A DNA stretch of 64,000 nt, from positions 32,001 to 96,000 of the IMG/VR virus record IMGVR_UViG_3300036852_000741; one strand, given 5' to 3'. Made by a program: the position numbers and the translations under genes. The notes below the pieces were generated by a model. That model was not told the origin of the DNA. It saw only the letters and a list, made by a program, of their open reading frames with translations, and made no database searches. Within the stretch, counting starts at the first letter, position 1. Each line of letters starts with the position of its first letter. Shown piece by piece: positions 1-64,000 of the stretch. The stretch comes from a virus.

Positions 1-258
1 CCCGGCACCGTCAAGATCATCCCGGCCGCCGACATCAGCGGTCAGCCCGGCGCCGCGGTCGAGTACCACGGCAAGTGGGCGCCGCTGATCCCGGACGGCA
101 AGCTGGGTCCGATGATGGGCGGCTGCTACGTCGCTACGTCCGACAGCCGGCTGGGCGAGGCGATCGCGAAGCTGCTGGGCACGCGGTTTGCGCCGGGCAT
201 TGCGCCCCTCCATGACAGGACCGAATCCCAGGCCGAGTACGACGCGCTCTCGGTATGA
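1..258 (+). CDS. Phage hypothetical protein, 5'-truncated (GPMMGGCYVATSDSR...PLHDRTE family)
   Basis: Frame 1 open from window start to TGA 256-258; GC3-rich codons; motif recalled from conserved small phage proteins. Confidence 0.7.
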   Translation, partial: PGTVKIIPAADISGQPGAAVEYHGKWAPLIPDGKLGPMMGGCYVATSDSRLGEAIAKLLGTRFAPGIAPLHDRTESQAEYDALSV

Positions 259-491
259 GCGGGCGGGAGGGGCTGGGCGCCCTGATGGATCAGCGGATGC
301 AGTGGCTGCGCGTTGCCGCCGTCGAGAACGAGTACGGCACGTGGGACGTGGTGCTCCGGCTCGACGGCTCCTACGCCGAGGCGGGCGACGCCGAGGGGAT
401 GCTCACCTACTGGCGCGACCAGGTGATGGCCGCGCTCGATGCGGACGGCCTGGATGTCCGGCGACTTCTGCGGGGAGACTGGACCCAGTAG
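255..491 (+). CDS. Hypothetical protein
   Basis: ATGA overlap with previous stop; its TAG stop is the first 3 nt of the palindromic operator. Confidence 0.7.
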   Translation: MSGREGLGALMDQRMQWLRVAAVENEYGTWDVVLRLDGSYAEAGDAEGMLTYWRDQVMAALDADGLDVRRLLRGDWTQ

Positions 492-549
492 CTCACGATG
501 TGTGCTACCATTGGGGTGCGGTCAGAGGGCCGCGACCCGACCAAGGAGG
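489..549 (+). promoter_or_regulatory. Operator/promoter module copy 1
   Basis: TAGCTCACGATGTGTGCTA (489-507), -10 TACCAT, hairpin GCGGTC-AGAG-GGCCGC, CCCGACCAAGGAGG (536-549) before ATG 555. Confidence 0.85.
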
Positions 550-554
550 CCGTG

Positions 555-731
555 ATGGACAGGGCGAGGCAGTGGGCACGGGCGCTCAGCGCGCATCTTT
601 CCCACACCGAGAACTGCACGAGCGCCGCGGCGATCATGGGCGGCGACCTCGCGCACGCGGCCAGCGACTGCCGCAAGTGCGAGGAGACGGCGGGCTACTG
701 GCGCCGCTACTACGCGAAGGCGGCGGCATGA
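555..731 (+). CDS. Small Cys/His-containing hypothetical protein
   Basis: Start chosen after the AAGGAGG RBS; within ORF 498..731. Confidence 0.65.
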   Translation: MDRARQWARALSAHLSHTENCTSAAAIMGGDLAHAASDCRKCEETAGYWRRYYAKAAA

Positions 732-1609
732 GCCGGCTCGACTACGAGGCGATCGCCGCTCTCGACCTGACCGCGATGACTGCGGCCGAGATAGACGCGG
801 CCTGGGAGCCGCTGATGGCTGAGGCGCAGTCGCAGCGTGCGGCGGCGACCCGGTTGCAGGCCACCTACAACGAGGCGGAGCGCCGAGGTCTGGAGTACAC
901 GTACGCCAGCTACCCCGCGGCGGTCGCCCAGGCGCGTGACCGCGCCGAGCGGGCGGAGGCGGCGATGGGGCCCTTCAACGCGGAGTGGGAGCGCCGCGGC
1001 GGCTGGGAGCGCGTTTTCCTGGTCCAGAACCACGACGGCCACTACCACCGCACCACGGCGTGCACGACGTGTTTCGCGACGACGACGTTCGCCTGGGTTC
1101 CCGCGCTCTCGGACAAGTCCGAGGACGAGGTGATCGCCACGGTCGGCTGCATGGCCTGCACGGTCTGCTGGCCGGCGGCTCCCCGCCACCCCAAGTTCGT
1201 GGCGATGGAGGCCGAGCGCGCCGCGGCGGCGAAGGCGAAGGTCGAGGGCGAGTGCGAGGGCTCGGGCCAGGTCGCCGAGAACCTCCAGATGTCCTACGCC
1301 AGCCCCCGCGGGCGCTGCGCGGCGTGCGGACGCACCGTGTCGGTGACCAAGACCGGCAAGGCGCGAGCGCACAAGACGCGCGAGCAGGAGCGCATTGAGG
1401 AGCAGCGCAAGCGTGGCGAGAAGGAGCTACGCAACCTGGGGCGCATCCAGACGCTGGCGGGCAAGGTGGACGCGGCGCTGGACCTGCTCGACGGGGCCGA
1501 CGCTCTCCAGGCGATCCGGCGAGCGTGGCTGGACGAGCGGATCACCACAAACGTGCGTGAGGTCCTGGAGTCGCTGCTCAAGGAACGGCTCCAGGGGGTG
1601 GGGCGGTGA
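728..1609 (+). CDS. Conserved actinophage zinc-binding hypothetical protein
   Basis: MSRLDY start overlapping previous stop; GWERVFLVQNHDGHYH, CTTC, CTVCWP and CxxC motifs. Confidence 0.8.
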   Translation: MSRLDYEAIAALDLTAMTAAEIDAAWEPLMAEAQSQRAAATRLQATYNEAERRGLEYTYASYPAAVAQARDRAERAEAAMGPFNAEWERRGGWERVFLVQNHDGHYHRTTACTTCFATTTFAWVPALSDKSEDEVIATVGCMACTVCWPAAPRHPKFVAMEAERAAAAKAKVEGECEGSGQVAENLQMSYASPRGRCAACGRTVSVTKTGKARAHKTREQERIEEQRKRGEKELRNLGRIQTLAGKVDAALDLLDGADALQAIRRAWLDERITTNVREVLESLLKERLQGVGR

Positions 1610-1840
1610 GCCGCGTCGAGGAGGCGGTCGCGCTGGAGATGGCCAAGCTCGCCCGGGGCGCAGACCAACATCGACGTGGCGGTGGCCGACGGGCGCATCA
1701 GCGAGCACGATGGCGAGGAGCGCAAGGCGCGCGCTGAGCAGTGGACGCTCAACCGAATTGCGTTCATCGAGGGGGCGCCGCGGCCCAGGCAGCGCGAGCA
1801 GCAGCCGCTGGACGATCCGAACGCGGGGGCGGTCGGATGA
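1606..1840 (+). pseudogene. Small ORF with a +1 frameshift in the G-run at 1655-1658 (pseudogene or sequencing error)
   Basis: Removing one G gives a continuous ORF MSRVEEAVALEMAKLARAQTNIDVAVADGRISE...AVG with overlapping start/stop at both ends. Confidence 0.6.
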
Positions 1841-2022
1841 GGGGCTGGCGCGAGCTTCAACCGGGAGACCGTGTGGTTAGCGTCGCTGGCGCGACCGGCA
1901 CGGTCGTCCGGGTCAGCGTGCCCAAGCGCGGTCAGTCCAAGGGGCTGGCCTGGGTGCGCGTGCGCTGGGACAACGGGGCGGAGGGACGAGTGTCGCCGCC
2001 GACGATCGGGGGTCGGGCGTGA
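1837..2022 (+). CDS. Small SH3/KOW-like beta-barrel hypothetical protein
   Basis: LQPGDRVV...GTVV...VRVRWDNG pattern; ATGA coupling. Confidence 0.65.
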   Translation: MRGWRELQPGDRVVSVAGATGTVVRVSVPKRGQSKGLAWVRVRWDNGAEGRVSPPTIGGRA

Positions 2023-2201
2023 AGACCGCGACGTACGTGATCGACTACGCGGCGAAGGGGCAGCCGGGCGTGCAGCCGCGAAGGCTCCACCGCCTGGACT
2101 GCCCCCACTTCTATCCGGGCACGCCGACGAGGCCGGCGACGCCGTTGGAGCGCCAGGCGCTGCCGACGTGCTTCGACTGCGCGATCAACGCCTGGCGGTA
2201 G
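2019..2201 (+). CDS. Small zinc-finger-like protein
   Basis: LHRLDCP...CFDC; stop supplied by the operator TAG. Confidence 0.65.
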   Translation: MKTATYVIDYAAKGQPGVQPRRLHRLDCPHFYPGTPTRPATPLERQALPTCFDCAINAWR

Positions 2202-2265
2202 CTCACATCGTGTGCTACACTGGGTGTGGCCTACAACGTTTGCGGGCCACACACCGAGGGGGAGG
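2199..2265 (+). promoter_or_regulatory. Operator/promoter module copy 2
   Basis: TAGCTCACATCGTGTGCTA (2199-2217), -10 TACACT, stem GTGTGGCC/GGCCACAC, GGAGG RBS. Confidence 0.85.
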
Positions 2266-2269
2266 ACCA

Positions 2270-3178
2270 ATGCCACGAACCATCAGGGCGCTGCTCGTAG
2301 GCGCCTTCTTACTGGCGCTCTGCGGAACCGCGCAGGCCGCCACCATCAGCTACCACACCGACGACGGGGCGGTCAGCACAGACTGCTCCACGCGACACTG
2401 CGTGCCTGCCGGAGTGGCCGTCCACTTCGAGGTGGCCACCACTGCCTCCGATGATCGGATCACCTGGGATGCCGGTACCGGGTTGACCGGGGTCGGCCGC
2501 ACGGTGGACTTCACCTTCCAGCCGGGGCAGTACCGGGTGGCGGTGAGGATTGCCAGTAGCTCGGGGGGGATGCCTCCTGACACTGGGGTCATCTACCTGG
2601 ACGCGCTGGCACCGCCGCCGCCCCCACCGCCGCCCGCTGAGCCGGTTGCAGAGGCGCCATCGGCAGCGCAGCCGACACCGTGCCAGGAGGTGCACCCGGC
2701 CATCTCGATCAACGGCGGGGCGTTGTTCACCAACACCCTGGCGGTGACGATCGCGGTCCAGAAGGAGTGCGCGGACACCACGACCGTGCTCTCCAACGAC
2801 GGCGGGTTCGCCCAGGCATCCCCGTTCACGGACGCAGCCATCCCGTGGACGCTCAGCGAGGTGGGCCCGGCAGACAGCGTGAGCAGGACGGTCTACGCGC
2901 GCGTCGGCCCCTTCCAGGTCACCGACGACATCATCCTGGACAACGTGGCCCCGCAGCCCACGTCGGCCACCACCGACACGGGGACGGCGAACGCCGCGAG
3001 CATCGGGCGGCTGAGCCGGACCTTCCGCAAGGGGCACCTGCGGATCAGGGTGCGCGACAACGCCTCGGGTCCCAGGAGCGTCCGGGTCCGTCACGCCAGG
3101 CACGGGGTGCGCGTGCAGGCGGTGGACTACGCCGGCAACGTGAGCCGGTGGAAGCTGCTGCGCGTCAAGCGCAGGTAG
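2270..3178 (+). CDS. Secreted PKD/Ig-like domain protein with Pro-rich linker
   Basis: Signal peptide MPRTIRALLVGAFLLALCGTAQA; PKD-like WDAG...FTFQPGQYRV; poly-Pro; SINGGALFTN...LSNDGGF...TDDIILD domain. Confidence 0.75.
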   Translation: MPRTIRALLVGAFLLALCGTAQAATISYHTDDGAVSTDCSTRHCVPAGVAVHFEVATTASDDRITWDAGTGLTGVGRTVDFTFQPGQYRVAVRIASSSGGMPPDTGVIYLDALAPPPPPPPPAEPVAEAPSAAQPTPCQEVHPAISINGGALFTNTLAVTIAVQKECADTTTVLSNDGGFAQASPFTDAAIPWTLSEVGPADSVSRTVYARVGPFQVTDDIILDNVAPQPTSATTDTGTANAASIGRLSRTFRKGHLRIRVRDNASGPRSVRVRHARHGVRVQAVDYAGNVSRWKLLRVKRR

Positions 3179-3207
3179 CTCGCGCTGGGGGGGCGTGAGC
3201 TAGGGCG

Positions 3208-3238
3208 AGGGGCCGTCTTCGGGCGGCCCTTTTCTCTT
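3208..3238 (+). terminator. Intrinsic terminator
   Basis: GGGCCGTC-TTCG-GGCGGCCC followed by TTTTCTCTT. Confidence 0.8.
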
Positions 3239-3261
3239 GGCCGACCCGCCGCGCCCAGCCC

Positions 3262-3330
3262 TTGCGATAGCTCACATCGTGTGCTACCGTCTCTGCACGG
3301 TCCAATTCGGATCGTATCCCGACCAAGGAG
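3262..3330 (+). promoter_or_regulatory. Operator/promoter module copy 3
   Basis: -35 TTGCGA (3262-3267), 17-bp spacer filled by TAGCTCACATCGTGTGCTA (3268-3286), -10 TACCGT, CCCGACCAAGGAG (3318-3330). Confidence 0.9.
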
Positions 3331-3337
3331 TAATCCC

Positions 3338-3676
3338 ATGGAAGCAACCACCCACGAGGCGCCTGCTGCGCCGCAGCAGGTCATCCATGTCACGACCGTC
3401 GGCAAGCAGACGAGCGGCATGGCCATCACCGGGTTCATCCTGAGCCTGGTGGGCATCTCGGCGCTCGGCGTGATCTTCAGCGCCATCGCCCTGCCCAAGA
3501 CCAAGACCGAGATGGGCGGGCGGGGCCTGGCTATCGCCGGGCTCGTCCTCGGCATCCTCGGCAGCATCGGCTGGGTCCTGATGCTGGCGGGCGCCTTCGC
3601 GGGCGCGGAGGCCCTGGACTCCTACAGCAGGTGCATGGATGCCGCCCAGACCCTGAGCGAGATGGGCGCGTGCTGA
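3338..3676 (+). CDS. DUF4190-like membrane protein
   Basis: TSGMAITGFILSLVG...GGRGLAIAGLVLG, two TM helices typical of actinobacterial DUF4190. Confidence 0.8.
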   Translation: MEATTHEAPAAPQQVIHVTTVGKQTSGMAITGFILSLVGISALGVIFSAIALPKTKTEMGGRGLAIAGLVLGILGSIGWVLMLAGAFAGAEALDSYSRCMDAAQTLSEMGAC

Positions 3677-3810
3677 TGGCCGAGGAGAGGCTGCTGCTGG
3701 GCCTCGTCGTGATGGTGCTCGCGGTCGTGTTCGCGGTACTCATGGCCGGTGCGGTCACTGAGGACGTGCGCCACGTTCGCGAGACGCTCGCGGCGGCTGG
3801 ACTGCTCTAG
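3676..3810 (+). CDS. 44-aa single-pass membrane peptide
   Basis: Hand translation MAEERLLLGLVVMVLAVVFAVLMAGAVTEDVRHVRETLAAAGLL; TGATG coupling. Confidence 0.6.
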   Translation: MAEERLLLGLVVMVLAVVFAVLMAGAVTEDVRHVRETLAAAGLL

Positions 3811-3927
3811 CCGGCTGGCTGTGCGGGGCGCCTTCTGGGCGCCCCCGACGCGAGCGCTCGCCTGATCGGCGGGCGCTGGCGCCGGGTCGCGTGGCTCGGA
3901 ACCATCACCTCGAAGGGGGACACTCAC

Positions 3928-4422
3928 ATGCAGTTCAAGCAGATCATGGTGCTGGCCGCAGTAGCCAGCATCGCCGGGACCGGCACGGCTGTTGCCGGCT
4001 CGGCCTACGTCACGGGGCGCGACATCAAGAACGGCACCGTGACGGGCAGGGACATCAAGGATCGCTCACTCAGCCCGCGCGATTTCAACGGTTCCGTCCA
4101 GGGACCGCAGGGAGCCCAGGGAGTCCAGGGAGCCCAGGGAGCCCAGGGACCGGCGGGGGCCGCAGGTTCCCAGGGTCCGGCGGGCAGCTTCTCGGACATC
4201 CAGCGCATCACGCAGACGCAGAGCGTGGCGCCCGGCCAGGCGGTCACCATCGTCGCCCAGTGCTCCGCCGGATACAAGGTCGTTGGCGGCGGCTTCTACA
4301 GCGCCAACATCACCTTCGCCAGCGACTCGTTTGGCACCACGACGGCGTGGAAGGTGATCGCTGGCAACCCGAGCAGCACCACCAGCTACGACGCGACCGC
4401 TATCGCGTACTGCGTCCGATGA
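3928..4422 (+). CDS. Secreted collagen-like (GXQ repeat) protein
   Basis: Signal peptide, VTGRDIKNGTVTGRDIK, GPQGAQGVQGAQ repeats, C-terminal CSAGYKVVGGG...AYC domain. Confidence 0.85.
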   Translation: MQFKQIMVLAAVASIAGTGTAVAGSAYVTGRDIKNGTVTGRDIKDRSLSPRDFNGSVQGPQGAQGVQGAQGAQGPAGAAGSQGPAGSFSDIQRITQTQSVAPGQAVTIVAQCSAGYKVVGGGFYSANITFASDSFGTTTAWKVIAGNPSSTTSYDATAIAYCVR

Positions 4423-4610
4423 GGCGCCCGGCGATGACTCGGGCGGTCCTCGCGAGCATGGCTGTGGTCCTGCTCGCGACGGGCCTCGCCCTTCCCGAGA
4501 GCGGCGGCAAGATGAAGCCGCTGCTTGAGAGGCACGGCAACATCGGGGCCATCGGATGCGTCCACTTGGCGCCCGACCATGCCGGACCCACGTGGCCGAG
4601 ATGTCCTTGA
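4419..4610 (+). CDS. Small secreted peptide A (shared leader)
   Basis: MRRPAMTRAVLASMAVVLLATGLALPESGGKMKPLLE plus Cys-containing tail. Confidence 0.6.
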   Translation: MRRPAMTRAVLASMAVVLLATGLALPESGGKMKPLLERHGNIGAIGCVHLAPDHAGPTWPRCP

Positions 4611-4717
4611 GGCGCCGGGCGATGACACTGGCGGTCCTCGTGAGCATGGCCGTGACCATGCTTGCGACGGCGGTGGCGGTGCCCGAGGACGGCGGCAAGA
4701 TGAAGCCGCTGTTTGAG
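4419..4717 (+). repeat. 111-nt imperfect direct repeat (4419-4529 and 4607-4717)
   Basis: Colinear, ungapped; includes identical GGCGGCAAGATGAAGCCGCTG. Confidence 0.9.
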
Positions 4718-4873
4718 GCGCAGCGCGCGTACGAGCGTTGCGTGCAGATCGGCGTGACGATCCCCGGTAGCAGTCAGCGCTGGAACGCGACGCCGGAGTG
4801 TCGAGCGGCGGCACTCAGCGACCTGGCAGGCCGGCGCGCGACGCGGGACTTCCTGCGCAAGATCACTCAGTAG
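4607..4873 (+). CDS. Small secreted peptide B (shared leader)
   Basis: LRRRAMTLAVLVSMAVTMLATAVAVPEDGGKMKPLFE plus a different Cys-containing tail; ATG 4601 is an alternative start. Confidence 0.65.
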   Translation: MRRRAMTLAVLVSMAVTMLATAVAVPEDGGKMKPLFEAQRAYERCVQIGVTIPGSSQRWNATPECRAAALSDLAGRRATRDFLRKITQ

Positions 4874-4920
4874 GAGCCCCGGCGCCTCCCTTGTCGCAAG
4901 GCTTGGGGGGCGCCGTGCGT

Positions 4921-4961
4921 TGGCTCACGATGTGTGTTAGCCTTGGGGCCCGACCAGGAGG
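4921..4961 (+). promoter_or_regulatory. Operator/promoter module copy 4
   Basis: TGGCTCACGATGTGTGTTA, -10 TAGCCT, CCCGACCAGGAGG. Confidence 0.8.
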
Positions 4962-4966
4962 ACAGA

Positions 4967-5161
4967 ATGCTCTACAACGGCACCGCTACCGACGTGCTGA
5001 CCAAGCGCCCGGTCTGCGACATGTGCGGCAACCGACCGGCGGCGATCGACGGCAAGGTCAAGTACGCCACCGCCTGGGCGTACATGTGCATCCCGTGCTG
5101 GGAGCAGCACGGCGTCGGGCTTGGCGTCGGGCTCGGCCAGCGACTGCTGATCGACCCATGA
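4967..5161 (+). CDS. Conserved small phage zinc-binding protein
   Basis: CDMC...DGK...WAYMCIPC...GVGLGVGLGQ signature. Confidence 0.85.
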   Translation: MLYNGTATDVLTKRPVCDMCGNRPAAIDGKVKYATAWAYMCIPCWEQHGVGLGVGLGQRLLIDP

Positions 5162-5391
5162 GCTACGTCGTCGTGCTTTGGCGGATCGGCGTCGAGGGAA
5201 CCGACGTGGCCTACCACGACGTGATCGTCGGGCCGTTTAGGAGCGAGGAGCGCGCGGAGGAGGTCGCTGCTCGCATCTCTAGGCGTGCGGCGAAATGCGG
5301 CGATGACGTGACCGTCACGGTGAGGCCGATCGCGCCCGCGGGCATCGCTGCCATTGATGCGCTGGAGTGGTTCTCCGAGACGGCCGGATGA
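5158..5391 (+). CDS. Hypothetical protein
   Basis: ATGA coupling; IVGPFRSEERAEE motif. Confidence 0.7.
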   Translation: MSYVVVLWRIGVEGTDVAYHDVIVGPFRSEERAEEVAARISRRAAKCGDDVTVTVRPIAPAGIAAIDALEWFSETAG

Positions 5392-5858
5392 CCGGCTACG
5401 TGATCTTCGAGCGTGACTCTGAGCGGCGCCTAGCGGCGGCGTGGAATGCGGTTGAGGCGGAGGGCAAGGCGCGGGCGCTGGAGGCTGCCGGTCATGCGGT
5501 CGGCATCGCTACCGTCGAGGTGAGCGACGGGGCGCTCCGGGCGGCCCGTCGTCCCAGGCCGCAGGTGCCCTACGGTTACCGTCTGCGCACTCGATCGCCG
5601 CTGGCGCGCAGCACGATGGCCAAGCCGTGGCGTCGGCAGTGGGTGTGGGCGCTTCGCGACATCGCCGCAGCCGGCGATTGGACGACCTGGGGGCACGGGC
5701 ATCTCACGGCGCCGATCCAGAACGCGCTGGAGGCGCGTGGCGCCATCCTGGTGGCGGTGCCGGCGCGCGGGCGGGGGCGCTATCTGTTCAAGGCGACCGA
5801 ACACGGGCGTGCGCTGCTCGCGGAGCGCGCTGCCGGGCGCCTGCGAATCGACGGGTGA
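5388..5858 (+). CDS. Hypothetical protein, possible C-terminal winged helix
   Basis: ALEARGAIL...LFKATEHGRALL wing pattern. Confidence 0.6.
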   Translation: MTGYVIFERDSERRLAAAWNAVEAEGKARALEAAGHAVGIATVEVSDGALRAARRPRPQVPYGYRLRTRSPLARSTMAKPWRRQWVWALRDIAAAGDWTTWGHGHLTAPIQNALEARGAILVAVPARGRGRYLFKATEHGRALLAERAAGRLRIDG

Positions 5859-5860
5859 CC

Positions 5861-5922
5861 TAGCTCACGATGTGTGCTATCCTTGGGGTGGTGCTGAGAG
5901 GCACGATTCCCGACCAAGGAGG
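5861..5922 (+). promoter_or_regulatory. Operator/promoter module copy 5
   Basis: TAGCTCACGATGTGTGCTA, -10 TATCCT, CCCGACCAAGGAGG (5909-5922). Confidence 0.9.
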
Positions 5923-5931
5923 CAAGGTCCA

Positions 5932-6150
5932 GTGGAGAAGGTCATCACCGTGCGCCGCTCGCGGCGGACCGGGACGACTGTCGCGCTGATCGACAACCGC
6001 GATGAGTCCTTCGACGTGGGCGGTCTGCCGTGGATCACGCTCTGCGAGGACCACGGCAACTACTGCGAGCACGAGACGCGCAAGCTCGCGGAGAGTCACG
6101 CGCCTGAGCCCGACCAGTGGTGCGCGGGCTGTCAGGGGGGCGAGGCATGA
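5932..6150 (+). CDS. Small phage protein (CEDH...WCAGC)
   Basis: GTG start after RBS; Cys/His ligands. Confidence 0.75.
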   Translation: MEKVITVRRSRRTGTTVALIDNRDESFDVGGLPWITLCEDHGNYCEHETRKLAESHAPEPDQWCAGCQGGEA

Positions 6151-6488
6151 CAAAGCTCATCAAGGACCTGCCCAACGCCAACATGCTGGTCGAACTCTCC
6201 GGCGGCGGTGAGGCCACGCTGTCGCGCATGGATGGCAGGTGGGCGGTGGCGCGCCGGGACTACTACACCGGCGCTTTCCTGATGGCCACCAGCGGTGATC
6301 GCCGGGCGGCGCGCAGGACCGTCGAGGCGTGGGCCAACGGCGAGGGCCGCGCGGAACTGGACAGGCGCTTCCGTGCCAACCGCATCGCCTACAACAAGCG
6401 CCGGATCGAGGAGCTACAGCGCAACCTGCGCGATCGCGAGGCGAAGCTCGCCAGGCTCATCGAGGAGGAGGAAGGCGCTGATGTATGA
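6147..6488 (+). CDS. Hypothetical protein with C-terminal coiled coil
   Basis: ATGA coupling, codon usage. Confidence 0.7.
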   Translation: MTKLIKDLPNANMLVELSGGGEATLSRMDGRWAVARRDYYTGAFLMATSGDRRAARRTVEAWANGEGRAELDRRFRANRIAYNKRRIEELQRNLRDREAKLARLIEEEEGADV

Positions 6489-6510
6489 CCCCGACCAAGG
6501 AGGCAGTGAG

Positions 6511-6813
6511 ATGACGACCACGCTGAATGCCACCGAGCGTGGCGTGATGGACGCGCTGATCGCCTGGTGCGAGGCGAACCCTCGCAGCGCCGCGCGGATC
6601 GTCTGGGCGGATGGCCGTAGGCACACCGGCTACCTGACGGTGACCCGCCTCAGCGATGGGCGGGTCTCCGTGAGCGTGCGCAACTCCGATCGTCTGCACG
6701 GCCAGTATCGAACCGTGAGCGATTGGATGCTTGCGGGCGAGCAGTTGCAGATCAAGGTGGGCGCTCGCTATCGCCCTGCCCCGGAGGTCATTCTAGCTCA
6801 CGATGTGTGCTAA
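6511..6813 (+). CDS. Hypothetical protein
   Basis: Preceded by CCCGACCAAGGAGG (6490-6503) without an operator; reads through the next operator (LAHDVC). Confidence 0.7.
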   Translation: MTTTLNATERGVMDALIAWCEANPRSAARIVWADGRRHTGYLTVTRLSDGRVSVSVRNSDRLHGQYRTVSDWMLAGEQLQIKVGARYRPAPEVILAHDVC

Positions 6814-6846
6814 GCTGTAGGTAGGCAAGAACCCCGACCAAGGAGG
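6794..6846 (+). promoter_or_regulatory. Operator/promoter module copy 6
   Basis: TAGCTCACGATGTGTGCTA, -10 TAAGCT, CCCGACCAAGGAGG (6833-6846). Confidence 0.9.
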
Positions 6847-6852
6847 CAAGCG

Positions 6853-7428
6853 ATGGACTATTCGACTCTCGACCTGCGCTTCGGCCACACGAGCGCGGAG
6901 ACCGCCCTGGCGGTCGAGGACTATCCGTACGGTTTCCATCTGCGGACGACGATCCGCTACTGGATCGAGTCGAAGGCCAAGCATGGCGACCGGCTCGTCT
7001 CGCAGACCCTGAATCCGAAGACGGGCCGCTGGAACAAGCCCAAGGCTGGGACGTACTCCACGCTCCAGGTCCTCTACGTCAACGAGGAGGGGCACGTCAA
7101 GACGGTCGGCCTGGGCACCTGGCCCGACGAGGATCAGATTGCCCGCTTCTGTGCGGCGGTCGGCGCCGAGCGGCTCAACGAGGTCCAGAAGCGCGAGCTT
7201 GCCGGCCTGATCGGGCGCACCCGGGTCTTCAAGCACGTGACCTGGAAGGCCGAGGGGCAGGGCACCTACAACCTCTCCGAGCCCGGCGAGCTTGAGCGCA
7301 TGAAGGCCGACGACGAGGCACGCAAGGACAAGGATGCCGAGCAGGCGGCGATCATGGAGCGCATCTGGAGGGCGTGTGCGGTCGAGGCCAGCCAGGCGCA
7401 TGAGGCGCTGACCGGAGGCGAGTCGTGA
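6853..7428 (+). CDS. Conserved phage hypothetical protein (DYPYGF...RYWIE...WNKPK family)
   Basis: Strong RBS; recognisable conserved motif. Confidence 0.85.
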   Translation: MDYSTLDLRFGHTSAETALAVEDYPYGFHLRTTIRYWIESKAKHGDRLVSQTLNPKTGRWNKPKAGTYSTLQVLYVNEEGHVKTVGLGTWPDEDQIARFCAAVGAERLNEVQKRELAGLIGRTRVFKHVTWKAEGQGTYNLSEPGELERMKADDEARKDKDAEQAAIMERIWRACAVEASQAHEALTGGES

Positions 7429-7607
7429 GCGTGAAGACCAGCGCCACCCGCTTCCACGCCGACGACGGACGACTGCTCGCCAGCGTCATCCGCATGGGCA
7501 ACTACCGCGTTCGGCTGTACGGCCCGGACGAGCAGGTCATCGAATACAGCGAATGGGCCACCAGGGACGCGGCCTTCAACGTCGCACGCCGCTACGCGCG
7601 CACGTAG
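7425..7607 (+). CDS. Hypothetical protein
   Basis: GTGA coupling. Confidence 0.6.
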   Translation: MSVKTSATRFHADDGRLLASVIRMGNYRVRLYGPDEQVIEYSEWATRDAAFNVARRYART

Positions 7608-7633
7608 GACTAGAGCGTCGCCCAGCCTGGCGT

Positions 7634-7656
7634 CCGCTCACAATGTGGGCTAGTAT
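7634..7656 (+). promoter_or_regulatory. Variant operator upstream of wHTH regulator
   Basis: CCGCTCACAATGTGGGCTA with -10 TAGTAT. Confidence 0.7.
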
Positions 7657-7719
7657 CCGAAGTCGGGTTCCCGGCCAGAGGTAGACCGTATGCGGGCCTG
7701 GTTCCCGGAGGGAGAATCA

Positions 7720-8238
7720 ATGGCCAGGGTGCCAGTAGTGCCGAAGATGACGCCGGGGGCGGCCACGGCCACTCTCGTGCGTTCGCTAGAGCAAGCCCGC
7801 CGCGAGGTGGAGCGCCGCCGCGATGCCGTGCTGAACGAGATGAACCGCGAGATTCGAGCGCTCGACCGGGCGGTGAGGATTCTCCGGGGCGAGCGCCCGC
7901 TCGCAGACAAGTCCGATCCGGTGAAGATCGCCGGTCGCAAGAACGTCGAGGCGGTCCGCGAGTACCTGTGCCAGCGAGAGGCGGCCAGCCAGGCGGCCAT
8001 CGGCAAGGCGTTGGACCTCAACAGCGGCACGCTGTCCTGGGTGATGAAGGCCCTCCAGGAGGAGGGCAGCGTCAAGCCGACAGGCCGTGAGGGGCGCTCG
8101 CGTGTGTGGAGCTACATCGGCTTGCCGGTGGTCCTCAAGGGCGGAGGCGCGGAGGGGAGCGCGACGGGAAGCGGGGAGCGTGACTCCCGTCCTAGTGCGC
8201 AGGGCGTGAGCCGGCCGGGCCGCCGCCGGGCCAGCTAG
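7720..8238 (+). CDS. Coiled-coil plus winged-HTH DNA-binding protein (candidate operator-binding regulator)
   Basis: SQAAIGKALDLNSGTLSWVMKALQEEGSV...RVWSY MarR-like wHTH; GGAG RBS. Confidence 0.8.
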   Translation: MARVPVVPKMTPGAATATLVRSLEQARREVERRRDAVLNEMNREIRALDRAVRILRGERPLADKSDPVKIAGRKNVEAVREYLCQREAASQAAIGKALDLNSGTLSWVMKALQEEGSVKPTGREGRSRVWSYIGLPVVLKGGGAEGSATGSGERDSRPSAQGVSRPGRRRAS

Positions 8239-8249
8239 AGTCCGGCGGC

Positions 8250-8447
8250 GTGGAGGACTCCGAGGTAGCCGCGCTCGTCCGCGAGGTCGCCGCAAGACGT
8301 GAGCAAGTCCTCGCCCTGGGGCGCGAGCGGGACTGGTACCGCGAGCGCTACGATCGTGCGCTTGCCCTGCTGCTGCGCATCGAGCGCTGCGATGCCTGGG
8401 GGCCGCTGGTACGCGAGTGGCTGTGTGCTGAGGAGGCGCTGTCGTGA
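8250..8447 (+). CDS. Small coiled-coil protein
   Basis: ORF track, codon usage. Confidence 0.55.
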   Translation: MEDSEVAALVREVAARREQVLALGRERDWYRERYDRALALLLRIERCDAWGPLVREWLCAEEALS

Positions 8448-8614
8448 GTGGGTCCGCTGTCCCCTGGTACCACGAGGTCGTTGCCACGTGCCCCGTGTGC
8501 GGCAGGCCGGTGCACCGTGACGATCCGAGGGCGCTGGAGATTCGCGAGAAGGACGACACCCGGCTGCGGCGGCTCGGGCATCTGCGCTGCGTGCGCCCGG
8601 ACTGGAAGCCATGA
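8444..8614 (+). CDS. Small zinc-finger protein
   Basis: Hand translation ...CPVCGRPV...GHLRCV; GTGA coupling. Confidence 0.6.
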   Translation: MSGSAVPWYHEVVATCPVCGRPVHRDDPRALEIREKDDTRLRRLGHLRCVRPDWKP

Positions 8615-8808
8615 GACATGGACGAGACGGACGCCCAAGCGCAGCGACGCAGGCGCGCCGCGCACCGCAGTCGCCACTATGACTATCGCTCTGGCCGCTA
8701 CCTCTATCTCGTGGGGTGTGAGGCGAAGCTAGCCAGGAACCGTGGGCCTGGGGTGCGATGGTGGTACGTCTCGGGCCCAGGCGCGGCGTCGCCCACCAGT
8801 TCGGCGTG

Positions 8809-8850
8809 ATGTAGTGGCCAGGCCGGGCGGGGGGTAACCTCAGACCCATG
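8809..8850 (+). promoter_or_regulatory. Class-II (putative late) leaderless promoter
   Basis: ATGTAG-N20-TAACCT-N7-ATG. Confidence 0.55.
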
Positions 8851-9123
8851 GCGGCATACGCCACGGTCAACGAGAGGCTGCCCCGGCCGGCCAGGCTCAT
8901 CGACCAGGCGGATGTCATCTGCCCGGCTGGGTGTGTCGCCAGGGCGGGGGGTGGCGTGCTGTGCCGGATCGAGGGGGACGTGATCGACGCGCGGCTCAAC
9001 CCCCTGTCGGTCGGGGACTTCTGCCTGGGCGACTACCAGTCTTGTCCGACCTGGAGGGCACACAAGAACGCCATCAGTGCCGGCAGCGAGCGGGCCTTCC
9101 GGGAGGCGCTGGGCACGAGGTGA
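8848..9123 (+). CDS. Cys-rich hypothetical protein
   Basis: CPAGC...FCLGDYQSCPTW. Confidence 0.75.
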   Translation: MAAYATVNERLPRPARLIDQADVICPAGCVARAGGGVLCRIEGDVIDARLNPLSVGDFCLGDYQSCPTWRAHKNAISAGSERAFREALGTR

Positions 9124-9127
9124 CCGC

Positions 9128-9328
9128 ATGTCCACCTACATCCGTCAGGGCGACTACCTCACGAACGGTCGGCGGCTGGTCCAGGTGCAGATGCTGCTGC
9201 CCGACGGCGAGGCGCTGGTCGAAGACGCTCAGACCTATCGCGAGGAGCACATGAGCGCCCGCGAGCTAAGCACGTGGATGCCCCCTCGCGACTGGGCGCT
9301 GGCCCACCGACACCGAAAGGCGGCCTGA
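9128..9328 (+). CDS. Hypothetical protein
   Basis: MSTYIRQGDY start; fills gap to portal. Confidence 0.65.
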   Translation: MSTYIRQGDYLTNGRRLVQVQMLLPDGEALVEDAQTYREEHMSARELSTWMPPRDWALAHRHRKAA

Positions 9329-9331
9329 GCC

Positions 9332-11323
9332 GTGGCACAACGCAAGGGGGGCTGGGTGACGCGGCTGCAAGAGGCCGTCGAGGAGAGGACGGGCTACACC
9401 GTCGCGGAGAAGGGGCGGCTCGACCTGCTGGAGGCGGCGGCGACGGAGGGCCGGGCGCTGCGCCGGGAACTGGACCTCATCGGCTGGAGCGTCCTCGACT
9501 ACCTCAGCGGGCAGCCCCAGGAATTGCGCTTCGAGGAGCGCAAGAAGATGGCCCAGCAGGCGCGCATGGTCTGGGCCCAGGACCCGCAGGCCGGCGCGGC
9601 GGTGGACCTCTCCAACGACTTCGTGTTCGGCCGCGGCGTGCCCAGGCCCAAGTGTCGCGACGAGGCGGTGCAGGAGGTCGTGGACGAGGCGTGGGCCGAT
9701 CCCGACAACCAGGCTGTGCTGACCTCTTACGAGGCCCAGATCGCGCTCAACACCGACCTGGAGCTTCAGAGCAACCTCTTTTTGCTGATGTTCGACGGCG
9801 GCGAGGATGGCAAGGTCAAGCTCGGGCTGCTGGATCACGACACGGTGGAGAACGCGGTGCGCGATCCGCAAAACCGCCTGCGGGTCCTCTACTACGTCGC
9901 CAAGACGCGCCACTTCGAGTGGGACTTCACCCACGATCGCCCCGCTCTGCCGGGTGCCGGCGGCAAGCCGCTGGTGTCCAAGACGATGTACTACGACCAC
10001 TGGCGCAACGTGGCCGACGCCGAGGAGGAGGAACGAGAGGAGCCGCTTCCCAAGCCGCCCAAGGAGAAGCACGCTGACGGCAAGGTGCGCCACGTGGCCG
10101 TCAACCGCACCGCGGAGATGGCCTTCGGGGTGCCGCGGATGCGGCGCACGATCCGCTGGTTCACGGCATACAACGACCTGCTCAAGGCGCGCGTGGACAT
10201 GGCGCAGGCCGCCGCCGCGTTCATCATGAAGCGCAAGGTCCAGGGGACGCCGACGCAGCTTGCCAAGCTGGCCGCCAAGGCGGTGTCGCGGAGGAGTGAC
10301 CTGGCGGAGAGCGGCACGCTGACGGGCCCCCGGCCGGCGTCGGTGCTCAGCGAGTCAGAGACCGTCGAGCACGAGCCGCTGAGCCTGGACTCGGGCGCCG
10401 CCAACGCCGCCCAGGACGCGCAGATGATCCGCGCGCAGGTGAGTGCCGCCACCCACTTCCCGCAGCATTACTTCGGCGGTGAGCCCGGCAGTTTGGCCGG
10501 GGCCACCGCCGCCGAGCTTCCGGTCATCAAGCACATCGAGGGGCGCCAGGAGGTGTGGGAGGGCGTCTTCCGCTGGTTCATCGACCGGGTGATCGAGAAG
10601 GCGGTGGACGACGGGCGCCTGGATCGCTACATCGAGGGCGAGGCGGCCGGGGGGCAGGGAGCCGAGGCGATCGGCAGCCCGAACGGCGGAGCGCCGGAGT
10701 GGGCGCCGGACCTGGGCGCACCGGCAGGCTCGCCGTATCTGGGCGAGGCCCACGAGGACCAGGCCGACGACGAGCGCTCGACCGAGCGCGACCTGTCCTA
10801 CGAGTTCTCGATGCCCAACGCGCTCAAGCGGATGATGGCCGACCTGGTGGGCGCGGTGACCAACATCGCGCGCACCTTCGACCCCAACAACACCAACGTC
10901 GAACTGAGCCGCATCCTGCTGGCGATCGTGCTGGGGGAGGGCCTGGAGGTCGAGGACCCGCAGGGCCTGGTGGAGCGCATCTTCCCCGAGGACTACGTGG
11001 ACCCGGCGGTCGCAGCGGCGCAGGCGGCAGCCCAAGGCGGCGGCCCTCCGGGCGAAGGAGAGCCGCCGACGGCCACGGGCGCCGACGGCGAGCAGCACGG
11101 GGCAGGCAACCCATACGGGGCACCCATGAACTCGCCGTACCCCGAGGAGATGGCGCAGGGGCTCAGCGAGGCGCGCTTCGGCGACCTCTCCGACGTGCTC
11201 CAGGTACGTCAGCGCGGCCGGGTCACCGAGGTCGAAAGGATGTTCAACGAGGAGGTGCGATCCGTCGTAGACGAGGCATTGGCGGGCCTGCTCGCCGGTG
11301 CGTCAACCAACGGCAAGCACTAG
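9332..11323 (+). CDS. Phage portal protein
   Basis: 663 aa; DPQAGAAVDLSNDFVFGRG, HVAVNR...FGVP, PQHYFGG...ATAAELP portal-like motifs; lies upstream of MuF. Confidence 0.85.
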   Translation: MAQRKGGWVTRLQEAVEERTGYTVAEKGRLDLLEAAATEGRALRRELDLIGWSVLDYLSGQPQELRFEERKKMAQQARMVWAQDPQAGAAVDLSNDFVFGRGVPRPKCRDEAVQEVVDEAWADPDNQAVLTSYEAQIALNTDLELQSNLFLLMFDGGEDGKVKLGLLDHDTVENAVRDPQNRLRVLYYVAKTRHFEWDFTHDRPALPGAGGKPLVSKTMYYDHWRNVADAEEEEREEPLPKPPKEKHADGKVRHVAVNRTAEMAFGVPRMRRTIRWFTAYNDLLKARVDMAQAAAAFIMKRKVQGTPTQLAKLAAKAVSRRSDLAESGTLTGPRPASVLSESETVEHEPLSLDSGAANAAQDAQMIRAQVSAATHFPQHYFGGEPGSLAGATAAELPVIKHIEGRQEVWEGVFRWFIDRVIEKAVDDGRLDRYIEGEAAGGQGAEAIGSPNGGAPEWAPDLGAPAGSPYLGEAHEDQADDERSTERDLSYEFSMPNALKRMMADLVGAVTNIARTFDPNNTNVELSRILLAIVLGEGLEVEDPQGLVERIFPEDYVDPAVAAAQAAAQGGGPPGEGEPPTATGADGEQHGAGNPYGAPMNSPYPEEMAQGLSEARFGDLSDVLQVRQRGRVTEVERMFNEEVRSVVDEALAGLLAGASTNGKH

Positions 11324-11329
11324 GAGGGC

Positions 11330-11521
11330 ATGGGAATGCTTGCGCTCTCTCGCGCCGATACCGTCTCGGTCGAGGCGCTGCTCGTGGGCCTGCTCGTCAC
11401 GGTTCTCGTGGCGGCGGTCGTGTACTTCGGAGGACGGGAGGTGGCCCCGCGGTGGGCGGGAGGCGGCGCCTTCATCGTCCTGCTCGTCGGCTGCCTGCTG
11501 ACGCTGCTCGCTGCGCTGTAG
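11330..11521 (+). CDS. Two-TM small membrane protein
   Basis: Two hydrophobic segments, AGGAGG RBS. Confidence 0.7.
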   Translation: MGMLALSRADTVSVEALLVGLLVTVLVAAVVYFGGREVAPRWAGGGAFIVLLVGCLLTLLAAL

Positions 11522-11911
11522 AGGGGAACGGGGTGTTTGAGCATGGTCTTTTTCAGCACGGAGACGCCGGGGATCGTGGGCTTCGCGGTGCACGTAGGGC
11601 CACTGGCGGTGTGCCTTGCCCTGGGCCATATCCCCACCATGGAAGCGGTTGGCGCGGCCGTAGACTCCGGGGCAGATGGCGTTCCCTCGCGAACTCGGGG
11701 TAGCTCTAGCCGCGTTGCCTAGACCACCAGGGGTGGGGACCGACGCGGTGGCGTCCTGGTATTCGGTCCCCACCCGGCCCTTTCTCGCATGTTTGGTGCG
11801 CGGGCATGACTGGACTCAGCAGGCGCAGATAGACGCACCGTCGGGCCGGCGTTTCACGGTGTACCTGTGCGCCCAGTGCGGGGTGCGCATCCAGTACGAC
11901 GAGTCGTTCTG

Positions 11912-14900
11912 ATGGCGGCGCGGCGCCCGCAGCCCGCACCACCGCCGAGCTTTGACCAGGCAGCCCAGGGGCAGGACGCCGGCTCGCTCAGTGCGCCGGT
12001 AGCCGGCCTCGCCGTCGGGGGTGTGGGCGCTGGTGCCGGAGTGGGCGCCGGCTACGTGGCGGGGGCCGTCACCGCCGCCGCGGGCGCTGCCGCGATCGCC
12101 AAGGCCACCAAGGCGATCCTCGCCGCGCTCGTGCGGTTCTTCAGGCGCAAGAACGCCGACGACCTGGTGTGGCTCGTGGGCGCCCTGCGCCAGGCCCGAG
12201 CGGCGGAGGGCGTCACCGACGACGAGCTACGCGCGATCGCCCGCGACGAAATCAAGCTGGAGCAGCAGTTTCAGAAGAAGGCGATGGCCCGCTGGGCCGC
12301 GGCGCTGCCCAGGCTCCTGGCGATCGCCGACCCGCAGGAGCGTAACTCCGCGATCGCCAAGTTCCAGGCCCTCGAACGCCACTATCTCAACCTGCGCCAG
12401 CAGGCGATGGTCACCCGCGCCGACTCCCGCATCGAGCAGCGCCTGCTCAAGGAGCTATCCCCCCGCGGCGCCTACTGGAAGCTGTCGCCCTTCGTGATGA
12501 AGTCCACCCCCGACTGCATCGCCCTCGCCGGCAAGGTGTGGCCGTGGAGCGTGATAGATGCCGTGGGCCCACCGCCCCGGCATTTTGGTTGCGCGTGCAC
12601 CCTCTACGGAGTGGACGAGGCCAAGGCCGCCGGCTGGATCACCGACGCCCAGGTCCCCACCGACGAGCACGCCGCGCTGCGCCAGGCCCGCGACCTCCTG
12701 CGCCGAGCCGAGAAGCTGGAGGAGGCCGTCGGCGAGCACTTCGACCACTGGGCGGCTTATCACGACGGTAAGACCGAGGACCCCCCCACCCGGGTTGCTG
12801 CCCTCGCGCTCGACCACTTTTTGGAGGAGGGCCACAAACCAAAAGCTACGCAGGCGGAGGAAGCGGCCTACGAGGAGCACCTCCACCCCCGAAACCGACT
12901 CGGGCGCTGGGCCGAGGTCCTCAAGTACAACCCCCACCTCCCCGGCGAGGCGCGCAACAGCCGCTACCGCGACGCCGAAGGCAAGCTCACCGGGCACATC
13001 GAGTACGGGCCGAAGTTCCTGGACCTCCCCGCCCGCCAGCAGGAGCACGTGCTCGCCCACGAGATAGGCCACGACCTGGACGACGACCTGCTGCGCGACC
13101 CGCACTCCTGGGTGTGGGACGAGTGGAACTGGGCCGACCGCGCCTTCGAGCACCTCATGGGCGGGCCGAACACCACCCCGGGCGAGCGCATCGCAGACGC
13201 CTACGCCGCCGCGTTCGTGGGCAGCGTCGAGGACGCCGTGCGCTGGCCGGCGGTGCTGCGCATCGCCCAAGAGGCCAAGGCGCGCGGGCTCCCGATCCAC
13301 GAGCGCATCGAGGCACTGCTGCCCGAGGAGCCCAACGACGAGCCCGGCGAGGTGCTGGCCGACCTGGACTGGCGCGCCGGCTACGAGGGGCGCAGGCGCT
13401 GGGAGGCGCTACCCGACGACGCCTGGGTGTGGCTGTTTCACGCCACCCGCCGTGAGGACGCCGAGGCGTTCGCGCAGCGCGGCATCGACCCGCTGGCCAA
13501 GCCGCGTTCGCTGGCGCGCGAGCGCTACGAGGCCGGCGAGCACGCCACCTTCCAGCCGGGTGCCGGCGTCGGCGGCGGCCTGTACGTCTCCCCCACCGCG
13601 CATGGCGCCAGCGGCTACGGCCGCGAGCTACTGGCGGTCAAGGTCCGCAAGCGCGACGTGATCGTGCCGCCCGAGCAGCACGGGGCGACGGTGGCGATGG
13701 CGCTGGGCGTCAGCGACGCGATGGTGGCCAGGGCGATCCCACCCGAGCACGTGCGACGCATCGAGACCGGTGGACGGGAGCTAGCGCCGGAGGCGGCAGC
13801 GGCGCTCCTGCGCGAGCCGAAGGCCGAGCCCGCCCGGCGACTGTACGGGGCGACCCCCGAGCGCCTGGCCGACTTCGCCGCGGCGCTGCACAGGCTGGAC
13901 CGGATCACCCGGGCGGACGTGGAGGCGGGGCGAGTGCCGGGCGTGGCGATGGGCGGGCTGGCCGCGGGCGTCGCGGGACGTGCGGACCTGGCGGAGGGGA
14001 CGATCACGCTCACCCCGAGCAGCTTCAACGCGGACGGCACGATCGACTCCGTGCACTTCGCCCACGAGGTCGGGCACTTCCTCGTGCACGCGGTCCTGCG
14101 TGACGGCAAGGTGCCACCCGAGCTTGAGGCGATGGCGGCGGGGCATGGTCGGGCCGAGGGGCGCTACGGCAAGATCGCCGGGGAGGGCGCCAGGCTGTTT
14201 GGGCCGGACGCCAAGCTGCCGGAGGAGTTCATCGCGGACTCCTACGCCGACCTGATCCACGGCCGAGCGGAGTTCTCCTACGTGCCGGGCCTGGACGGAC
14301 CCGATGATCCCGAGTCCCGCGAGGCGGCGCTGCGCGAGTTCGACGCCAGGCCGCAGACGCGGTGGCTGCGCTGGCTGGCGGGCGTGGCCGGGGAGCACGG
14401 CCTGCCCGACCGGGGCCTGTGGCGGTTCGTGCGCGACGAGGACGGCATCTACCGACTCGTGGCGCGTGAACTCCAGGAGGCCGAGTACGACGACACGCTG
14501 CACCCAAGGGGCCGCCTTGAGACGGTCGGGCATGAACTGCCACGGCTGGAGTGGGTGGACCCGCCGCCGCTCAAGCCCAGAACCGGCGAGCGCAAGGCGG
14601 GCGGTTTCACCGCGACCGGCCAGACGACTACCAAGCTCGGCGACCTGATCGAGGGCCTGCTTGTGGGCCAGCTTGGACTGCGGTCGCTGCTGCCGGAGGG
14701 CGGGCGCCAAAGCCCGCTGGACGCGGGGATTGGCGAGTGGGGCTTCGAGGTCAAGGTGGTCACGACGGCGGCGTCCGAACTGAAGATCAAGCCCAAGAAG
14801 CACGAGGTGGCGAGCAAGGTCGCCTACGCGCAGGAGAACGGGCTGACGGCGGCGTCGATGATCGTGGTGGTGGACGTGGACGCCAAGAGGGCGTGGGCCT

Positions 14901-14989
14901 ATTGGCGTGAGGGGATCGGCGCCTACCGACTCACGAGGGAGCCCCCGTGGCATTTCATGGGGTCGCTGGAGCTACCGGCGGCGGCGTGA
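11912..14989 (+). CDS. MuF-like minor head protein fused to zincin peptidase, ART-like, second zincin and PD-(D/E)xK nuclease domains
   Basis: MuF motif PDCIALAGKVW...PPRHFGCAC; HEIGH and HEVGH; LFHAT...GLYVS...GYG...IPPEHV; PLDAG...GFEVK. Confidence 0.8.
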   Translation: MAARRPQPAPPPSFDQAAQGQDAGSLSAPVAGLAVGGVGAGAGVGAGYVAGAVTAAAGAAAIAKATKAILAALVRFFRRKNADDLVWLVGALRQARAAEGVTDDELRAIARDEIKLEQQFQKKAMARWAAALPRLLAIADPQERNSAIAKFQALERHYLNLRQQAMVTRADSRIEQRLLKELSPRGAYWKLSPFVMKSTPDCIALAGKVWPWSVIDAVGPPPRHFGCACTLYGVDEAKAAGWITDAQVPTDEHAALRQARDLLRRAEKLEEAVGEHFDHWAAYHDGKTEDPPTRVAALALDHFLEEGHKPKATQAEEAAYEEHLHPRNRLGRWAEVLKYNPHLPGEARNSRYRDAEGKLTGHIEYGPKFLDLPARQQEHVLAHEIGHDLDDDLLRDPHSWVWDEWNWADRAFEHLMGGPNTTPGERIADAYAAAFVGSVEDAVRWPAVLRIAQEAKARGLPIHERIEALLPEEPNDEPGEVLADLDWRAGYEGRRRWEALPDDAWVWLFHATRREDAEAFAQRGIDPLAKPRSLARERYEAGEHATFQPGAGVGGGLYVSPTAHGASGYGRELLAVKVRKRDVIVPPEQHGATVAMALGVSDAMVARAIPPEHVRRIETGGRELAPEAAAALLREPKAEPARRLYGATPERLADFAAALHRLDRITRADVEAGRVPGVAMGGLAAGVAGRADLAEGTITLTPSSFNADGTIDSVHFAHEVGHFLVHAVLRDGKVPPELEAMAAGHGRAEGRYGKIAGEGARLFGPDAKLPEEFIADSYADLIHGRAEFSYVPGLDGPDDPESREAALREFDARPQTRWLRWLAGVAGEHGLPDRGLWRFVRDEDGIYRLVARELQEAEYDDTLHPRGRLETVGHELPRLEWVDPPPLKPRTGERKAGGFTATGQTTTKLGDLIEGLLVGQLGLRSLLPEGGRQSPLDAGIGEWGFEVKVVTTAASELKIKPKKHEVASKVAYAQENGLTAASMIVVVDVDAKRAWAYWREGIGAYRLTREPPWHFMGSLELPAAA

Positions 14990-15026
14990 CGTAGGTAGCC
15001 TGCGCGGCCCCGACGGAGGAGTGCGC

Positions 15027-15203
15027 GTGCCGAGCCCCCGCCGCAAGTCCGACGACCCGCCGCCGGCACCCCGGGTGGTTCGGGGCCCTGGCGACGGGTG
15101 GCGCTACACCGACAGGGAGACCGGCGAGACGATCGGCTACGTCGAGGCGTTCACGCGGATGAGCGCTCGCAAGTTCCGCTTCAAGAAGAAGGCCAAGGAG
15201 TAG
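15027..15203 (+). CDS. Small basic protein downstream of MuF
   Basis: CCCGACGGAGGA RBS variant, GTG start. Confidence 0.55.
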   Translation: MPSPRRKSDDPPPAPRVVRGPGDGWRYTDRETGETIGYVEAFTRMSARKFRFKKKAKE

Positions 15204-15372
15204 GCTGCCGGCTGGCGGTGCTGGCGAGACTCCACGGCCGAGTCCTGCGGGGCGTTGAGGCCAAGAACGAAGCTGCGCGATGAGCGACCGGGTGCGCGCG
15301 TAGCCCCTCGTCTGGGGGCACCCGGGCTAGCGCCGCCCCCTCGAACGCCTCAAGCCAGTACCTTGCCGCGCC

Positions 15373-15525
15373 ATGACCAACACCAATCTGCGAGTAATCG
15401 TGGCGGGCCTGGTCGTGACGGCCGCGACCGTCGGGCTCTACGCGATCGAGGCGCCGTTGTGGCTTCTGGCGCTGGTGAGCGTGGTGGGCTCCCTGTCGAT
15501 GATCGCCTGGGCGTTTGACGAGTGA
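15373..15525 (+). CDS. 50-aa two-TM membrane peptide
   Basis: Hand translation MTNTNLRVIVAGLVVTAATVGLYAIEAPLWLLALVSVVGSLSMIAWAFDE. Confidence 0.65.
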   Translation: MTNTNLRVIVAGLVVTAATVGLYAIEAPLWLLALVSVVGSLSMIAWAFDE

Positions 15526-15809
15526 GCGCTGGGGCGTCCGGGCCGGCTGAGAGACTGGCGGGCCCGACCTTCCAGGAGGCCCACATGCGCGAGGCGATCA
15601 TGAGTGAGCTAGCGGCACGCAACGGCGGGCCGGGACTCACGGCCCGTGAGCTTGCCAGCTTCCTGCACGCGCCCGAGGCGATCGTGCGCAACATGCTCGC
15701 GGCGCTCGTGTTCCGCGAGAAGTGCGTGACGTGCGATGCGCGTGGCCGCTTCTCTATCGGTGAGCCCTCGGCGCTGCTGGCCGCCGGGCCGATGCCGCTG
15801 GGGGCGTGA
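15522..15809 (+). CDS. Small winged-HTH protein
   Basis: GLTARELASFLHAPEAIVRNMLAALV...GRFSIG. Confidence 0.7.
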   Translation: MSAGASGPAERLAGPTFQEAHMREAIMSELAARNGGPGLTARELASFLHAPEAIVRNMLAALVFREKCVTCDARGRFSIGEPSALLAAGPMPLGA

Positions 15810-16045
15810 TGGCCGAGGCCGAGGAGAACGGCTGGATTCGGTGTGAGCGCAGCCACGAGGTCAAGGTGGGCGTGCTCTCCGGTCGGCTTGTGGTCCTGTA
15901 CGTCAACGTGGACGGCCGCGCGGCGAGCCTCTCGCTGCTGGACCCGGAGGTCGCGCGCGAGCTTGGTGACGCGCTGGAGGCGGCGGCGGTGAAGGTCGGG
16001 GCGCCGATCCGCGCGGCGCATGAGAACCCGAGGGCGGGGCGGTGA
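15809..16045 (+). CDS. Hypothetical protein
   Basis: LDPEVARELGDALEAAA motif common in actinophage small proteins. Confidence 0.65.
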   Translation: MAEAEENGWIRCERSHEVKVGVLSGRLVVLYVNVDGRAASLSLLDPEVARELGDALEAAAVKVGAPIRAAHENPRAGR

Positions 16046-16287
16046 GCATCGAGCGCATGTTCTACTGCGAGGGGCCGGGCTGTGGCGACCAGCACGACGA
16101 CGGCCTGCCGGTGCACGCCATCACCGCGAGCCCGTACCCCCATCTTCCGATGGGCTTCATCGAGACCCGCCAGCGCCAGGACGGCGAGGACTTCGAGCAC
16201 CACTTCTGCTCGTGGGACTGCTTGATGAAGTACGCCGCCCAGCACCCACCGCCGGAGATGATCGAGGTGGAGGACCCCGGCTCGTGA
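16042..16287 (+). CDS. Zinc-finger protein (CEGPGC...HFCSWDC)
   Basis: TRASH/MYM-like ligand pattern. Confidence 0.75.
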   Translation: MSIERMFYCEGPGCGDQHDDGLPVHAITASPYPHLPMGFIETRQRQDGEDFEHHFCSWDCLMKYAAQHPPPEMIEVEDPGS

Positions 16288-16749
16288 ACGCCGAGGATGA
16301 GCGGCGGCTGGCGCACGCGTTCTGGCGCGGCTACTACTTCGGCGCGGCCGTCGGGGTCGCCGGGTTCGTCGGCGGGATGCTGTTGGCGAGGCTGGCCTGA
16401 TGCGAGGGAAGCAAGCCCCGACGCGCGGGGAGTGGGGGCGGATGCCGGCGGCCTTCGGCGCGATGATTGTCGTGGGCTTGTACCTGCGCTGGGCCGACCC
16501 GCCCGTTGGCCTCGGCTTCGTTGTCCTGCTGGTGTGCAACCTCATCGTGGGGCGGTGGGTCGAGCATGGCTGAGGGGCAGTGATGGATCGGCTTGGGCCG
16601 CGCTGCGGGTGTTGCGGGCAGCCGCTGGACCCGCCGCTGGACTTCCTGGCCCGAGTGGTGATGCGGGGTGCGGCGACGTGGCTGTGGACGCTGCCCTGCC
16701 GAATCTGCGAGGCGTTCGCCCGGCTGCGGGCGCTGCGTGACGGGGGTCC

Positions 16750-17028
16750 GTGGTGACTGGCGCCCCGCGGGAAAAGCGACTGTCCGTGTTCCGGCGGGTC
16801 TACCTGTTCGCCCGCGACTACTTCAGCGAGTTCGGCATCGCCTGGTCGTTGGCGCGGATGCACGACTGCGAGCGCAACGGCGGACACCGCTGGGGCGACG
16901 TGCAGCCCGACGAAACGATGGGCCGCGGGCAGACCTGCTCGCGCTGCGGGACCTTCCGTGGCGTGACGAAGACCAGCGGGACGGCTGTCACGAACACGCC
17001 GCTGTCTGTCCAGATGCGGACGAAGTGA
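16750..17028 (+). CDS. Cassette mini-gene 1 (zinc ribbon GHRW...CSRCG)
   Basis: Ends SVQMRTK through the GCGGACG site. Confidence 0.65.
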   Translation: MVTGAPREKRLSVFRRVYLFARDYFSEFGIAWSLARMHDCERNGGHRWGDVQPDETMGRGQTCSRCGTFRGVTKTSGTAVTNTPLSVQMRTK

Positions 17029-17040
17029 CCGAGGACAGAG

Positions 17041-17238
17041 ATGACGGTGTTTGCAGCGTTCAACGATGAGCAACTTGACGAACTGACGGAGGCATTGGAT
17101 GCCGCCTACCGCGAGGGCGGTTTCGACACCGAGGGCGATCTTGCAGGCGCGTTACGCACTGAGCATGAGGCGCGTGCAAGGCCGATGGCCAAGGCTCATG
17201 GGGCGCCGCCCTGCACGCCCAAGGAGTGGGGGCGTTGA
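17041..17238 (+). CDS. Cassette mini-gene 2
   Basis: GAGGA RBS; acidic helical peptide. Confidence 0.65.
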   Translation: MTVFAAFNDEQLDELTEALDAAYREGGFDTEGDLAGALRTEHEARARPMAKAHGAPPCTPKEWGR

Positions 17239-17266
17239 TAGCTGCCACATCGCGGACGGAGAAGCC

Positions 17267-17497
17267 ATGAGGCGCCGCCTCCTGCTGCTGTGGCTGCGCA
17301 CCGGCTACCGGCCGCTCGCGCGGCTACTCCACCGCTTCGACCTGCACCACACCGTTCGCATGGGCCCGCTGGAGGACGGCGTGACCGTCCACCGCTGCGA
17401 GTGGTGCGGCGTCAGCAGGACCGAGGTTCCGATGGAGGTCACGATGCGCCGGATGGCTGCTGCTTCGCGGACGACCGGAGGGACGCCGAATGCCTGA
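17267..17497 (+). CDS. Cassette mini-gene 3 (HH...CEWCG zinc ribbon)
   Basis: GGAG RBS; ends AAASRTTGGTPNA. Confidence 0.7.
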   Translation: MRRRLLLLWLRTGYRPLARLLHRFDLHHTVRMGPLEDGVTVHRCEWCGVSRTEVPMEVTMRRMAAASRTTGGTPNA

Positions 17498-17693
17498 CTG
17501 GCAGCAGAACGAGTACGGCAACTGGGTTCCTGCCGAGCCGCTGGAAGGCACGTTCGGGCTGCGATGGGAGTTCGCGTGGCAGCATCGCCGCTCGCTGGGC
17601 CAAAACATCGTTCGTGCCGTCGTGGGCGGCTGGCGCGACACGCGCACCGTCGATCGGCTGGCTGCTACGTCGCGGACGGAGAGCCAGCGATGA
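17490..17693 (+). CDS. Cassette mini-gene 4
   Basis: GNWVPAEPL; ends AATSRTESQR. Confidence 0.7.
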   Translation: MPDWQQNEYGNWVPAEPLEGTFGLRWEFAWQHRRSLGQNIVRAVVGGWRDTRTVDRLAATSRTESQR

Positions 17694-17923
17694 CCCAGCG
17701 GGATCGGCGGCAATTGTCACAAACGGCGCTCGCGGAGACTCCACTAGATATGAGCCAACCCCGCAAGACCGCAGACGACCTGCTCCGCGAGTGGATGCAG
17801 GAGAACGACGACGCCAAGCGCGCAGTCCTCCGCAGGCAGTACTTCGACGCCAGAGCCATCGAGCTTCGTCGCCCGGCGAAACGACGGGCCGCCCCTAAGC
17901 GGACGACCGGAGAGACGCCATGA
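17690..17923 (+). CDS. Cassette mini-gene 5
   Basis: Ends AAPKRTTGETP. Confidence 0.65.
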   Translation: MTQRDRRQLSQTALAETPLDMSQPRKTADDLLREWMQENDDAKRAVLRRQYFDARAIELRRPAKRRAAPKRTTGETP

Positions 17924-18186
17924 GCGAGTGCGATTGCCCGCACATGCCCGGACGCCCCCCGGCGTACCACGCGATCGACTGCCCGCTCGCGCCTCCTGGG
18001 GACCAGAAGGTCATCTTCGAGGAACACGCCATCGAGGCGATCGGATGGCTCAGCGCCGAACTGGCGGGTCGCGCCGACGCCTGGAACGGCAACGCGCCCG
18101 ACTGGTTCCCTGAGCCGCCCGAGTTCCTCGACCTGTGGCGTCAGGCGTTGGCTTCTACTAAGCGGACGACCGAGGGGACGCCGTGA
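17920..18186 (+). CDS. Cassette mini-gene 6
   Basis: CDC...HAIDCP; ends ASTKRTTEGTP. Confidence 0.7.
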   Translation: MSECDCPHMPGRPPAYHAIDCPLAPPGDQKVIFEEHAIEAIGWLSAELAGRADAWNGNAPDWFPEPPEFLDLWRQALASTKRTTEGTP

Positions 18187-18341
18187 GCTACCCGTTGCTC
18201 TGTCAACGCTGCGGTCGCCCGGCCGGTCTGACAAGCGAGCCCAAGCAGCCCGATCCCGAACGGGTGGTCGTACGGTGCTGGGACTGCCATCGCCGTGGGC
18301 GCATCTCGCTGGCTGTCCCTAAGCGGACGGAGAAATCGTGA
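18183..18341 (+). CDS. Cassette mini-gene 7 (CQRC...CWDC)
   Basis: Hand translation; ends AVPKRTEKS. Confidence 0.65.
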   Translation: MSYPLLCQRCGRPAGLTSEPKQPDPERVVVRCWDCHRRGRISLAVPKRTEKS

Positions 18342-18472
18342 GCGCGGTCTACTGGTTCATCCGGTATCTGCTGGCGCTCTGCTTCCGCCGCCCCGACGCC
18401 GTTGCGATCTATCGGTCGATGGCTGCTACTTCGCGGACGATCCAGCAGCCAGCGGAGGGCGAGGGCCCATGA
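18338..18472 (+). CDS. Cassette mini-gene 8
   Basis: Hand translation MSAVYWFIRYLL...AATSRTIQQPAEGEGP. Confidence 0.55.
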   Translation: MSAVYWFIRYLLALCFRRPDAVAIYRSMAATSRTIQQPAEGEGP

Positions 18473-18780
18473 CGGAGCCGCGCAATGAGCCGCCAGCTTC
18501 CGCTCCGCGGGAAACTCAGAAGCTGGCCGATCCGGACGTGGCCTTCATCCTTGAGCGACTCAGGCAATCGGGCAGGGAGAAGGACGAGCCGGTGCTGGCG
18601 CTTGCGGCGGCGCTCGTCGTGGCCGAGGCCGAGGTCGAGCGGCTGCGCGAGGCGCTGCGCCGGATCGCCGAGGAGCCGTGCCCGCATCCCGGACCAACCG
18701 TCCCGATGTGCCCCTACTGCGCTGAGGATGCGCGCGAGGCACTGGCGCTCGGTATGCGGACGACCGGAGGGCCGACGTGA
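18469..18780 (+). CDS. Cassette mini-gene 9 (Ead/Ea22-like coiled coil)
   Basis: AEAEVERLREALRRIA; ends ALGMRTTGGPT. Confidence 0.7.
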   Translation: MTEPRNEPPASAPRETQKLADPDVAFILERLRQSGREKDEPVLALAAALVVAEAEVERLREALRRIAEEPCPHPGPTVPMCPYCAEDAREALALGMRTTGGPT

Positions 18781-20732
18781 CGTTCGTGTTGTGGATCAGC
18801 GAGGACGATGGCATCGACCTTGGGCCAACGCCGGAACTGCTCGCCGCCTTCCGTGAGATGGCGCAGGCGGCCGACGGCGACGAGTACGGGCAACTCTGGT
18901 ACGTCCCGCAGACCGCCGACGAGACGATGCCGGCTGACTACATCGCGGCGGCGTCCGCCCAGGCGGCGGACCTGCTGGTGGCGGCCGGCGACAGGCTGGG
19001 CGGGCACGCGCGCTGGGTCCTGGAGCGCCTGGCGGCGGCGGGTGCCCTGGAGGAGGCGTTCAGCCCGGACCAGCCGCGCTACCCGAAGGGCCACCCGAAG
19101 GCCGGGCAGTGGCGTCCGAAGATCGCCGCCGGCCGGGGCCGGATCGCCCCCGGGCATCTGAAGAACGACCTGTTCTACCTGCGCTACTCGATCAAGGCCG
19201 CCCAGGAGGCGCCGCAGGCGCAGGGCGCGGTGGTGGGCACCCGTCGCCTGGCGGAAATCGGCCACGAGGTCGAGAAGATCGCGCTGCGCTACTCGACGCG
19301 CCGCGACTACGAGAAGCGTCTGGCGGACATCCGCGCGGAGCGCAGGCGCATCTCTGATGCGCACTGGGAGCGTTGGGAGGGGTGGGCCCATACCGCCACC
19401 GGGGAGGAGTGGAAGGCCGCCTCGATGGACGAGGAGCGCTTTCTGTCCGCGCGCGACAAGGAGCGCCTGGCGGAGATAGTGACCGAGGAACTGAAGCTCG
19501 CGCGCGACCGCGATCGCGCCGACAAGGACGCGATCCTGGGGGTGCTCGCCGAGATGCGCAAAATGGGCGGCAAGGTGCGCCAGGGGTCAGTGAACATCGA
19601 CCCGGAGGACCCCGACGGCTACTTCTTCATCGCGCTCAAGAGCGGCGAGCAGCGGGAGGTCACCCACGAGACGACGATTCAGGCGATAGAGGAGTCGCGC
19701 ACCAAGGTGCAGGCCGCCTACCGCAACGTGGCCAAGCTGTTGCCGGCGGACTGGCTGGCGGATACGTCGGCAAAGGGCGAGGTGCACACGCTGTTGTCCA
19801 CCAAGCGGGCGTGGCATCGCCGGGAGACGCCGAGCGTGCTGCGCGACCCGTGGGAGGCGGCCCGCCACAAGTTCACCGAGCTACAGAGCGAGGGCCACAA
19901 GTTCCTGGGCCTGCACAAGCAGTACCCGTTCGCGCTGTTCGCCGACAGGGACACCGGCGAGGTCTTCGCGCTGCGCCAGGACGGCACTGTGGTCACCGAG
20001 GCGTGGGATCGCGTCAGGCTCGTGAGCTTCCCGATGGCCGGCGAGGGCACCCTGGAGGACATCTTGGTGCCGGCGCACAGTCTGCCGGCCGCCCCGCTCA
20101 AGCCGGGCGCGAAGGACTACTACGCCGAGATGCGCGCGGAGGCTCTGCGGCTGATGCGCGAGGAGGGCTACGCCTGGGTGGGGATGCGCGGCAAGTGGGG
20201 AACGCTGCGCTCGCCGCAGGGCGAGGAGGTGAGCCTGGACTGGGCGGGCAAGCCGCTGACCTCGCAGGTGGGCGCGGGCGGCACCAAGGCCGCCCTGCCG
20301 CCGCTGCTGCCCGGTGTGATCCCCGACCCACCGCCACCGAAGGTCGAGGACTCCACCATCCGGGTGGACCCTCGGGACGAGCACAAGGTCCTCCACGAGC
20401 TAGCCCACCGTATGGAGGTCGTGGTGGGCGAGGAGAACCAGGCCGGCTACCGTCCGCTGCACTATGCCGCCCTGCTGTTCTTGCAGCAGCGCACCCAGGG
20501 TGAGAGCCTGGTGAAACTCATCGACCTGTACCCCGGCTACGCCTACGAGGACGACGAGGTGACCCGCCCGGACAAGTTTGTGGACGCCTACGTTGGCAAG
20601 GACTATGGCGGCCGGGCCACCGAGGTCATCACAATGGGCCTCGAAATGCTGTTCTATCCGCGCTACAAGCGTGATCTGGCCGACGACCCGGAGATGAAGC
20701 GATGGGTGCTGGGACTGCTGGCAGCGGCGTGA
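18777..20732 (+). CDS. Putative internal head protein with C-terminal zincin metallopeptidase
   Basis: LEEAFSPDQPRYPKGHPKAGQW tag; VLHELAHRME...YVGKDY...TEVITMGLE. Confidence 0.75.
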   Translation: MTFVLWISEDDGIDLGPTPELLAAFREMAQAADGDEYGQLWYVPQTADETMPADYIAAASAQAADLLVAAGDRLGGHARWVLERLAAAGALEEAFSPDQPRYPKGHPKAGQWRPKIAAGRGRIAPGHLKNDLFYLRYSIKAAQEAPQAQGAVVGTRRLAEIGHEVEKIALRYSTRRDYEKRLADIRAERRRISDAHWERWEGWAHTATGEEWKAASMDEERFLSARDKERLAEIVTEELKLARDRDRADKDAILGVLAEMRKMGGKVRQGSVNIDPEDPDGYFFIALKSGEQREVTHETTIQAIEESRTKVQAAYRNVAKLLPADWLADTSAKGEVHTLLSTKRAWHRRETPSVLRDPWEAARHKFTELQSEGHKFLGLHKQYPFALFADRDTGEVFALRQDGTVVTEAWDRVRLVSFPMAGEGTLEDILVPAHSLPAAPLKPGAKDYYAEMRAEALRLMREEGYAWVGMRGKWGTLRSPQGEEVSLDWAGKPLTSQVGAGGTKAALPPLLPGVIPDPPPPKVEDSTIRVDPRDEHKVLHELAHRMEVVVGEENQAGYRPLHYAALLFLQQRTQGESLVKLIDLYPGYAYEDDEVTRPDKFVDAYVGKDYGGRATEVITMGLEMLFYPRYKRDLADDPEMKRWVLGLLAAA

Positions 20733-21001
20733 CCTTCCACTGGCGGGGAGCCCTGGACGGCCGTCCCGTCGAGGGCGAGGTGGACGAGGGCATGATTCTC
20801 GGGCCGCCGGTGGTCACGATCTGGGTGGAGGCGCTGGTGGACGGCAAGGCGCACGTGGGCGAGGGCCCGTGGTCAGGCCGGGCGACGCTGGACGACGAGG
20901 TGCTGGCTCGGGCGACGATCGCCGCCGTGCTCGACACGGGGAGCGCCAGCTTCGATCCGCCCGCGCCGGTGGACGATGTTCCCGTCGATGCCGTGGCGTG
21001 A
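20729..21001 (+). CDS. Small acidic protein (possible immunity partner)
   Basis: GTGA-coupled directly after the peptidase gene. Confidence 0.65.
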   Translation: MTFHWRGALDGRPVEGEVDEGMILGPPVVTIWVEALVDGKAHVGEGPWSGRATLDDEVLARATIAAVLDTGSASFDPPAPVDDVPVDAVA

Positions 21002-21219
21002 GACGTGGCCGAGCCATGCACGGTGCTCCTAGACGGCTCGCCTATGACATGGGCGGCGGCCCTGAGCCTCGTGCGCGCCGGCCACGCCGCTCGCGACCAT
21101 CCGCCGCTGGAGTTCGACTCGGCCAGCGACCTGCCTTGCCCGCTTGCTCGGACGCTGTTCGTCTGGGGCGAGAAGCGCGCCCCCGGTCGCGTGACTATCA
21201 AGATGGGAGACACCTGGCG

Positions 21220-21426
21220 ATGATCGAACATGGCGGCGGCGGGTGGACGGCGAGGCATCTGCTGGCCGACTACAAGGCGGCGCTTGTGGCCGCGCGCGAG
21301 CGTGCCGACCTCTACGAGCGCACGCTGCGCGGTATCGCCCAGCGCGGCGAGTGGGCGACTGCGCGGGCCGCTCGCCGGGCACTGAAGAAGGCAGAAGCAG
21401 CACTGGAGAAGGCAGAGGCAGCATGA
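21220..21426 (+). CDS. Small coiled-coil protein
   Basis: ATGA coupling, GGAG RBS. Confidence 0.6.
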   Translation: MIEHGGGGWTARHLLADYKAALVAARERADLYERTLRGIAQRGEWATARAARRALKKAEAALEKAEAA

Positions 21427-21602
21427 CGACGATCGCCCCACCGCGTCGGTGTGACCCCGAGGCCGAGCACGGCGAGGGGCACGACCTGTTCGTGGGCGCC
21501 TGCGAGGAGGGTCCGTACGCGCAGACGCTGTGGATGAAGTGCCGCGACTGCGGCTACTGGTGGGAGCGCCGGCTCGACTTTGGCTACGAGGGCGTCACCT
21601 AG
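21423..21602 (+). CDS. Small zinc-ribbon protein
   Basis: GHD...CRDCG; stop is the operator TAG. Confidence 0.65.
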   Translation: MTTIAPPRRCDPEAEHGEGHDLFVGACEEGPYAQTLWMKCRDCGYWWERRLDFGYEGVT

Positions 21603-21663
21603 CTCACGTCGCGTGCTAGGCTCCGCGCGATCGAGACCGTTGGGTCTCGCGCGACCAAGGGAG
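21600..21663 (+). promoter_or_regulatory. Operator/promoter module
   Basis: TAGCTCACGTCGCGTGCTA, -10 TAGGCT, hairpin CGAGACC-GTTG-GGTCTCG, CGACCAAGGGAG. Confidence 0.8.
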
Positions 21664-21667
21664 CGCC

Positions 21668-21835
21668 ATGACGGAGAAGCCGGAGAGGCCGAAGTCCACA
21701 CCGGGCAGGCCGATCATCAAGGACGGGCCGCGCCACGGGCAGCCACGCACCCGCGTGCAGGGCGGCGGGTACGGCAAGCCGCCGCACCTGCGCCGCACGC
21801 GGAGCGACAAGGGCGTCCCGCGCAAGCCGAAGTGA
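21668..21835 (+). CDS. 55-aa basic peptide with RRTRSDKG motif (possible nucleic-acid binding)
   Basis: Hand translation; RBS from the module. Confidence 0.6.
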   Translation: MTEKPERPKSTPGRPIIKDGPRHGQPRTRVQGGGYGKPPHLRRTRSDKGVPRKPK

Positions 21836-21842
21836 CGGCCGA

Positions 21843-22364
21843 GTGAGGCGCAACGCCAGGCAGAAGGCGCGTCTCAGGGCACTGCGCGAGGTGTACGAGC
21901 GGCTGCCCAGGCTGGACTGCAAGGGCTTGTGCGGGCACTCCTGCGGGCCGATCGGGATGTCGCCAGCCGAGTACGAGCGCTTCTGCGACCGGTTGGGTCG
22001 CGAGCCCAGGGAGCGGGTGACCTACAAGAACGATGGCGCGACGATGCTCACGGCGACCTGGTGCCCGGCCTTGACGGCGGTGGGCCGCTGCCGCATCTAC
22101 TCCGACCGGCCGATGGTTTGTCGCCTCTGGGGCGTGGTCGAGTCGATGCCCTGCCCGTACGGCTGCCTGCCCGAGGGCGGCTTGCTCAGCGACGTGGATG
22201 GGATGGCGCTGCTGGGCGACGCGATGGTGGCGGGCGGGGCGGTCTTGGTGGACGGCGAGACCTTCCGGCAGCGGGTCGCCGAGGACCCGTCGCTGCTGGA
22301 GTTGGGGCGGCGCTGGACTCGGGATGGCATGGCGGCCGAGGAGCGCCGCGCCGGCTTACGCTAG
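21843..22364 (+). CDS. YkgJ-family (CxxCxxCC) cysteine-cluster protein
   Basis: CKGLCGHSCG...CPAL...CRIYSDRPMVCRLWG. Confidence 0.85.
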   Translation: MRRNARQKARLRALREVYERLPRLDCKGLCGHSCGPIGMSPAEYERFCDRLGREPRERVTYKNDGATMLTATWCPALTAVGRCRIYSDRPMVCRLWGVVESMPCPYGCLPEGGLLSDVDGMALLGDAMVAGGAVLVDGETFRQRVAEDPSLLELGRRWTRDGMAAEERRAGLR

Positions 22365-22420
22365 CTCATGATGTGTGCTACCATTCGGGTGCCCTCATGG
22401 GGGCGCACCCGACCGAGGAG
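22362..22420 (+). promoter_or_regulatory. Operator/promoter module
   Basis: TAGCTCATGATGTGTGCTA, -10 TACCAT, GGGTGC/GCACCC stem, CCCGACCGAGGAG. Confidence 0.85.
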
Positions 22421-22425
22421 CGCGG

Positions 22426-22722
22426 ATGACCGACCTGACGACGATGCCGGATCGCCACATCGTGGACGCGATGATCTACGCGGAGCGCCGGCTGGCCGAG
22501 CATCTGGAGATGGACTGCATGGGCGGCGGCGAGTACGACTGCCCACGGTGCTCAGCCGACCGGGACTTCATGCGGGCCGCCAACGCCGAGATGAAGCGCC
22601 GGGAGGAGGCGGGCATCCTCATCGAGGACCCAGACGAGCCGTCGTTCGAGGAGCGCCATGCGCCGTGGGGCCCGGAGTGGCAGCTTGAGCAGCGCGAGCG
22701 GGAGGGGTGGCACAGCCTATGA
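22426..22722 (+). CDS. Hypothetical protein (SFEERHAPWGPEWQ)
   Basis: Start after module RBS. Confidence 0.7.
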   Translation: MTDLTTMPDRHIVDAMIYAERRLAEHLEMDCMGGGEYDCPRCSADRDFMRAANAEMKRREEAGILIEDPDEPSFEERHAPWGPEWQLEQREREGWHSL

Positions 22723-22925
22723 GCTTCAAGCCCGAGGTGATCGCCGACGCCAGCGGCAAGTGGGCCGGCAACGCGCTGCGCTTCGCCACCCGCGGGGAGG
22801 CGGAGGCATACGTGGCCGACCTGGCGAGGCGCTGGACGCTTGTGCGCGAGACGCGGGTGGTGGAGTCCGAGGACGCGGTGAACTACCGGATCGTGGCTGG
22901 CATGATGGAGCGGGTCGAGCTATGA
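22719..22925 (+). CDS. Conserved small phage protein (WAGNALRFAT family)
   Basis: SFKPEV...NALRFAT...VNYR. Confidence 0.8.
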   Translation: MSFKPEVIADASGKWAGNALRFATRGEAEAYVADLARRWTLVRETRVVESEDAVNYRIVAGMMERVEL

Positions 22926-23254
22926 GCCGGATCAGGGTCAAGCTCGACGGTGGGCGGGAGGTTGTGATGGGCTGGGATCAGCCGATGCGCACCTACTACG
23001 CGCAGTTGTGGGACTCCGCGTTTGACCCGGACTTCGATCTTGGCGCGCCCGCCAAGGCGGCTGGCTACCACGAGGCGGAGAAGATCGCGCCACTGGCGGG
23101 CGAGTACGGGCCTTACCCGATCACGACGATCGCGGCTCTTGAGGAGCAACTCGCATCGTGGGGCGTGGCCCAGGCGCTGACGAGCCGTCGGGCCGACGAA
23201 CTGGTGAGAGGCAGAGAACTGGCACAAAAGGAGTCTGAGCGATGGGTGCGCTGA
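22922..23254 (+). CDS. Hypothetical protein (GWDQPMRTYYAQ)
   Basis: Conserved GWD-x-P...T-[YF]-[YF]-AQ motif. Confidence 0.7.
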   Translation: MSRIRVKLDGGREVVMGWDQPMRTYYAQLWDSAFDPDFDLGAPAKAAGYHEAEKIAPLAGEYGPYPITTIAALEEQLASWGVAQALTSRRADELVRGRELAQKESERWVR

Positions 23255-25437
23255 ACGCGATGGGCTGGGTGCTGTGCGTGAGCGCGGCCGAAGGTCCCGA
23301 CGAGGTGTGGGACCTGCTCAACGAGTTCGGTGAACGGACGGGTACCGACGGCCCGACGGTGCACGCGATGGCGCGCGACAGCGGCCAGCCGCGCTACTGC
23401 GTGCACCCCGACTCGACGCCCGAGGTGGAGTTCCGCCATGACGACCTGCGCGAGGCGCTGCTGCTGGGCGCCGTGTGGAAGGCCGAGCGGATGGATGCGG
23501 CCGAGATGTGGCGGCGAGATGGGTGACCTTGCGGTGGGTCGGCGGGTAGGCACGGTGCACGGGCCGGGCACGGTGGAGGGGGTCGAGCCCGACGCGGTGC
23601 TCGTGGCGCTCGATGATGGCGTGCCGGCGTGGTTTGTGCCTAACCTGGTGCACCCGATCGAGGAGACGGTGTGGCATCGGCGTGACGACGATCAGCCGGT
23701 GTACCGGCCGTGAGTGGGGAGGCGGCCCACCTAGTGGGGATGGGCCTGGGGCTCGGCTTTGCGGTGGCGTACGCAGCGTGGAGACTGCCGAGACGGAGAC
23801 GTATGGCCCCTGGCGCCAGCCGGGAAGGCTGGAGGCCGGCATTTCGTTCGTGGCAGCGGATCGCCTTCTCGATCCTCTACGCGTGGGCGATCTACGGCAT
23901 GTGGGTGACGGACGCCCAGTTCGCTCGCGTCACCGCGACGGGATTTTTTGTTGCCCTGGGGCTGCTTACTTGGCGCTTGCGGGTGCGCTCGTGACGCGGG
24001 AAAAGCAGGGGACAGTCTCGTGGCTCTGCCCAGCCTGCGGGGCCATGATGTACGAGGCTCGGCTCCTGAAGGGCTACCCGAAGACCGGGCCGGAGAGCGA
24101 GCGCCTGACGTGCGCGCTACATGGGCCTCGCGGCCGGTTCCACCACATTGCCACCGACCGGCGGGCTGCCGTATCGCGGACAAGGGGGGCGCTGGATGGC
24201 CCGTCGTGACGATCGTCCCCGCGTCCGCTTTCGCGGGGGCGGACTCGACGGCGCGATCGCTCCTGCTGGCGAGGTCGAGCCCAAGGTGGACTACCGGGCG
24301 TGGCGCCTGGCGCCATGCGCGAGCACGACCGGGCCCCAATACGACCTGTACCGCTGGGAGCCAGGCGGCGGCACGATGGCCTACGTGGGTACCGTGTTCG
24401 ACCTGGATGGGCCGGCGCTGGCGCGCGTGCCCGAGCGCCCGCTGCCGAAGATCGACCCGCCGAAGCGGTGGAATTGGAGGTAACACATGGGCGTCCGCAT
24501 CCTGCATGACCCCAGCGAAGGCAAGGCCGCGCTCTACGACTCCGTGAGCGGGCACGCCTTCGGGCCGGTGATAGGTGACCTGGAGCTATTCGCGAGCGCC
24601 CAGGACGCCGCCCTGGCGTTCCTGGACCATCTCAACGTGGACGCTCGCACCCTTGCACCTTCCATCCTGGAGGTGCGCCTGGAGGCGTTCCGTCAAGCGC
24701 TGGAGAAGGCCACCGAGTGAGTCGTCCCCAGCCTGGGTTACGCTCCCGGTGTGAGCGAGGTGGAGTGCTGCGCGGCGTGCGGGTATGAGCACGCGGACCC
24801 CAAGACAGCGGTCCGCGTTGGGATCGCCTTCATCGCGGCCGAGTGCGCCTGGACGCTGCGCTACCCCGGCCATTCGGCCAACGAGGTCATCGACATGCTG
24901 GAGGCGCGGATCGCCGGCTACGCGGAGGGCGGTGTCACCTCGAAGGCCGTGGAGTCGTGGACGGCGCCACCGGGGCCCGAGCCGAGTCCGGCCCGCAACG
25001 GTGATCCCGACCCGGCGCTGACGGGCCTAACAGAGAAGCTGTGTCCGGTGTGCGAGGGCGACGGGGAGCTTGTGGACCCAGCGGTCCCCGACACGGTGGT
25101 GGTGTGTGCACGCTGCGATGGGAGCGGTCGCGTCAAGGTGATGGCGTGACGGATGGGGATTCAGGGGCGGATCGCGGTGTTCAGGAGGCTGCCGGTGGGG
25201 ACACTGCTGACGCTGGTGCTGGGGCCCGCCGAGCCGCTGCCCGATTCGCTGGGGGAACTGGAGGGCACGACGCGGGTGCGGGTGCGCGGGAGCTACATGG
25301 GGCTTAGCGACGCTGGGCTGGCGTGTCCGAAGGTGCATCTGCGCTATTTCTCTCGCGCGGGCTATGAGCAGGAGGCGGTATTCCTGCTGGCCGATGTCGT
25401 GAGAGTGGAGAACGTGTGCCTGCCGGAGGCGGCGTGA
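23242..25437 (+). other. Run of about 8 short, closely packed hypothetical ORFs (starts 23242, 23519, 23710, 23991, 24196, 24487, 24751, 25153)
   Basis: Overlapping or abutting start/stop codons on + strand; includes a TM protein (23710-23994) and a DnaJ-type CxxCxGxG zinc finger (24751-25149). Confidence 0.6.
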
Positions 25438-25507
25438 GAACGCAGCGGCGATACGTGGGTTACGATGTGAGCTTCGTTTGTTCTCGACCACCGATAGGGG
25501 TGCGCTC

Positions 25508-26035
25508 ATGAAGGAAGCTCTCAAGGCCATAGAGGCCGCGTTGACGGATGCTCGCGAGGCCCGTGACAGGGCCCAGGTCCGACTGGCTGACGCGCAGGCG
25601 GCGGTGGACCGGCTGGAGGCCGCCAAGGCGGTGCTGCGAGGCGAGCCGGTCGCCGGGGCCGAGCGCGGAAAGACCGAGCGCGACCAGGTGGCGCAGGGAA
25701 GGTCCAAGCGTCTGTCGGCGCACGCTCGGCCGCGGGGCGGCTCGCCGCGGGCGCGCAAGAACGGAGGGCCGACGACATCGCAGGCTGCCGCCACGCTTAT
25801 GGAGGAGGCGATGCGCAAGGTGGGCAACGGCGGCATGACCGAGCACCAGTTGGCCGAGGCCATCGGCCTGGTGGGCCGCGGGGCGCACATGAAGCGCCAG
25901 GCGGCGTTGCGCTCGCTGGTGGCTGCCAACGTCTTCGTCGTGGCCAACGAGTCTTCCTCGGACGGCTCGCCGCTGTACACGCTGAGTGCCAGGGCCGCCG
26001 GGGCGGTGGCCGGGGGGCCGGCGGAGGTGGTTTGA
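25508..26035 (+). CDS. Coiled-coil plus winged-HTH protein, paralogue-like to 7720..8238
   Basis: AVDRLEAAKAVLRGE vs EIRALDRAVRILRGE; TEHQLAEAIGL...ALRSLVAAN...LYTL; degenerate operator TGGGTTACGATGTGAGCTT at 25456-25474. Confidence 0.7.
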   Translation: MKEALKAIEAALTDAREARDRAQVRLADAQAAVDRLEAAKAVLRGEPVAGAERGKTERDQVAQGRSKRLSAHARPRGGSPRARKNGGPTTSQAAATLMEEAMRKVGNGGMTEHQLAEAIGLVGRGAHMKRQAALRSLVAANVFVVANESSSDGSPLYTLSARAAGAVAGGPAEVV

Positions 26036-27491
26036 CGTACGCCTACCTCTTTACCTTGGAGGCGGTCGGCCGCTGTGTGAACGAGCGCGATGCGGAGTAT
26101 TGGCTGCGCGTCGCTGCGCACGCGCTTGAGCAGGCGGGGTTTGTGATGGACGACGCGCAGGCCATAGGGATCGACGGGGGGCGGGGGGCGGCGCTGGACT
26201 TCCCCGACCCGGTGGCCCGGGTGCTGGTGGATGCCAACCGTGCCGATCCTGACACGCGCCGGTTCTCGGACGTACCGGGTCGACTGCGGTGACCGAGCGG
26301 CAGGCGGCGGCCTTCGCCGATCCGCTGGCACGAGCCACGGGCGAGCTTGAGCGCTTCCGGCGCTACCGCGGCGTGTGCGGCGGCGTGCTCACCACGATCC
26401 TCACGGTGAACCGCTGAATGGATGCGTTTGACGGCGTGCCCGTGTGGCACGTCTCGCTGAGCTTCCAGAGGGCGCAGGCGGTCGTAGCGGTGAACGCCTG
26501 GCCGCGCGAGGTACGCGCCGAGGTCGAGCGCGAGGCGCGCAGGCTGTTGCGTGGCGTGGGTGCGGGGCCGCGCCGGTGGGAGCACGGCGAGGCGGCACAC
26601 GTCCTACACGTACGCCAACGGCTCAGCGACGCGGAGGTTGCGGCTTTGCCGCGGGGACCTGAGCCGGTGGACATGGCGGGCGGCGGCCCGCTCTACCGTC
26701 CGCTTACGGTGCGACCATGACCGCCGTGGACGACGACGCCCTCGTGGCCCGGTTCCCGGCGATTGCATGGAGAGCGCCGATCCTCATAACGGTCGCGGGC
26801 GGTGCGACGGGGCTCGGCTGTCGGCTTTGCATCGCTCGCAAGGGCCTCCATGCCAGCCAGGTCAAGGCGCTGGCGCGCACCCAGGCTGAGTTCGAGCGCC
26901 ACATGGAGCGGGAGCACCCGCAGTGACCGAGGTGCAGCGCATCCGTGCGGCGTTGCCCAGTCTGGAGCGCCAATTCACCGGGCACGATGTGGACTTCGTG
27001 ATCCCGCTGGGCGACAACTGGCTGGCCGCGTGGAACTGGGCGCTTAGGCTTGAACGCGAGCAGGGCGTCGACCACCAGGCGGCGCTGCGCGTGGTGCACG
27101 CCAAGCACTTTGTGGACCGGCAGGGCCGGCCGTGAATCGCGCCGAGACCGAGCCGAACCCCTATTTCGGCGACCTGGAGGGCGTGCCGGCGACCGAGGGT
27201 GCGCGCAGGGTCACGACGCCGACGGGGGCGCGCTGCCTGTACTGCCGTGAGGCGGTGCGGGCGGGCGACAGCGGCTACCTGATGGCGTCCTACGAGCCGG
27301 AGGGCGCCCGGGTGGTGGCCGTCCACGCGGAATGCCAGCTACGTCAGGTCGTTGGTGGGGTGGAGTGCCTCAAGCGTCAGCACGCGGGCACGCACGTCGT
27401 GGGCGACCACGACCCCGACCCACCGGGGCTGAGCCGGCGCGAAGCGGCGCAGGCGACGTGGGCGTGGATTCATGAGCATGGGCTTCCGTAG
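26032..27491 (+). other. Run of short hypothetical ORFs (starts 26032, 26418, 26717, 26923, 27132)
   Basis: Coupled ORFs, several with Cys/His zinc ligands. Confidence 0.6.
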
Positions 27492-27494
27492 TGG

Positions 27495-28100
27495 ATGAGC
27501 GTGGAGGTTTTCCTGTGGACGGACGGGAGCGGCACCACGAGTGGGCCGATCGGCTGGGCGTACGTCCTGAGAGCGGTGGACCCGGAGACGGGAGCGGTGC
27601 TCAAGGAGCGCGAGGGGATGGGGGCGTTCCCGGAGGGGACGAGTCAGCGCGCTGAGCTTATGGCGGTGATCGAGGGGCTGCTGGTTCTCTCGCGCCGCGC
27701 CCGGGTGACCGTGGTGACCGATAGCAAGTACGTGAGGATGGGTGCCACCGAGTGGGTGGCCGGCTGGGAGAAGCACCGGTGGCGAACCGTCGGGCCGTCG
27801 GAGCGCGACGACCCCGACCTGGCGTGGCAGTGCCCGCTGTGCGCCTGCCCGACCAAGGCCGAGGCGGACGTGTGCGCCCGCCACGACCCGCCGGCTGCTA
27901 TGTGCGCGTCCTATGATTCGCGCGCGGTGCGCAACCGGGACCTCTGGCAGATGCTGCTGGGAGCGATGAAGCTCCACGACGTGTCGTTTCGCCAGGTGCC
28001 TGGCCACGACAAGCAGGGGCGCTACCCGCTCAACGAGCGTGCCGACGAACTGGCGGGGCAGGCGCGGCGGGCGCTGATCGAGGCGTGTACGACCGTCTGA
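27495..28100 (+). CDS. rnhA: Ribonuclease HI with Cys-rich insertion
   Basis: WTDGS, QRAELMAV, VTDSKYV, VRNRDLW, VPGH, NERADELA catalytic motifs. Confidence 0.92.
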   Translation: MSVEVFLWTDGSGTTSGPIGWAYVLRAVDPETGAVLKEREGMGAFPEGTSQRAELMAVIEGLLVLSRRARVTVVTDSKYVRMGATEWVAGWEKHRWRTVGPSERDDPDLAWQCPLCACPTKAEADVCARHDPPAAMCASYDSRAVRNRDLWQMLLGAMKLHDVSFRQVPGHDKQGRYPLNERADELAGQARRALIEACTTV

Positions 28101-28327
28101 AGCTCGTCCCGTCCGAGCGGCGCGCGATCGCCTACCTCAGCCACTCGCACTGGGCGTCGGCCGAGCAGGTGGGTGACGGCGTGGGCCTTACCGCGCTGAT
28201 CGCCGCCGGCAAGCTGCGCCGTCTGTCCAGCCGGGGGCTGGTGGAGTCGATGCCGGGGCGCGGCCGGCGGGTCTACCGGCTCACCAAGGCCGGCGTGCAC
28301 TACAAGCGCACACTGCCCCGCGAATAG
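28085..28327 (+). CDS. Small winged-HTH (PadR/MarR-like) protein
   Basis: LRRLSSRGLVES...RRVYRLTKAG. Confidence 0.7.
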   Translation: MYDRLKLVPSERRAIAYLSHSHWASAEQVGDGVGLTALIAAGKLRRLSSRGLVESMPGRGRRVYRLTKAGVHYKRTLPRE

Positions 28328-28373
28328 GCCCGCGTGGCGTTCGGTCTCCCCGAGCGCCTACGATGGGTTCACC

Positions 28374-31304
28374 GTGACCCAGCCTGGCGCAGAGGAGCTT
28401 GTCGTGGGACGGGTCGATCCGTTCGTCGCTTTGCGGGGGCGGATCGAGGAGGCCAGCAACGGGGGCAAGGATGCTGGCGAGCGGGCGCTGGCGCTCAAGC
28501 GGGTGCGCTACGGCCTGCTGGCGGCACTGAGGGACGTGGAGGGCCGCATCGAGGAGGCCGAGGGCGACCGCGAGCGCGAGGTGCGTCGCGAGGTGCTGCG
28601 CCGGGTGCGTGAGAACGCCGACCTGCGCGAGCAACTGGAGCGCCGGGGGCTGGTGGCGCCGGAGCGCTTGGACGCGATGGGGCTGGTCTCCCATGACGCG
28701 CTCGATGAGGCCGGGGTCGAGGGGCGCCTGGAGGAGTTCGCGGCCGGCGCCCTGGCGAAGCTCGACAACATCGGGCAGGGCTCTGGCGTGTTGGGCAAGT
28801 GGCTGGAGAAACTGCACCCGCGCGATCGCGGGGGCCAGTTTGCGAAGAAGCCCGGCTCGGGGGTGATGACGGCTCACGTGGGCCCGGACGCCGGTGGCAG
28901 GGGGACGGTGAAGCGTACGGTCAAGGCACCGGCCGCCAAGCGGCCCGAGCGGGTGTTCAAGACGCAGAAGGTCATGCCCGAGGAGCTTGTGGCTCAGCAG
29001 AAGACGCCCGAGCAGAAGGACGTGCCGGAGGCCGAGCGTGTCGGGTTCGAGGGCCTGGCCCCGGGTGCTCGCCCGGCCGGGATGAGCGAGCGGCAGTGGC
29101 GCCAGGAGCGTGCTCGTACCCCGGAGGGGGCTCGTCGGACCAAGGGGCCGGTGCAGGCGCCCGAGGAGATTGAGAAGGCCAAGGCCAAGGACCGCGAGAA
29201 GCGCCAGCGGGGAATGGCCAAGCGTGTCGAGCGCGAGGTGGCCAAGGGCGTCAAGGGCGGGGCCGCCCAGCACTTCAATCCGGCCGGCAAGGTCAGCCAG
29301 AAGGCGCTGTTGGACTACGTGCGCAACACGCTGACCACGCCGTCAACGGCCGATGCGCACTCCGAGGTGCGCGGCGAGCAGCGCTTCTATCACCCCGACC
29401 GCAAGCAGCTTCACGACACGATTATCGACACGTTGCTGCGGCGCCCCAACGAGGACGGCACCATCTCGGCGTCCAACGAGTACCTGCCCTCCCAGGAGAC
29501 GCCGGAGGTCCTGTTCATGGGCGGCGGCTATGCGGCGGGCAAGTCGAGCGCGGAGAAGTTGCTGCGGGCCCGCAACGAGGTGCCGGCGGACTCGCTGAAG
29601 ATCGACCCCGACCAGATCAAGTCGATGCTGCCCGAGTTCGTGGCGACGGCCGGCCACGACCCGGAGGCCAACCTGCGCGTCTACGAGGAGGCGTGGGACA
29701 TCGCCCAGGAGCTTCAGCGTCAGGCCAAGGAGCGCAAGCTCAACGTGGTGGTGGACGGCATCACCAACACCTCGGCCGACGAGGTGTTCGGTCGGGTGCA
29801 GAGCTTCAAGGACGCCGGCTACGGCAACGCGCGGATCGCCTACGTGGATGTGCCCACCGACGTGGCGCTCACCCGGGCCGCCGACCGGATGGCCAAGGCG
29901 ATCGAGCGTGGCGACGGGCCGAACATGCGCCACATCCCCGAGCCGATCATGCGCGCTGTGCACCGCGACGTGGCGGCGACGATTCCGGCAGTGATGGGCG
30001 ACCCCCGCCGCGAGGGCCTGGGGGTGCATGTGGACGTGTACGACGGCCAGTCGGGGGCGCTGCCGATCGCCTCGATCGCCCCCGACGCCGCCGAGCCGAC
30101 GATCCACAACGACCCGGCGTGGGCGCGGCTGCGCGAGAAGGCCGACGAGAAGATCGCCGGGGTGGACGCGGCCAAGAGCGCCACCGACCCGTGGGCTGCC
30201 GGGCGCCTGGCGGAGAACCACGAGGACTTCTTCAACGTGACGCCGCAGACGACGCGGGTGTCGCTGGACAAGCTGCGCCCGTCCAAGCAGCCCGAGAGCC
30301 AGCCCAAGTCGGTGGACAACGCCGAGCGGTTCATGCGTCAGGCGGCGGCCGGCGAGAAGGGCAAGCGCGACCCGATCAGGGTGCGCGACGATGGCGATGG
30401 GACCTACACCGTGCTCGACGGCAACGCCACCTACGGGGCGGCGGTGCGCAACGACTGGAAGGACCTCCCCGTCGAGGTGGTCAACGCCAAGCCCGGCGGC
30501 GAGACCACGGGCGGAGCGGCGGTGCGGCCCGGCGATGACGAGGCCCGAGCCGTGCACCAGCGGATCGTGGAGTCTGTCGGCGATGTGCCCGCGGAGGCGC
30601 CTCCTCAGCCGGCCAGCACCGAGGAGGAGTTGTATGCGCTGGCGCCTGCCGCCCAGGAGGGCTTCGTTGACATCCTGGACCGCGGTGTGGGCGTCTCAGC
30701 GTCGTTGGGGGCGCGTACTCACCAGATCACGAACGAGGACGACTTCAAGGAGGCGGTGGCCGCGGTCGAGGCCGACCCCGACAGCCCGCACATCCTCCTG
30801 GCGCCGTTGAAGGGCACCGAGCGTGCGCGCGAGAAGGTCGAGGGCAAGTACAAGGGCGACTGGGGCAAGCTCTCCGATGTTGTGCGCGGGACGGTCGTGG
30901 TGCCGGACATCGAGACGCTTGAACAGGCGATGGACGCGGTACGCCGGGAGGCGGAGGCCAACGGCTGGAAGGTCAGCGCCCTGGAGAACCGGATGGTCAA
31001 CATCCAGGGCGAGGGCAAGCGTGCGCCGGGGCCGACCTCCTCGGGCTACACGGACTTCAACATCCGCCTGGAGGCGCCCAACGGCATCCAGGCTGAGCTT
31101 CAGTTCAACACCTCGCACATGGTGATCGCCAAGGAGGGCACGCCAGGCGGCCACAAGCTGTTTGAGGAGGAGCGCACGATTGTGGATCGGGCGAACGCGA
31201 GGGGACTCCCGCTCACCGCCGCGGAGCGCGCCAGGGTGTTCGAGCTTCGCAAGCAGCAGACGGCGATCTACACCCAGGCATGGGAGGCCGGCATCCCATC
31301 GTAG
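28374..31304 (+). CDS. Polyvalent protein: HPR tag, Zeta-toxin-like P-loop kinase, ParB-like and RelA/SpoT-like nucleotidyltransferase domains
   Basis: LFMGGGYAAGKS, IDPDQIK, NVVVDG; DPIRV...VLDGN; LKGTERAREKV, DVVR, GYTDFN, AELQFNT, GHKLFEEER. Confidence 0.85.
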   Translation: MTQPGAEELVVGRVDPFVALRGRIEEASNGGKDAGERALALKRVRYGLLAALRDVEGRIEEAEGDREREVRREVLRRVRENADLREQLERRGLVAPERLDAMGLVSHDALDEAGVEGRLEEFAAGALAKLDNIGQGSGVLGKWLEKLHPRDRGGQFAKKPGSGVMTAHVGPDAGGRGTVKRTVKAPAAKRPERVFKTQKVMPEELVAQQKTPEQKDVPEAERVGFEGLAPGARPAGMSERQWRQERARTPEGARRTKGPVQAPEEIEKAKAKDREKRQRGMAKRVEREVAKGVKGGAAQHFNPAGKVSQKALLDYVRNTLTTPSTADAHSEVRGEQRFYHPDRKQLHDTIIDTLLRRPNEDGTISASNEYLPSQETPEVLFMGGGYAAGKSSAEKLLRARNEVPADSLKIDPDQIKSMLPEFVATAGHDPEANLRVYEEAWDIAQELQRQAKERKLNVVVDGITNTSADEVFGRVQSFKDAGYGNARIAYVDVPTDVALTRAADRMAKAIERGDGPNMRHIPEPIMRAVHRDVAATIPAVMGDPRREGLGVHVDVYDGQSGALPIASIAPDAAEPTIHNDPAWARLREKADEKIAGVDAAKSATDPWAAGRLAENHEDFFNVTPQTTRVSLDKLRPSKQPESQPKSVDNAERFMRQAAAGEKGKRDPIRVRDDGDGTYTVLDGNATYGAAVRNDWKDLPVEVVNAKPGGETTGGAAVRPGDDEARAVHQRIVESVGDVPAEAPPQPASTEEELYALAPAAQEGFVDILDRGVGVSASLGARTHQITNEDDFKEAVAAVEADPDSPHILLAPLKGTERAREKVEGKYKGDWGKLSDVVRGTVVVPDIETLEQAMDAVRREAEANGWKVSALENRMVNIQGEGKRAPGPTSSGYTDFNIRLEAPNGIQAELQFNTSHMVIAKEGTPGGHKLFEEERTIVDRANARGLPLTAAERARVFELRKQQTAIYTQAWEAGIPS

Positions 31305-31337
31305 CTCACGATGTGTGCTATCATTCAGGCTGGAGGT
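31302..31337 (+). promoter_or_regulatory. Operator/promoter module
   Basis: TAGCTCACGATGTGTGCTA (TAG = toxin stop), -10 TATCAT, GGAGGT RBS. Confidence 0.85.
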
Positions 31338-31345
31338 GATGCCAC

Positions 31346-31657
31346 GTGGCATCCAATGAGACCACGCCAGAGGTCCCCACCGGGGCCACGATGTACTACA
31401 GGGACAACGAGGGCAGCCTATTCCGGGAACGAGACGGGTGGGGCGGCGAGATACTCAACGGCGACGAGTGGCAGTTCTACGCGATCGACATGACCAGGGT
31501 CGTGACGATTGACGAGGCCGAGGCCGAGGAGATGGCCGCCGGCACACCGCTGGACGCCGAGAACCAGGGGATCAGCGTAGCGGCCGGCATCAGTGCTGAC
31601 CAGTACGCCGAGGAGACGCCTGGCGAGAAGCCGGAGGAGGAGCAGAGTGCCGTCTGA
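31346..31657 (+). CDS. Acidic small protein, candidate immunity/antitoxin
   Basis: Immediately downstream of the RelA/SpoT domain; YYRD...LFR...W...IDEAEA. Confidence 0.7.
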   Translation: MASNETTPEVPTGATMYYRDNEGSLFRERDGWGGEILNGDEWQFYAIDMTRVVTIDEAEAEEMAAGTPLDAENQGISVAAGISADQYAEETPGEKPEEEQSAV

Positions 31658-31955
31658 GCGCAAGGACGAGGGCAAGGAGACGAAGGGCAGGGAGCCCGCG
31701 ATCGCGCCCGGGATGTCGCACGAGGACATCGCGACGGCCGGCGGGATGATCGACCTGCCCTACGAGGCGCCTCCGGGCGACGCGCAGCCGCTCCAGTACG
31801 CCGACGACCTGCCCGACGAGAAGGGCTGGACACCCCCCGAGGGGTTCAAGATCGCGGGGGTGGACTTCGCAGACGCAGTGGCCGGGATCGGGGGTGGCGC
31901 GCAGATACCACCGCCGGCCCCGGTCGAGGAGGAGGAGAACGGCTCGACCGAGTAG
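31647..31955 (+). CDS. Acidic Pro-rich hypothetical protein
   Basis: GGAGGAG RBS before GTG. Confidence 0.6.
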   Translation: MPSERKDEGKETKGREPAIAPGMSHEDIATAGGMIDLPYEAPPGDAQPLQYADDLPDEKGWTPPEGFKIAGVDFADAVAGIGGGAQIPPPAPVEEEENGSTE

Positions 31956-31964
31956 GAGCGGGGC

Positions 31965-32216
31965 ATGGCGGCAGAGAGCCGGGCGACGCCCGCCGAGCAG
32001 ATGCGGGTGCGTCTGGAGATAGCCAAGCGGGCAGGCATCCCCTTCCCTGTGGCCTGGGAGCGAGGGTGGCGGCGGGTTAGGTGGCCGCACGACACCGCCC
32101 ATCGCCGTGATTGGAAACGGGCGCTTGGGGCAACCCGAGTCTCATGGGAGCGCGCCTATGACGGCGACCTCTGCCCCGTGGAAGGACAGATGACTGCTAT
32201 GGAACTGGTTGCCTGA
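31965..32216 (+). CDS. Hypothetical protein
   Basis: AGGAG RBS; Trp-rich helical protein. Confidence 0.7.
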   Translation: MAAESRATPAEQMRVRLEIAKRAGIPFPVAWERGWRRVRWPHDTAHRRDWKRALGATRVSWERAYDGDLCPVEGQMTAMELVA

Positions 32217-32484
32217 GCCAAGCGTGTTGGACGGAGCGTTCGAGGTGTTCGTGAGCTTGCTGTGGACCAGCGGCCTGATCGTCGGGGCGCTGATCTTCGC
32301 CGTGGGCTGGCGACTGGGCTCGCGCGCCCGCGAGCGCGACGAGATGATGCGCCTGTACTACGAGCGCCCGCACCTGCTGCGAGCGCGCACCGTGCTGGGG
32401 CCGTTGGCGCCGCGTCACCCGGCCGACGAGGACGAGTTCGCGCCCGAGGATGGGCCCACGCGCGAGATGAGCGCCGTCGGGTAG
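32209..32484 (+). CDS. Single-TM membrane protein
   Basis: Hydrophobic N-terminus; stop is the operator TAG. Confidence 0.65.
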   Translation: MPEPSVLDGAFEVFVSLLWTSGLIVGALIFAVGWRLGSRARERDEMMRLYYERPHLLRARTVLGPLAPRHPADEDEFAPEDGPTREMSAVG

Positions 32485-32529
32485 CTCACGTCGTGTGCTA
32501 GACTCCCTGGACTGACCGACCAAGGGAGG
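32482..32529 (+). promoter_or_regulatory. Operator/promoter module
   Basis: TAGCTCACGTCGTGTGCTA, -10 TAGACT, CCGACCAAGGGAGG. Confidence 0.85.
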
Positions 32530-32543
32530 AGGCGAAGACGCTG

Positions 32544-33497
32544 ATGGGGCGCCCGCGCGGCACCTATCTCAAGTGGGAGCCGCAGCCGGAGACGAAGGTG
32601 CTGCTCGGCCACGTCCGCCAGGTGCTGATCGAGTACCAGAGCTATCTGCCGCTGACGCTGCGGCAGGTGTTCTACCGCTTGGTTGGCGCGTTCGGCTACG
32701 ACAAGAAGGGCACGTACGAGCGCCTCAAGGAGCACGTCCCCAAGGCTCGCCGGGCGCTCATGATCCCGATGTGGGCGCTGCGCGACGATGGCATCAGCGT
32801 GCGAGAGAACGCCGGCTACGACGGGCCCGCGCACTTCTGGGATTCGGTGAGGGCGAGCATCGACGGCTACCGCCGCAACCGCCAGGAAGGCCAGCCGCAG
32901 TTCATCGAGTTGGCGTGCGAGGCCGCCGGCATGGTGCCCCAGCTTGCGCGTGTGGCAGAGCCCTTCGGTGTCCCGGTGTACTCGGGCGGCGGGTTCAACT
33001 CGATGAGTGCCGTCATGGAGACCTACGACCGGGTGCTCACGCGCGACGTGCCGACCGTGTTCTTGCACGTGGGCGACTACGACGCCTCGGGCGAGCACAT
33101 CTTCCGCTCGTTTACCAACGACGTGGAGAAGTTCGTGCGCGACATCGGCATCCTGCGCGAGGGTGGTCATACGACCGCCGTGGGGCAACTCACCAACGTC
33201 GAAGACGTACAGCCCGGCGCGGAGTTCAGGCCCTATCGGATCGCGCTCACCCGCGAGCAGATCAGGGAGCACCAGGTCGAGATGGCCGATGCCAACCCCG
33301 AGGATGACCGGGCCTGGGATGGCGACCTGGAGGGGCGCACGGCTCAGTTGGAGGCGCTGCCGCCGGACGTGCTCGCGGACATCGTGCGCGAGGCGATCGA
33401 GGCGCGCTTCGACGCCGACGCCTTCCAGGCGATCCAGGACCGCGAGAGCGCGGACCGCGACAGGCTCTGGGGGGACCTGGATGACGCCGGTCTCTGA
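32544..33497 (+). CDS. TopoVI-A/Spo11-like wHTH plus Toprim protein
   Basis: LTLRQVFYRLV, GDYDASG (Toprim DxD), RIALTREQI, QLEALPP. Confidence 0.8.
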   Translation: MGRPRGTYLKWEPQPETKVLLGHVRQVLIEYQSYLPLTLRQVFYRLVGAFGYDKKGTYERLKEHVPKARRALMIPMWALRDDGISVRENAGYDGPAHFWDSVRASIDGYRRNRQEGQPQFIELACEAAGMVPQLARVAEPFGVPVYSGGGFNSMSAVMETYDRVLTRDVPTVFLHVGDYDASGEHIFRSFTNDVEKFVRDIGILREGGHTTAVGQLTNVEDVQPGAEFRPYRIALTREQIREHQVEMADANPEDDRAWDGDLEGRTAQLEALPPDVLADIVREAIEARFDADAFQAIQDRESADRDRLWGDLDDAGL

Positions 33498-33717
33498 GCG
33501 GGAATACATGCGCGAGCCGTCGGAGGCGCCGACCGAGGAGATGCGGGTGGCGCCGCAGGTTGCCCACCGGCCGGCGTGGCTGACCCAGCCGTGGTGGGTG
33601 TGGAGCCTGGCGTTCGCCACCCTGCTGCACCCCGGCATCCTCGGCGTGGTGCTCGCCCTGTGGCTGGTGGTGGCGTGCCTGTTGGGGCTCGTGCGCTGGC
33701 TGGATCACCACACCTAG
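33481..33717 (+). CDS. Membrane protein
   Basis: Hydrophobic C-half; stop is the operator TAG. Confidence 0.6.
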   Translation: MTPVSEREYMREPSEAPTEEMRVAPQVAHRPAWLTQPWWVWSLAFATLLHPGILGVVLALWLVVACLLGLVRWLDHHT

Positions 33718-33757
33718 CGCACATCGTGTGCTACCCTGAGCGGAACCCGACCAAGGA
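33715..33757 (+). promoter_or_regulatory. Operator/promoter module
   Basis: TAGCGCACATCGTGTGCTA, -10 TACCCT, CCCGACCAAGGA. Confidence 0.85.
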
Positions 33758-33763
33758 ATGACG

Positions 33764-34024
33764 ATGGCTGAGCCCACCCCTGAGCAGTTGGAGCGCTACA
33801 ACCGGATGATGGTCCTCGAAGGCAACGACATTGCCTTGGAGGTCACCAACACCTACGGCGCCAACCTCAACGCGGGTGGGCGGACGGTCAGCCGCGAGGC
33901 GCTGGACTACCTGCTGCGTGAGATTGAGACGTGGGTGGGCACTCGCCTGCTCAAGCGGATGCAGGCCGACCTGCCGGCGAGCAAGGTGACGGTGCACCTC
34001 AGCGTGGAGTTCCCCCGTGAGTGA
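33764..34024 (+). CDS. Hypothetical protein
   Basis: ATG spaced from AAGGA. Confidence 0.7.
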   Translation: MAEPTPEQLERYNRMMVLEGNDIALEVTNTYGANLNAGGRTVSREALDYLLREIETWVGTRLLKRMQADLPASKVTVHLSVEFPRE

Positions 34025-34808
34025 TCCCGTGACCTTGCGTGCGCGGGGACGCGGGGTGCGGGGGAATCCCGACTCCGAGCCGGGAGACCACTGCGACTTC
34101 TGTGCGCGCAAGGACAGCATTGTCGCGCACTGGGGGGTCCGGCCGTTCGAGCACGAGTTCCGGCTGCCCGACGGCCCGTCGCAGAAGATCGACTACTCAA
34201 GCGCCTGGGGGGCGTGCGCTACTTGTGACGCGGCGATCCGTTCCGAGGATCGGGAGGCTTTGCGCCGGCATACGCACAGCGCCAGGGAGATGATGACTCG
34301 CGAGCTAACCCCCGAGGGGCGCCTTGTCATGCTTGATGCGCTGGACCTGCTGCACGACGACTTTCTCGCGCACAAGACGGTGCGGCGTGCGCTCCCGCCA
34401 TCCGACGACCAAGTGGAGGGGCCCGTGGCCGAGGAGCCGAATGCCCTGGAAATGCCCGAGCCGGTGTCGTTCGAGGTGATGCCCGACGTGCCCGGGATGC
34501 CGGGCCGCCAGACTGGGATCGCGATTCTGTCGGGCATCAACGCCGAGGGCAAGCCGTTCTGTCACATCTACATCGACGGCAGGCCGCATGGCCAGTTGAC
34601 GCCGAACGAGGTGCGCCGGATGGCGATGAACTGGCTGGAGGCCGCCGAGGCCGCCGAGCACGACTCTGCGGTGTACCTCCTGTTGACGGACGAGGGTGAC
34701 GGCAAGCCCGCGATGGAGCGCGAGACTGCCGTCGCGTTCATCGGAATGCTGCGCGACTACCGCGGAACGCAGAGCAGCACCGCCAGGCCAGAGGACCTTC
34801 CCCGGTGA
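34017..34808 (+). CDS. Two-domain hypothetical protein (CDFC...WGACATC zinc finger)
   Basis: Zinc-finger motif plus QLTPNEVRRMA...EAAEAAEHD domain. Confidence 0.75.
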   Translation: MSDPVTLRARGRGVRGNPDSEPGDHCDFCARKDSIVAHWGVRPFEHEFRLPDGPSQKIDYSSAWGACATCDAAIRSEDREALRRHTHSAREMMTRELTPEGRLVMLDALDLLHDDFLAHKTVRRALPPSDDQVEGPVAEEPNALEMPEPVSFEVMPDVPGMPGRQTGIAILSGINAEGKPFCHIYIDGRPHGQLTPNEVRRMAMNWLEAAEAAEHDSAVYLLLTDEGDGKPAMERETAVAFIGMLRDYRGTQSSTARPEDLPR

Positions 34809-35620
34809 TTGACTCGGCGGGATATGGCCGATCCGAGCGACTAGAGGAGGCGCTACTACGTGCTGCCAAAGGGGGGCTCGCTGATCCCGACCTGCGGATG
34901 GGCCTGACGGCCCGCGAGGTCACCGCGCGGACCTTCCCCGAGGCGCCGGACGACCTCGACGGGCCGCCGGAGGTGCGCGTCGGGGTTATGGAGCGCCTGG
35001 AGGTGGAGGTCGCCACCGCGCTGGACTGGATGGTGGACCAGGGCAAGATTGTCCGCTACGTGCCGGAGGGCGACACCGAGCCGCGCTACTACGCGCCCGA
35101 GGCATTCGAGGTGCCCTCGATCGTGTCGGCCATGATGGCCCGCGACGAGGAGGGCCACGAGTGGCTGACGTTCCGGCTCACGGGAGGCTCGCTGGGCGAC
35201 TCGCCCTACCTGCTGCCCGACGTGAACGAGCGGCTGCGCGACACCGGTGACACCGAGTCCGAGGTGCGGGTCCTGGAGCGCACCGAGGAGTACGCGGTGG
35301 TCGCGGTGCGGGGGCCACTGGCCGAGAAGGTCGCGACTACCTGGGACGGCGAGACGGCGACGATGCGCTGGCGGTGGCGCTCGGATGGCCTGGAGTTCAT
35401 CTCCTTCGAGCCGCTGGACGAGGAGGAGTGGGGGCGCAAGGCCGCGGGGGCGGGCTCGACGCTGGCCAAGCTGGTGGACGATCCCCACGGGCGCTCGATC
35501 TACCGGCTCACTGGTCCGCTGGCGGAAGCTATGCACCGGCAGATACTGAGGTCCGAGGCGACCGTCGAGACGCGCTACGAGGTTTTCGTCTCTCGCCATC
35601 CGCCGGCTGACGTATCGTGA
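34805..35620 (+). CDS. Hypothetical protein, N-terminal wHTH-like
   Basis: GLTAREV...ALDWMVDQGKI...RYY. Confidence 0.7.
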   Translation: MIDSAGYGRSERLEEALLRAAKGGLADPDLRMGLTAREVTARTFPEAPDDLDGPPEVRVGVMERLEVEVATALDWMVDQGKIVRYVPEGDTEPRYYAPEAFEVPSIVSAMMARDEEGHEWLTFRLTGGSLGDSPYLLPDVNERLRDTGDTESEVRVLERTEEYAVVAVRGPLAEKVATTWDGETATMRWRWRSDGLEFISFEPLDEEEWGRKAAGAGSTLAKLVDDPHGRSIYRLTGPLAEAMHRQILRSEATVETRYEVFVSRHPPADVS

Positions 35621-36102
35621 GCGACATGACAGAAGTGCTCTACGAGAAGTCCTACAAGGGACTCGTTCACTTCCGGGTGGTGGATGCGCCCCGTTGTGAC
35701 GATCCGCACTGCGAGGCGTGCACCGACGGGGGGTTCGCTGTACGGCTGATCTTTGCCGCCAGGGAGGGCACCGACTCCTGGCTGGCCGTGGGTGGCGACT
35801 CCACCGGGAGCGTGTGGGACGACGAGATGTTCGACGCCCTCTGCGAGGAGCACGAGGGCTGGTTCATGGCCCGCATGGCGATGCTCATTGGGGCACCCTG
35901 GCGGCTGCTCGACCGCGGCTCGCACCTGAGCGACGTGGCGTCGCGGCAGATGGCCTGCCAGGCGGACCTGCCACCCGCCGTCCTGGCGCTCATCCGCTGT
36001 CTGGACGATGACTGGGTGCCGGTGCTACGCGAGCGGATGCAGACGCTGGCCGAGCAGGAGCGGCGCGCTCACGAGCGGTACGCCGCGGCCCGCTTCAACT
36101 GA
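35617..36102 (+). CDS. Hypothetical protein
   Basis: GTGA coupling. Confidence 0.65.
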   Translation: MSDMTEVLYEKSYKGLVHFRVVDAPRCDDPHCEACTDGGFAVRLIFAAREGTDSWLAVGGDSTGSVWDDEMFDALCEEHEGWFMARMAMLIGAPWRLLDRGSHLSDVASRQMACQADLPPAVLALIRCLDDDWVPVLRERMQTLAEQERRAHERYAAARFN

Positions 36103-36110
36103 GCGCTGCC

Positions 36111-36150
36111 ATGTAGCCGGCGTTGGTGCCGGCCGTACCATGGGGCCGTG
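36111..36150 (+). promoter_or_regulatory. Class-II leaderless promoter
   Basis: ATGTAG-N19-TACCAT-N6-GTG. Confidence 0.55.
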
Positions 36151-38898
36151 AGCACGGCGGTCGGGACGGAGGTCCTGGAGGAGGCTCCGGCCTCGGCCGG
36201 GGCGGCACTGGCGGCGCGTGGCGGCCGACCCGCGGTCCGCTCCCGTACCGGGAAGTCGAATCCGACCGCCGGCATGAGCCCCCAGCAGGCGGCCGAGTTC
36301 GAGCGCCTGCATCCCCGGGCTGCCAAGGGGCGCACGGGCGGCGGCCAGTTCGCCGTGAAGCAGGGCGCCGGCATGGAGGGGGCGCCCGACGACCAGGTTC
36401 GCGAGGTGCAGCGGCGCATCAACACGGCCGGCACCGGGCGCGTGGTGGTGGACGGCCGGTTCGGGCCGGTCACCGCCGAGGCGGTACGTCACTTTCAGCG
36501 CCAGGCGGGCCTGAACGCCAACGGCATCGTGGACCGCAACACCTATGAGGCGCTGACCAACCCGCCGCCCTTGTCGCGCCAGGAGGTCGTGGCTCAGGAG
36601 CGCGCGGACGCGGCCGGCGGCAGCCGACGCCTGGGCCGGGCCGATGCGCAGTCGCGGCGCGAGCGCGGCGGGAGCGGGGGTGGGAGTGGAGGCGGGACCA
36701 CAGGACGGTCGCGCAGCGGCTCGGAGACGCGGTTGGACCCCACCGATGTCCACGCGATCGAGGACTTCCAGCGCGAGCACGGCCTGAAGGTGGACGGGGT
36801 GATCGGCCCCGACACCCAGCGTGCGCTACGCCGCGAACGTGAGCGCGGGGACGGCGAACGCCGCGGCGAGGGTCGCTCGACGCGAGGTACTGGGACGCTG
36901 CGGCGCGGCGACGGCGGCAAGCGGGCCGGCAAGCAGGTCAAGGCGATCCAGCAGATGCTCCAGGACCTCGGCTACGACCTGGGCGACGAGGGCACCGACG
37001 GCGAGTTCGGTTCGGCCACCGAAGCGGCGCTCAAGAAGATGCAGGACGACTACGGCCTGGACCCCGACGGGGTGGTGGGGCCGCGCACCCGCAAGCTGCT
37101 CAACCGGTTGCGCTCGCGGCTGAAGGCGGAGACCCGGCAGATGGCGTCGGGCAAGGCGCCCCGTGACGACTACAAGCTCGTGGAGGGACAGATGATCGAG
37201 GAAGCCACCCTGACCGCCGCTGCGCGCAAGGCGCTGCCCAAGTCGGCCTTCGTGTTCCCGGAGCGCGCGCCCGAGTCGGGCTCGTACCCGATTCACGACG
37301 AGGGGCACGCCAAGGCGGCGCTGGCCCGCGTCAAGCAGCACGGCTCCCCCGACGAGCAGGCCAAGGTCAGGGCGGCGGTCAAGCGCCGCTACCCGAACCT
37401 GCTCCAGGAGGGAGAGGCGCTCCACGAGGACGCCTGGGGCGGCAAGCCCGGCACGAACTGGAAGCAGGTCGGACCCGAGGCCAAGAAGAAGCTCAGCCCC
37501 CTCATCAAGCACTACATGGGCAAGCCGCACCCGTTCACCGCCTGCGTGCGCGATAACTCCAAGCGCTTTGGTGAGGAGCGCGCCAAGAAGGTGTGCGCCG
37601 TTCTCAAGGACCTTGGAGCCCGGACCACCAAGTGGCGCAAGGGGCCCAAGGGCAAGGCCGAGGAGGCGTTCCTGGAGGAGGTCCTGATCGACCTCGTGGA
37701 GGCCGGGCTGGAGACCGAGGCCGACGTGGACCTGATCGCCGGCTTCCTCCAGGGGCAGTTGATTCAGCCGGTGCTCTACGACGCCCACCTGCGTCTGGAG
37801 GAGGCGGTCGAGGTGCGCAAGGCGGCCAAGGGTGGCGACGAGTTCGCGCGCGCTCGGGCTCGCGAGCGGGTGCTGCGCGAGGCGGTGGGCGCGCTGCACG
37901 GGCTGAGTTGGGAGGCGCGGCTACATCCGCGCGATCGCGAGGGCCGCTTCCGCGATGTGATCGGGTCGCTCGCCCCGGGTTCCTCCATCGACCTGCCGGG
38001 CAACGTGACGGTGGGGCGGCTGGCGGACACGAAGCCGGCTGCGGACACGTTCTCGTCGCGGATGGCTGGCTTGCCGCGCATGGACCCGATGGCGGCGCGG
38101 GCTCCGGCGGGCAGCCACGGGGGCTATTGGGTGTCGCATCCGCCGACGAAGAACCCGACGCGGGCGCACTGGAACCACGAGCAGAGCTTCCACGACACGC
38201 CGCAGTCGGCGGCGAAGGCCACGATGAAGGCGCTGTCGGACGAGGGCATCACGTTCGACGCTGACGTGCACCCCGGCCAGGGGACGCTGGACGTGGACAG
38301 GCCGGCCCGCGACGCCAAGCATGAGGACCTCAAGCGGCGACTCAAGGACGCCGAGTCGCGCGGCGACACGGCATCAATCCAGGCGCTGCGGCGGGCACTT
38401 GCGAAGCAGGGGTCGATCGCTGGTGTTCGCGCGGAGCGCAAGCCGACGCCCGCGAGCGCGCACCTGGAGCAGAAGGTCAACTACGGCGGCGTGCCGACCG
38501 CGCGCGGCGACGTGCTCAAGGACCTGGAGCGTAAGGGCGTGTCGCCCGCGGCGCGCGATCGCTACATGCAGGGGCTGGAGACGGGCGCCAAGGCGCGTGC
38601 GGAGGCGCCGGCCGCGGCGAAGCCCGAGGTCGATACCGCTGCGATCAAGGCGGCACCGCTGAGCGACCTGGCGGCGATGATCCAGCGCGACTGGTCGAGC
38701 CAGGGCAAGGGCGTGAACTTCGCGGCCAAGCCCTACCTGGAGGCGATGCGCTCGCTGACCACCGTGCGCGATCGGTACGGCATGGACCCCGGGGAGTCGA
38801 TCGTGGCCTACTTCCTCAGCAACGCGACCTCGTGGAAGGGCCCGACCGCCAAGGCGGTCAAGACGGAGCTTCGGCGCCGGCTGAAGGGCGGACGCTGA
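36148..38898 (+). CDS. Multi-domain virion protein: HPR tags, three peptidoglycan-binding domains, DUF6582-like domain, C-terminal phage domain
   Basis: DGRFGPVT..AVRHFQ, DGVIGPDT, DGEFGSAT..DGVVGPRT; LPKSAFVFP...YPIHDEGHAKAAL; FAAKPYLEAM...YFLSNATSW. Confidence 0.85.
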   Translation: MSTAVGTEVLEEAPASAGAALAARGGRPAVRSRTGKSNPTAGMSPQQAAEFERLHPRAAKGRTGGGQFAVKQGAGMEGAPDDQVREVQRRINTAGTGRVVVDGRFGPVTAEAVRHFQRQAGLNANGIVDRNTYEALTNPPPLSRQEVVAQERADAAGGSRRLGRADAQSRRERGGSGGGSGGGTTGRSRSGSETRLDPTDVHAIEDFQREHGLKVDGVIGPDTQRALRRERERGDGERRGEGRSTRGTGTLRRGDGGKRAGKQVKAIQQMLQDLGYDLGDEGTDGEFGSATEAALKKMQDDYGLDPDGVVGPRTRKLLNRLRSRLKAETRQMASGKAPRDDYKLVEGQMIEEATLTAAARKALPKSAFVFPERAPESGSYPIHDEGHAKAALARVKQHGSPDEQAKVRAAVKRRYPNLLQEGEALHEDAWGGKPGTNWKQVGPEAKKKLSPLIKHYMGKPHPFTACVRDNSKRFGEERAKKVCAVLKDLGARTTKWRKGPKGKAEEAFLEEVLIDLVEAGLETEADVDLIAGFLQGQLIQPVLYDAHLRLEEAVEVRKAAKGGDEFARARARERVLREAVGALHGLSWEARLHPRDREGRFRDVIGSLAPGSSIDLPGNVTVGRLADTKPAADTFSSRMAGLPRMDPMAARAPAGSHGGYWVSHPPTKNPTRAHWNHEQSFHDTPQSAAKATMKALSDEGITFDADVHPGQGTLDVDRPARDAKHEDLKRRLKDAESRGDTASIQALRRALAKQGSIAGVRAERKPTPASAHLEQKVNYGGVPTARGDVLKDLERKGVSPAARDRYMQGLETGAKARAEAPAAAKPEVDTAAIKAAPLSDLAAMIQRDWSSQGKGVNFAAKPYLEAMRSLTTVRDRYGMDPGESIVAYFLSNATSWKGPTAKAVKTELRRRLKGGR

Positions 38899-39452
38899 TG
38901 GCCGAGCTACCACCCGGGGTCATCCGTGAGGCGCGGCGCCTCCAGGAGGCGGTCCGCGAGCGCCGTGAGGCGCACGCTCGCCATGACGCCGAGGCGTACG
39001 CCCGCGCGACCGCGCGCGAGGAGGCCCTGGCCGGCTGGTTGTTGGAGGCGTTGGAGGAGGCGGCGGTCGCTCATCGGGCCGGCGACTTCGAGGGGCTCCA
39101 TCCGCGCGACCGGCTCGGCCGGTTCATGGAGAAGCTGGATTCCGAGCTTCATGCGGCGCTCTTGCGCGCCAGCCGTGTGCGCACCGGGCGGCGCCTGGCA
39201 CGCGATGACCGGCGCTTGGAGCGCCGGGCGCTGCGCGCCCAAAGGCATGGCCGGGAGTTGGCGTCGTTGGGTGGGCTGCTTCCTCACAGCCAGGTGCCGG
39301 GTCCGGGCGCCCTGGGGAGCCGCGCGCTGCGTGCCAGCGCTGAGCAGCCGGTGCCGTTGACGCGGGGGGCGAAGGTCAAGGCGCTGGTGGCGTCGGGTCT
39401 GGCAGCCAGCGCCGACGAAGCTCGCGAGCTTCTGCTGGACCTGGGCGAGTAG
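38898..39452 (+). CDS. HPR-tagged putative head protein
   Basis: RLQEAV...LEEAA...FEGLHPRDRLGRF. Confidence 0.7.
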   Translation: MAELPPGVIREARRLQEAVRERREAHARHDAEAYARATAREEALAGWLLEALEEAAVAHRAGDFEGLHPRDRLGRFMEKLDSELHAALLRASRVRTGRRLARDDRRLERRALRAQRHGRELASLGGLLPHSQVPGPGALGSRALRASAEQPVPLTRGAKVKALVASGLAASADEARELLLDLGE

Positions 39453-39457
39453 CACGC

Positions 39458-39499
39458 AAGCTCACATCGTGTGCTATCCTTGGTTTCCGACCAAGGAGG
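39458..39499 (+). promoter_or_regulatory. Operator/promoter module
   Basis: AAGCTCACATCGTGTGCTA, -10 TATCCT, TCCTTGG/CCAAGGA inverted repeat, CCGACCAAGGAGG. Confidence 0.85.
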
Positions 39500-39507
39500 A
39501 AGCGCAC

Positions 39508-39987
39508 ATGTCACCAGCTACCCACGACCGCGACTTCACGGACGAGATTGCTGTCCGCGAGGAGCAGGCCGGCTATGCAGGGATTTCGCGTAACGAGGCG
39601 ATCAAGGCGATCCGGGCGGCGCTCAAACGGCGCACCGGCAAGACGTGGAGCGTGACCGGCGGCCGGGGGAGCGCCTGGGGCTGGATTCGCATTGACGCTC
39701 CGCCGAAGCGGCGCACTGCCGTCAGGGCCAAGACCGGCGAGAAGGACGCGAGCACCGGCTTCGACCTTCTCGCGCTGAGGGACACCGGCATCCCGCAGGA
39801 GTTCGGCCACATGACCCAGGAGGACCACGACCTTCTCTGCGAGACGCTCGGATGCACGGACGCGATCGGCGGGTGCCTGCACAGCCAGGGCATCCAGGTT
39901 CCCGCCAGCAGCGACTACCGCGCCGAGTACATCGCCCGCGCCGAGGGCCGCAAGCCCGCGGTCTACGGGGTCCAGTATTGGGACTGA
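39508..39987 (+). CDS. Conserved phage hypothetical protein (WSVTGGRGSAWGWI)
   Basis: Strong RBS. Confidence 0.8.
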   Translation: MSPATHDRDFTDEIAVREEQAGYAGISRNEAIKAIRAALKRRTGKTWSVTGGRGSAWGWIRIDAPPKRRTAVRAKTGEKDASTGFDLLALRDTGIPQEFGHMTQEDHDLLCETLGCTDAIGGCLHSQGIQVPASSDYRAEYIARAEGRKPAVYGVQYWD

Positions 39988-40172
39988 TAGCGCTGACCGT
40001 GGCCAACGTTGCCGATCTGCTCGCGCGGGTCGTGCTGGGCGGCGGGGTGATCCTCGCCGCCACCTGGGCACTCCCGGAGGTGCCGGGCTTCCGGGAGTTC
40101 CACTTCAGCCTGCCGTGGATCGGGCTGCGATGGCTCGTGATGGCTGCGAGCGTCGGTCTCGCCCTCCTAACG

Positions 40173-40241
40173 CTGCTCACATCGTGAGCTAACCTGGTAC
40201 ACTTTGTGTGCGGTCGCGAGGCCGCGTTCCCGACCAGGAGG
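40173..40241 (+). promoter_or_regulatory. Operator/promoter module (near-perfect palindrome)
   Basis: CTGCTCACATCGTGAGCTA, -10 TAACCT, hairpin GCGGTC-GCGA-GGCCGC, CCCGACCAGGAGG. Confidence 0.85.
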
Positions 40242-40248
40242 TGACGTG

Positions 40249-41094
40249 ATGGCGCAGCAGAAGACGGTTGGTGCCCTTGGGAAATACTGGGTTGAGGGCA
40301 AGTGGATGTGGTGCATGAACGAGGCGCTGAAGTACGCCAGGAGGAAGGGCGCCAAGCACGTGTACGCCACCGACGGCTGGACTCCCACGGCGGTGATCGC
40401 ATGGGCCTGATGGGCTACAAGCCGCAGGACTTCAAGGTCGGCGAGCGGGTCTACGTCGTCACGGGGCAGGGCTTGCGCAGTGACGGCACGGTGCGGGCGG
40501 TCGGCGCCGTGGACATCGCGTTCGAGGGCGTCGAGGTTCTCGTCACCGTTGAGTGGGACGAGGGCGACCTGACCGCGGAGCGCGCGATCGACCTTCTAAA
40601 GGGGGGGCGATGAGCAGGACGACCCAGCCGATCCCGCTGGTCTCTGACTACTTCGGCGACAGCGACGCCCCGATCATCACTGCCGAGTTTCGGCCGGGGC
40701 GCGGCTGGGTGCGCACGAGCTTCAAGAAGCGCGTCAGCCGGGCGTGGCTACGCAAGCTGCGAGCCGAGGGCGTCACCCATGTGGCGCTCACAGCGCGGGA
40801 GGGCCGGACCGCGGACTTCGCGGTGGCCGAACTGCTGCGATGAGCCCCGGCGAGCGGGTCGATCCCGGGAAGATGCCCGAGTTCATCGAGGGCGAGGCTT
40901 ACCGACTCTACGAGGCCATCCAGGAGGCCGAGAGCGCCGCCCGGCGGCTGGCGGAGGCGCTGGACTGGGAGGTTGCGAGCGGCGACGCGGAGGCCCGTCC
41001 GCGCCGCACCCGGGCCCGCCGGCTGCATCGCCGGCTGTTCGGGCTGCTGGACGCCGCCGAGACCGTTCTTCACGAGAACGAACGCCCGCTGTAG
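40249..41094 (+). other. Four coupled small ORFs (40249-40410, 40410-40613, 40610-40843, 40840-41094)
   Basis: Overlapping start/stop codons downstream of the module. Confidence 0.65.
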
Positions 41095-41145
41095 TTACGC
41101 ATCGGCGTGTGGGCTCCCCAGCCTGGGGCGCTTATCCTCCGGCCT

Positions 41146-41364
41146 ATGGGAAGCGCCCTGACGCTCGGCCGGATCGTCGGCCACGTAGACGTGTTCAAGC
41201 GCGACGAGGACAGCGGCGAGAAGGTCCTCATCAGCACAACGCGGCCGTGCTACGAGTGCGGGCAGCCCCTCGAAGGGGTCGTGGTGCCGGTCGGAGGCGA
41301 GCACCAGGCCCACGCGAACTGTCGTCGGAGCCGGAGGGTGATTCATGCCGAGCAAGACCTTTGA
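41146..41364 (+). CDS. Small zinc-finger protein, leaderless
   Basis: TATCCT-N7-ATG; CYECG...HANC. Confidence 0.6.
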   Translation: MGSALTLGRIVGHVDVFKRDEDSGEKVLISTTRPCYECGQPLEGVVVPVGGEHQAHANCRRSRRVIHAEQDL

Positions 41365-41620
41365 CCCGTCCGTGACGCCCCTGGCCTGGGTCCCGGAGGA
41401 GAACTGCTACCGGATCGTGGAGCACAGCATCGAGACTGTGACGATCGGAGGCTCGGAGCAGAGCTTCGAGGTCGCCACGATGGGCGACAAGGTGGTCTGG
41501 GTGGACGACGCGCCGGACGACATCCAGGACGGCTCCGGGCACTTCGAGGTCTACAGCGGCGCCGACGAGGACTACCGGCCCTCGATGGCCAACCCCAACC
41601 CACCCGCGCAGGAGGGCTGA
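41345..41620 (+). CDS. Acidic hypothetical protein
   Basis: GGAGG RBS. Confidence 0.7.
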   Translation: MPSKTFDPSVTPLAWVPEENCYRIVEHSIETVTIGGSEQSFEVATMGDKVVWVDDAPDDIQDGSGHFEVYSGADEDYRPSMANPNPPAQEG

Positions 41621-41623
41621 TCC

Positions 41624-42145
41624 TTGGCCGAAATCTTCCCCAACGAGGCGCTGACGTACCTCATCGAAATCCAGCCGCGGTCCAACACCGGCTCGTTCCC
41701 GGTGACCACCGCGATGTACATGGGCCTGTTCTCCAGCCAGACGGCCTCCACGGTGCCCTCCGCGGACGCCACGCTTACCGGCTCGGCGTCCTCGCCGTAC
41801 ACGACCGGCACCGCGCTGCCCGTCGAACTCACGTCCACCGGCGGCTACGCGCGCGCCGCCATCGGTACCACGGCCGCGGCTCTCCAGACCTCCTGGCCAG
41901 CCCCGGTCGTCTCCGGCTCCGGGATGCGCTCCACGATGGTCTCCCCGGGCACCAGCTTCGCGGAGTCCACCGGCGCCTACAACGCCACGATCAACGGGTT
42001 CTTCGTGTGCACCACGTCGGCGAGCACCGGCCAGAACACCGGCAAGACCTGGTTCTACGCCAACTTCTCGGATACAACGGCCATCACGGTAAATGCGGCC
42101 GGTTTCACAATCCGTATCGCGGCCTTCTGGCATATCGACGGATGA
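41624..42145 (+). CDS. Virion fibre/minor tail-associated protein
   Basis: YMGLFS...ELTSTGGYARAAI...FAESTG pattern of phage fibre-anchor proteins; Thr/Ser/Ala rich. Confidence 0.7.
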   Translation: MAEIFPNEALTYLIEIQPRSNTGSFPVTTAMYMGLFSSQTASTVPSADATLTGSASSPYTTGTALPVELTSTGGYARAAIGTTAAALQTSWPAPVVSGSGMRSTMVSPGTSFAESTGAYNATINGFFVCTTSASTGQNTGKTWFYANFSDTTAITVNAAGFTIRIAAFWHIDG

Positions 42146-42187
42146 CCTCAAGCTAGCGCTGTCCGCCCAGGCTGGGAGGATGGCGGA

Positions 42188-44000
42188 GTGCGCCGGTCAC
42201 AGCGACTTCTCGGTCATTCGCTGTGGGCGCTGCTTGACGGCTGGGCGGTCCTGGGGGGCGACTGCTGCGAGTGGATGCGCCGGCTCCCGGCGGAGTCCAT
42301 CGACTCGATCGTGTGCGACCCGCCCTACGGCTTGAAGTTCATGGGCGTCGCGTGGGACACCATCGACGGCCGCGATGGCGATGGGCAGCGCCGGAACATT
42401 GGTGAGCGAATGGACAAGGCTGGGGGCAACCACAACCCCGTCGACTCAGCCGACGCCTCGCGCACCCGCGCGAGTGAGAACCGCAAGATGCAGGACTGGC
42501 ATGAGGCGTGGGCGCGCGAGGCGCTGCGCGTGCTGAAGCCCGGCGGGCATCTGCTCGCGTTCGGGGGGAGCCGCACCTATCACCGGCTGGTGTGCGCGAT
42601 CGAGGATGCCGGGTTCGAGGTCCGCGACACGATCGCGTGGATGTACGGCTCGGGGTTTCCGAAGTCGCTGGACGTGGGCAAGGCGATCGACAAGGCGGCA
42701 GGCGCGGAGCGCGCGGTCGTCGGGCGGCGCAACCGCTTAGATCAGCAGAGCAAGCCCGTTCACCGAATGGGCTACAGCGGCCCAATGCGTGACCAGGACG
42801 ACGCGCTTGACATTACAGCCCCCGCCACCCCCGACGCCGAGCGTTGGCAGGGCTGGGGGACCGCGCTCAAGCCCGCCCACGAGCCGATCGTCGTCGCCCG
42901 CAAGCCGCTGGCGGGCACCGTAGCGGCGAACGTGCTTCGCTTCGGCGTTGGAGGATTGAACATAGATGGCTGTCGTATCGGGACAGGCGCGGACGGTTCA
43001 TCACATCAACGGGGTCAAGACGGACAACTGCCCAGAGAACTTGCAGGTGATGGACTGGGCGGACCACTCGCGGGAGCATCGGACGACGCTGCGGCGTCTG
43101 GCGAGCTTGGAGGCGGAGAACCGCATCTTGCGCGCTGCACTTGCGGCCCGCATGGCCGAGTAGGAGAGCCGTCCGCACAGCGCCGCTACACCGACCGCGG
43201 GAGCACCAACTTCGCTGCGACGCCCGGTCCGCGTGGCGGTGACGCCCTCGGCCGCTGGCCTGCGAACGTGGTGCTCTCTCATCACGAGGACTGTCGTCTG
43301 GTGGGGACCCGGCGGGTGAAGTCCAACGCTCCGGCTCGGTATGTGAACGACGGGGCCGAGGCGACGCTTTACGGCGATGGCATGGGTAAGCGTGAGGTCG
43401 GCGATGAGCGTCCGGGATATGCCGACGCCGACGGCATGGAGGCGATGGAGGACTGGGAGTGCCACTCCGACTGTCCGGTGCGGATGCTGGACGAGCAGAC
43501 GGGGGAGCTACATTCGCAGGACCCCAGTACGCGCCGGGCGACAGGAGCATCCGGGGGTCAAATCATTCCAATGCCGGGCATGTCGTCGTGTTACGCCGAC
43601 TCCGGCGGCGCGAGTAGGTTCTTTTACGTGGCCAAGGCGTCCAGCGCCGAGCGCAACGCTGGGCTGGGGGGGGTGATCGAGGGTGGACGGCGTAACGTCC
43701 ACCCGTTAGGCGACCGTCAAGCCGGTGGACCTTATGCGCTGGCTTGTGCGGCTCGTGACGCCGCCCGGCGGGCTCGTACTGGACCCGTTCGCCGGCAGCG
43801 GGACGACGGGGATCGCGGCGCTTCTGGAGGGGTTCAGCTTCGTCGGGATCGAGAAGGACCCCGAGTACGTGGCGCTGGCGCGGGCGCGGATCGCCTGGTG
43901 GCATGGTCAGCGACCTGGGTCTACGGCGTCGATGTTGCGCCGGGCGGCGTTCTTGCGCAAGGAGGGCGAGCGGCGCCAGGACCAGCTTCGGCTCGTGTGA
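42188..44000 (+). pseudogene. Beta-class N6A/N4C DNA methyltransferase, frame broken by a 7-nt insertion at 43706-43712
   Basis: DPPY, LKPGG, GSGFPKS, ALKPAHEPI, GRWPAN, SRFFY in frame of 42188; TVKPVDLMRWL...DPFAGSGTT in frame of 43725. Confidence 0.85.
42966..43163 (+). other. HNH endonuclease fragment nested in an alternative frame of the MTase
   Basis: VHHINGVKTDNCPENLQVM...HSREH (HNH_3-like). Confidence 0.75.
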
Positions 44001-44011
44001 GCCCTGTCGGC

Positions 44012-44053
44012 ATGTAGCGCCGTCCCGGGCCGCCCGTAAGCTGAGGGGCGATG
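44012..44053 (+). promoter_or_regulatory. Class-II leaderless promoter
   Basis: ATGTAG-N19-TAAGCT-N8-ATG. Confidence 0.55.
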
Positions 44054-44467
44054 GCGGACTCCAGTCTCCCCGTCGCTACCCCGCCCGGCGGCGCACCGCA
44101 GTCCAACACGGCGACGCGCACCCGGCCTGATGGTGCGCACGTCCAGCAGATCATTCTGGCCGAGCCGGATACCGGCAACGTCTACGGGATCACGGATGGC
44201 GCTCCGGTGTTCGACCCGGCTTCCGCCCGGGGCCAGTCGCTGTATCCACCGCGGGCGCTCCAGTACGCGCGCGATACCCAAGACCAGATGCGGGTGGTGG
44301 TCGCGTCCGGCGCCGCCATGGCCGTTCACCAGTATTGGGGCAACACGAACACGTGGCCGACGTGGTACTCGACGGGCTCTGGCAGTTCGATGGATGTCCG
44401 CGAGGAGCAGCGGGAGCGCTCGTTGCACACCTTCCAGGTCCAGCGCAATAGGTGGACGTTTACATGA
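44051..44467 (+). CDS. Putative virion structural protein
   Basis: First gene of fibre module. Confidence 0.7.
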   Translation: MADSSLPVATPPGGAPQSNTATRTRPDGAHVQQIILAEPDTGNVYGITDGAPVFDPASARGQSLYPPRALQYARDTQDQMRVVVASGAAMAVHQYWGNTNTWPTWYSTGSGSSMDVREEQRERSLHTFQVQRNRWTFT

Positions 44468-44724
44468 GGGTGTGCCGACTGTGCGGCCAGAACTGGTCTG
44501 ACGATGTGCTGGAGTGCTACGGGTGGCCCGATCGGTCGCACGAGGCGGTCCTCACCGAGTCGCTGGACGAGCCGCCGCCGCCACCGCCAGACCAGGTTCC
44601 CGACCCGGTGGAGCGTCGCGCGGACCTGCTTGTGACGGCCGCCGACAACTACCGCTCCGGGGCGTTTGCCGCGACGGCCTACGTCGCGGAGTGTCAGGCG
44701 ATCATCGACGGGCAGAGGGACTAG
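44464..44724 (+). CDS. Hypothetical protein
   Basis: ATGA coupling. Confidence 0.6.
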   Translation: MRVCRLCGQNWSDDVLECYGWPDRSHEAVLTESLDEPPPPPPDQVPDPVERRADLLVTAADNYRSGAFAATAYVAECQAIIDGQRD

Positions 44725-44727
44725 CCC

Positions 44728-46212
44728 GTGGGCGTCACCTACAATTTCAAGAAGGGCACGGACCTTTCGTCATGGCACTGGCTCAACCAGTACATGACGG
44801 GGGCGTCGCAGCCCGGGTGCGCGAACGCCTACGACGGCTCCCGCTACATCTACTGGGCGATCCAGTCGGGGTCGGCCACTGCCGCGAGCACGACGCAGCT
44901 TTGGCGCCACGACACCTGGTCCAACGGCTGGCAGTTTCTGGTCGCGCTGACCAACGCCTTCACGGGCATCGACATCGAGTACGACTCGGTGCGCAACGTC
45001 CTGTTCGTCGCGGAGGGCAACAACACCACGGTGTGGAGGTACTTCAACCTCAACACCACCGCGATCACGCTGCTGGGGCTGACGACGAACCCGTTTGCGC
45101 TGTCGTCGGCCATTGGCACGGCGTTGCCGGCGGCGGCAACCACGGGCGCGTCGATCGCGATGACGGACGATGTGAGCGTGCAGTACCCGACGCCGCTGAC
45201 CGCAAGCGGCGCCACCACGAGCACCCTCACGTCGGCCACGACGACGGCGATGGGGGACACCGGCCCGGTCGAGTTTCACAGCGGGATGATCGGCTCCTAC
45301 CTGCGCATGACCAGCGGTGCGCAGTCGGGCCAGAAGCGGGTCATTACGGCGGTGACCGACGCCAACAACCTGACGGTGGTGGCGTTCGGGACGGCACCTG
45401 TGGCGGGCGACTCGTATGTGATCGAGCTTCCCGGGGGGGATGGGCCCACGTCGGCGGCGCTGCTGACGGCATCGAGCGCGACGGCGAGCACGCTGGTGCT
45501 CACGGGCGCAAGCTGGCCGACCAACGCCTACCGCGACCACGATGTGGTCATCTACGGCGGCACGGGCGCCGGGCAGCGGCGGCGCATCGCCTCCAACGAC
45601 GGCACGACGCTGACCCTGGCGGCGGCGGTGACCGGCAACAACCGCACCGGCAACTGGACGACGACGCCGGATGCCACCAGCACGTTTCGCATCGTGCCCT
45701 CCTCGGACTTCCTCTACCTGTTCGTGGGGTCCACGAGCATGTATCGCGTGGACGTGCTCGCCACCACGATCGCGTTCACCACGTTCGCCACGGTGCCGGC
45801 CGCGCCGGGCGCGGGCTCCAATGCCTTCCACACGCCGGTGTGGTCGCCCCAGTCGCTGGTGGTGTTCCGTGGCGGGGCCACCACCACCGTCTACCGCTAC
45901 CACATCGGCCTTCAGACCTGGACGACGCTGACTTCCGCGTGGGGCGCCGAGACGCTGACGACCGGCGGCACTGCCGCGCGCATCCCGGGCCGGGGGCGCT
46001 TTTTGGTGCACATCGGCGGCTCAACTCGCCTGTACATGTACAACCCGATTACCGGGGAGTTGCAGCCGATGACGCCGCCGCCGTATGCCGTGCCGACGGC
46101 ACTGGAGGGCAAGCGGCTGCGCCATGTCAAGACGGCGGACGGCGTGGAGTTCATCTACATGCTGCGTGCGGGCGGCCAGGAGTATTTCCGGCTCCCGGTC
46201 GAGTTTTTGTGA
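44728..46212 (+). CDS. Kelch/beta-propeller-like virion protein with two inserted beta domains
   Basis: LWRHDTWSNGW, VYRYHIGLQTW blades; GAQSGQKRVI and GTGAGQRRRI repeats. Confidence 0.7.
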   Translation: MGVTYNFKKGTDLSSWHWLNQYMTGASQPGCANAYDGSRYIYWAIQSGSATAASTTQLWRHDTWSNGWQFLVALTNAFTGIDIEYDSVRNVLFVAEGNNTTVWRYFNLNTTAITLLGLTTNPFALSSAIGTALPAAATTGASIAMTDDVSVQYPTPLTASGATTSTLTSATTTAMGDTGPVEFHSGMIGSYLRMTSGAQSGQKRVITAVTDANNLTVVAFGTAPVAGDSYVIELPGGDGPTSAALLTASSATASTLVLTGASWPTNAYRDHDVVIYGGTGAGQRRRIASNDGTTLTLAAAVTGNNRTGNWTTTPDATSTFRIVPSSDFLYLFVGSTSMYRVDVLATTIAFTTFATVPAAPGAGSNAFHTPVWSPQSLVVFRGGATTTVYRYHIGLQTWTTLTSAWGAETLTTGGTAARIPGRGRFLVHIGGSTRLYMYNPITGELQPMTPPPYAVPTALEGKRLRHVKTADGVEFIYMLRAGGQEYFRLPVEFL

Positions 46213-46262
46213 TCCGGGGTTAGCGATCCCGTAGCGTCGAGGGGCGCCGGGATACTGGACCC

Positions 46263-49200
46263 GTGGCCACCTTCGTAGATCGCTCGAACGGCGGCCAGGT
46301 CGGGCGCGATGGGTTCCGGCTGGGCTACGAGCTTCTGGGCATCGACCGGCTGGGCCCGTACGACACGTTCACGGGCAACGTCTCGGGCGGGCTCAAGCAC
46401 CTGCTGGTCGGCAAGTCGGGTGGCGCCTACCCGGGCTACTGGGCCCTGAGCGGCGGGCTGTTCGGGACGTTCGGGTCGCCGCTCGTCGGCGGGGTCGTCG
46501 CTGGCGGCGACAAGCACTCGGCGATCACGAAGCCCGGCGGAGCGAGTGCCAGCGGACAGGCCGGCGGGACGCGCACGGTGCTGCGCTCCGCCTCCGGCGG
46601 CGGGACCGGGCCAGCGTCGGGCGGTGGCACCAAGGCGCCGCTGGCGACTAAGGCCGGAGGTGGCAAGGCCAGTCCGAACCTGCTGCGCAACGGTGATTTC
46701 GAGGTGGACGTGGCGGGGTGGGCGGTCTACCTATCGGGCACGATCACGTTTGTCCGGGCGACGGACTGGGCCGACACGGGCGCTGCCTCCATGCGGGTGA
46801 CCGCCGCGGCGGCTGGCAACTTCATCACGAGCGATCGGGGCACGGCCGGGATGCCGGTGATCGCCGGGACGAGCTACACGCTGGCAGCCACTCGCAACGT
46901 GCTCGACCCGACGACGGTCATCTACGTCCAGTGGTTCAACTCGGCGGGCACGTACCTCACCCAGAACTCGGTGCTCTCCTCGACGCTGACGGGGGCCTTT
47001 CGTCAGCAGGCGCAGGTCACTGCCCCGGCGAATGCGGCGTTTTGTGCGCTCGTTCCCGGCGGTGAGGCCAGCGCGTTCGATTTCTACCTAGACACGATTC
47101 GCTTTGGGCTGGCGGGCGCGGCGCCTGGTGGCGTCAGGACCATCTTGGTCACCAAGGGCGGCGGAGCGACGGCGGCGGGCGCTTCGGGTGCCGTCAAGCA
47201 TCCCGCCATCTCGAAGGCGAGCGGGGCGGCGGGCGGCTGCATCGGTGGAGGCGCACGCTCGACGCTGGGCTCCAAGAGCGGCGGTGGGGTGATCCCGCTG
47301 GGCGGGGCGCTCATCAACCTGCTCACCAACCCGAGCCTGGAGACCAACACCACCGCCTGGGCCATCAACCCGGGTGGGGTGGGCGGTAGCGCCACCCTGA
47401 CCCGGATCACGACCGACTCGGTGGTTGGTGCGGCTGCGGCCCAGCAGGCGGGCACGTCTGGCAGCAGCTACGGCATCTACTTCTACGAGGCCGCCGGCAC
47501 AGAGCCCTTTGTGTCCCCCGGCCAGTCGATTGCGGTGCGGGCCTCCGTGAAGATGGTGGGCGCGGCGTTCACGAACCTGCTTCGTGTCGGGGTGCGCTTC
47601 TACAACACGGCGGGCGCCTACCTCTCGGAGAACACGGTCGGTTCCGTTAGCAACCCGGTGGCCGATACGTGGTACGCGCTGAGCGGCAGCATGGTCGTGC
47701 CGGCGGGGGCGTACCGGGCGTCGATCCAGGTCAACACGAACTCGCTGGGGCTGGGCACCTCGTTCACCCTGGTCTACGACGCGCTGCTGATGGTCATGGG
47801 CGCCACGGTACCCGCCTACTTCGACGGGGACTCGGCGCTGGCGGGCTGGACGGGCACGGCGCACGCGTCCACCTCGAAGCTCACGGTGATTCCGGGAATC
47901 GGCCGGTCGATCCTGGTCACCAAGCCCGGTGGTGCGGCGGCGGGCGGGAGCGGCGGTGGCACTCGAACGGAGCCGGTCTCCAGGGCGGGCGGGGGAAGCG
48001 CCCGGGGGGCGGCCGGTGGCGACAAGGACATTCTGGTTACGAAGGCCGGGGGCGCGACTGCGGTCGGCACTCCTGGTGGAATCAAGCACCCGGCCGTTGC
48101 CAAGAGCGGCGGCGCGCAGGGCGCGGCGAGTGGCGGTGGCGTCAAGCATCCGGCGGTGACCAAGCCGGCGGGCGCCGCGGGCGGTGGGACCGCGGCGGGT
48201 ACGCGCACCGTCCTGGTGACCAAGCCGGGCGGCGCCTCGGGTCGCGGTATCGCCAGCGGCGACAAGGATGTCCTGACCGCCAAGGCGGGCGGTGCGAGCG
48301 CGACGGGCACCCCCGGTGGCGTCAAGCATCCGGTCGTCCTCAAGGCCGAGGGGGCGCCCGCCGCCGGTGTGGGGGGCGGCATCAAGCACGTTCTGTTGCC
48401 CTATGCGTCCGGGGGCGCGATCGCGACCGGCAGCGCTGGCGGCACGAAGAAGCCGCTGGTCACCAAGCCGGCCGGCGCGGCGGGCGCGGCAAGCGGTGGG
48501 GGGGCCAAGACGGCGCTGGCCACCCGGTCGGGCGGCGGGGTCTCGCAAGCCGGGCCGGGCCCAACGGACCTGCTGCGCAACGGGTCGCTTGAGCAGGGCA
48601 ACACCGGCTGGACGATCAACGGGGTCGCCACGGTCACCCGCATCTCGGGCGCTGCCTACGACGGGGCGTGGCTGCTTTCTGTGGCCGCCCCCGGCTATGT
48701 GGATGGCGGGGCGTTCATCCCGTTTCACCAGGTTGCGCCGGGCGATGTGCTGAGCCTGTCGGTGTTTGTGCGCGGCGAGGTGGGCGGCGAACGGGTCCAC
48801 ATCCGTGCGCGCGAGGGGCTGCTCAATGGTGGATTCCTGCGCGAGAACACGGGCTCGCACTTCACGCTGACGACTGGCTGGACGCGGGTGAGCATGGTCA
48901 CCCCGGCGATGGGTGCGAGCACTGCTCTGCTGACCCTCAAGATCGTCAACTCGGACACCTTCGCGGCCACGTTCTATGTCGATGCGGGCCAGGAGACCCA
49001 GGGGGCTGACCTCAAGGCATACGTCAGTGATCCGGGCGCTGGCACTAAGACCGTCCTGGTCGGCAAGTCGGGCGGCGCCGTGGCCAGCGGTGTCGGGGGC
49101 GGCGTCAGGCACGTGCTGTTGCCCTACGAGGCCGGGGGGGCGCAGGGCACCGCGAGCGGTGGCGCCGTCAAGCACCCCGCGGTCTCCAAGGCCAACGGCG

Positions 49201-52200
49201 CGAGCGCGGCGGCCTCTGCGAACGGAACGCGCAAGAGCTTGGCTACCAAGCCGGGCGGCGGCCAGGGCGTGGGCGTTGGTGGCGGCACTCGCACGGTGCT
49301 GCTCACCAAGCGGGCGTCGCCGTTGACGTTCATCAGTGCGGAGGCCGATCCGCAGCCGCGGGGAAGCGGCGTCGGCGCTGGGGCTGTCGCCGCGTACTGG
49401 AGTGCTGTTGAGGATTCGGCCTCGCCGTCGGGCTGGGCCCTGGTCGCCGCGGACGTACCGGCGGCGGTGAACAACGACCCCTACCACCAGCCCTCCGATA
49501 GCCCCGGCGCGCTCGTCATGTACTTCGGCGTGCAGGCCGGGGATACCGTGACGCTCAGCGTCTGGATGCGCATGAACGCTGCGGCGATGGCGCAGGCGGC
49601 CAACGTCGGCAACGGCCGCGGGGTGGCCCAGGTCTGGTGGCACACCTCCAGCGGCTATTTCGTCAACAGCCTGCCGCGGCCTGCGACGGCGGACACATGG
49701 GAGCGTGTGCGCGCCACCTATGCGGTGCCGGCCAACGCCGACGCCTTCTTCCTGCGCTTCTACGGGTCCAGCGACCGGGCTGGCGGCGAGGTCCGCTGGG
49801 CGGGCATCCAGCTTGCGCGCAGCGCAACGGTGATGGCCCCCAACGAGGGGGCCGGCGGCGGCACTCGCACCATCTTGGCGACGAAGGCTGGCGGCGCGCT
49901 GGGGACGGCCAACCCGGGCGGCGTCAAGCACGTTCTGTTGCCCTACAAGGCCAATGGGGCGCAGGGAGCCACTGTCGGGGGGGGCGTCAAGCATCCGGCG
50001 ATCACCAGGTTGGCGGGTGCCAACGCCGGTGCAGTCGGCGGCGGCACGCGCACCGACTTGGCGACCAAGCCGGGCGGCGGGCAAGCCGCTGGTGTCGGTG
50101 GCGGCACGCGGTCGGTGCTGGTCTCGAAGGCCGGCGGCGTCAGCGGCGTGGCGGGCCACGGTGGCGTCAAGCACCCAGCGGTGAGCAAGGGCGCGGGCGC
50201 CAGCGGCTCCAGCGCGGGCGGCGCGGTCAAGCACCCGGCGGTCGGTAAGTCCTCCGGCGCGATCATGGTGTCGAGTGCCGTCGGTACGCGCACCACCCTG
50301 GTCTCCAAGCCGGCCGGGGGGGCTGCGGCGGCCACTGCCGGCGGGTCCAAGACGGCCCTGGTGACCAAGCCCGGCGGCGCGGCGGCTGCCGGCTCGGTGC
50401 TGGGTACACGCACCGTTCTTGTCACCAAGGCGGCGGGCGCCACGGCGGCGGGCGGGCATGGTGGCGTCAAGCACGTCGCGCTCGGCAAGGCCAGCGGGGC
50501 GTCGGGTGTCACGAGCGCAGCGGGTACTCGCACGATCCTGGTCACCAAGTCGGCGGGCGCCAGCGCGCTGGCCTCTGCGGGCGGGGCTCGCACCGAGCCG
50601 GTCGGCCGGGCGGGCGGCGGCCAGGGCGTGGCGGTTACGGGGGGTACGCGCACCGCGCTGGTGACCAAAGCTGGCGGCGTTGTGGGCACCGCGGCTCCTG
50701 GCGCTGTCAAGCACCCGGCGGTCCGCAAGGACGCGGCGGTGGCGCTCGCGGCGACGGCGGCCGGCGGTATCAAGCACCCGGCTGTCGGCAAGGCTGGCGG
50801 CGCGCAGGCGATGGCGGTGGCCGGCGCCGTCAAGCACCCGGCGATCACGAAGTCCGCCGGGGCGGTGGCATCGGCGTCTGCGGCCGGCCCCCGCACCCTC
50901 CTGGTCGGCAAGCCCGGCGGCGGCCAGGCGTCGGGGGCCGGAGCGGGCACCCGGACTCTGCTGGTCTCTCGGTCCGGCGGCGGCCTTGGGGTGGCCAGTG
51001 CTGCTGGCACTCGCACGGCGCTGGTCACCAAGCCCGGCGGCGGTACTCAGGCCGGGGCTGGCGGCGGAGCACGGACTGACCTGGCCAGCAAGCCGGGCGG
51101 TGCCATCGCCGTTGGCACCTCCGGCGGCGTCAAACGCCCCGCGGTCTTCAAGGCCAACGGCGCGACGGCCGCAGCGAGCGGCAGCGGGGTGCGCAGCGTT
51201 CTGCTGCCCATCCGCACGGGAGGAGGCGCTGCGGGCGCCAGCGCTACTGGTACACGCACGAGCCTGGTCGCCAAGTCGGCGGGCGCGCTGACGACTGGGC
51301 TGGCCGGCGCAACGCGTACGGCCCTGATCGCTCGCTCGGGTGGTGGCCAGGCGGTCGAGCAGGCCGGTGCGATCAGAACGCTTTTGCTCGCGAAAGCCGG
51401 AGGCGCCGTTGCCTTCGGAGCGCCGGGCGCCGTCAAACATCCGGCGGTCGCGAAGTCCAATGGTGCGACGACGAGTGCGAGCGCCGGTGGCATCAAGCAT
51501 CCGGCTGTCACCAGGGCCGCCGGTGCCGTGGCGGGCGCGTCGAGCTTTGGTGCGCGCACCGTCCTGGTCACCAAGTCGGCCGGGGGCACCGGGGGCGCAA
51601 GCGGCGGAGGCACACGTACCCAGCCGGTCTCCAGGGCTGGCGGTGGCATCGCAACCGGTAGCGCAGGCGGTGTTCGCAGCGCGCTGGTGACCAAGCCCTC
51701 GGGGGCAGTTGGTGTCGCGGCGCCTGGGGGAATCAAGCACCCCGCCGTCGCCAAGGCCGGCGGTGCGGCGGGTGTGGCTCTCGCTGGGGGGGTCGGGCAC
51801 CCGGCCGTTGCGAAATCGGCTGGCGGGACAGGGGTCGCGTCGGGGGCGGGCACTCGCACCGCTCTGGTCACCAAGTCGGCGGGCGCCGCCGCTGGCCTGG
51901 CTGGTGGCGGCACACGCACCGAGCCGGTTTCTAAGCCGGGCGGCGGGTTTGCGCTTGCTGTCCCTGGTGGCGTCCGCACCGTGCTTGTCACGAAGGTCGG
52001 CGGGGCAAGCGCTGCCGCTGGGCCGGGGGCCGACAAGCACCCGGTGGCAATCAAGGCCAACGGGGCGCTGGCGTCGCTTGTTGGTGGCGGGGGGAAGCAC
52101 CCAGCGGCTTCCAGGTCCGGTGGCGCGGCCACTACGACGACTGCCGGGGGTGACAAGCATCTAGCGGCCACCAAGCCGGCCGGGGCGCTGGCATCGGGAG

Positions 52201-55200
52201 CGGGCGGCGGCACGCGCACGGTCTTGATCGCGGAGGCAGGAGGGGGCGCTTCCACCGCCGTTGCCGGCGGCGTTCACACATTGCTGGGCATCAAGACTGG
52301 GGGCGGCCAGGCGACGGCAGCGCCGGGCGCCGACAAGCACCCGGCTATCACGAAGCCGGCGGGGGCAAGTGCTGGTAGTCAGGCGGGGGGCACTCGCACG
52401 GCGCTGGTCACCAAGCCCGGCGGTGCCAGTGCGGTGGGTGACGCCGCCGGGAACAAGTATCTGCTGGTCACCAAGGACGGCGGTGCCATCGCCGTTGGCG
52501 CCCCCGGCGGCGTCAAGGTGCAGTCGGGCGGCGCCGCCATAGCAGCCGCCGCGGGCGGCACCTGGGCGATTCTGCTCGGTCGTTCGGGCGGCGGCGTGGT
52601 GGCGCTCGGCGGGCAGCCGATCAACCTGCTCATCAACCCGAGCGCCGAGACGGACACCGTGGGATGGACGCGCTCTCCGGGCGGCGCGGGCGGTAGCTCC
52701 ACGCTGACCCGGATCACGACCGACAGTGTGGTGGGCACCGCCGCCTTTGAGCAGGCGGGCACCTCCGGCAGCCAGTGGGGCATCTACCTCTACAGTGCCT
52801 ACAGCGACGTGGCACCCGGTCAGCGGGTCGCGGTGCGCGGCTGGGTCAAGGTGCCGTCCGCGGTCACGGGGCTCAACTCGCTGACCATCGGGGTTCGCTA
52901 CAGCAACGCCGCTGGCGGATACCTCACCGAGACCACCCTCCAGGCGCGCAGCAACCCGGCCGTCGACACGTGGTACGAGCTAACGGGCACGATGGTCGCG
53001 CCGGCCAACGCGCGCCAGGTTGCCGTCCAGTTCGTCACGAACGCTCTGCCCCTGGGAACCGCGTTCGCGCTGCGTTACGACGCGGCGCTCATGGCGCTGA
53101 CCGAGGCCCTGCCGGCGTATTTCGACGGCGACACGGCGGGCGCAGCATGGCTTGGCACCCCGCACGCCTCGGCGTCGCGGTCAACGACGGTTCTCGGGAT
53201 CGGCCGGTCGGTCCTGGTCACCAAGCTGGGCGGCGCGAGCGGGACTGCGAATGTCGGGGGTACGCGCACCGAGCCGGTTGCCAGGACGGGCGGCGGCAGT
53301 GCCAGCGGGGTTGCCACTGGCGACAAGAGCGCCCTGGTCATCAAGGCCGGCGGGGGCCTCGTCGGCTACTACGCGGTGCCTTCCGGGCTTCTGCTTGACC
53401 TAGCGGGCAGTGTGGTGGTGGGGGGGATGGTTGCGGGTGGCCGCAGGGCCGCGATTAGCACTCGGCTGGCCGGTGCGGTGGGCTCGGGGGCCGGCGGCGC
53501 AGTGCGTACCGTTTTGGTCGGCAAGGCGGGTGGGGCCGTTGCGTCCGGTACGAGTGCCGGCTCCCGGACCGCCCTCGCCACCAGGTCGGGCGGCGGGCGG
53601 GCGGTCGCAGCGCCTGGGGGCGCCAAGTACCTCGCGGTGGTCAAGGCGCAGTCGCCGCTGAGCTATATCAGCGCGGTCTCTGACCCGCAGCCGCGTACGA
53701 GTGGCGCCGGGTCGGGAGTGGTCGCCCCGTACTGGAGCGCCGTGCCGGACTCCTCGTCGCCGTCGGGGTGGGCACTGGTGGCTGCCGATGTGCCCTCTGC
53801 GGTGAGTTCTGATCCCTACCGCCAGCCGCTTGACGGCAACGGCGTCGTGACGATGTTCTTCGGCGTTCAGCCGGGCGATACGGTGACGCTCGCGGTCTGG
53901 ATGCGCCTGAACGCCGCGGCTTTTGCCCAGCCGGTCGGGCCCGGCAACGGGCGCGGCGTGGCCCAGGTGTGGTGGCATGTCCCCAGCGGCTACGTCAGGA
54001 ACCACCTACCGCGGCCGGCGCTGGTGGATACGTGGGAGCGCGTGTGGGCGACCTACACGGTGCCGACGGACGCGGACGCGTTCTTCATTCGCTTCTACGG
54101 GTCCGGCGACCAGCCGGGCGGCGAGGTCCGTTGGGCTGGCATCCAGTTGGCGCGCACGGCGGTGGCGGCCCCGAGCCCGAATGAGGGTACGGGCGGCGGG
54201 GTGCGCACGGTGCTGGCCGCCAAGGCGGGCGGCGCACTCGCAGCGGGCGTGACGGACGGCACGCGCAGCGCGCTCGTCACGAAGGGCGCAGGAGGCGTTG
54301 CCGCGGGCGTGGGGGCGGGAGACAGAACCGAGCCCCTGTCGAAGGCCGGCGGCGGCGTGACGGCGGCGGCGGCCGGTGGCGTCAGGCGAGCGGAGGCCCT
54401 CAAGGCTGGGGGCGCGACCGCGGGCGCGGTGTTGGGCGCCAGCACGAGCGTTTTGCTCTCCCAGGCGGGCGGCTCCGCGGCCGTGGCTTCGGCGTTCGGG
54501 TCGCGCACCGCACTGGCCTCCAAGGGCGCCGGTGGCCTAGCTGTCGCGGCGAGTGGAGGGGTGCGCGTTGTCCCGGCGGTCAAGCTGGGCGGTGCCGCGG
54601 CGTCGGGCGTTGGCGGAGGCACGGCGACTCGGGATAGTAGGCGCACGGGGGGTGCGCAGGCTGCGGGCGAGGGTGGCGGAAGCCTCACTCTGCGCGTTGG
54701 TACCTCGGGCGGGGCGAGTGCCGTTGGCATCTCGGGCGGCGATAAGCACGTCGCCTGGCGCCGCGGTCAGCATGAGGTGTCCCGGCCGGTAGCGCGGGCC
54801 GGGGGCATCAAGACGCTCGTGCGCACGGCGGTGGGCGGCGCTGCCGTTAGTGCCAGGGCCGCCGGCCAGCGCACGGGGACGGTCGACAAGGCCGGCGGCG
54901 GAGCGACCGGCCACCTGGCATGGCAGTTGCTCATCTTCGGCCAGACGTACACGGGCGGTGCCCAGGCCGGCGGCGTCAAGCGTCCGATCGTGACCCGGAC
55001 GGCAGGCGCGGTGGCGGCGGGCGCCGGCTCCGGCGGGCGCCGGGTCCAGGTCACCAAGCTCGGGCTGGGTGGCTCGATGTACCCGACCTTCGGTGGCGGC
55101 GTCCGCACGCTGCTGGTGACCAAGGATGGTGGTGGCCGGACCTCCGGTCAGGGCGGCGGGTCTCGCATGGTCCCGGGCGCCAAGGACGGCGGCGGGGCGT

Positions 55201-56180
55201 TGGGTGCGAGTGCCGGCGGTCAGCGCGTCGCTGTCTTCTCGCTGCGGGGCGGCGGCGCCGTGCTGGCGCAGGGGGCGGGCAGCGCATTCCGTGTTCTGGT
55301 GCGCAACGGAGGCGCGGCGGTCACTGCCGTCGCGGTTGGCATCAGGAGTACGGCGATCAGCAAGGCCGCTGGCAGCCTGGGGGCGGCGACGGCTCTGGGC
55401 GTCCGCACAACGGTCGTCCTCAAGGCGGCTGGTGCGATGGCCGGCGCGCGGGCGGGTGGCGCTCGTCTTGGTGTGCTTGTCCGCACCGGCGGGGCGCGGG
55501 CCGTGGCCAGCGGCGCCGGTGACCGCACGGTCGGCGCGCTCAAGACGGGCGGCGCCAGCGTGCGGGCGCAGGCGCATGGAGTGCGCTACCTGTTGCGCGT
55601 CGCCGTCGGCGGGGCCCTGAACGCGCTGGCCACCAGCGGGGTCCGCTCGGTGGTCGTTGCCCGCTCGGGCGGCGCCACGCTGAGCCTGACCACCACGACG
55701 ACGCGCGAGGGGCTGGTCACGCTTGGCGGCGGCGCGCGAGCGAGTGCGGTGGCCGGCGGCGCGAGGGGGGAACAGCGCCTGGCCGGTGGCGCGCGTACCA
55801 GCGCGACAGTCGGCGGGCGGCTCACCCTGCTCATCGTCCGCCCTGGCGGTGGCGCTTTCGGCGGACGCGGCGGCGAGGTCACGGCCCTGCTCGCCCTGCT
55901 CGCTGGGCTCGTCCAGCCCTACCGGGTGCGGTTTGTTGGTGACCGCACGAGCGTGACCGTAGAGCCGACCGCCACCGTTGTCCTGCTCGTGTCCGTGCGC
56001 GCCTATGCTGTCCTCGAACTGCCGATGGATGCGCGCCCGATGCGTGAGGAGTACGCGGCCACCGTCGAGCCTGGCGGCACTCTGCGCGTCGAGGACGGGG
56101 ACGCCGACGCGGACGTGCAGGACGCCACGACGGTCGTTGTGGGCGCTGCCCGCGGAAGGTCGCTGGAGGAGTACGGCTAG
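46263..56180 (+). CDS. Giant 3305-aa fibre: about 20-aa Gly/Ala repeats with six inserted CBM-like domains
   Basis: Repeat GGxKHPAVxKxGGAxAxGxx; NLLRNGDFE, NLLTNPSLE, DLLRNGSLE, NLLINPSAE galactose-binding-like domain starts; duplicated SPL..IS..DPQPR domain. Confidence 0.85.
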   Translation: MATFVDRSNGGQVGRDGFRLGYELLGIDRLGPYDTFTGNVSGGLKHLLVGKSGGAYPGYWALSGGLFGTFGSPLVGGVVAGGDKHSAITKPGGASASGQAGGTRTVLRSASGGGTGPASGGGTKAPLATKAGGGKASPNLLRNGDFEVDVAGWAVYLSGTITFVRATDWADTGAASMRVTAAAAGNFITSDRGTAGMPVIAGTSYTLAATRNVLDPTTVIYVQWFNSAGTYLTQNSVLSSTLTGAFRQQAQVTAPANAAFCALVPGGEASAFDFYLDTIRFGLAGAAPGGVRTILVTKGGGATAAGASGAVKHPAISKASGAAGGCIGGGARSTLGSKSGGGVIPLGGALINLLTNPSLETNTTAWAINPGGVGGSATLTRITTDSVVGAAAAQQAGTSGSSYGIYFYEAAGTEPFVSPGQSIAVRASVKMVGAAFTNLLRVGVRFYNTAGAYLSENTVGSVSNPVADTWYALSGSMVVPAGAYRASIQVNTNSLGLGTSFTLVYDALLMVMGATVPAYFDGDSALAGWTGTAHASTSKLTVIPGIGRSILVTKPGGAAAGGSGGGTRTEPVSRAGGGSARGAAGGDKDILVTKAGGATAVGTPGGIKHPAVAKSGGAQGAASGGGVKHPAVTKPAGAAGGGTAAGTRTVLVTKPGGASGRGIASGDKDVLTAKAGGASATGTPGGVKHPVVLKAEGAPAAGVGGGIKHVLLPYASGGAIATGSAGGTKKPLVTKPAGAAGAASGGGAKTALATRSGGGVSQAGPGPTDLLRNGSLEQGNTGWTINGVATVTRISGAAYDGAWLLSVAAPGYVDGGAFIPFHQVAPGDVLSLSVFVRGEVGGERVHIRAREGLLNGGFLRENTGSHFTLTTGWTRVSMVTPAMGASTALLTLKIVNSDTFAATFYVDAGQETQGADLKAYVSDPGAGTKTVLVGKSGGAVASGVGGGVRHVLLPYEAGGAQGTASGGAVKHPAVSKANGASAAASANGTRKSLATKPGGGQGVGVGGGTRTVLLTKRASPLTFISAEADPQPRGSGVGAGAVAAYWSAVEDSASPSGWALVAADVPAAVNNDPYHQPSDSPGALVMYFGVQAGDTVTLSVWMRMNAAAMAQAANVGNGRGVAQVWWHTSSGYFVNSLPRPATADTWERVRATYAVPANADAFFLRFYGSSDRAGGEVRWAGIQLARSATVMAPNEGAGGGTRTILATKAGGALGTANPGGVKHVLLPYKANGAQGATVGGGVKHPAITRLAGANAGAVGGGTRTDLATKPGGGQAAGVGGGTRSVLVSKAGGVSGVAGHGGVKHPAVSKGAGASGSSAGGAVKHPAVGKSSGAIMVSSAVGTRTTLVSKPAGGAAAATAGGSKTALVTKPGGAAAAGSVLGTRTVLVTKAAGATAAGGHGGVKHVALGKASGASGVTSAAGTRTILVTKSAGASALASAGGARTEPVGRAGGGQGVAVTGGTRTALVTKAGGVVGTAAPGAVKHPAVRKDAAVALAATAAGGIKHPAVGKAGGAQAMAVAGAVKHPAITKSAGAVASASAAGPRTLLVGKPGGGQASGAGAGTRTLLVSRSGGGLGVASAAGTRTALVTKPGGGTQAGAGGGARTDLASKPGGAIAVGTSGGVKRPAVFKANGATAAASGSGVRSVLLPIRTGGGAAGASATGTRTSLVAKSAGALTTGLAGATRTALIARSGGGQAVEQAGAIRTLLLAKAGGAVAFGAPGAVKHPAVAKSNGATTSASAGGIKHPAVTRAAGAVAGASSFGARTVLVTKSAGGTGGASGGGTRTQPVSRAGGGIATGSAGGVRSALVTKPSGAVGVAAPGGIKHPAVAKAGGAAGVALAGGVGHPAVAKSAGGTGVASGAGTRTALVTKSAGAAAGLAGGGTRTEPVSKPGGGFALAVPGGVRTVLVTKVGGASAAAGPGADKHPVAIKANGALASLVGGGGKHPAASRSGGAATTTTAGGDKHLAATKPAGALASGAGGGTRTVLIAEAGGGASTAVAGGVHTLLGIKTGGGQATAAPGADKHPAITKPAGASAGSQAGGTRTALVTKPGGASAVGDAAGNKYLLVTKDGGAIAVGAPGGVKVQSGGAAIAAAAGGTWAILLGRSGGGVVALGGQPINLLINPSAETDTVGWTRSPGGAGGSSTLTRITTDSVVGTAAFEQAGTSGSQWGIYLYSAYSDVAPGQRVAVRGWVKVPSAVTGLNSLTIGVRYSNAAGGYLTETTLQARSNPAVDTWYELTGTMVAPANARQVAVQFVTNALPLGTAFALRYDAALMALTEALPAYFDGDTAGAAWLGTPHASASRSTTVLGIGRSVLVTKLGGASGTANVGGTRTEPVARTGGGSASGVATGDKSALVIKAGGGLVGYYAVPSGLLLDLAGSVVVGGMVAGGRRAAISTRLAGAVGSGAGGAVRTVLVGKAGGAVASGTSAGSRTALATRSGGGRAVAAPGGAKYLAVVKAQSPLSYISAVSDPQPRTSGAGSGVVAPYWSAVPDSSSPSGWALVAADVPSAVSSDPYRQPLDGNGVVTMFFGVQPGDTVTLAVWMRLNAAAFAQPVGPGNGRGVAQVWWHVPSGYVRNHLPRPALVDTWERVWATYTVPTDADAFFIRFYGSGDQPGGEVRWAGIQLARTAVAAPSPNEGTGGGVRTVLAAKAGGALAAGVTDGTRSALVTKGAGGVAAGVGAGDRTEPLSKAGGGVTAAAAGGVRRAEALKAGGATAGAVLGASTSVLLSQAGGSAAVASAFGSRTALASKGAGGLAVAASGGVRVVPAVKLGGAAASGVGGGTATRDSRRTGGAQAAGEGGGSLTLRVGTSGGASAVGISGGDKHVAWRRGQHEVSRPVARAGGIKTLVRTAVGGAAVSARAAGQRTGTVDKAGGGATGHLAWQLLIFGQTYTGGAQAGGVKRPIVTRTAGAVAAGAGSGGRRVQVTKLGLGGSMYPTFGGGVRTLLVTKDGGGRTSGQGGGSRMVPGAKDGGGALGASAGGQRVAVFSLRGGGAVLAQGAGSAFRVLVRNGGAAVTAVAVGIRSTAISKAAGSLGAATALGVRTTVVLKAAGAMAGARAGGARLGVLVRTGGARAVASGAGDRTVGALKTGGASVRAQAHGVRYLLRVAVGGALNALATSGVRSVVVARSGGATLSLTTTTTREGLVTLGGGARASAVAGGARGEQRLAGGARTSATVGGRLTLLIVRPGGGAFGGRGGEVTALLALLAGLVQPYRVRFVGDRTSVTVEPTATVVLLVSVRAYAVLELPMDARPMREEYAATVEPGGTLRVEDGDADADVQDATTVVVGAARGRSLEEYG

Positions 56181-56345
56181 CGTCAGATTGCGAGGCGAAC
56201 GTGCCCGTGGACTGGGGCACAATGGGGTGGCCCCCCGAGAGCGAGGACCTCGGTGAAATCCGCGTCGTCCCGGAATCCATTGTCCTACGTCATGGCGGTC
56301 CCATGTGAGGACAGCCCGCGGGCGCGCAAGCTGGACGGCTAGCTC

Positions 56346-57983
56346 GTGTCGCAGGTAACCGGGCTCAAGTTCGCCACCACGTCGGCGTCGCCCGACACCG
56401 GGCTGAGCGTCAACTGGACGAACATCGGCAACGTGTTCGCCGACGACGGCGCGGACGCGGCGGTCACGATCACCTCTACGGCGCTGAACTCGGAGACGCT
56501 GAAGGGGCAAACCTTCAAGCTACTGAGCGAGGACGGCGGCCCGATCGTCGCCAACGCCACGATCATCAAGGTCACGATGGAGATGCGGGTCAGCATCTCC
56601 GTGACCGACAACCTCACCGCCAACGTGGCGACGGTGAACCTCCGGGGCCATAGCCCCGACGGCACCGACCAGTTGTCCACGTCGTTCACGCAGGCCGACA
56701 ACACGAACTCGGACCAGATTCGTACGTGGAACACGGGCGGGACGCAGGCCAGTCCGCAGACCACGTTCACCCGTGCCGAACTCGCCGATGGGCAGTTCAC
56801 GGTCGCCATCGACGTGCACCTTCCCACCGGGGCGCTGAACCAGGCCACCTGCTCCGTTGACTACATCGGCGCGCAGGTGGAGTGGATCGCCTACGTCGAC
56901 AAGGACGGCGGCGCCCGGGGCCGCGGCGACGGCGGGTCGCCGGCTGTCGGCCGGACGGTGCTGCTGACCCGCGTCTCTGCGGGGGCGAGCGCACCGGCCT
57001 CGGCCGGCAATCCGGGGCCGCCGTACAAGGGCATCACCCTGAGCAAGCCGGCCACCCCTCAGTCGGTGCTGCACGGTGGGGCAGCCGCCGGGCAGGGCGG
57101 TGGCGTAAAGCACGTTGTGCGTGCCAGTGCAGACGGCGCGCTGTGCGCGGCGAGCGGCGGTGGCGTCAAGCACCCGGCCATCTCCAGGTCCGGGGGGGCC
57201 GGCGCCACGGGCCTGGCGGGCGGCGCTCGCACCATCTTCGCCAGCAAGGCGGGCGGCGCGCTCGCACCGGCTGCCGCTGGCGCAACGCGTGCGACTCTGG
57301 TTGCTCGCTCGGGCGGGGGGCAGGCGGCCGGGCAGGCTGGCGGCACCAGAACGCTTCTGCTTGCGGGGGCGGGAGGTGGCATTGCCTTTGGAGCGTCTGG
57401 CGCCGTAAAGCACCCCGCCGTCAGCAAGCCAGCGGGGGCGGTGGCGACGGGGAGCGGCGGCGGCCAGAAGACCCTGCTGGTCTCCGGGGCGGGCGGGGCG
57501 CTGGTGGTCATGGTGTCCGGCGGGGCAAAGCACCCGGCCCTCGGGAGGCCCGGGGGCGCTTTGGTCGTTGCGGCGCCGGGAGCCGAAAAGCACCCGGCCG
57601 TAGCCAAGGCAGGCGGGGCGCTGGCGGATCACCTCTCCAGCGGCAGTGTGCGCCGGGTGCTCGCCCGCCGTGACGACGGCGGCCTGGTGGGCAGCACGGC
57701 GGGCGGCGATGGGCGGCTGTACACGTACGGCCTCTCGGGCTTCTCGCGCGCCGCCACGGGAGCGGTGCTGCCGACTGCCGACGTGCGCATCTTTCGCTCC
57801 GACACCGATGTGAAGGTGGGCCAGATCGTCTCCGACGCCAGCGGCGCCTGGTCGGTGGCGCTGACCTCCGAGCCCGTGACCTATTGGGTAAGGGCCGACA
57901 AGCTGGGGTCGCCGGATCGGTTTGGGACCACTGCGCGTGACATCGCGGTGGAGGAGACGCTCGTGAGCGGACCTCCGCCGTAG
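56346..57983 (+). CDS. Shorter fibre protein with the same 20-aa repeat and C-terminal Ig/Cna-B-like domain
   Basis: GGVKHPAISRSGG repeats; ADVRIFRSDT...SDASGAW. Confidence 0.8.
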   Translation: MSQVTGLKFATTSASPDTGLSVNWTNIGNVFADDGADAAVTITSTALNSETLKGQTFKLLSEDGGPIVANATIIKVTMEMRVSISVTDNLTANVATVNLRGHSPDGTDQLSTSFTQADNTNSDQIRTWNTGGTQASPQTTFTRAELADGQFTVAIDVHLPTGALNQATCSVDYIGAQVEWIAYVDKDGGARGRGDGGSPAVGRTVLLTRVSAGASAPASAGNPGPPYKGITLSKPATPQSVLHGGAAAGQGGGVKHVVRASADGALCAASGGGVKHPAISRSGGAGATGLAGGARTIFASKAGGALAPAAAGATRATLVARSGGGQAAGQAGGTRTLLLAGAGGGIAFGASGAVKHPAVSKPAGAVATGSGGGQKTLLVSGAGGALVVMVSGGAKHPALGRPGGALVVAAPGAEKHPAVAKAGGALADHLSSGSVRRVLARRDDGGLVGSTAGGDGRLYTYGLSGFSRAATGAVLPTADVRIFRSDTDVKVGQIVSDASGAWSVALTSEPVTYWVRADKLGSPDRFGTTARDIAVEETLVSGPPP

Positions 57984-57985
57984 CC

Positions 57986-58795
57986 ATGGCCGTCGACGTG
58001 TACCTGCGTCCGGGTGCGGACGCGCTGGTCCCACCCTTGGGCGCCAAGAGCGACGCGATCCTGCGGCCCGCCGGGGCGGATACGGACGGGGCCCTGTTCC
58101 TCGATGCCGAGGGCGGCGGCCGGGCGACCTGCGCGGCCGGCGATGACCGGCGCCCACTGGCGGAGAGAGGAGGCGGAGGCGTGGCGCCGTGTGTTGCGGG
58201 CGCTGAGCGCATTCTGGAGCGCACCGTGGTCGGCGGGGCCAGTGTCGCGGCGCAGGGTGGCGGGGATCGCGGTCTCCCCCTCGGCAAGACGGGTGGCGCG
58301 ATGGTGGCAGGCGCAACCGGCGGCGCCGCCCACACGGTGCGGGCTTCGAGCGGTGGCGCGAGCGTCATTGCGGACGCTGTTGGCGCTAGCCACCCGGCCT
58401 TCGATCGCAGGGCTGGCGCTCGTGCCACTACGACGGCTGGCGGAGACCGCCTCGTGGCCCTCGGACGAGCGGGCGGTGCCACTGCGGGTGGGAGTGCGGG
58501 GGGGGAGCGCCGGGCGATCGAGTGGCGCGACGGCGGGGGGGCCCAGGCCGGTCGCAGCGGCGGGGCGCGGGCCGTGCTGTACCCGGTTCGCGGTGGCGGC
58601 GCCGAGGCATCGCCCGTGGGTGGCGGCGCGGGCGCTGGGCTGGTTGTGCGCCTGGGCGGCGGGCAGGTGACCGCCCTGGCGGGTGGCGAGATGGCCGCAC
58701 AGGTCGCGATGGTCTTCCGGCCGCCGCTGCACGCGGTGCTGGAGCGGATGCGCACCTCTGCCAGCATGGACAACTACGTGCTGGGCGCGCTGTGA
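57986..58795 (+). CDS. Third fibre-repeat protein
   Basis: Degenerate 20-aa GG repeats. Confidence 0.7.
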   Translation: MAVDVYLRPGADALVPPLGAKSDAILRPAGADTDGALFLDAEGGGRATCAAGDDRRPLAERGGGGVAPCVAGAERILERTVVGGASVAAQGGGDRGLPLGKTGGAMVAGATGGAAHTVRASSGGASVIADAVGASHPAFDRRAGARATTTAGGDRLVALGRAGGATAGGSAGGERRAIEWRDGGGAQAGRSGGARAVLYPVRGGGAEASPVGGGAGAGLVVRLGGGQVTALAGGEMAAQVAMVFRPPLHAVLERMRTSASMDNYVLGAL

Positions 58796-58816
58796 GCAGG
58801 GGCTACGATCTGAGAC

Positions 58817-59149
58817 GTGCCAGGGCCCTACGTCCTGAAGGCGAACGACACCGCGACGCCGATCCGGGCCACGCTGTATGACGCCGACGGCAAGCCGGTG
58901 CCGTTGCCGCAGGGCACGGTGGTGAGCTTCGCGATGCGCCCGGCGGTGGTCGGACAGGAGGGGCCGACGTTCAAGAAGGCGGCTCGCATCGTGTCCGACC
59001 CGGGCAAGGTGGCCTATGACTGGGAGTCCGAGGACGTGGAGGTCGCGGGGCCGTTCAAGGCGGAGTGGGAGGTCGTGATGCCGACGGGTCCGCAGACCTT
59101 CCCCAGCGACGGCTACCTCGACGTGATCGTCCTCGCCGACGTGGGCTAG
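58817..59149 (+). CDS. BppU-like (baseplate upper/fibre adaptor) domain protein
   Basis: KANDT.PIRATL.D.DG.PV...GKVAYDW...AG...AEWEV...TFPSDGY. Confidence 0.8.
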   Translation: MPGPYVLKANDTATPIRATLYDADGKPVPLPQGTVVSFAMRPAVVGQEGPTFKKAARIVSDPGKVAYDWESEDVEVAGPFKAEWEVVMPTGPQTFPSDGYLDVIVLADVG

Positions 59150-59397
59150 TTCTTCGGGGTGCGGTCTCGGTCGCCGTAGAGTGGCCCGTGGCGCCGTAGC
59201 GCTGCTGCCGCGGCGTGGATGGCGTCGCGGACTTCGATGACGCTGGCGTAGGCCAGCACCTTGATCGGGCCGAGCCGTCCGGGACGGCGGCCGACGGCTT
59301 CTGCCAGCGCATTCAGGGCAGCTTCGGCGGCGGCCAGGGCTCGTACCGCCGCGCGGTAGAGGTGGACGACCTCGCCTCGTCCGCCGGACGCCATCAC
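59146..59397 (-). CDS. Small helical protein; the only credible minus-strand gene
   Basis: Fills the gap; divergent -10 TAGACT (59405-59410) and operator GGGATCACAACGTGAGCCC (59415-59433). Confidence 0.55.
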   Translation of the reverse strand: MMASGGRGEVVHLYRAAVRALAAAEAALNALAEAVGRRPGRLGPIKVLAYASVIEVRDAIHAAAAALRRHGPLYGDRDRTPKN

Positions 59398-59414
59398 CCA
59401 CCCGAGTCTAGGAC

Positions 59415-59507
59415 GGGATCACAACGTGAGCCCAGCGGGGGTTGGATGTGCTCACGATGTGCGCTATACTCCTGGTGCGACGCAGTGTCGCGATCCCGAC
59501 CAAGGAG
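59415..59507. promoter_or_regulatory. Divergent promoter pair with two operators
   Basis: Operators at 59415-59433 and 59448-59466; -35 TTGGAT, 17 bp, -10 TATACT; hairpin GCGAC-GCAGT-GTCGC; CCCGACCAAGGAG. Confidence 0.85.
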
Positions 59508-59511
59508 AGGC

Positions 59512-61056
59512 ATGACCGCCAAGGCCGTCTATGAGCGCCAGGAAGCGCTCCTCCGCGCACGCCACGATGTGGGTGCGGCGTTTGAGGCGGTCTGGTACGC
59601 GCTGGAGCCCGGTGCGCGCGAGCGCACCGACGCGAACGCCCACCCCGATGTGGTGGCCGCACGCGAGCGCGCCGAGGCCCTGGGTCGTGAGGTTGTTGGC
59701 TTGCACGAGGCGATCGGGGGGAAGGTCTACCGCGTTGTCACGGTGAAGCTCGCCGAGCTTGAGGAGCGCATCGCCAGGCTCAACAAGAAGGCCGCCAAGC
59801 TCGGCACCGGCGCGATCACCCTCACGGTGACCGACGAGCGCGAGGAGGTTGTCCGCAAGGTTCCCCGCACGCTCGACCAGGAGGTCATCGACATCTACGG
59901 GGTCGAGGCCACCCACCGCGAGGAGGTCGTCACCTATGTCTACGTCATCCTCGCGGGCGAGACGCCGATGGTCCCCGGCTTCGTCTTCATGGCGACGCTG
60001 GACCACACCGCTTCGCAGGGTCACGAGGATGAGGCGGTTGGCATTCGCCGCGTTCCCGCGCTGCGCCACCACGCGCTGAGCGCGGAGGCCATCGAGGCGA
60101 TCGACGCCGCCGACCTCGCCGCCTACCGCCACGTCGAGAACAAGTGCGACCACTGCGGCTACGTCCGCCAGCGCCTCCAGACCTACCTCCTCTACGAGGT
60201 CGAGGGCGGCGCGATCCGCCAGGTCGGCTCGACCTGCCTGCGCGACTACACCGGTGCCAACTCGCCCGAGAGGGTCGCCGCGTGGGCCGAGTGGCTCGCG
60301 GCGCTCGATCACGACCTCACGGCCGGCGAAGACGGCTTCGGGGACGTGGAGTTCGGCGGTGGCCGGGTCGCGATCGGCACCACGTTCTACCTGGCGCACG
60401 TCGCAGCGGTCATGCGCGAGAGCGGCTGGCGGGCGCGCTGGGCGCGCGATGAGTACAGCGGTGAGTCGGTGCGCCAGCAGGGCACCGCCGATTGGGCGCA
60501 CAGCAACATTGCCAACTACGGCAAGAGCGGGCGGCGCGGCGAGTCTCTGTTCGTGGAGGTCACCGACACCGAGTGGGCCGAGGCTGCCGAGGCGCTGGAG
60601 TGGGTCCGCGAGGACCTCGGGGAGCGCGAGGAACTCGATGAGTTCCAGCACAACCTGGTCACCTACTGCCGCTCGGATTACCTGCCCGAGAAGGGCGACG
60701 GGTTTGTGGCCTACGCGGTCATGGCGCTGCGTCGCGAGCGTGAGAAGGCGCTGCTCGCCGAGAAGGCGGCGGGCTCCGAGTGGATCGGCGCGGTCAAGGA
60801 GCGCATCAAGGCGCTGACCTTCACGGTCACCTTCGTCAAGCCTTTCGAGGGCCACTACGGGACGCGGTTCCTGACCAAGGGCTACACGCCCGAGGGCAAC
60901 CTGATCCTCTGGTGGGCGGGCCGCGAACTGGAGGCCGGCAAGACCTACACCGGGTCGGCCACCATCAAGAAGCTGACCACGGATAGCTACAGCGCCGACG
61001 CGAAGGTGAGTGAGGTCACCAACGTGCGTGGCATCAAGGAGGCGGTGCCGGCATGA
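59512..61056 (+). CDS. Conserved phage protein with zinc finger and C-terminal OB-fold
   Basis: CDHCG...QVGSTCL; SEWIGAVKERI...FEGHYG...GNLILWW. Confidence 0.8.
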   Translation: MTAKAVYERQEALLRARHDVGAAFEAVWYALEPGARERTDANAHPDVVAARERAEALGREVVGLHEAIGGKVYRVVTVKLAELEERIARLNKKAAKLGTGAITLTVTDEREEVVRKVPRTLDQEVIDIYGVEATHREEVVTYVYVILAGETPMVPGFVFMATLDHTASQGHEDEAVGIRRVPALRHHALSAEAIEAIDAADLAAYRHVENKCDHCGYVRQRLQTYLLYEVEGGAIRQVGSTCLRDYTGANSPERVAAWAEWLAALDHDLTAGEDGFGDVEFGGGRVAIGTTFYLAHVAAVMRESGWRARWARDEYSGESVRQQGTADWAHSNIANYGKSGRRGESLFVEVTDTEWAEAAEALEWVREDLGEREELDEFQHNLVTYCRSDYLPEKGDGFVAYAVMALRREREKALLAEKAAGSEWIGAVKERIKALTFTVTFVKPFEGHYGTRFLTKGYTPEGNLILWWAGRELEAGKTYTGSATIKKLTTDSYSADAKVSEVTNVRGIKEAVPA

Positions 61057-61460
61057 GCGACATCGAGGTCACCTTCGACTGGGACGAGGGGGACCGTAGC
61101 GTCGGGCTATTTCCGGGCTGGGGCGAGGAGACCGGCGCCGTGGTGCGCATGGGCGACCTCACTGTCGGCTTCGTGTTTATCGTGGCGGAGACCAAGCCGG
61201 TGGCGGAGTGGGTACTCGATGACGTGTGGGTACGGCACGCTCAGCGTCAGACCATGCTGGCCGACGCTCCGCCGATCGCTCGACACGGCGCCGAGAGAAC
61301 GCTGCTGGGCGAGCTACCCGACGTGTGCGCGGCGGTAGCCAGGGAGTGGGAGCGCATCGGCGCCGAGCGTGAGGCGGCGGCCGAGGCTGAGGCCGAGGCG
61401 TGGGCGGAGCAGGAGCGCTGGCTGCGAGAGGTCGAGGCCGAGGAGCGCGAGCAAGCCTAG
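61053..61460 (+). CDS. Hypothetical protein
   Basis: AAGGAGG RBS, ATGA coupling. Confidence 0.7.
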   Translation: MSDIEVTFDWDEGDRSVGLFPGWGEETGAVVRMGDLTVGFVFIVAETKPVAEWVLDDVWVRHAQRQTMLADAPPIARHGAERTLLGELPDVCAAVAREWERIGAEREAAAEAEAEAWAEQERWLREVEAEEREQA

Positions 61461-61502
61461 AAGTGGTGTAGCGGAGTCCGGGCGCGCCGGTAGCGTCCGA
61501 TC

Positions 61503-61580
61503 GGCTCCCGCTCGTGCCGCCTCTACCTCCCGTGCGGGCGGGAGCACCCACGTGTATGCCTTTCGCCATGAAGTGGGCTG
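61503..61580 (+). ncRNA. Candidate small RNA
   Basis: Class-II promoter GTGTAG-N19-TAGCGT just upstream; 14-bp stem 61504-61517/61532-61545; C-rich loop; second stem CCCAC/GTGGG. Confidence 0.35.
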
Positions 61581-61587
61581 AACTCTG

Positions 61588-61630
61588 ATGTAGGGCGCGC
61601 CCAGGGCTGGGCTTACCATCCGGCTCAATG
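61588..61630 (+). promoter_or_regulatory. Class-II leaderless promoter of the capsid operon
   Basis: ATGTAG-N20-TACCAT-N8-ATG. Confidence 0.55.
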
Positions 61631-62899
61631 ACTGCCACCGCGACAGCGGACGCGCCAGCCGAAGTGCTGGAGCTTCACGAAGGCGCGTCTGCCTCACCGA
61701 CCGGCATCCAGGACGACGGGCGCGTCCTGGTCCACGTCATCCGGCCCTGCGTTGGCCGGGGACGCGGACGCCATCTTTACACCGCCGAGATGCTGAGCGA
61801 GAACGCCCAGAAGTTCGTCGGCTGGCCGATGTATGTGGACCACCTCTCCCCCGAGGCCCGTCGCGCGGCCGGCGGCCTGCCGCGCTCCCTGCGCGATGTG
61901 GGCGGAGTGATCGAGGAGTCCTGGTGGGACGAGACCGTTCCTGCCGACCCCGCGCGCGGCTACGGCGCGGGAGCCATTGTCGCCCATGCGCGTCCGTTCG
62001 GTCTGGCCAAGAAGCTCATCGAGCACGACCCCCGGCTGGTCGAGGCGTCCATCAGTGCCAATGCGACCGGCGTCAAGCCGACGACTCACAACGGTCAGCG
62101 GGTGTGGCTGGTCGAGGGCATCGAGGACACCGGCAGCGTGGACTGGGTGACGCAGGCTGGCGCGGGCGGTCGGGTCGTGTCACTCATGGAGTCGTTGTAC
62201 GACAGCGACTCTGAGGACCTGCTCTCCGACATGGGGGACGAGGAGTTCCTCGCATACCTGGACCGCGAGCGCCCGCACCTACGCGAGGCGCTCCAGGCCG
62301 ACGACAACGCCGATGAAGGAGGCGACATGGGAGAGGTCACTCCCGAAGTGCTCCAGGAGGCTCTCCGGTCGGAGGCCACCCAGGAGGTCATCCGCAGTCT
62401 CGTCAACGATGGAATCGAGGAGCGCCTTCCGGCGCTTGTCGAGGCGGCGGTGGCCAAGGAGCGCGACCTCATCCGCGCCGAGGCTGAGGCCGCGTCTGAT
62501 CGCAAGGTCGATCTGCGGGACTTCCGCGAGGAGGCCCACCGAATCATCGCGGAGGCCAAGCTCCCGGACTCCTGGAAGGCGAGCCTGCGCTCTCGCTTCG
62601 ACCTCACCGAGGGCGGGCAGCCCACCCCGGCGCTGGACGTGATCGACCAGGTGGACGACGACGGCAACGTCACGAAGTCCGCCCGGCAGGTCCTGCGTGA
62701 GGCGGTCGCCGAGGCGGTCGCCGAGCAGCGCAAGCTCCTGATGGAGGCCAGGCCCACCCGCGTGACGGGGCAGGGCCCGGCGAAGCCCACTGGTGGCGAG
62801 CAGGAAGGCGAGGCCGACAAGAAGTACGACGGCACGCTGACCGCCTCGCTGCTTCAGGAGGCCGGCATCGACCCCGAGACGGCCTGGGCCAAGGTCTGA
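61628..62899 (+). CDS. Capsid maturation protease fused to scaffold
   Basis: YTAEML...MYVDH...RSLRD...SISA...SVDWVTQAGAGGRV..LMES followed by acidic coiled coil; upstream of capsid. Confidence 0.8.
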   Translation: MTATATADAPAEVLELHEGASASPTGIQDDGRVLVHVIRPCVGRGRGRHLYTAEMLSENAQKFVGWPMYVDHLSPEARRAAGGLPRSLRDVGGVIEESWWDETVPADPARGYGAGAIVAHARPFGLAKKLIEHDPRLVEASISANATGVKPTTHNGQRVWLVEGIEDTGSVDWVTQAGAGGRVVSLMESLYDSDSEDLLSDMGDEEFLAYLDRERPHLREALQADDNADEGGDMGEVTPEVLQEALRSEATQEVIRSLVNDGIEERLPALVEAAVAKERDLIRAEAEAASDRKVDLRDFREEAHRIIAEAKLPDSWKASLRSRFDLTEGGQPTPALDVIDQVDDDGNVTKSARQVLREAVAEAVAEQRKLLMEARPTRVTGQGPAKPTGGEQEGEADKKYDGTLTASLLQEAGIDPETAWAKV

Positions 62900-62917
62900 T
62901 CGAAAGGAGCTAACGAG

Positions 62918-63295
62918 ATGCCTTACGAACGTCCAGGCCAGGGCTACTACGCCACCGCCACCAAGGCCCTCACCCACGGGGACCCGTGCACCGAAGATGG
63001 AGTGGTCGGTGTCGCGATCAAGCAGAAGGCTCCGGCGTGGGATGCCGGCCTTGCGGATCAGGACGCCATCGCCATCGGCGAGGCGTTCCACATCCGCACC
63101 AAGGGCATTCACCAGGTGGCGTTCGTGACCGGCGCCGCCAAGGGTGACCCCATCTACATCGTCGCGGCCGACAACACGCTGACCGAGACGGCCAGCGGCA
63201 ACATCAAGTTCGGCCGCGTGGTCGAAATCGAGGGCCAGCGTGGCACGCCCACCGGCTTTATGCGGGTGGACCTCGATCTGAAGGACGGCTTCTGA
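62918..63295 (+). CDS. DUF2190-family capsid decoration/cement protein
   Basis: GDP...GVVGVA...KGDPIY...FGRVV; position between scaffold and capsid. Confidence 0.8.
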   Translation: MPYERPGQGYYATATKALTHGDPCTEDGVVGVAIKQKAPAWDAGLADQDAIAIGEAFHIRTKGIHQVAFVTGAAKGDPIYIVAADNTLTETASGNIKFGRVVEIEGQRGTPTGFMRVDLDLKDGF

Positions 63296-63392
63296 TCGCG
63301 ATGGGCCGCTCGTACCTGTTCTCACTGACGGGCCTGCGCTGTGCAGGCGGCGGCTGCCCCGCCGGACCCACCTTCAAGGAGGTGAACCCCTG

Positions 63393-64000
63393 ATGTACGG
63401 ACCCTACGGGGAGTTCGGGAAGCCCATTCGCCTCCTGGAGGCGTACAAGGAATGGCGTGACCTGCGCCTGGAGGAGGCCGACTCCAAGGCCGACTTCCCG
63501 TCGTTCCTCATGGGACCGGTGACGCAGAGCCTGTGGCATGGCTACTCGCGGGCGCAGTCGCAGTACCGCCGCTACACCCGCGTCGAGAACGTCCAGGACT
63601 TCCGCGAGCGTCGTCTGCGCGGCCTGAACGGGCTCAGCGGGATCGGCTACGTCGGCGACCACGGCGAGTACCCGGGCATGAAGCGGACCGAGCGCCCGAC
63701 CGCCACTCTGGTGATCGACACCTACGGCGGCGTGTACTCGATCACGCGGCAAGCGATCCGCAACGACGACACGAATGAACTGCTCAACCGCAACCCCGCC
63801 GACATGGGCTACGCGGCCGGGCTGTTCGTCCTGGAGACGATCGTCGCGCTGATCGAGTCCAACCCGACGGCGCCCGACGGCGCCGCGATGTACTCGACCG
63901 GCCGCGGCAACCAGACGACCTCTGCGCTTGCCGAGGACTCGCTGGCCACCGCCGTCGGTGCGATGGAGGACCAGCTTGACGACGACGGCCGGCGCATCCA
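63393..64000 (+). CDS. Major capsid protein (Mu gpT-like), 3'-truncated
   Basis: AAGGAGG RBS; hand translation ...LEEADSKADFP...VQDFR...TYGGVYSITRQAIRNDD...PADMGYAA; open to window end. Confidence 0.88.
   Translation, partial: MYGPYGEFGKPIRLLEAYKEWRDLRLEEADSKADFPSFLMGPVTQSLWHGYSRAQSQYRRYTRVENVQDFRERRLRGLNGLSGIGYVGDHGEYPGMKRTERPTATLVIDTYGGVYSITRQAIRNDDTNELLNRNPADMGYAAGLFVLETIVALIESNPTAPDGAAMYSTGRGNQTTSALAEDSLATAVGAMEDQLDDDGRRI

What the first reader, a model, noticed from the sequence alone, without database searches (positions are those of the whole stretch)
9332..64000. Shared HPR tag plus L-x-E-A sites: a candidate protease-processed virion cargo-loading system
Seen: the tag recurs seven times in five otherwise unrelated proteins. 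MuF has YEEHLHPRNRLGRW (about 12869) and a truncated YDDTLHPRGR (about 14486). The 18777 protein has the variant FSPDQPRYPKGHPKAGQW (about 19059). The 28374 protein has WLEKLHPRDRGGQF (about 28800). The 36148 protein has FERLHPRAAKGRTGGGQF (about 36298) and WEARLHPRDREGRF (about 37909). The 38898 protein has FEGLHPRDRLGRF (about 39087). Most follow an L-[EQR]-E-A motif, which also occurs at the portal N-terminus (RLQEAV), through the scaffold (LREA, LQEA, LMEA) and in the capsid N-terminus (LLEA, RLEEAD). Known: T4 gp21 cleaves head proteins after (L/I)-x-E, and T4 internal proteins use a short capsid-targeting sequence. Inference: these proteins are polyproteins addressed to the prohead, cut after Glu by the 61628 protease, and ejected as separate effector domains that start with the HPR tag.
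Basis: partly seen in the sequence, partly recalled or inferred. Interest (0 to 1): 0.8.

Follow-up and report, generated by a model that had tools for sequence, protein, structure and literature searches.

The report
Shared tag on phage cargo proteins
A short peptide (aromatic, acidic, H-P-R, then G-R-F/W) starts each enzyme module of several large proteins among this 105-kb phage's head genes and in over 1,000 protein clusters elsewhere; here it follows a likely head-protease cut site, which suggests an undescribed label for capsid-carried, injected proteins.

Summary
All seven copies lie in frame at the stated coordinates. A profile of the tag finds six of them (E 4e-14 to 7e-6) and nothing else real in the 105-kb genome. 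The seventh, a variant, is conserved in an orthologue.

The tag is widespread and has no Pfam family. 1,161 protein clusters match, with up to 20 copies in a 7,334-aa protein. Every context I examined was a phage or prophage head module, next to portal or MuF. The tagged modules are effector-type: ADP-ribosyltransferase, Zeta toxin, PG-binding, poly(A) polymerase, GNAT, HicA, zincin.

The 61628 protein has an N-terminal T4 gp21-fold protease domain (Z 11.2) fused to a scaffold. The scaffold carries 7 L-x-E-A motifs where 0.5 are expected.

In 11 genomes with this protease, 52 of 75 tags lie 6-9 residues after [LIVM]-x-E-[AGSN]; background is 9%. Two records checked for this protease family lack it, and in the one studied in detail the tag sits at the true N-termini of separate genes with no such site (0 of 7). 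A cut after Glu would recreate that geometry.

Processing and packaging remain inferred. Which step the tag serves (loading, retention or ejection) is open. Another window of this scan noted the same tag on this genome.

The parts
9332..11323 (+). Portal protein. It has L-x-E-A sites at aa 12-15 and 32-35.
   Evidence: phrog_10963 portal, E 2.6e-33. The second site is kept in all four clade portals and the first in three of four. L-x-E-A 4 observed against 0.67 expected.
11867..14989 (+). Polyvalent protein directly after the portal gene. It has a MuF-like C-terminal signature (aa ~225-245), two HExxH zincin motifs (aa 398 and 733), one full tag and one truncated tag.
   Evidence: Sequence; MuF signature aligns with a Pfam-confirmed MuF domain, pairwise E 0.002; no Pfam or PHROG family; HExxH scan.
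12869..12910 (+). HPR tag copy 1. A-E-E-A lies 7 residues before the His.
   Evidence: Profile hit E 9.0e-13.
14486..14515 (+). HPR tag copy 2. It lacks the G-R-F/W end. L-Q-E-A lies 7 residues before the His.
   Evidence: Profile hit E 7.2e-6; spacing.
18777..20732 (+). Protein with an N-terminal pro-region, a variant tag at 19059-19112 (Gln in place of His, preceded by L-E-E-A) and a C-terminal HExxH zincin domain.
   Evidence: phrog_33618 and others of unknown function on aa 527-641. The variant and its L-x-E-A are conserved in the G003 orthologue. Not found by the profile.
28374..31304 (+). Effector protein with three G-R-[IL]-E-E sites in the first 125 aa, the tag at 28800-28841, then a Zeta-toxin kinase domain (aa 369-540).
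   Evidence: Pfam Zeta_toxin E 9.1e-23; tag profile hit E 2.8e-13.
36148..38898 (+). Protein with a near-N-terminal tag (36298-36351), three PG_binding_1 repeats, an internal Glu/Ala-rich spacer and a second tag (37909-37950).
   Evidence: Pfam PG_binding_1 E 3.4e-44; tag hits E 2.9e-8 and 3.7e-14. The homologue P0144 starts 12 residues before the aligned Met, so the first tag is probably N-terminal.
38898..39452 (+). Small 184-aa protein: a helical pro-region with three L-x-E-A sites, then the tag (39087-39125), then about 95 aa of unknown function.
   Evidence: Tag hit E 9.0e-12; L-x-E-A 3 against 0.58 expected; no family.
61628..62899 (+). Prohead protease-scaffold fusion. The N-terminal domain (aa 9-176) has the T4 gp21 fold. 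The C-terminal half is long helices with seven L-x-E-A sites.
   Evidence: AF2 model, N-domain pLDDT about 90. VIA-align Z 11.2, rmsd 3.2, 139 residues against 5jbl_A; next unrelated row Z 6.7; VZV protease Z 5.4. 284 homologues, mostly on 100-135 kb contigs. Conserved sites and His72/Ser141.
62918..63295 (+). Capsid cement or decoration protein.
   Evidence: Pfam Phage_cement_2 E 8.8e-9.
63393..64000 (+). Major capsid protein, which runs on to genome 96442 (349 aa). Two conserved L-x-E-A sites (aa 14-17 and 26-29) lie before the capsid fold begins.
   Evidence: Pfam Phage_capsid_4 E 1.1e-35 on aa 32-345. Both sites are kept in the capsids of G001-G003.

Best explanation
The HPR peptide has the consensus aromatic-x-[DE]-x-x-H-P-R-[DG]-x-x-G-[RKQ]-[FW] and is usually followed by a Gly/Pro-rich linker. 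I read it as a conserved tag that marks the N-terminus of each module of capsid-carried effector ('polyvalent') proteins.

In this phage and its relatives, the modules are made as pro-proteins or polyproteins. They enter the prohead and are cut after Glu at [LIVM]-x-E|[AS] by the gp21-fold protease-scaffold protein (61628). The same enzyme trims the scaffold, the capsid N-terminus and the portal N-terminus. Each product then begins 6-8 residues before the His of the tag.

The tag itself then serves a step that all cargo shares. The candidates are docking or retention inside the head, or leading the protein out through the tail.

Shown: the motif, its distribution, the protease fold, the site coupling and the head-module context.
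Inferred: cleavage, packaging, and which step the tag serves.
For: Motif and distribution:
- Six profile hits in the genome, all in five head-region proteins.
- 34 of 41 DNA-pattern hits in IMG/VR lie in long ORFs with the same context.
- Related 73-134 kb phages carry 8-15 copies each; one 3,918-aa frame holds eight.
- 1,161 clusters at E <= 0.001, with up to 20 copies per protein and a median spacing of 284 aa.

Head context:
- A Portal_Mu-tag-ART fusion.
- MuF 2-3 kb upstream of the tagged gene in ten 11-59 kb records with an N-terminal tag on a large protein.
- In a Streptosporangium prophage the tagged gene lies between a portal-MuF fusion and the S78 protease plus capsid.
- Tagged genes flank an SPP1-type portal in G004.
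- Streptomyces phage Gilgamesh gp48 follows the portal-MuF fusion directly.

Cargo: ART, Zeta toxin, PG-binding, poly(A) polymerase plus HD, HicA, GNAT, RelA_SpoT and MuF.

Protease: gp21 fold at Z 11.2. Conserved L-x-E-A sites in the scaffold, capsid and portal.

Coupling:
- 25 of 37 tags plus 27 of 38 tags follow [LIVM]-x-E-[AGSN], nearly all at 6-8 residues. Background is 9%.
- These come from 11 genomes that all carry the protease-scaffold family.
- G004 lacks this protease. There 0 of 7 tags have the site, and the tags sit at about residue 9 of separate genes.
- N-terminal tags at residues 8-30 are common elsewhere.
Against: - There is no proteomic or biochemical evidence that any tagged protein is in a virion or is cut.
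- The tag occurs with four different portal types, with different capsids and with different proteases. A single conserved head receptor is therefore not evident.
- The Glu/Ala-rich pro-regions could be the real prohead address, as in T4 and the phiKZ-like phages.
- Sequence-level comparison of the protease with T4 gp21 is not significant (hhalign). No Pfam protease family hits. The catalytic residues are only inferred.
- L-x-E-A is about 2.3-fold over expectation in other proteins too.
- Three of the seven window copies lack a canonical site close by.
Confidence: 0.6

Rival explanations
1. The proteins are packaged and processed as described, but the address to the prohead is the Glu/Ala-rich pro-region, which is removed as in T4 and the phiKZ-like phages. 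The HPR tag acts only later: it binds packaged DNA, leads the protein through the tail, or binds a host factor after injection.
For: - The five window proteins share the 60-80 residue helical stretch before the tag, and it begins with [KR]-L-[QE]-E-A-V, as the portal N-terminus does.
- In T4 and SPN3US the removed N-terminal propeptides are the suggested targeting elements (PMC9026906; PMC10052503).
- The tag is basic.
- The tag is independent of the head-protein family.
Against: In G004, Gilgamesh gp48 and many metagenomic proteins the tag is at or near the first residues with no pro-region. In those proteins the tag is the only feature that otherwise unrelated cargo shares.
Confidence: 0.25
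2. The junctions are cut by the zincin (HExxH) metallopeptidase domains embedded in the polyvalent proteins, as Iyer and colleagues proposed for polyvalent proteins, and not by the prohead protease. The tag would be part of their recognition site.
For: - HExxH follows the tag by 143-158 residues in four modules of the 3,918-aa polyprotein of G001.
- It also occurs in the 11867 and 18777 proteins.
- PMC5512222 predicts such processing.
Against: - Several large N-terminally tagged proteins (the L005-class contigs) have no HExxH.
- G004 has a zincin but no E-A junctions.
- The same L-x-E-A sites are conserved in scaffold, capsid and portal, which are substrates of a prohead protease.
Confidence: 0.1
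3. The tagged proteins are not virion cargo. The tag is a short linear motif that acts in the infected cell, for example by binding a host protein or as a cleavage site itself. Its place among head genes would reflect only late co-expression.
For: There is no direct evidence of packaging. All genuine carriers found come from high-GC DNA, so a host-lineage-specific partner is possible.
Against: - Physical fusions of tagged modules to a portal and to MuF.
- Constant position between portal/MuF and protease/capsid.
- The cargo repertoire matches known encapsidated effectors.
Confidence: 0.05

Closest known systems
T4 internal proteins with their capsid-targeting sequence, cut by the gp21 prohead protease
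   Same: Short N-terminal peptide shared by unrelated cargo proteins. A protease of the same fold. The cut comes after Glu in a [LI]-x-E context, often before Ala. Scaffold and capsid are trimmed by the same enzyme. Cargo is injected with the DNA (PMC9026906; fold match).
   Different: The T4 sequence lies before the cut and is removed. Here the tag lies 6-8 residues after the predicted cut and would stay on the product. There is no sequence similarity. Here the protease is fused to the scaffold, the capsid is Mu-like (Phage_capsid_4) and the cargo are giant multi-module proteins.
Prohead-protease processing of ejection and inner-body proteins in phiKZ-like giant phages (SPN3US gp245)
   Same: Many head-internal proteins are cut after Glu in a three-residue motif. 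Long propeptides are cut at several sites. The portal and capsid are also cut (PMC10052503).
   Different: No shared post-cleavage tag is reported there. The P3 preference differs (Ala/Ser/Gly there, Leu/Val/Ile here). The phage lineage and genome size differ.
Polyvalent proteins of phages and conjugative elements (Iyer et al. 2017, PMC5512222)
   Same: Giant multidomain proteins that combine ART, zincin peptidase, methylase-helicase, PG-active and RNA-modifying domains, predicted to be delivered with the DNA. LPD1 and ART-PolyVal domains occur in tagged proteins.
   Different: That paper's text does not mention an H-P-R motif, and no Pfam model covers it. It proposes zincin autoprocessing rather than prohead-protease sites. 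All tagged examples examined here are in phage head modules; none is in a conjugative element.
MuF polymorphic toxins (Jamet et al. 2017, PMC5576092)
   Same: Head-module proteins with an N-terminal MuF domain and a variable C-terminal toxin. Some tagged proteins carry MuF.
   Different: Most tagged proteins have no MuF domain. The paper's text contains none of the words I searched for (linker, conserved motif, cleavage).
Phage P1 Dar antirestriction proteins (DarB and others) packed in the head
   Same: A large methylase-helicase protein is carried in the capsid. The actinobacterial protein at L121 has an Eco57I-type methylase and an SNF2 helicase behind an N-terminal tag.
   Different: I did not examine P1 proteins for the tag. 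The packaging dependencies in P1 are known from genetics, from my own knowledge.
Encapsulin cargo-loading peptides
   Same: A short conserved peptide on a flexible Gly/Pro linker directs unrelated enzymes into an HK97-fold shell. This is a resemblance from my own knowledge.
   Different: Those peptides are usually C-terminal. There is no protease step and no ejection. Not tested here.

Membership tests
T4 gp21-type prohead protease (herpesvirus-assemblin fold; MEROPS S77) | Assemblin-like fold of the catalytic domain | tested here: met
   Model residues 9-176 against 5jbl_A: Z 11.2, rmsd 3.2, 139 of 165 residues aligned. Next unrelated row Z 6.7. VZV protease Z 5.4.
T4 gp21-type prohead protease (herpesvirus-assemblin fold; MEROPS S77) | Significant sequence match to the family (Pfam Peptidase_S77 or S78, or T4 gp21 itself) | tested here: not met
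   No Pfam family at E <= 0.1. No PDB sequence hit to gp21. hhalign against T4 gp21 gives E 0.23. The fold alone cannot separate S77 from S78.
T4 gp21-type prohead protease (herpesvirus-assemblin fold; MEROPS S77) | Catalytic Ser and His | tested here: inconclusive
   Ser141 is invariant and His72 is 97% conserved in 32 homologues, in contexts like those of T4 His85 and Ser140. No residue-level superposition was available.
T4 gp21-type prohead protease (herpesvirus-assemblin fold; MEROPS S77) | Cleavage after Glu in [LI]-x-E | not testable with these tools
   Indirect evidence only: conserved L-x-E-A sites in scaffold, capsid and portal, and before the tags.
T4-type capsid-targeting sequence | N-terminal peptide that ends at the protease site and is removed | tested here: not met
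   The tag lies 6-8 residues downstream of the predicted cut. It may work like a targeting sequence but is not one of that kind.
Polyvalent proteins (Iyer et al. 2017) | Several unrelated effector or enzymatic domains in one polypeptide of a phage or mobile element, often with a zincin peptidase | tested here: met
   Zeta toxin, PG_binding and HExxH domains in the window proteins. ART, PolyA_pol, HD, GNAT, LPD1 and ART-PolyVal in tagged relatives.
Phage Mu F / SPP1 gp7 (PF04233), for the 11867 protein | Match to the Phage_Mu_F domain | tested here: inconclusive
   No Pfam hit. Only the C-terminal W-P...G-P-P...G-C-x-C signature aligns with a confirmed MuF domain (pairwise E 0.002). The position right after the portal gene fits.
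Virion cargo (encapsidated, ejected protein) | Presence in purified virions and delivery to the cell | not testable with these tools
   Gene context and fusions only.

The most novel reading that the evidence does not exclude
The HPR peptide is a portable, lineage-spanning cargo signal that works with HK97-, SPP1-, Mu- and gp21-type heads. It would define the injected-effector repertoire of a large group of phages from high-GC DNA: more than 1,000 protein clusters. It would also mean that polyproteins of up to 7,334 aa with 20 tags are factories for up to 20 separately released effectors. The junction sequence in front of the tag would co-vary with the specificity of each lineage's prohead protease.
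Probability: 0.35. Interest if true: 0.85.

Novelty: new variant of a known kind. Interest (0 to 1): 0.72.

Why it matters
If the tag is the handle by which these phages load or eject proteins, a simple sequence search could list their injected effectors: toxin-like kinases, ADP-ribosyltransferases, RNA-modifying enzymes and anti-restriction enzymes.

It would explain why some phages encode proteins of several thousand residues among their head genes. It would give a short peptide with which to test loading of reporter proteins into capsids of cultured actinophages.

The coupling of tag and cut site also gives a way to read prohead-protease specificity from genomes alone.

Tried and rejected
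- tblastn of whole tagged proteins or 41-47 residue tag regions against 50,697 cultured phage records gave nothing. Such short queries cannot reach significance in that database.
- Portal-based search of IMG/VR found no close relative.
- Pfam on ten tag-centred segments at E <= 10 gave no family. NCBIfam gave no useful hit.
- The DNA-pattern scan of bacterial genomes returned over 120 loci. Almost all were out-of-frame matches in high-GC DNA. Only three were genuine.
- Foldseek with the whole protease-scaffold model found nothing. The search that does not depend on Foldseek found gp21.
- The profile of the protease family against PDB sequences, and hhalign against T4 gp21, were not significant.
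- The ESM Atlas search on the 38898 protein was uninformative.
- Literature searches for the motif string, for polyvalent or MuF papers mentioning it, and for cluster BE phage descriptions found no prior description.
- The weak profile hit at 42979-43020 is an HNH-like ORF and I rejected it.
- No protease-scaffold homologue carries the tag.
One protein exceeded its length limit. The neighbourhoods of the largest multi-tag proteins therefore could not be read.
- The second structure prediction was not used, because no allowed input could test tag-receptor binding.


Full report
**What the window is**

The window is bases 32001-96000 of a single 105,351-bp record. The record is 70% G+C. IMG/VR classes it as a provirus, about 85% complete.

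It is a tailed phage with a contractile tail. It has a sheath gene, a Mu-like major capsid protein (Phage_capsid_4, E 1.1e-35), a cement protein and a portal at 9332-11323 (phrog_10963).

Portal and capsid lie 52 kb apart on the same strand. The tagged proteins lie between them.

**The observation**

All seven peptides are in frame at the stated coordinates.

I built a 34-position profile from 50 copies (A2) and ran it over the whole genome in six frames. It returns six of the seven at E 3.7e-14 to 7.2e-6. Nothing else credible appears. The one weak extra hit is an HNH-like ORF.

The 18777 variant has Gln for His and an eight-residue insert before G-Q-W. The profile does not find it. It is conserved, together with its preceding L-x-E-A, in the orthologue of a related phage.

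Outside the tag region the five proteins are unrelated:
- The 28374 protein has a Zeta-toxin kinase domain.
- The 36148 protein has three PG_binding_1 repeats.
- The 11867 and 18777 proteins have HExxH zincin motifs.

They do share the 60-80 residue Glu/Ala-rich stretch in front of the tag. It begins with [KR]-L-[QE]-E-A-V, as the portal N-terminus does.

**The tag elsewhere**

A degenerate DNA pattern for the core of the tag hit 36 IMG/VR loci. Of the 41 hits, 34 lie in long ORFs with the same flanks: aromatic, acidic, then L-H-P-R-D-R-x-G-[RQ]-[FW].

The profile finds 8-15 copies in each of four 73-134 kb phage records. Eight of them lie in one 3,918-aa frame.

Against 1.84 billion cluster representatives it finds 1,161 proteins at E <= 0.001 and 195 at E <= 1e-10. 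One 7,334-aa protein has up to 20 copies. Median spacing between copies is 284 residues.

No Pfam model covers the tag. I found no description of it in the searchable literature. That library lacks most subscription journals, so this is not proof of novelty.

**Context is the head module**

Every context I could read is a phage or prophage head module:
- A Portal_Mu domain fused to the tag and an ADP-ribosyltransferase.
- A separate MuF gene 2-3 kb upstream of the giant tagged gene in ten 11-59 kb records.
- In a Streptosporangium genome, the order is portal-MuF fusion, then a tagged 2,340-aa protein, then an S78 prohead protease, then an HK97 capsid.
- Tagged genes on both sides of an SPP1-type portal in the 73-kb record G004.
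- In cultured Streptomyces phage Gilgamesh, the 4,624-aa 'hypothetical protein' gp48 directly after the portal-MuF fusion. Its tag is at residues 32-45.

In bacterial genomes the pattern scan gave almost only out-of-frame noise. The three genuine hits are N-terminal tags on 2,340-4,712 aa proteins.

The domains carried by 49 tagged proteins are effector-like. They include ADPrib_exo_Tox, ART-PolyVal, Zeta_toxin, PG_binding, PolyA_pol with HD, HicA, GNAT, RelA_SpoT and MuF. These are polyvalent proteins in the sense of PMC5512222.

**The protease**

The 61628 protein has 284 homologues, mostly on 100-135 kb contigs and without Pfam domains.

The AlphaFold model built on 32 of them has a confident beta-rich N-terminal domain and a long-helix C-terminal half. 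Foldseek with the whole model found nothing.

The search that does not lean on Foldseek puts the T4 gp21 protease first: Z 11.2, rmsd 3.2, 139 residues, model residues 9-176. The next unrelated row is at Z 6.7. A herpesvirus protease scores Z 5.4.

Sequence-level comparison is not significant. Ser141 is invariant and His72 is 97% conserved, in contexts that resemble T4 Ser140 and His85. I take these as the likely catalytic pair, by inference only.

The C-terminal half carries seven L-x-E-A against 0.51 expected. Several of these sites are nearly invariant in the family.

**The cut site**

The capsid N-termini of four clade members keep two sites, [IL]-x-E-A-Y and L-x-E-A-[DT]. Both lie before the capsid fold begins.

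The portals keep L-L-E-A at about residue 33 in all four. They keep R-L-Q-E-A at about residue 12 in three.

This is what one expects of a protease that cuts after Glu, as T4 gp21 and SPN3US gp245 do (PMC9026906; PMC10052503).

Genome-wide, L-x-E-A is 55 observed against 18.4 expected. Proteins outside the head set are also about 2.3-fold over expectation. The raw count is therefore weak evidence by itself. Position and conservation carry the argument.

**Coupling of site and tag**

In the four clade genomes first studied, 25 of 37 tags have [LIVM]-x-E-[AGSN] within 16 residues upstream. In 21 of these the distance from the residue after Glu to the His is 6-8 residues. Only 9% of random 16-residue windows in the same ORFs contain the site.

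Seven more records that carry the protease-scaffold family gave 27 of 38, all at 6-9 residues. Most of the exceptions are tags close to the protein's N-terminus.

Three more distant records with this family had no tag hits.

G004 and G014 lack this protease and capsid family. In G004, 0 of 7 tags have the site. The tags sit at about residue 9 of separate genes that begin M-x-x-W.

Native N-terminal tags with the His at residues 8-30 are common among the 150 best representatives.

A cut at E|A in the clade would put the His at residue 7-9 of the product. That is the same geometry as the native N-termini elsewhere. I regard this as the strongest argument that the junctions are processed and that the tag is an N-terminal feature of each mature module.

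**Which protease**

The embedded zincin domains are the alternative. They follow the tag by about 150 residues in several modules of G001.

Three points argue against them. Several large N-terminally tagged proteins have no HExxH. G004 has a zincin but no E-A junction. The same site is conserved in scaffold, capsid and portal. I therefore favour the prohead protease.

**What the tag does**

This is not settled. The tag occurs with Mu-type, HK97-type, SPP1-type and this clade's own portals, and with S78 and gp21-fold proteases. A receptor defined by one head-protein family is therefore unlikely.

What all carriers must share is loading into the head, staying there, and leaving through the tail. 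The tag is basic and is followed by residues enriched in Gly, Pro, Ser and Thr (0.37 against 0.26 overall).

I put about 0.6 on the overall model: head cargo, prohead-protease processing, and the tag as a cargo handle. Within that model I am roughly even between loading or retention and an ejection or post-ejection role.

**Comparison and novelty**

The logic is that of the T4 internal proteins and of the processed ejection proteins of phiKZ-like phages. The carriers are polyvalent proteins.

Four things are new here:
- The tag itself.
- Its position after the cut rather than before it.
- Its multiplicity within giant polyproteins.
- Its spread across head lineages.

I class the finding as a new variant of a known kind.

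Another window of this scan noted the same tag family on this genome (e1-6008885). I treated that note as a repeat, not as independent support.

Noticed in passing
window 46263-56180 (+) and 56346-57983 (+): A 3,305-aa ORF with 20% Gly and 18% Ala. It is made of tandem short units (G-G...K-H-P-A...K...G-G) and has a CBM_4_9 domain at aa 2121-2259. The same repeat fills the 545-aa protein that follows. It may be a fibre or surface protein.
   Followed up: partly
window 42966-43163 (+), inside ORF 42188-44017: A 65-aa HNH-endonuclease-like ORF lies out of frame within the long ORF whose N-terminus is an N6_N4 DNA methylase (Pfam E 3e-12). Coding-type GC3 supports only parts of the long ORF. The gene may be interrupted or mis-called.
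   Followed up: no
P0122 and P0123 (one NCBI contig of 409,570 bp): Two neighbouring giant proteins of 5,313 and 7,334 aa carry 15-20 tag copies each. Here the tag has its own conserved junction (F-S-G-W-D-E before K-H-P-R-G-E-H-G-R-W), not L-x-E-A.
   Followed up: partly
L176:11673-20265 (Streptomyces phage Gilgamesh gp48, MN234216 31978-45852): A cultured phage carries a 4,624-aa 'hypothetical protein' with the tag at residues 32-45, directly after its portal-MuF fusion gene. This makes it a practical system for experiments.
   Followed up: partly
L169:1331-2983: In a Streptosporangium prophage the S78 prohead protease is fused to a 2',5'-RNA-ligase/LigT phosphoesterase domain.
   Followed up: no
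window 12695-12937, 37792-37968 and 38919-39152: The 60-80 residues before the tag are similar among the 11867, 36148 and 38898 proteins. They start with [KR]-L-[QE]-E-A-V, as the portal N-terminus does. If both flanking sites are cut, this would be an excised spacer peptide.
   Followed up: partly
L121:2-7303 (-), actinobacterial genome G030: An N-terminal tag on a protein with an Eco57I-type methylase and an SNF2 helicase, reminiscent of phage P1 DarB. The full open frame is 4,582 aa.
   Followed up: partly
window 59215-61056 (+): A 613-aa protein just upstream of the protease-scaffold gene matches phrog_2319 (unknown function, E 2.2e-52). Its role in the head module is unknown.
   Followed up: no

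Follow-up and report, generated by a model that had tools for sequence, protein, structure and literature searches.

In Cluster K mycobacteriophages, one asymmetric start-associated sequence (SAS) was found before unrelated genes, sometimes with an imperfect inverted repeat upstream, the ESAS (PMC3203893). The function of the SAS was still untested in 2025 (PMC12699233). A second described system is the T4-type PeSL, the promoter-early stem-loop cassette (Arbiol et al. 2010, PMC2839356; Comeau et al. 2014, PMC4122927). We compared these systems with a repeat in an uncultured high-GC phage. The source was the 105-kb record IMGVR_UViG_3300036852_000741, with an estimated completeness of 85%. The window, meaning the whole stretch of 64,000 nucleotides that was analysed, corresponds to record positions 32,001-96,000, and coordinates are window positions unless marked "genome".

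The motif GGCTGC-N6-GCGGACG was present at nine consecutive gene junctions on the + strand (17004-18762), followed by an SD and then by a start codon. The earlier note had listed nine 19-mers, and all of them were recovered where it placed them. On the transcribed strand, 8-29 nt separated each core (GCGGACG) from the start codon 3' of it, and every core had an SD, at a core-to-SD distance of 0, 3, 8 or 14 nt. The sites were irregularly spaced (110-323 bp). Seven junctions had an ATGA or GTGA overlap, one had an overlap of 8 nt, and one had a 12-nt gap. The claim that every leader supplies a stop and an RBS was borne out, with an SD at every junction and TGA as the stop throughout. The analysis establishes where the repeat sits and how it is oriented, its lock to the upstream reading frame, its constraint at the nucleotide level and its restriction to this array.

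All sites were on the + strand. Site 1 (17004-17022) had the most divergent left arm and lay in the tail of a 92-aa gene (16750-17028, +) at the left edge of the array. Its stop was one codon past the core, followed by the SD and the ATG at 17041. Four sites belonged to a long class, in which the core was followed by ACC and the SD. These were site 3 (17455-17473, start at 17490), site 5 (17887-17905, ATGA at 17920), site 6 (18150-18168, GTGA at 18183) and site 9 (18744-18762, GTGA at 18777). In the short class, the SD came directly after the core, as in site 4 (17660-17678, ATGA at 17690) and site 7 (18311-18329, GTGA at 18338). The SD of site 8 (18421-18439, ATGA at 18469) was 14 nt past the core. 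The left arm of site 6 coded for the L-A-S-T end of a widespread small-protein family.

In the case of site 2 (17240-17258), the called upstream gene ended at 17238. It had been argued that this gene stopped before the site and that the motif was conserved there as DNA. The first part was correct for the 65-aa gene as called. The canonical frame, however, was open through the site and read ...A-A-T-S-R-T-E-K-P-stop, with an ATGA overlap at 17267-17270, and one extra G in the GGGGG run shortly before the site (17229-17233) would bring the 65-aa gene into this frame. Because such a 1-nt change restores the standard layout, the site was no independent proof of non-coding conservation. The site fell behind the stop only through a frame change of one base in this run, and therefore all nine sites were frame-locked. 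Programmed frameshifting was considered since the downstream frame was open through the motif, and it was rejected because there was no slippery heptamer.

Eight small genes of 44-103 aa, each between two sites, made up the array (17041-18780, +). They were located at 17041-17238, 17267-17497, 17490-17693, 17690-17923, 17920-18186, 18183-18341, 18338-18472 and 18469-18780. Coding was supported by a GC3 of 0.68-0.90 for the array ORFs. The gene bodies were unrelated, as had been claimed, with a best Smith-Waterman z of 3.3 over 105 pairs. This pairwise comparison also ruled out paralogues formed by tandem duplication. Gene 18183-18341 had three sub-threshold Pfam matches, the best being Zn_ribbon_10 (E = 0.0023, 18.1 bits against a cut-off of 24.2 bits). 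Gene 18469-18780 had sub-threshold matches to phrog_1467 (E = 0.0083) and Pfam DeaD_dimer (E = 0.095). The remaining array genes had no Pfam or PHROG match, even below threshold. By these comparisons, we class the eight genes as small ORFans that are mutually unrelated.

The right edge of the array was the gene of a 651-aa protein (18777-20732, +), whose start codon lay in the GTGA of site 9. Its HExxH...E motif was invariant. Its C-terminal region matched PHROGs, including a weak match to "minor head protein", and the gene was kept in two relatives (L009, which is record G402, and L010). The portal gene and one for a large protein lay on one side of the array, and this weakly minor-head-protein-like gene on the other.

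Codon usage was analysed at the sites. The claim that eight upstream genes read x-x-x-x-R-T through CGG ACG held as made. The Arg codon in the motif was CGG in 9/9 sites, compared with 24.5% of Arg codons in the genome, and the Thr codon was ACG in 9/9, compared with 45.5% of Thr codons. The joint probability of the CGG and ACG fixation alone was about 3e-9. The residue preceding Arg varied (S/K/M), and its third base was G in every case. A T, which is rare at third codon positions (7% genome-wide), occurred at one such position in 7/9 sites. Since codon choice was fixed against genome usage, the nucleotides and not the peptide were under constraint. Conservation at the nucleotide level, which the earlier note had proposed for DNA, was upheld through codon usage. 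In addition, the core showed 0 changes in 63 cells, whereas 30% of the cells in the 12 columns left of it were non-consensus (P about 2e-10). On the seven internal sites only, P was 1.6e-6.

The distribution of the motif was examined in the window, in the whole record and in sequence collections. The bare GCGGACG was no more frequent in the window than expected (47 copies against 52). Nine of its 30 + strand copies were within 1.78 kb, where 0.6 were expected (Poisson P = 1.6e-8). With a PWM of 25 columns, the nine sites scored 13.7-29.7 in leave-one-out tests. The earlier note had called for a scan of the full record. It revealed no further junction sites, and the motif was confined to the array. 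The top scores elsewhere in the 105-kb record were 17.1, for a minus-strand match within a + strand gene, and 14.5, for a match in the giant repeat gene. A minus-strand copy at genome 31127-31145 was set aside as probable chance, as it lay within coding sequence of the + strand, with about 0.05 exact matches expected at random. With a looser pattern, viral contigs gave four matches, all single sites and no array. Species-representative genomes gave seven single sites and no array, in agreement with our estimate of the chance rate, and metagenome contigs gave three single sites and no array. Readings as Chi-like, pac/cos, iteron or parS sites were rejected on the one-block distribution, the irregular spacing and the SD linkage.

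At five junctions (1, 3, 5, 6 and 9), the core continued into CGACC and the SD. This leader (CCGACCAAGGAG, about 25 copies) was located directly 5' of start codons genome-wide in the phage. Its counterpart CCGACCGAGGAG was the most frequent 10-mer family in G402 by a frequency count irrespective of starts. These results identified the right half of the putative module as akin to a lineage-wide RBS leader (CCGACC + SD). A separate promoter-like 21-mer marked transcription units elsewhere in the window. No promoter-like site, sigma-70-like ones included, and no terminator-like site was found at 14.5-23 kb, and no Rfam family was found in the array. The array was therefore internal to a long transcript.

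Relatives were searched for the array. The nearest was G402, with 36 proteins in common, and no relative closer than 42-53% protein identity was present in the collections searched. G402 had no counterpart for any of about 16 small genes at 15.0-18.8 kb, and the flanking portal and 651-aa genes were conserved. This comparison indicates that the array occupies a variable slot. The 19-mer was absent from both G402 and a further relative (G403), although G402 retained the promoter-like and leader motifs. A DNA search of phage databases gave no match, and neither did tblastn with two array proteins. The portal had only matches of 22-26% identity. The 651-aa protein as a single query matched nothing in viral or genome contigs, and an alignment-based search found two distant viral loci and zero in genome contigs. 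There were 0 matches in 401 Actinomycetota genomes, which carries little weight because the host may belong to another phylum. A protein atlas search with the 88-aa protein gave nothing usable. Gene 17920-18186 was the sole array gene with homologues elsewhere, and these (in four other viral contigs and as 21 database proteins) had neither the tail nor the motif. Other high-GC phage small-gene arrays carrying a homologue of one array gene had heterogeneous junctions, and therefore the uniformity observed here was no by-product of ATGA coupling.

Our preferred reading, with moderate confidence, is that the repeat is a start-associated junction module specific to this lineage and similar in kind to the Cluster K SAS/ESAS. 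The module would be about 35-45 nt long and reused at nine boundaries of promoterless, translationally coupled small accessory genes. It would consist of the last codons of the upstream gene, the invariant GCGGACG, the SD, and a start codon overlapping the TGA. It would act at the nucleic-acid level, most likely on mRNA, in the initiation or re-initiation region of the downstream gene. Ribosomes, or a protein or RNA acting in trans, may recognise the core and thereby set the expression of the block. It was consistent with this reading that the adjoining small-gene junctions farther 5' (15373-16750), which lacked the motif, also lacked a good SD. Several results spoke against it. The variable core-to-SD distance is loose for a composite initiation signal. 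The motif was limited to one 1.8-kb block, unlike genome-wide SAS or stoperators. The 19-mer was missing from the nearest relative, which keeps the leader. Complementarity to 16S rRNA, taken from Streptomyces, which may not be the host, was no better than for shuffled motifs. No RNA structure was shared, and no trans-acting factor was identified.

Like the Cluster K SAS, the element was short, asymmetric, in one orientation and directly 5' of the starts of small non-structural genes that are unrelated to one another, in an actinophage-like genome of high GC. In both cases, a part of the element is or abuts the SD, and further conserved positions are unable to base-pair with 16S rRNA. The 19-mer, located 5' of CGACC and the SD, resembled the ESAS, an imperfect inverted repeat just 5' of the SAS. 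However, the SAS has the consensus GGGATAGGAGCCC at 3-7 nt before the start, whereas another sequence was found here, with the core ending 8-29 nt before. The array element was inside the upstream coding tail and frame-locked, unlike the SAS. It formed nine contiguous copies, compared with 11-19 SAS copies dispersed over the non-structural half of a genome and conserved among related phages, and its inverted arms were 6 nt, compared with 17 nt in the ESAS. The 19-mer was not conserved in relatives, whereas the dispersed CCGACC + SD leader, the better SAS counterpart, was shared with G402. We regard the resemblance as functional only, not as membership.

The junctions may have a second role. 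Because the phage encodes RecT and an exonuclease, an in-frame seam role is possible, and the module may also be a seam for homologous recombination, as with T4-type PeSLs. As a by-product, RecT and the exonuclease could delete, duplicate or swap genes at identical in-frame junctions and leave the neighbours intact. That an exchange between two junctions would preserve frame, stop and coupling, as the earlier note had stated, was upheld by the geometry. A related reading is that the repeat is an assembly footprint only, which we consider rather unlikely. In that case, all sites would descend from a single ancestral junction that homologous recombination or gene conversion had multiplied, with RecT-type annealing at 20-35 nt identity as genes joined a hyperplastic slot. 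Similarity would be kept by conversion with no regulatory role past an ordinary RBS, which amounts to the PeSL or "linker" model minus promoter and terminator (precedent in PMC2839356). Unrelated bodies, n+1 sites for n genes, a body from a widespread family in which the tail is otherwise missing, and the absence of the block from the syntenic slot of G402 fit such an origin, as do the encoded RecT and PD-(D/E)XK nuclease. Left halves that end in ...TAA or ...TC occurred with both right-half classes, as expected of exchanges in the core. GC3 was slightly lower in the array genes than in the other small genes (0.82 vs 0.88, P = 0.013), in a comparison biased by a partly GC3-selected set. However, a neutral footprint would not hold seven columns invariant beside columns that are 30% variable, and conversion alone would homogenise the flanks too. 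The identity tracts were short and imperfect. Like PeSLs, the array consists of short repeats around small ORFans in a hyperplastic region, where PeSL repeats are homologous-recombination substrates for single-gene changes. In T4-type phages, close relatives differ by indels and replacements with breakpoints in these repeats, and mini-circles arise. PeSLs are intergenic, with a strong early sigma-70 promoter and a terminator hairpin, whereas neither was present here and the repeat overlapped coding sequence. Unlike with PeSLs, no recombination product, recombinant or alternative array was seen in the collections scanned.

Protein binding to the DNA was improbable in our judgement. A repressor of the stoperator type or a ParB/KorB-like protein would bind the 19-mer and silence or roadblock transcription. 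The sites were asymmetric, at gene boundaries and in one orientation with respect to transcription, as described for the Cluster A stoperators (L5 gp71 sites, cited in PMC3203893) and proposed for the ESAS (PMC3203893). They had weak dyad symmetry (4/6), and genes for HTH and ParB-HTH proteins were present in the record, including parB (genome 3447-4595), which encodes a ParB/KorB-like protein in the left arm of the genome. However, stoperators are genome-wide and bound by the immunity repressor, whereas the array sites were in one 1.8-kb block and tied to the SD. Stoperators occur in about 20-30 copies across the whole genome. No sites were found near promoters or parB, with PWM scores of at most 9.2 inside parB. 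The spacing was irregular, the left arm was much less conserved than the right, and an operator would need neither frame-lock nor SD linkage. A C-terminal peptide tag, for example for capsid loading or turnover with DNA identity as a secondary effect, was more doubtful still. The upstream tails read L/M-A-A-x-x-R-T in one frame in 9/9 genes (one after the 1-nt correction), and the block is set between the portal and large-protein genes and the weak minor-head-like gene. However, synonymous codons were fixed, and the residue before Arg varied under a constant third base. The residues past R-T also differed (T-G-G-T-P, E-S-Q-R, E-K-S, K), with tails of 1-10 residues past the core. The integron-like system of the earlier note, in which tyrosine-recombinase sites of the 6-6-6/7 core type serve cassette insertion, excision and reordering, was extremely unlikely. 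As in an integron, eight promoterless single-gene units, all on the + strand, were each followed by a direct repeat. The invariant 7-nt stretch could be a crossover region, and the frame-locked design would tolerate exchange. However, attC sites are imperfect palindromes of 55-140 nt that fold as a hairpin, with R/L boxes and a GTTRRRY core, whereas there was no IntI, no bipartite palindrome of the attC type, no folded bottom strand and no GTTRRRY in the element, and the site overlapped two coding sequences. The absence of a recombinase, which had been noted for the window, extended to the whole 105-kb record, where the search that the earlier note had called for gave no match to tyrosine (PF00589) or serine (PF00239) recombinases. 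The imperfectly inverse arms were present, but they matched at only 4/6 positions (chance probability about 0.06 at this base composition) and were unequally conserved. By inspection, the 7-mer had no flanking symmetry, and RNA folding of the nine junctions gave no hairpin consistent across sites (z-scores +0.2 to -1.4). The homologues of gene 17920-18186 elsewhere carried no such site, whereas integron cassettes bring their site along, and no other array with the site was found in the viral, genome and metagenome collections scanned. It was likewise very unlikely that an unrecognised recombinase or a site-preferring RecT/exonuclease crosses over at GCGGACG in a dedicated cassette exchange that preserves the frame and reshuffles small accessory genes. 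If true, this would be a phage counterpart of the integron inside a head-gene operon, with sites doubling as coding tail and translation start.

Start-associated repeats have been known in phages since 2011, and the array adds a clean and compact example. It is distinguished by the frame-lock into the upstream coding sequence and by a constraint that can be demonstrated from codon usage. In addition, the element is joined to an RBS leader conserved between two distant relatives. The array, which packs nine sites and eight very small genes into 1.8 kb, would be a convenient test bed for roles in the tuning of translational coupling, in factor binding and as a gene-shuffling seam. If the element acts only as an adaptor, it would be an ordinary though tidy gene-expression architecture. 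If the seam role is true, the array would provide tangible evidence for the long-standing "linker" model of how high-GC phages evolve by modules.

The nine copies of the 19-mer GGCTGC-N6-GCGGACG listed in the earlier note were all recovered, starting at 17004, 17240, 17455, 17660, 17887, 18150, 18311, 18421 and 18744 (junctions 1-9), and all were on the + strand. The bare 7-mer core GCGGACG was not over-represented in the window (47 copies, with 52 expected). Nine of its copies fell within 1.78 kb, where 0.6 were expected (P = 1.6e-8). Leave-one-out PWM scores of the sites were 13.7-29.7, and the genome-wide scan suggested in that note found no comparable match elsewhere on the + strand of the record. 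A single inverted copy was observed on the minus strand at genome 31127-31145, outside the window and 873 nt ahead of it. It was exact at 13/13 specified bases and identical to site 4 at 17/19 positions; about 0.05 such matches were expected by chance. It was located within a + strand gene, so + strand RNA from there is complementary to the junctions. As previously described, each junction supplied a stop and a ribosome-binding site. The upstream stops were all TGA, a Shine-Dalgarno sequence (SD) and a start codon followed every site with the start 8-29 nt past the core, and seven junctions had an ATGA/GTGA start-stop overlap. The junction feature is real and statistically solid.

The site at 17240 lies behind a stop, which had been taken as proof of DNA-level conservation. 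This argument was not upheld. The canonical frame was open through the site (...A-A-T-S-R-T-E-K-P-stop, with the usual ATGA overlap), and one additional G in the GGGGG run just 5' of it would bring the upstream 65-aa gene, which had the lowest GC3 among the array genes, into this frame. The anomaly is a one-base frame change (17229-17238) in the G run that truncates the 65-aa gene and uncouples the next gene; its cause is either a true mutation or a sequencing or assembly error. Therefore, a single frame-locked layout is common to all nine junctions. Conservation of the nucleotides themselves was nevertheless retained, and codon usage is a better argument for it than site 2. CGG accounted for 24.5% of Arg codons and ACG for 45.5% of Thr codons genome-wide, yet each was used at 9/9 sites (joint P ~3e-9). 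The residue preceding Arg was S, K or M with G as the third base in every case, and T occupied a third codon position at 7/9 sites, compared to 7% of third positions overall. A shared peptide does not explain the fixed synonymous codons and the constant third base. The core showed 0 changes in 63 cells, whereas the 12 columns to its left were 30% non-consensus; neutral decay of duplicated junctions does not explain this invariance.

The small ORFs of the array showed the GC3 excess typical of real genes. No kinship was detected among them, in agreement with the unrelated gene bodies described earlier, and Pfam/PHROG matches were sub-threshold at most and limited to 18183-18341 and 18469-18780. 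The 88-aa product of 17920-18186 was a member of a family of small proteins whose core is strongly conserved; its 21 database homologues showed 56-84% identity over half its length. This family is widespread in soil and metagenome phage contigs and has no assigned function. The public gene call of the 88-aa protein starts at Met9 and passes over an SD-preceded ATG overlapping the upstream stop. Past a conserved A-L-x-A-T, the homologues had only short tails that varied, and no trace of the junction motif was found next to the four with DNA recovered. Gene calls were inspected for two contigs. In L028, the homologue lay within a run of ATGA/GTGA-coupled small genes with heterogeneous junctions; in L030, its neighbours were not coupled in this way. 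Because the homologues elsewhere had no motif and the coupled junctions of L028 were heterogeneous, the uniform junction belongs to the locus, and not to the 88-aa gene or to coupled small-gene arrays generally.

The source record (IMG/VR, 105 kb, G+C ~70%, estimated completeness 85%), of which the window spans bases 32001-96000, is classed as a provirus, and no DNA-level resemblance to it was found among the phages of the reference collection. No integrase was found anywhere in it although it is so classed; it may be a misclassified contig of a free phage, or a prophage kept outside the chromosome in plasmid-like form. The left arm (genome 1-19200, minus strand) encoded RecT, a PD-(D/E)XK nuclease, a ParB-like protein (N-terminal and HTH domains), a DnaB-like helicase and RusA. 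The long + strand arm encoded SSB, a gpA-type large terminase, the portal (9332-11323), a 1040-aa protein without Pfam or PHROG match (11867-14989), ~16 small genes (15.0-18.8 kb) and the 651-aa protein (18777-20732). The last carried an invariant HExxH...E motif, and its C-terminal part matched PHROGs, among them, weakly, a 'minor head protein' family. Further along, a 976-aa protein (28374-31304) contained a Zeta-toxin/AAA_33 kinase domain (Pfam E = 9e-23). A 3305-aa ORF (46263-56180) consisted of dozens of degenerate 60-nt (20-aa) Gly/Thr/Lys-rich repeats, which continued in the next gene (56346-57983); the probable product of the ORF is a fibre or surface protein.

Scans of the array for sigma-70-like promoters, intrinsic terminators and Rfam families were negative. 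A separate 21-nt promoter/operator-like repeat, GCTCACGATGTGTGCTA followed by YMMT, had an extended -10 look and was much longer than the junction motif. It occurred 10 times in the window (0.01 expected), on the + strand at 491, 2201, 4923, 5863, 6796, 22364, 31304, 32484, 39460 and 59450. These repeats appear to be the phage promoters, distinct from the junction motif. The array lies between the copies at 6796 and 22364 and would therefore be internal to a long transcript. The RBS leader CCGACCAAGGAG was found on both strands 4-10 nt before ~25 start codons across the record (for example at 538, 3320, 5911, 6492, 6835, 39488 and 59497), and some copies followed the promoter-like repeat at a distance of ~30-50 nt. 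The leader is itself a start-associated sequence, and pairing of its CCGACC part with the 16S 3' end is not possible. At junctions 3, 5, 6 and 9, the core followed by ACC and SD gave CGACC + SD, and at junction 1, GACC + SD stood a few bases further on. This is the context of the genome-wide leader, which is common to the nearest relative; therefore, the array-specific 19-mer stands directly 5' of the lineage's start-associated sequence.

Homologues of the 651-aa protein reached only 34-42% identity among 5.8 billion proteins, and a scan based on an alignment yielded two viral contigs. One of these, G402 (110 kb), is a true relative and had 36 proteins in common with the record at 28-76% identity. 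The order of portal, large protein, and 651-aa homologue with its 99-aa neighbour was kept. The large proteins (11867-14989 and 6788-9958 of L009, the G402 locus) had in common only short L-x-E-A...L-H-P-R-x-R-x-G-x-W motifs, twice per protein. None of the ~16 small genes had a counterpart in G402, where a 1056-aa gene occupied their slot, with a promoter-like element directly after it. The promoter-like word occurred there in a 16-nt version with 11 copies, one directly before the 651-aa homologue, and CCGACCGAGGAG (15-20 copies) was the counterpart of CCGACCAAGGAG. The 19-mer array was absent from G402 and four other related records. When collections of viral contigs, species-representative genomes and metagenomes were scanned with the strict motif, only isolated single sites turned up, and the count in genome contigs agreed with the chance rate estimated for them.

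The integron-like cassette mechanism proposed in the earlier note was not supported, and we regard a dedicated site-specific recombination system as very improbable. The absence of a recombinase, noted before for the window, extended to the whole 105-kb record (85% complete), in which no tyrosine or serine recombinase was found. The proposed inverted arms around the 6-nt spacer matched at 4/6 positions and were unequally conserved, and there was no symmetry about the invariant 7-mer. An integron cassette carries its own attC, whereas the homologues of the 88-aa gene lacked the motif. We consider it about evenly balanced that the junction is instead a stereotyped module for translation initiation and coupling, recognised at the RNA level. 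Such a module would give each promoterless small gene one identical initiation and coupling context. Position, orientation, frame-lock, nucleotide-level constraint and leader kinship of the element are matters of observation; its core would be read by ribosomes or some other factor. The nine junctions had no common RNA fold, and none was more stable than shuffled controls. The variable core-to-SD distance, the confinement to one block and the absence from the nearest relative are weaknesses of this reading. Alternatively, the junctions might serve only as seams: thanks to their common frame, exchange between any two of them would delete, duplicate or swap whole genes and leave the neighbours undamaged. 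In favour of a seam role are the RecT and exonuclease genes of the phage, the variability of the slot from one relative to the other, and the occurrence of left-half variants with both right-half classes. As the sole function, a seam role seems rather unlikely, and it is compatible with, not exclusive of, a role in translation.

The exchange mode of such seams matches that of PeSL cassettes in T4-type phages (PMC2839356). Exchange of small genes would be alike in both, whereas the promoter and terminator of PeSL are missing here. In Cluster K mycobacteriophages, the 'extended SAS' (ESAS) is an imperfect inverted repeat immediately 5' of the SAS (PMC3203893), and the 19-mer holds this position relative to the lineage leader. 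The extra conserved bases of SAS/ESAS cannot pair with 16S rRNA (PMC3203893); likewise, the junction motif showed no complementarity to 16S rRNA of Streptomyces, which may not be the host's. The role of SAS/ESAS has yet to be verified (PMC12699233). Start-associated junction repeats are elements already known, though unexplained, and the array presents a new sequence variant of them.
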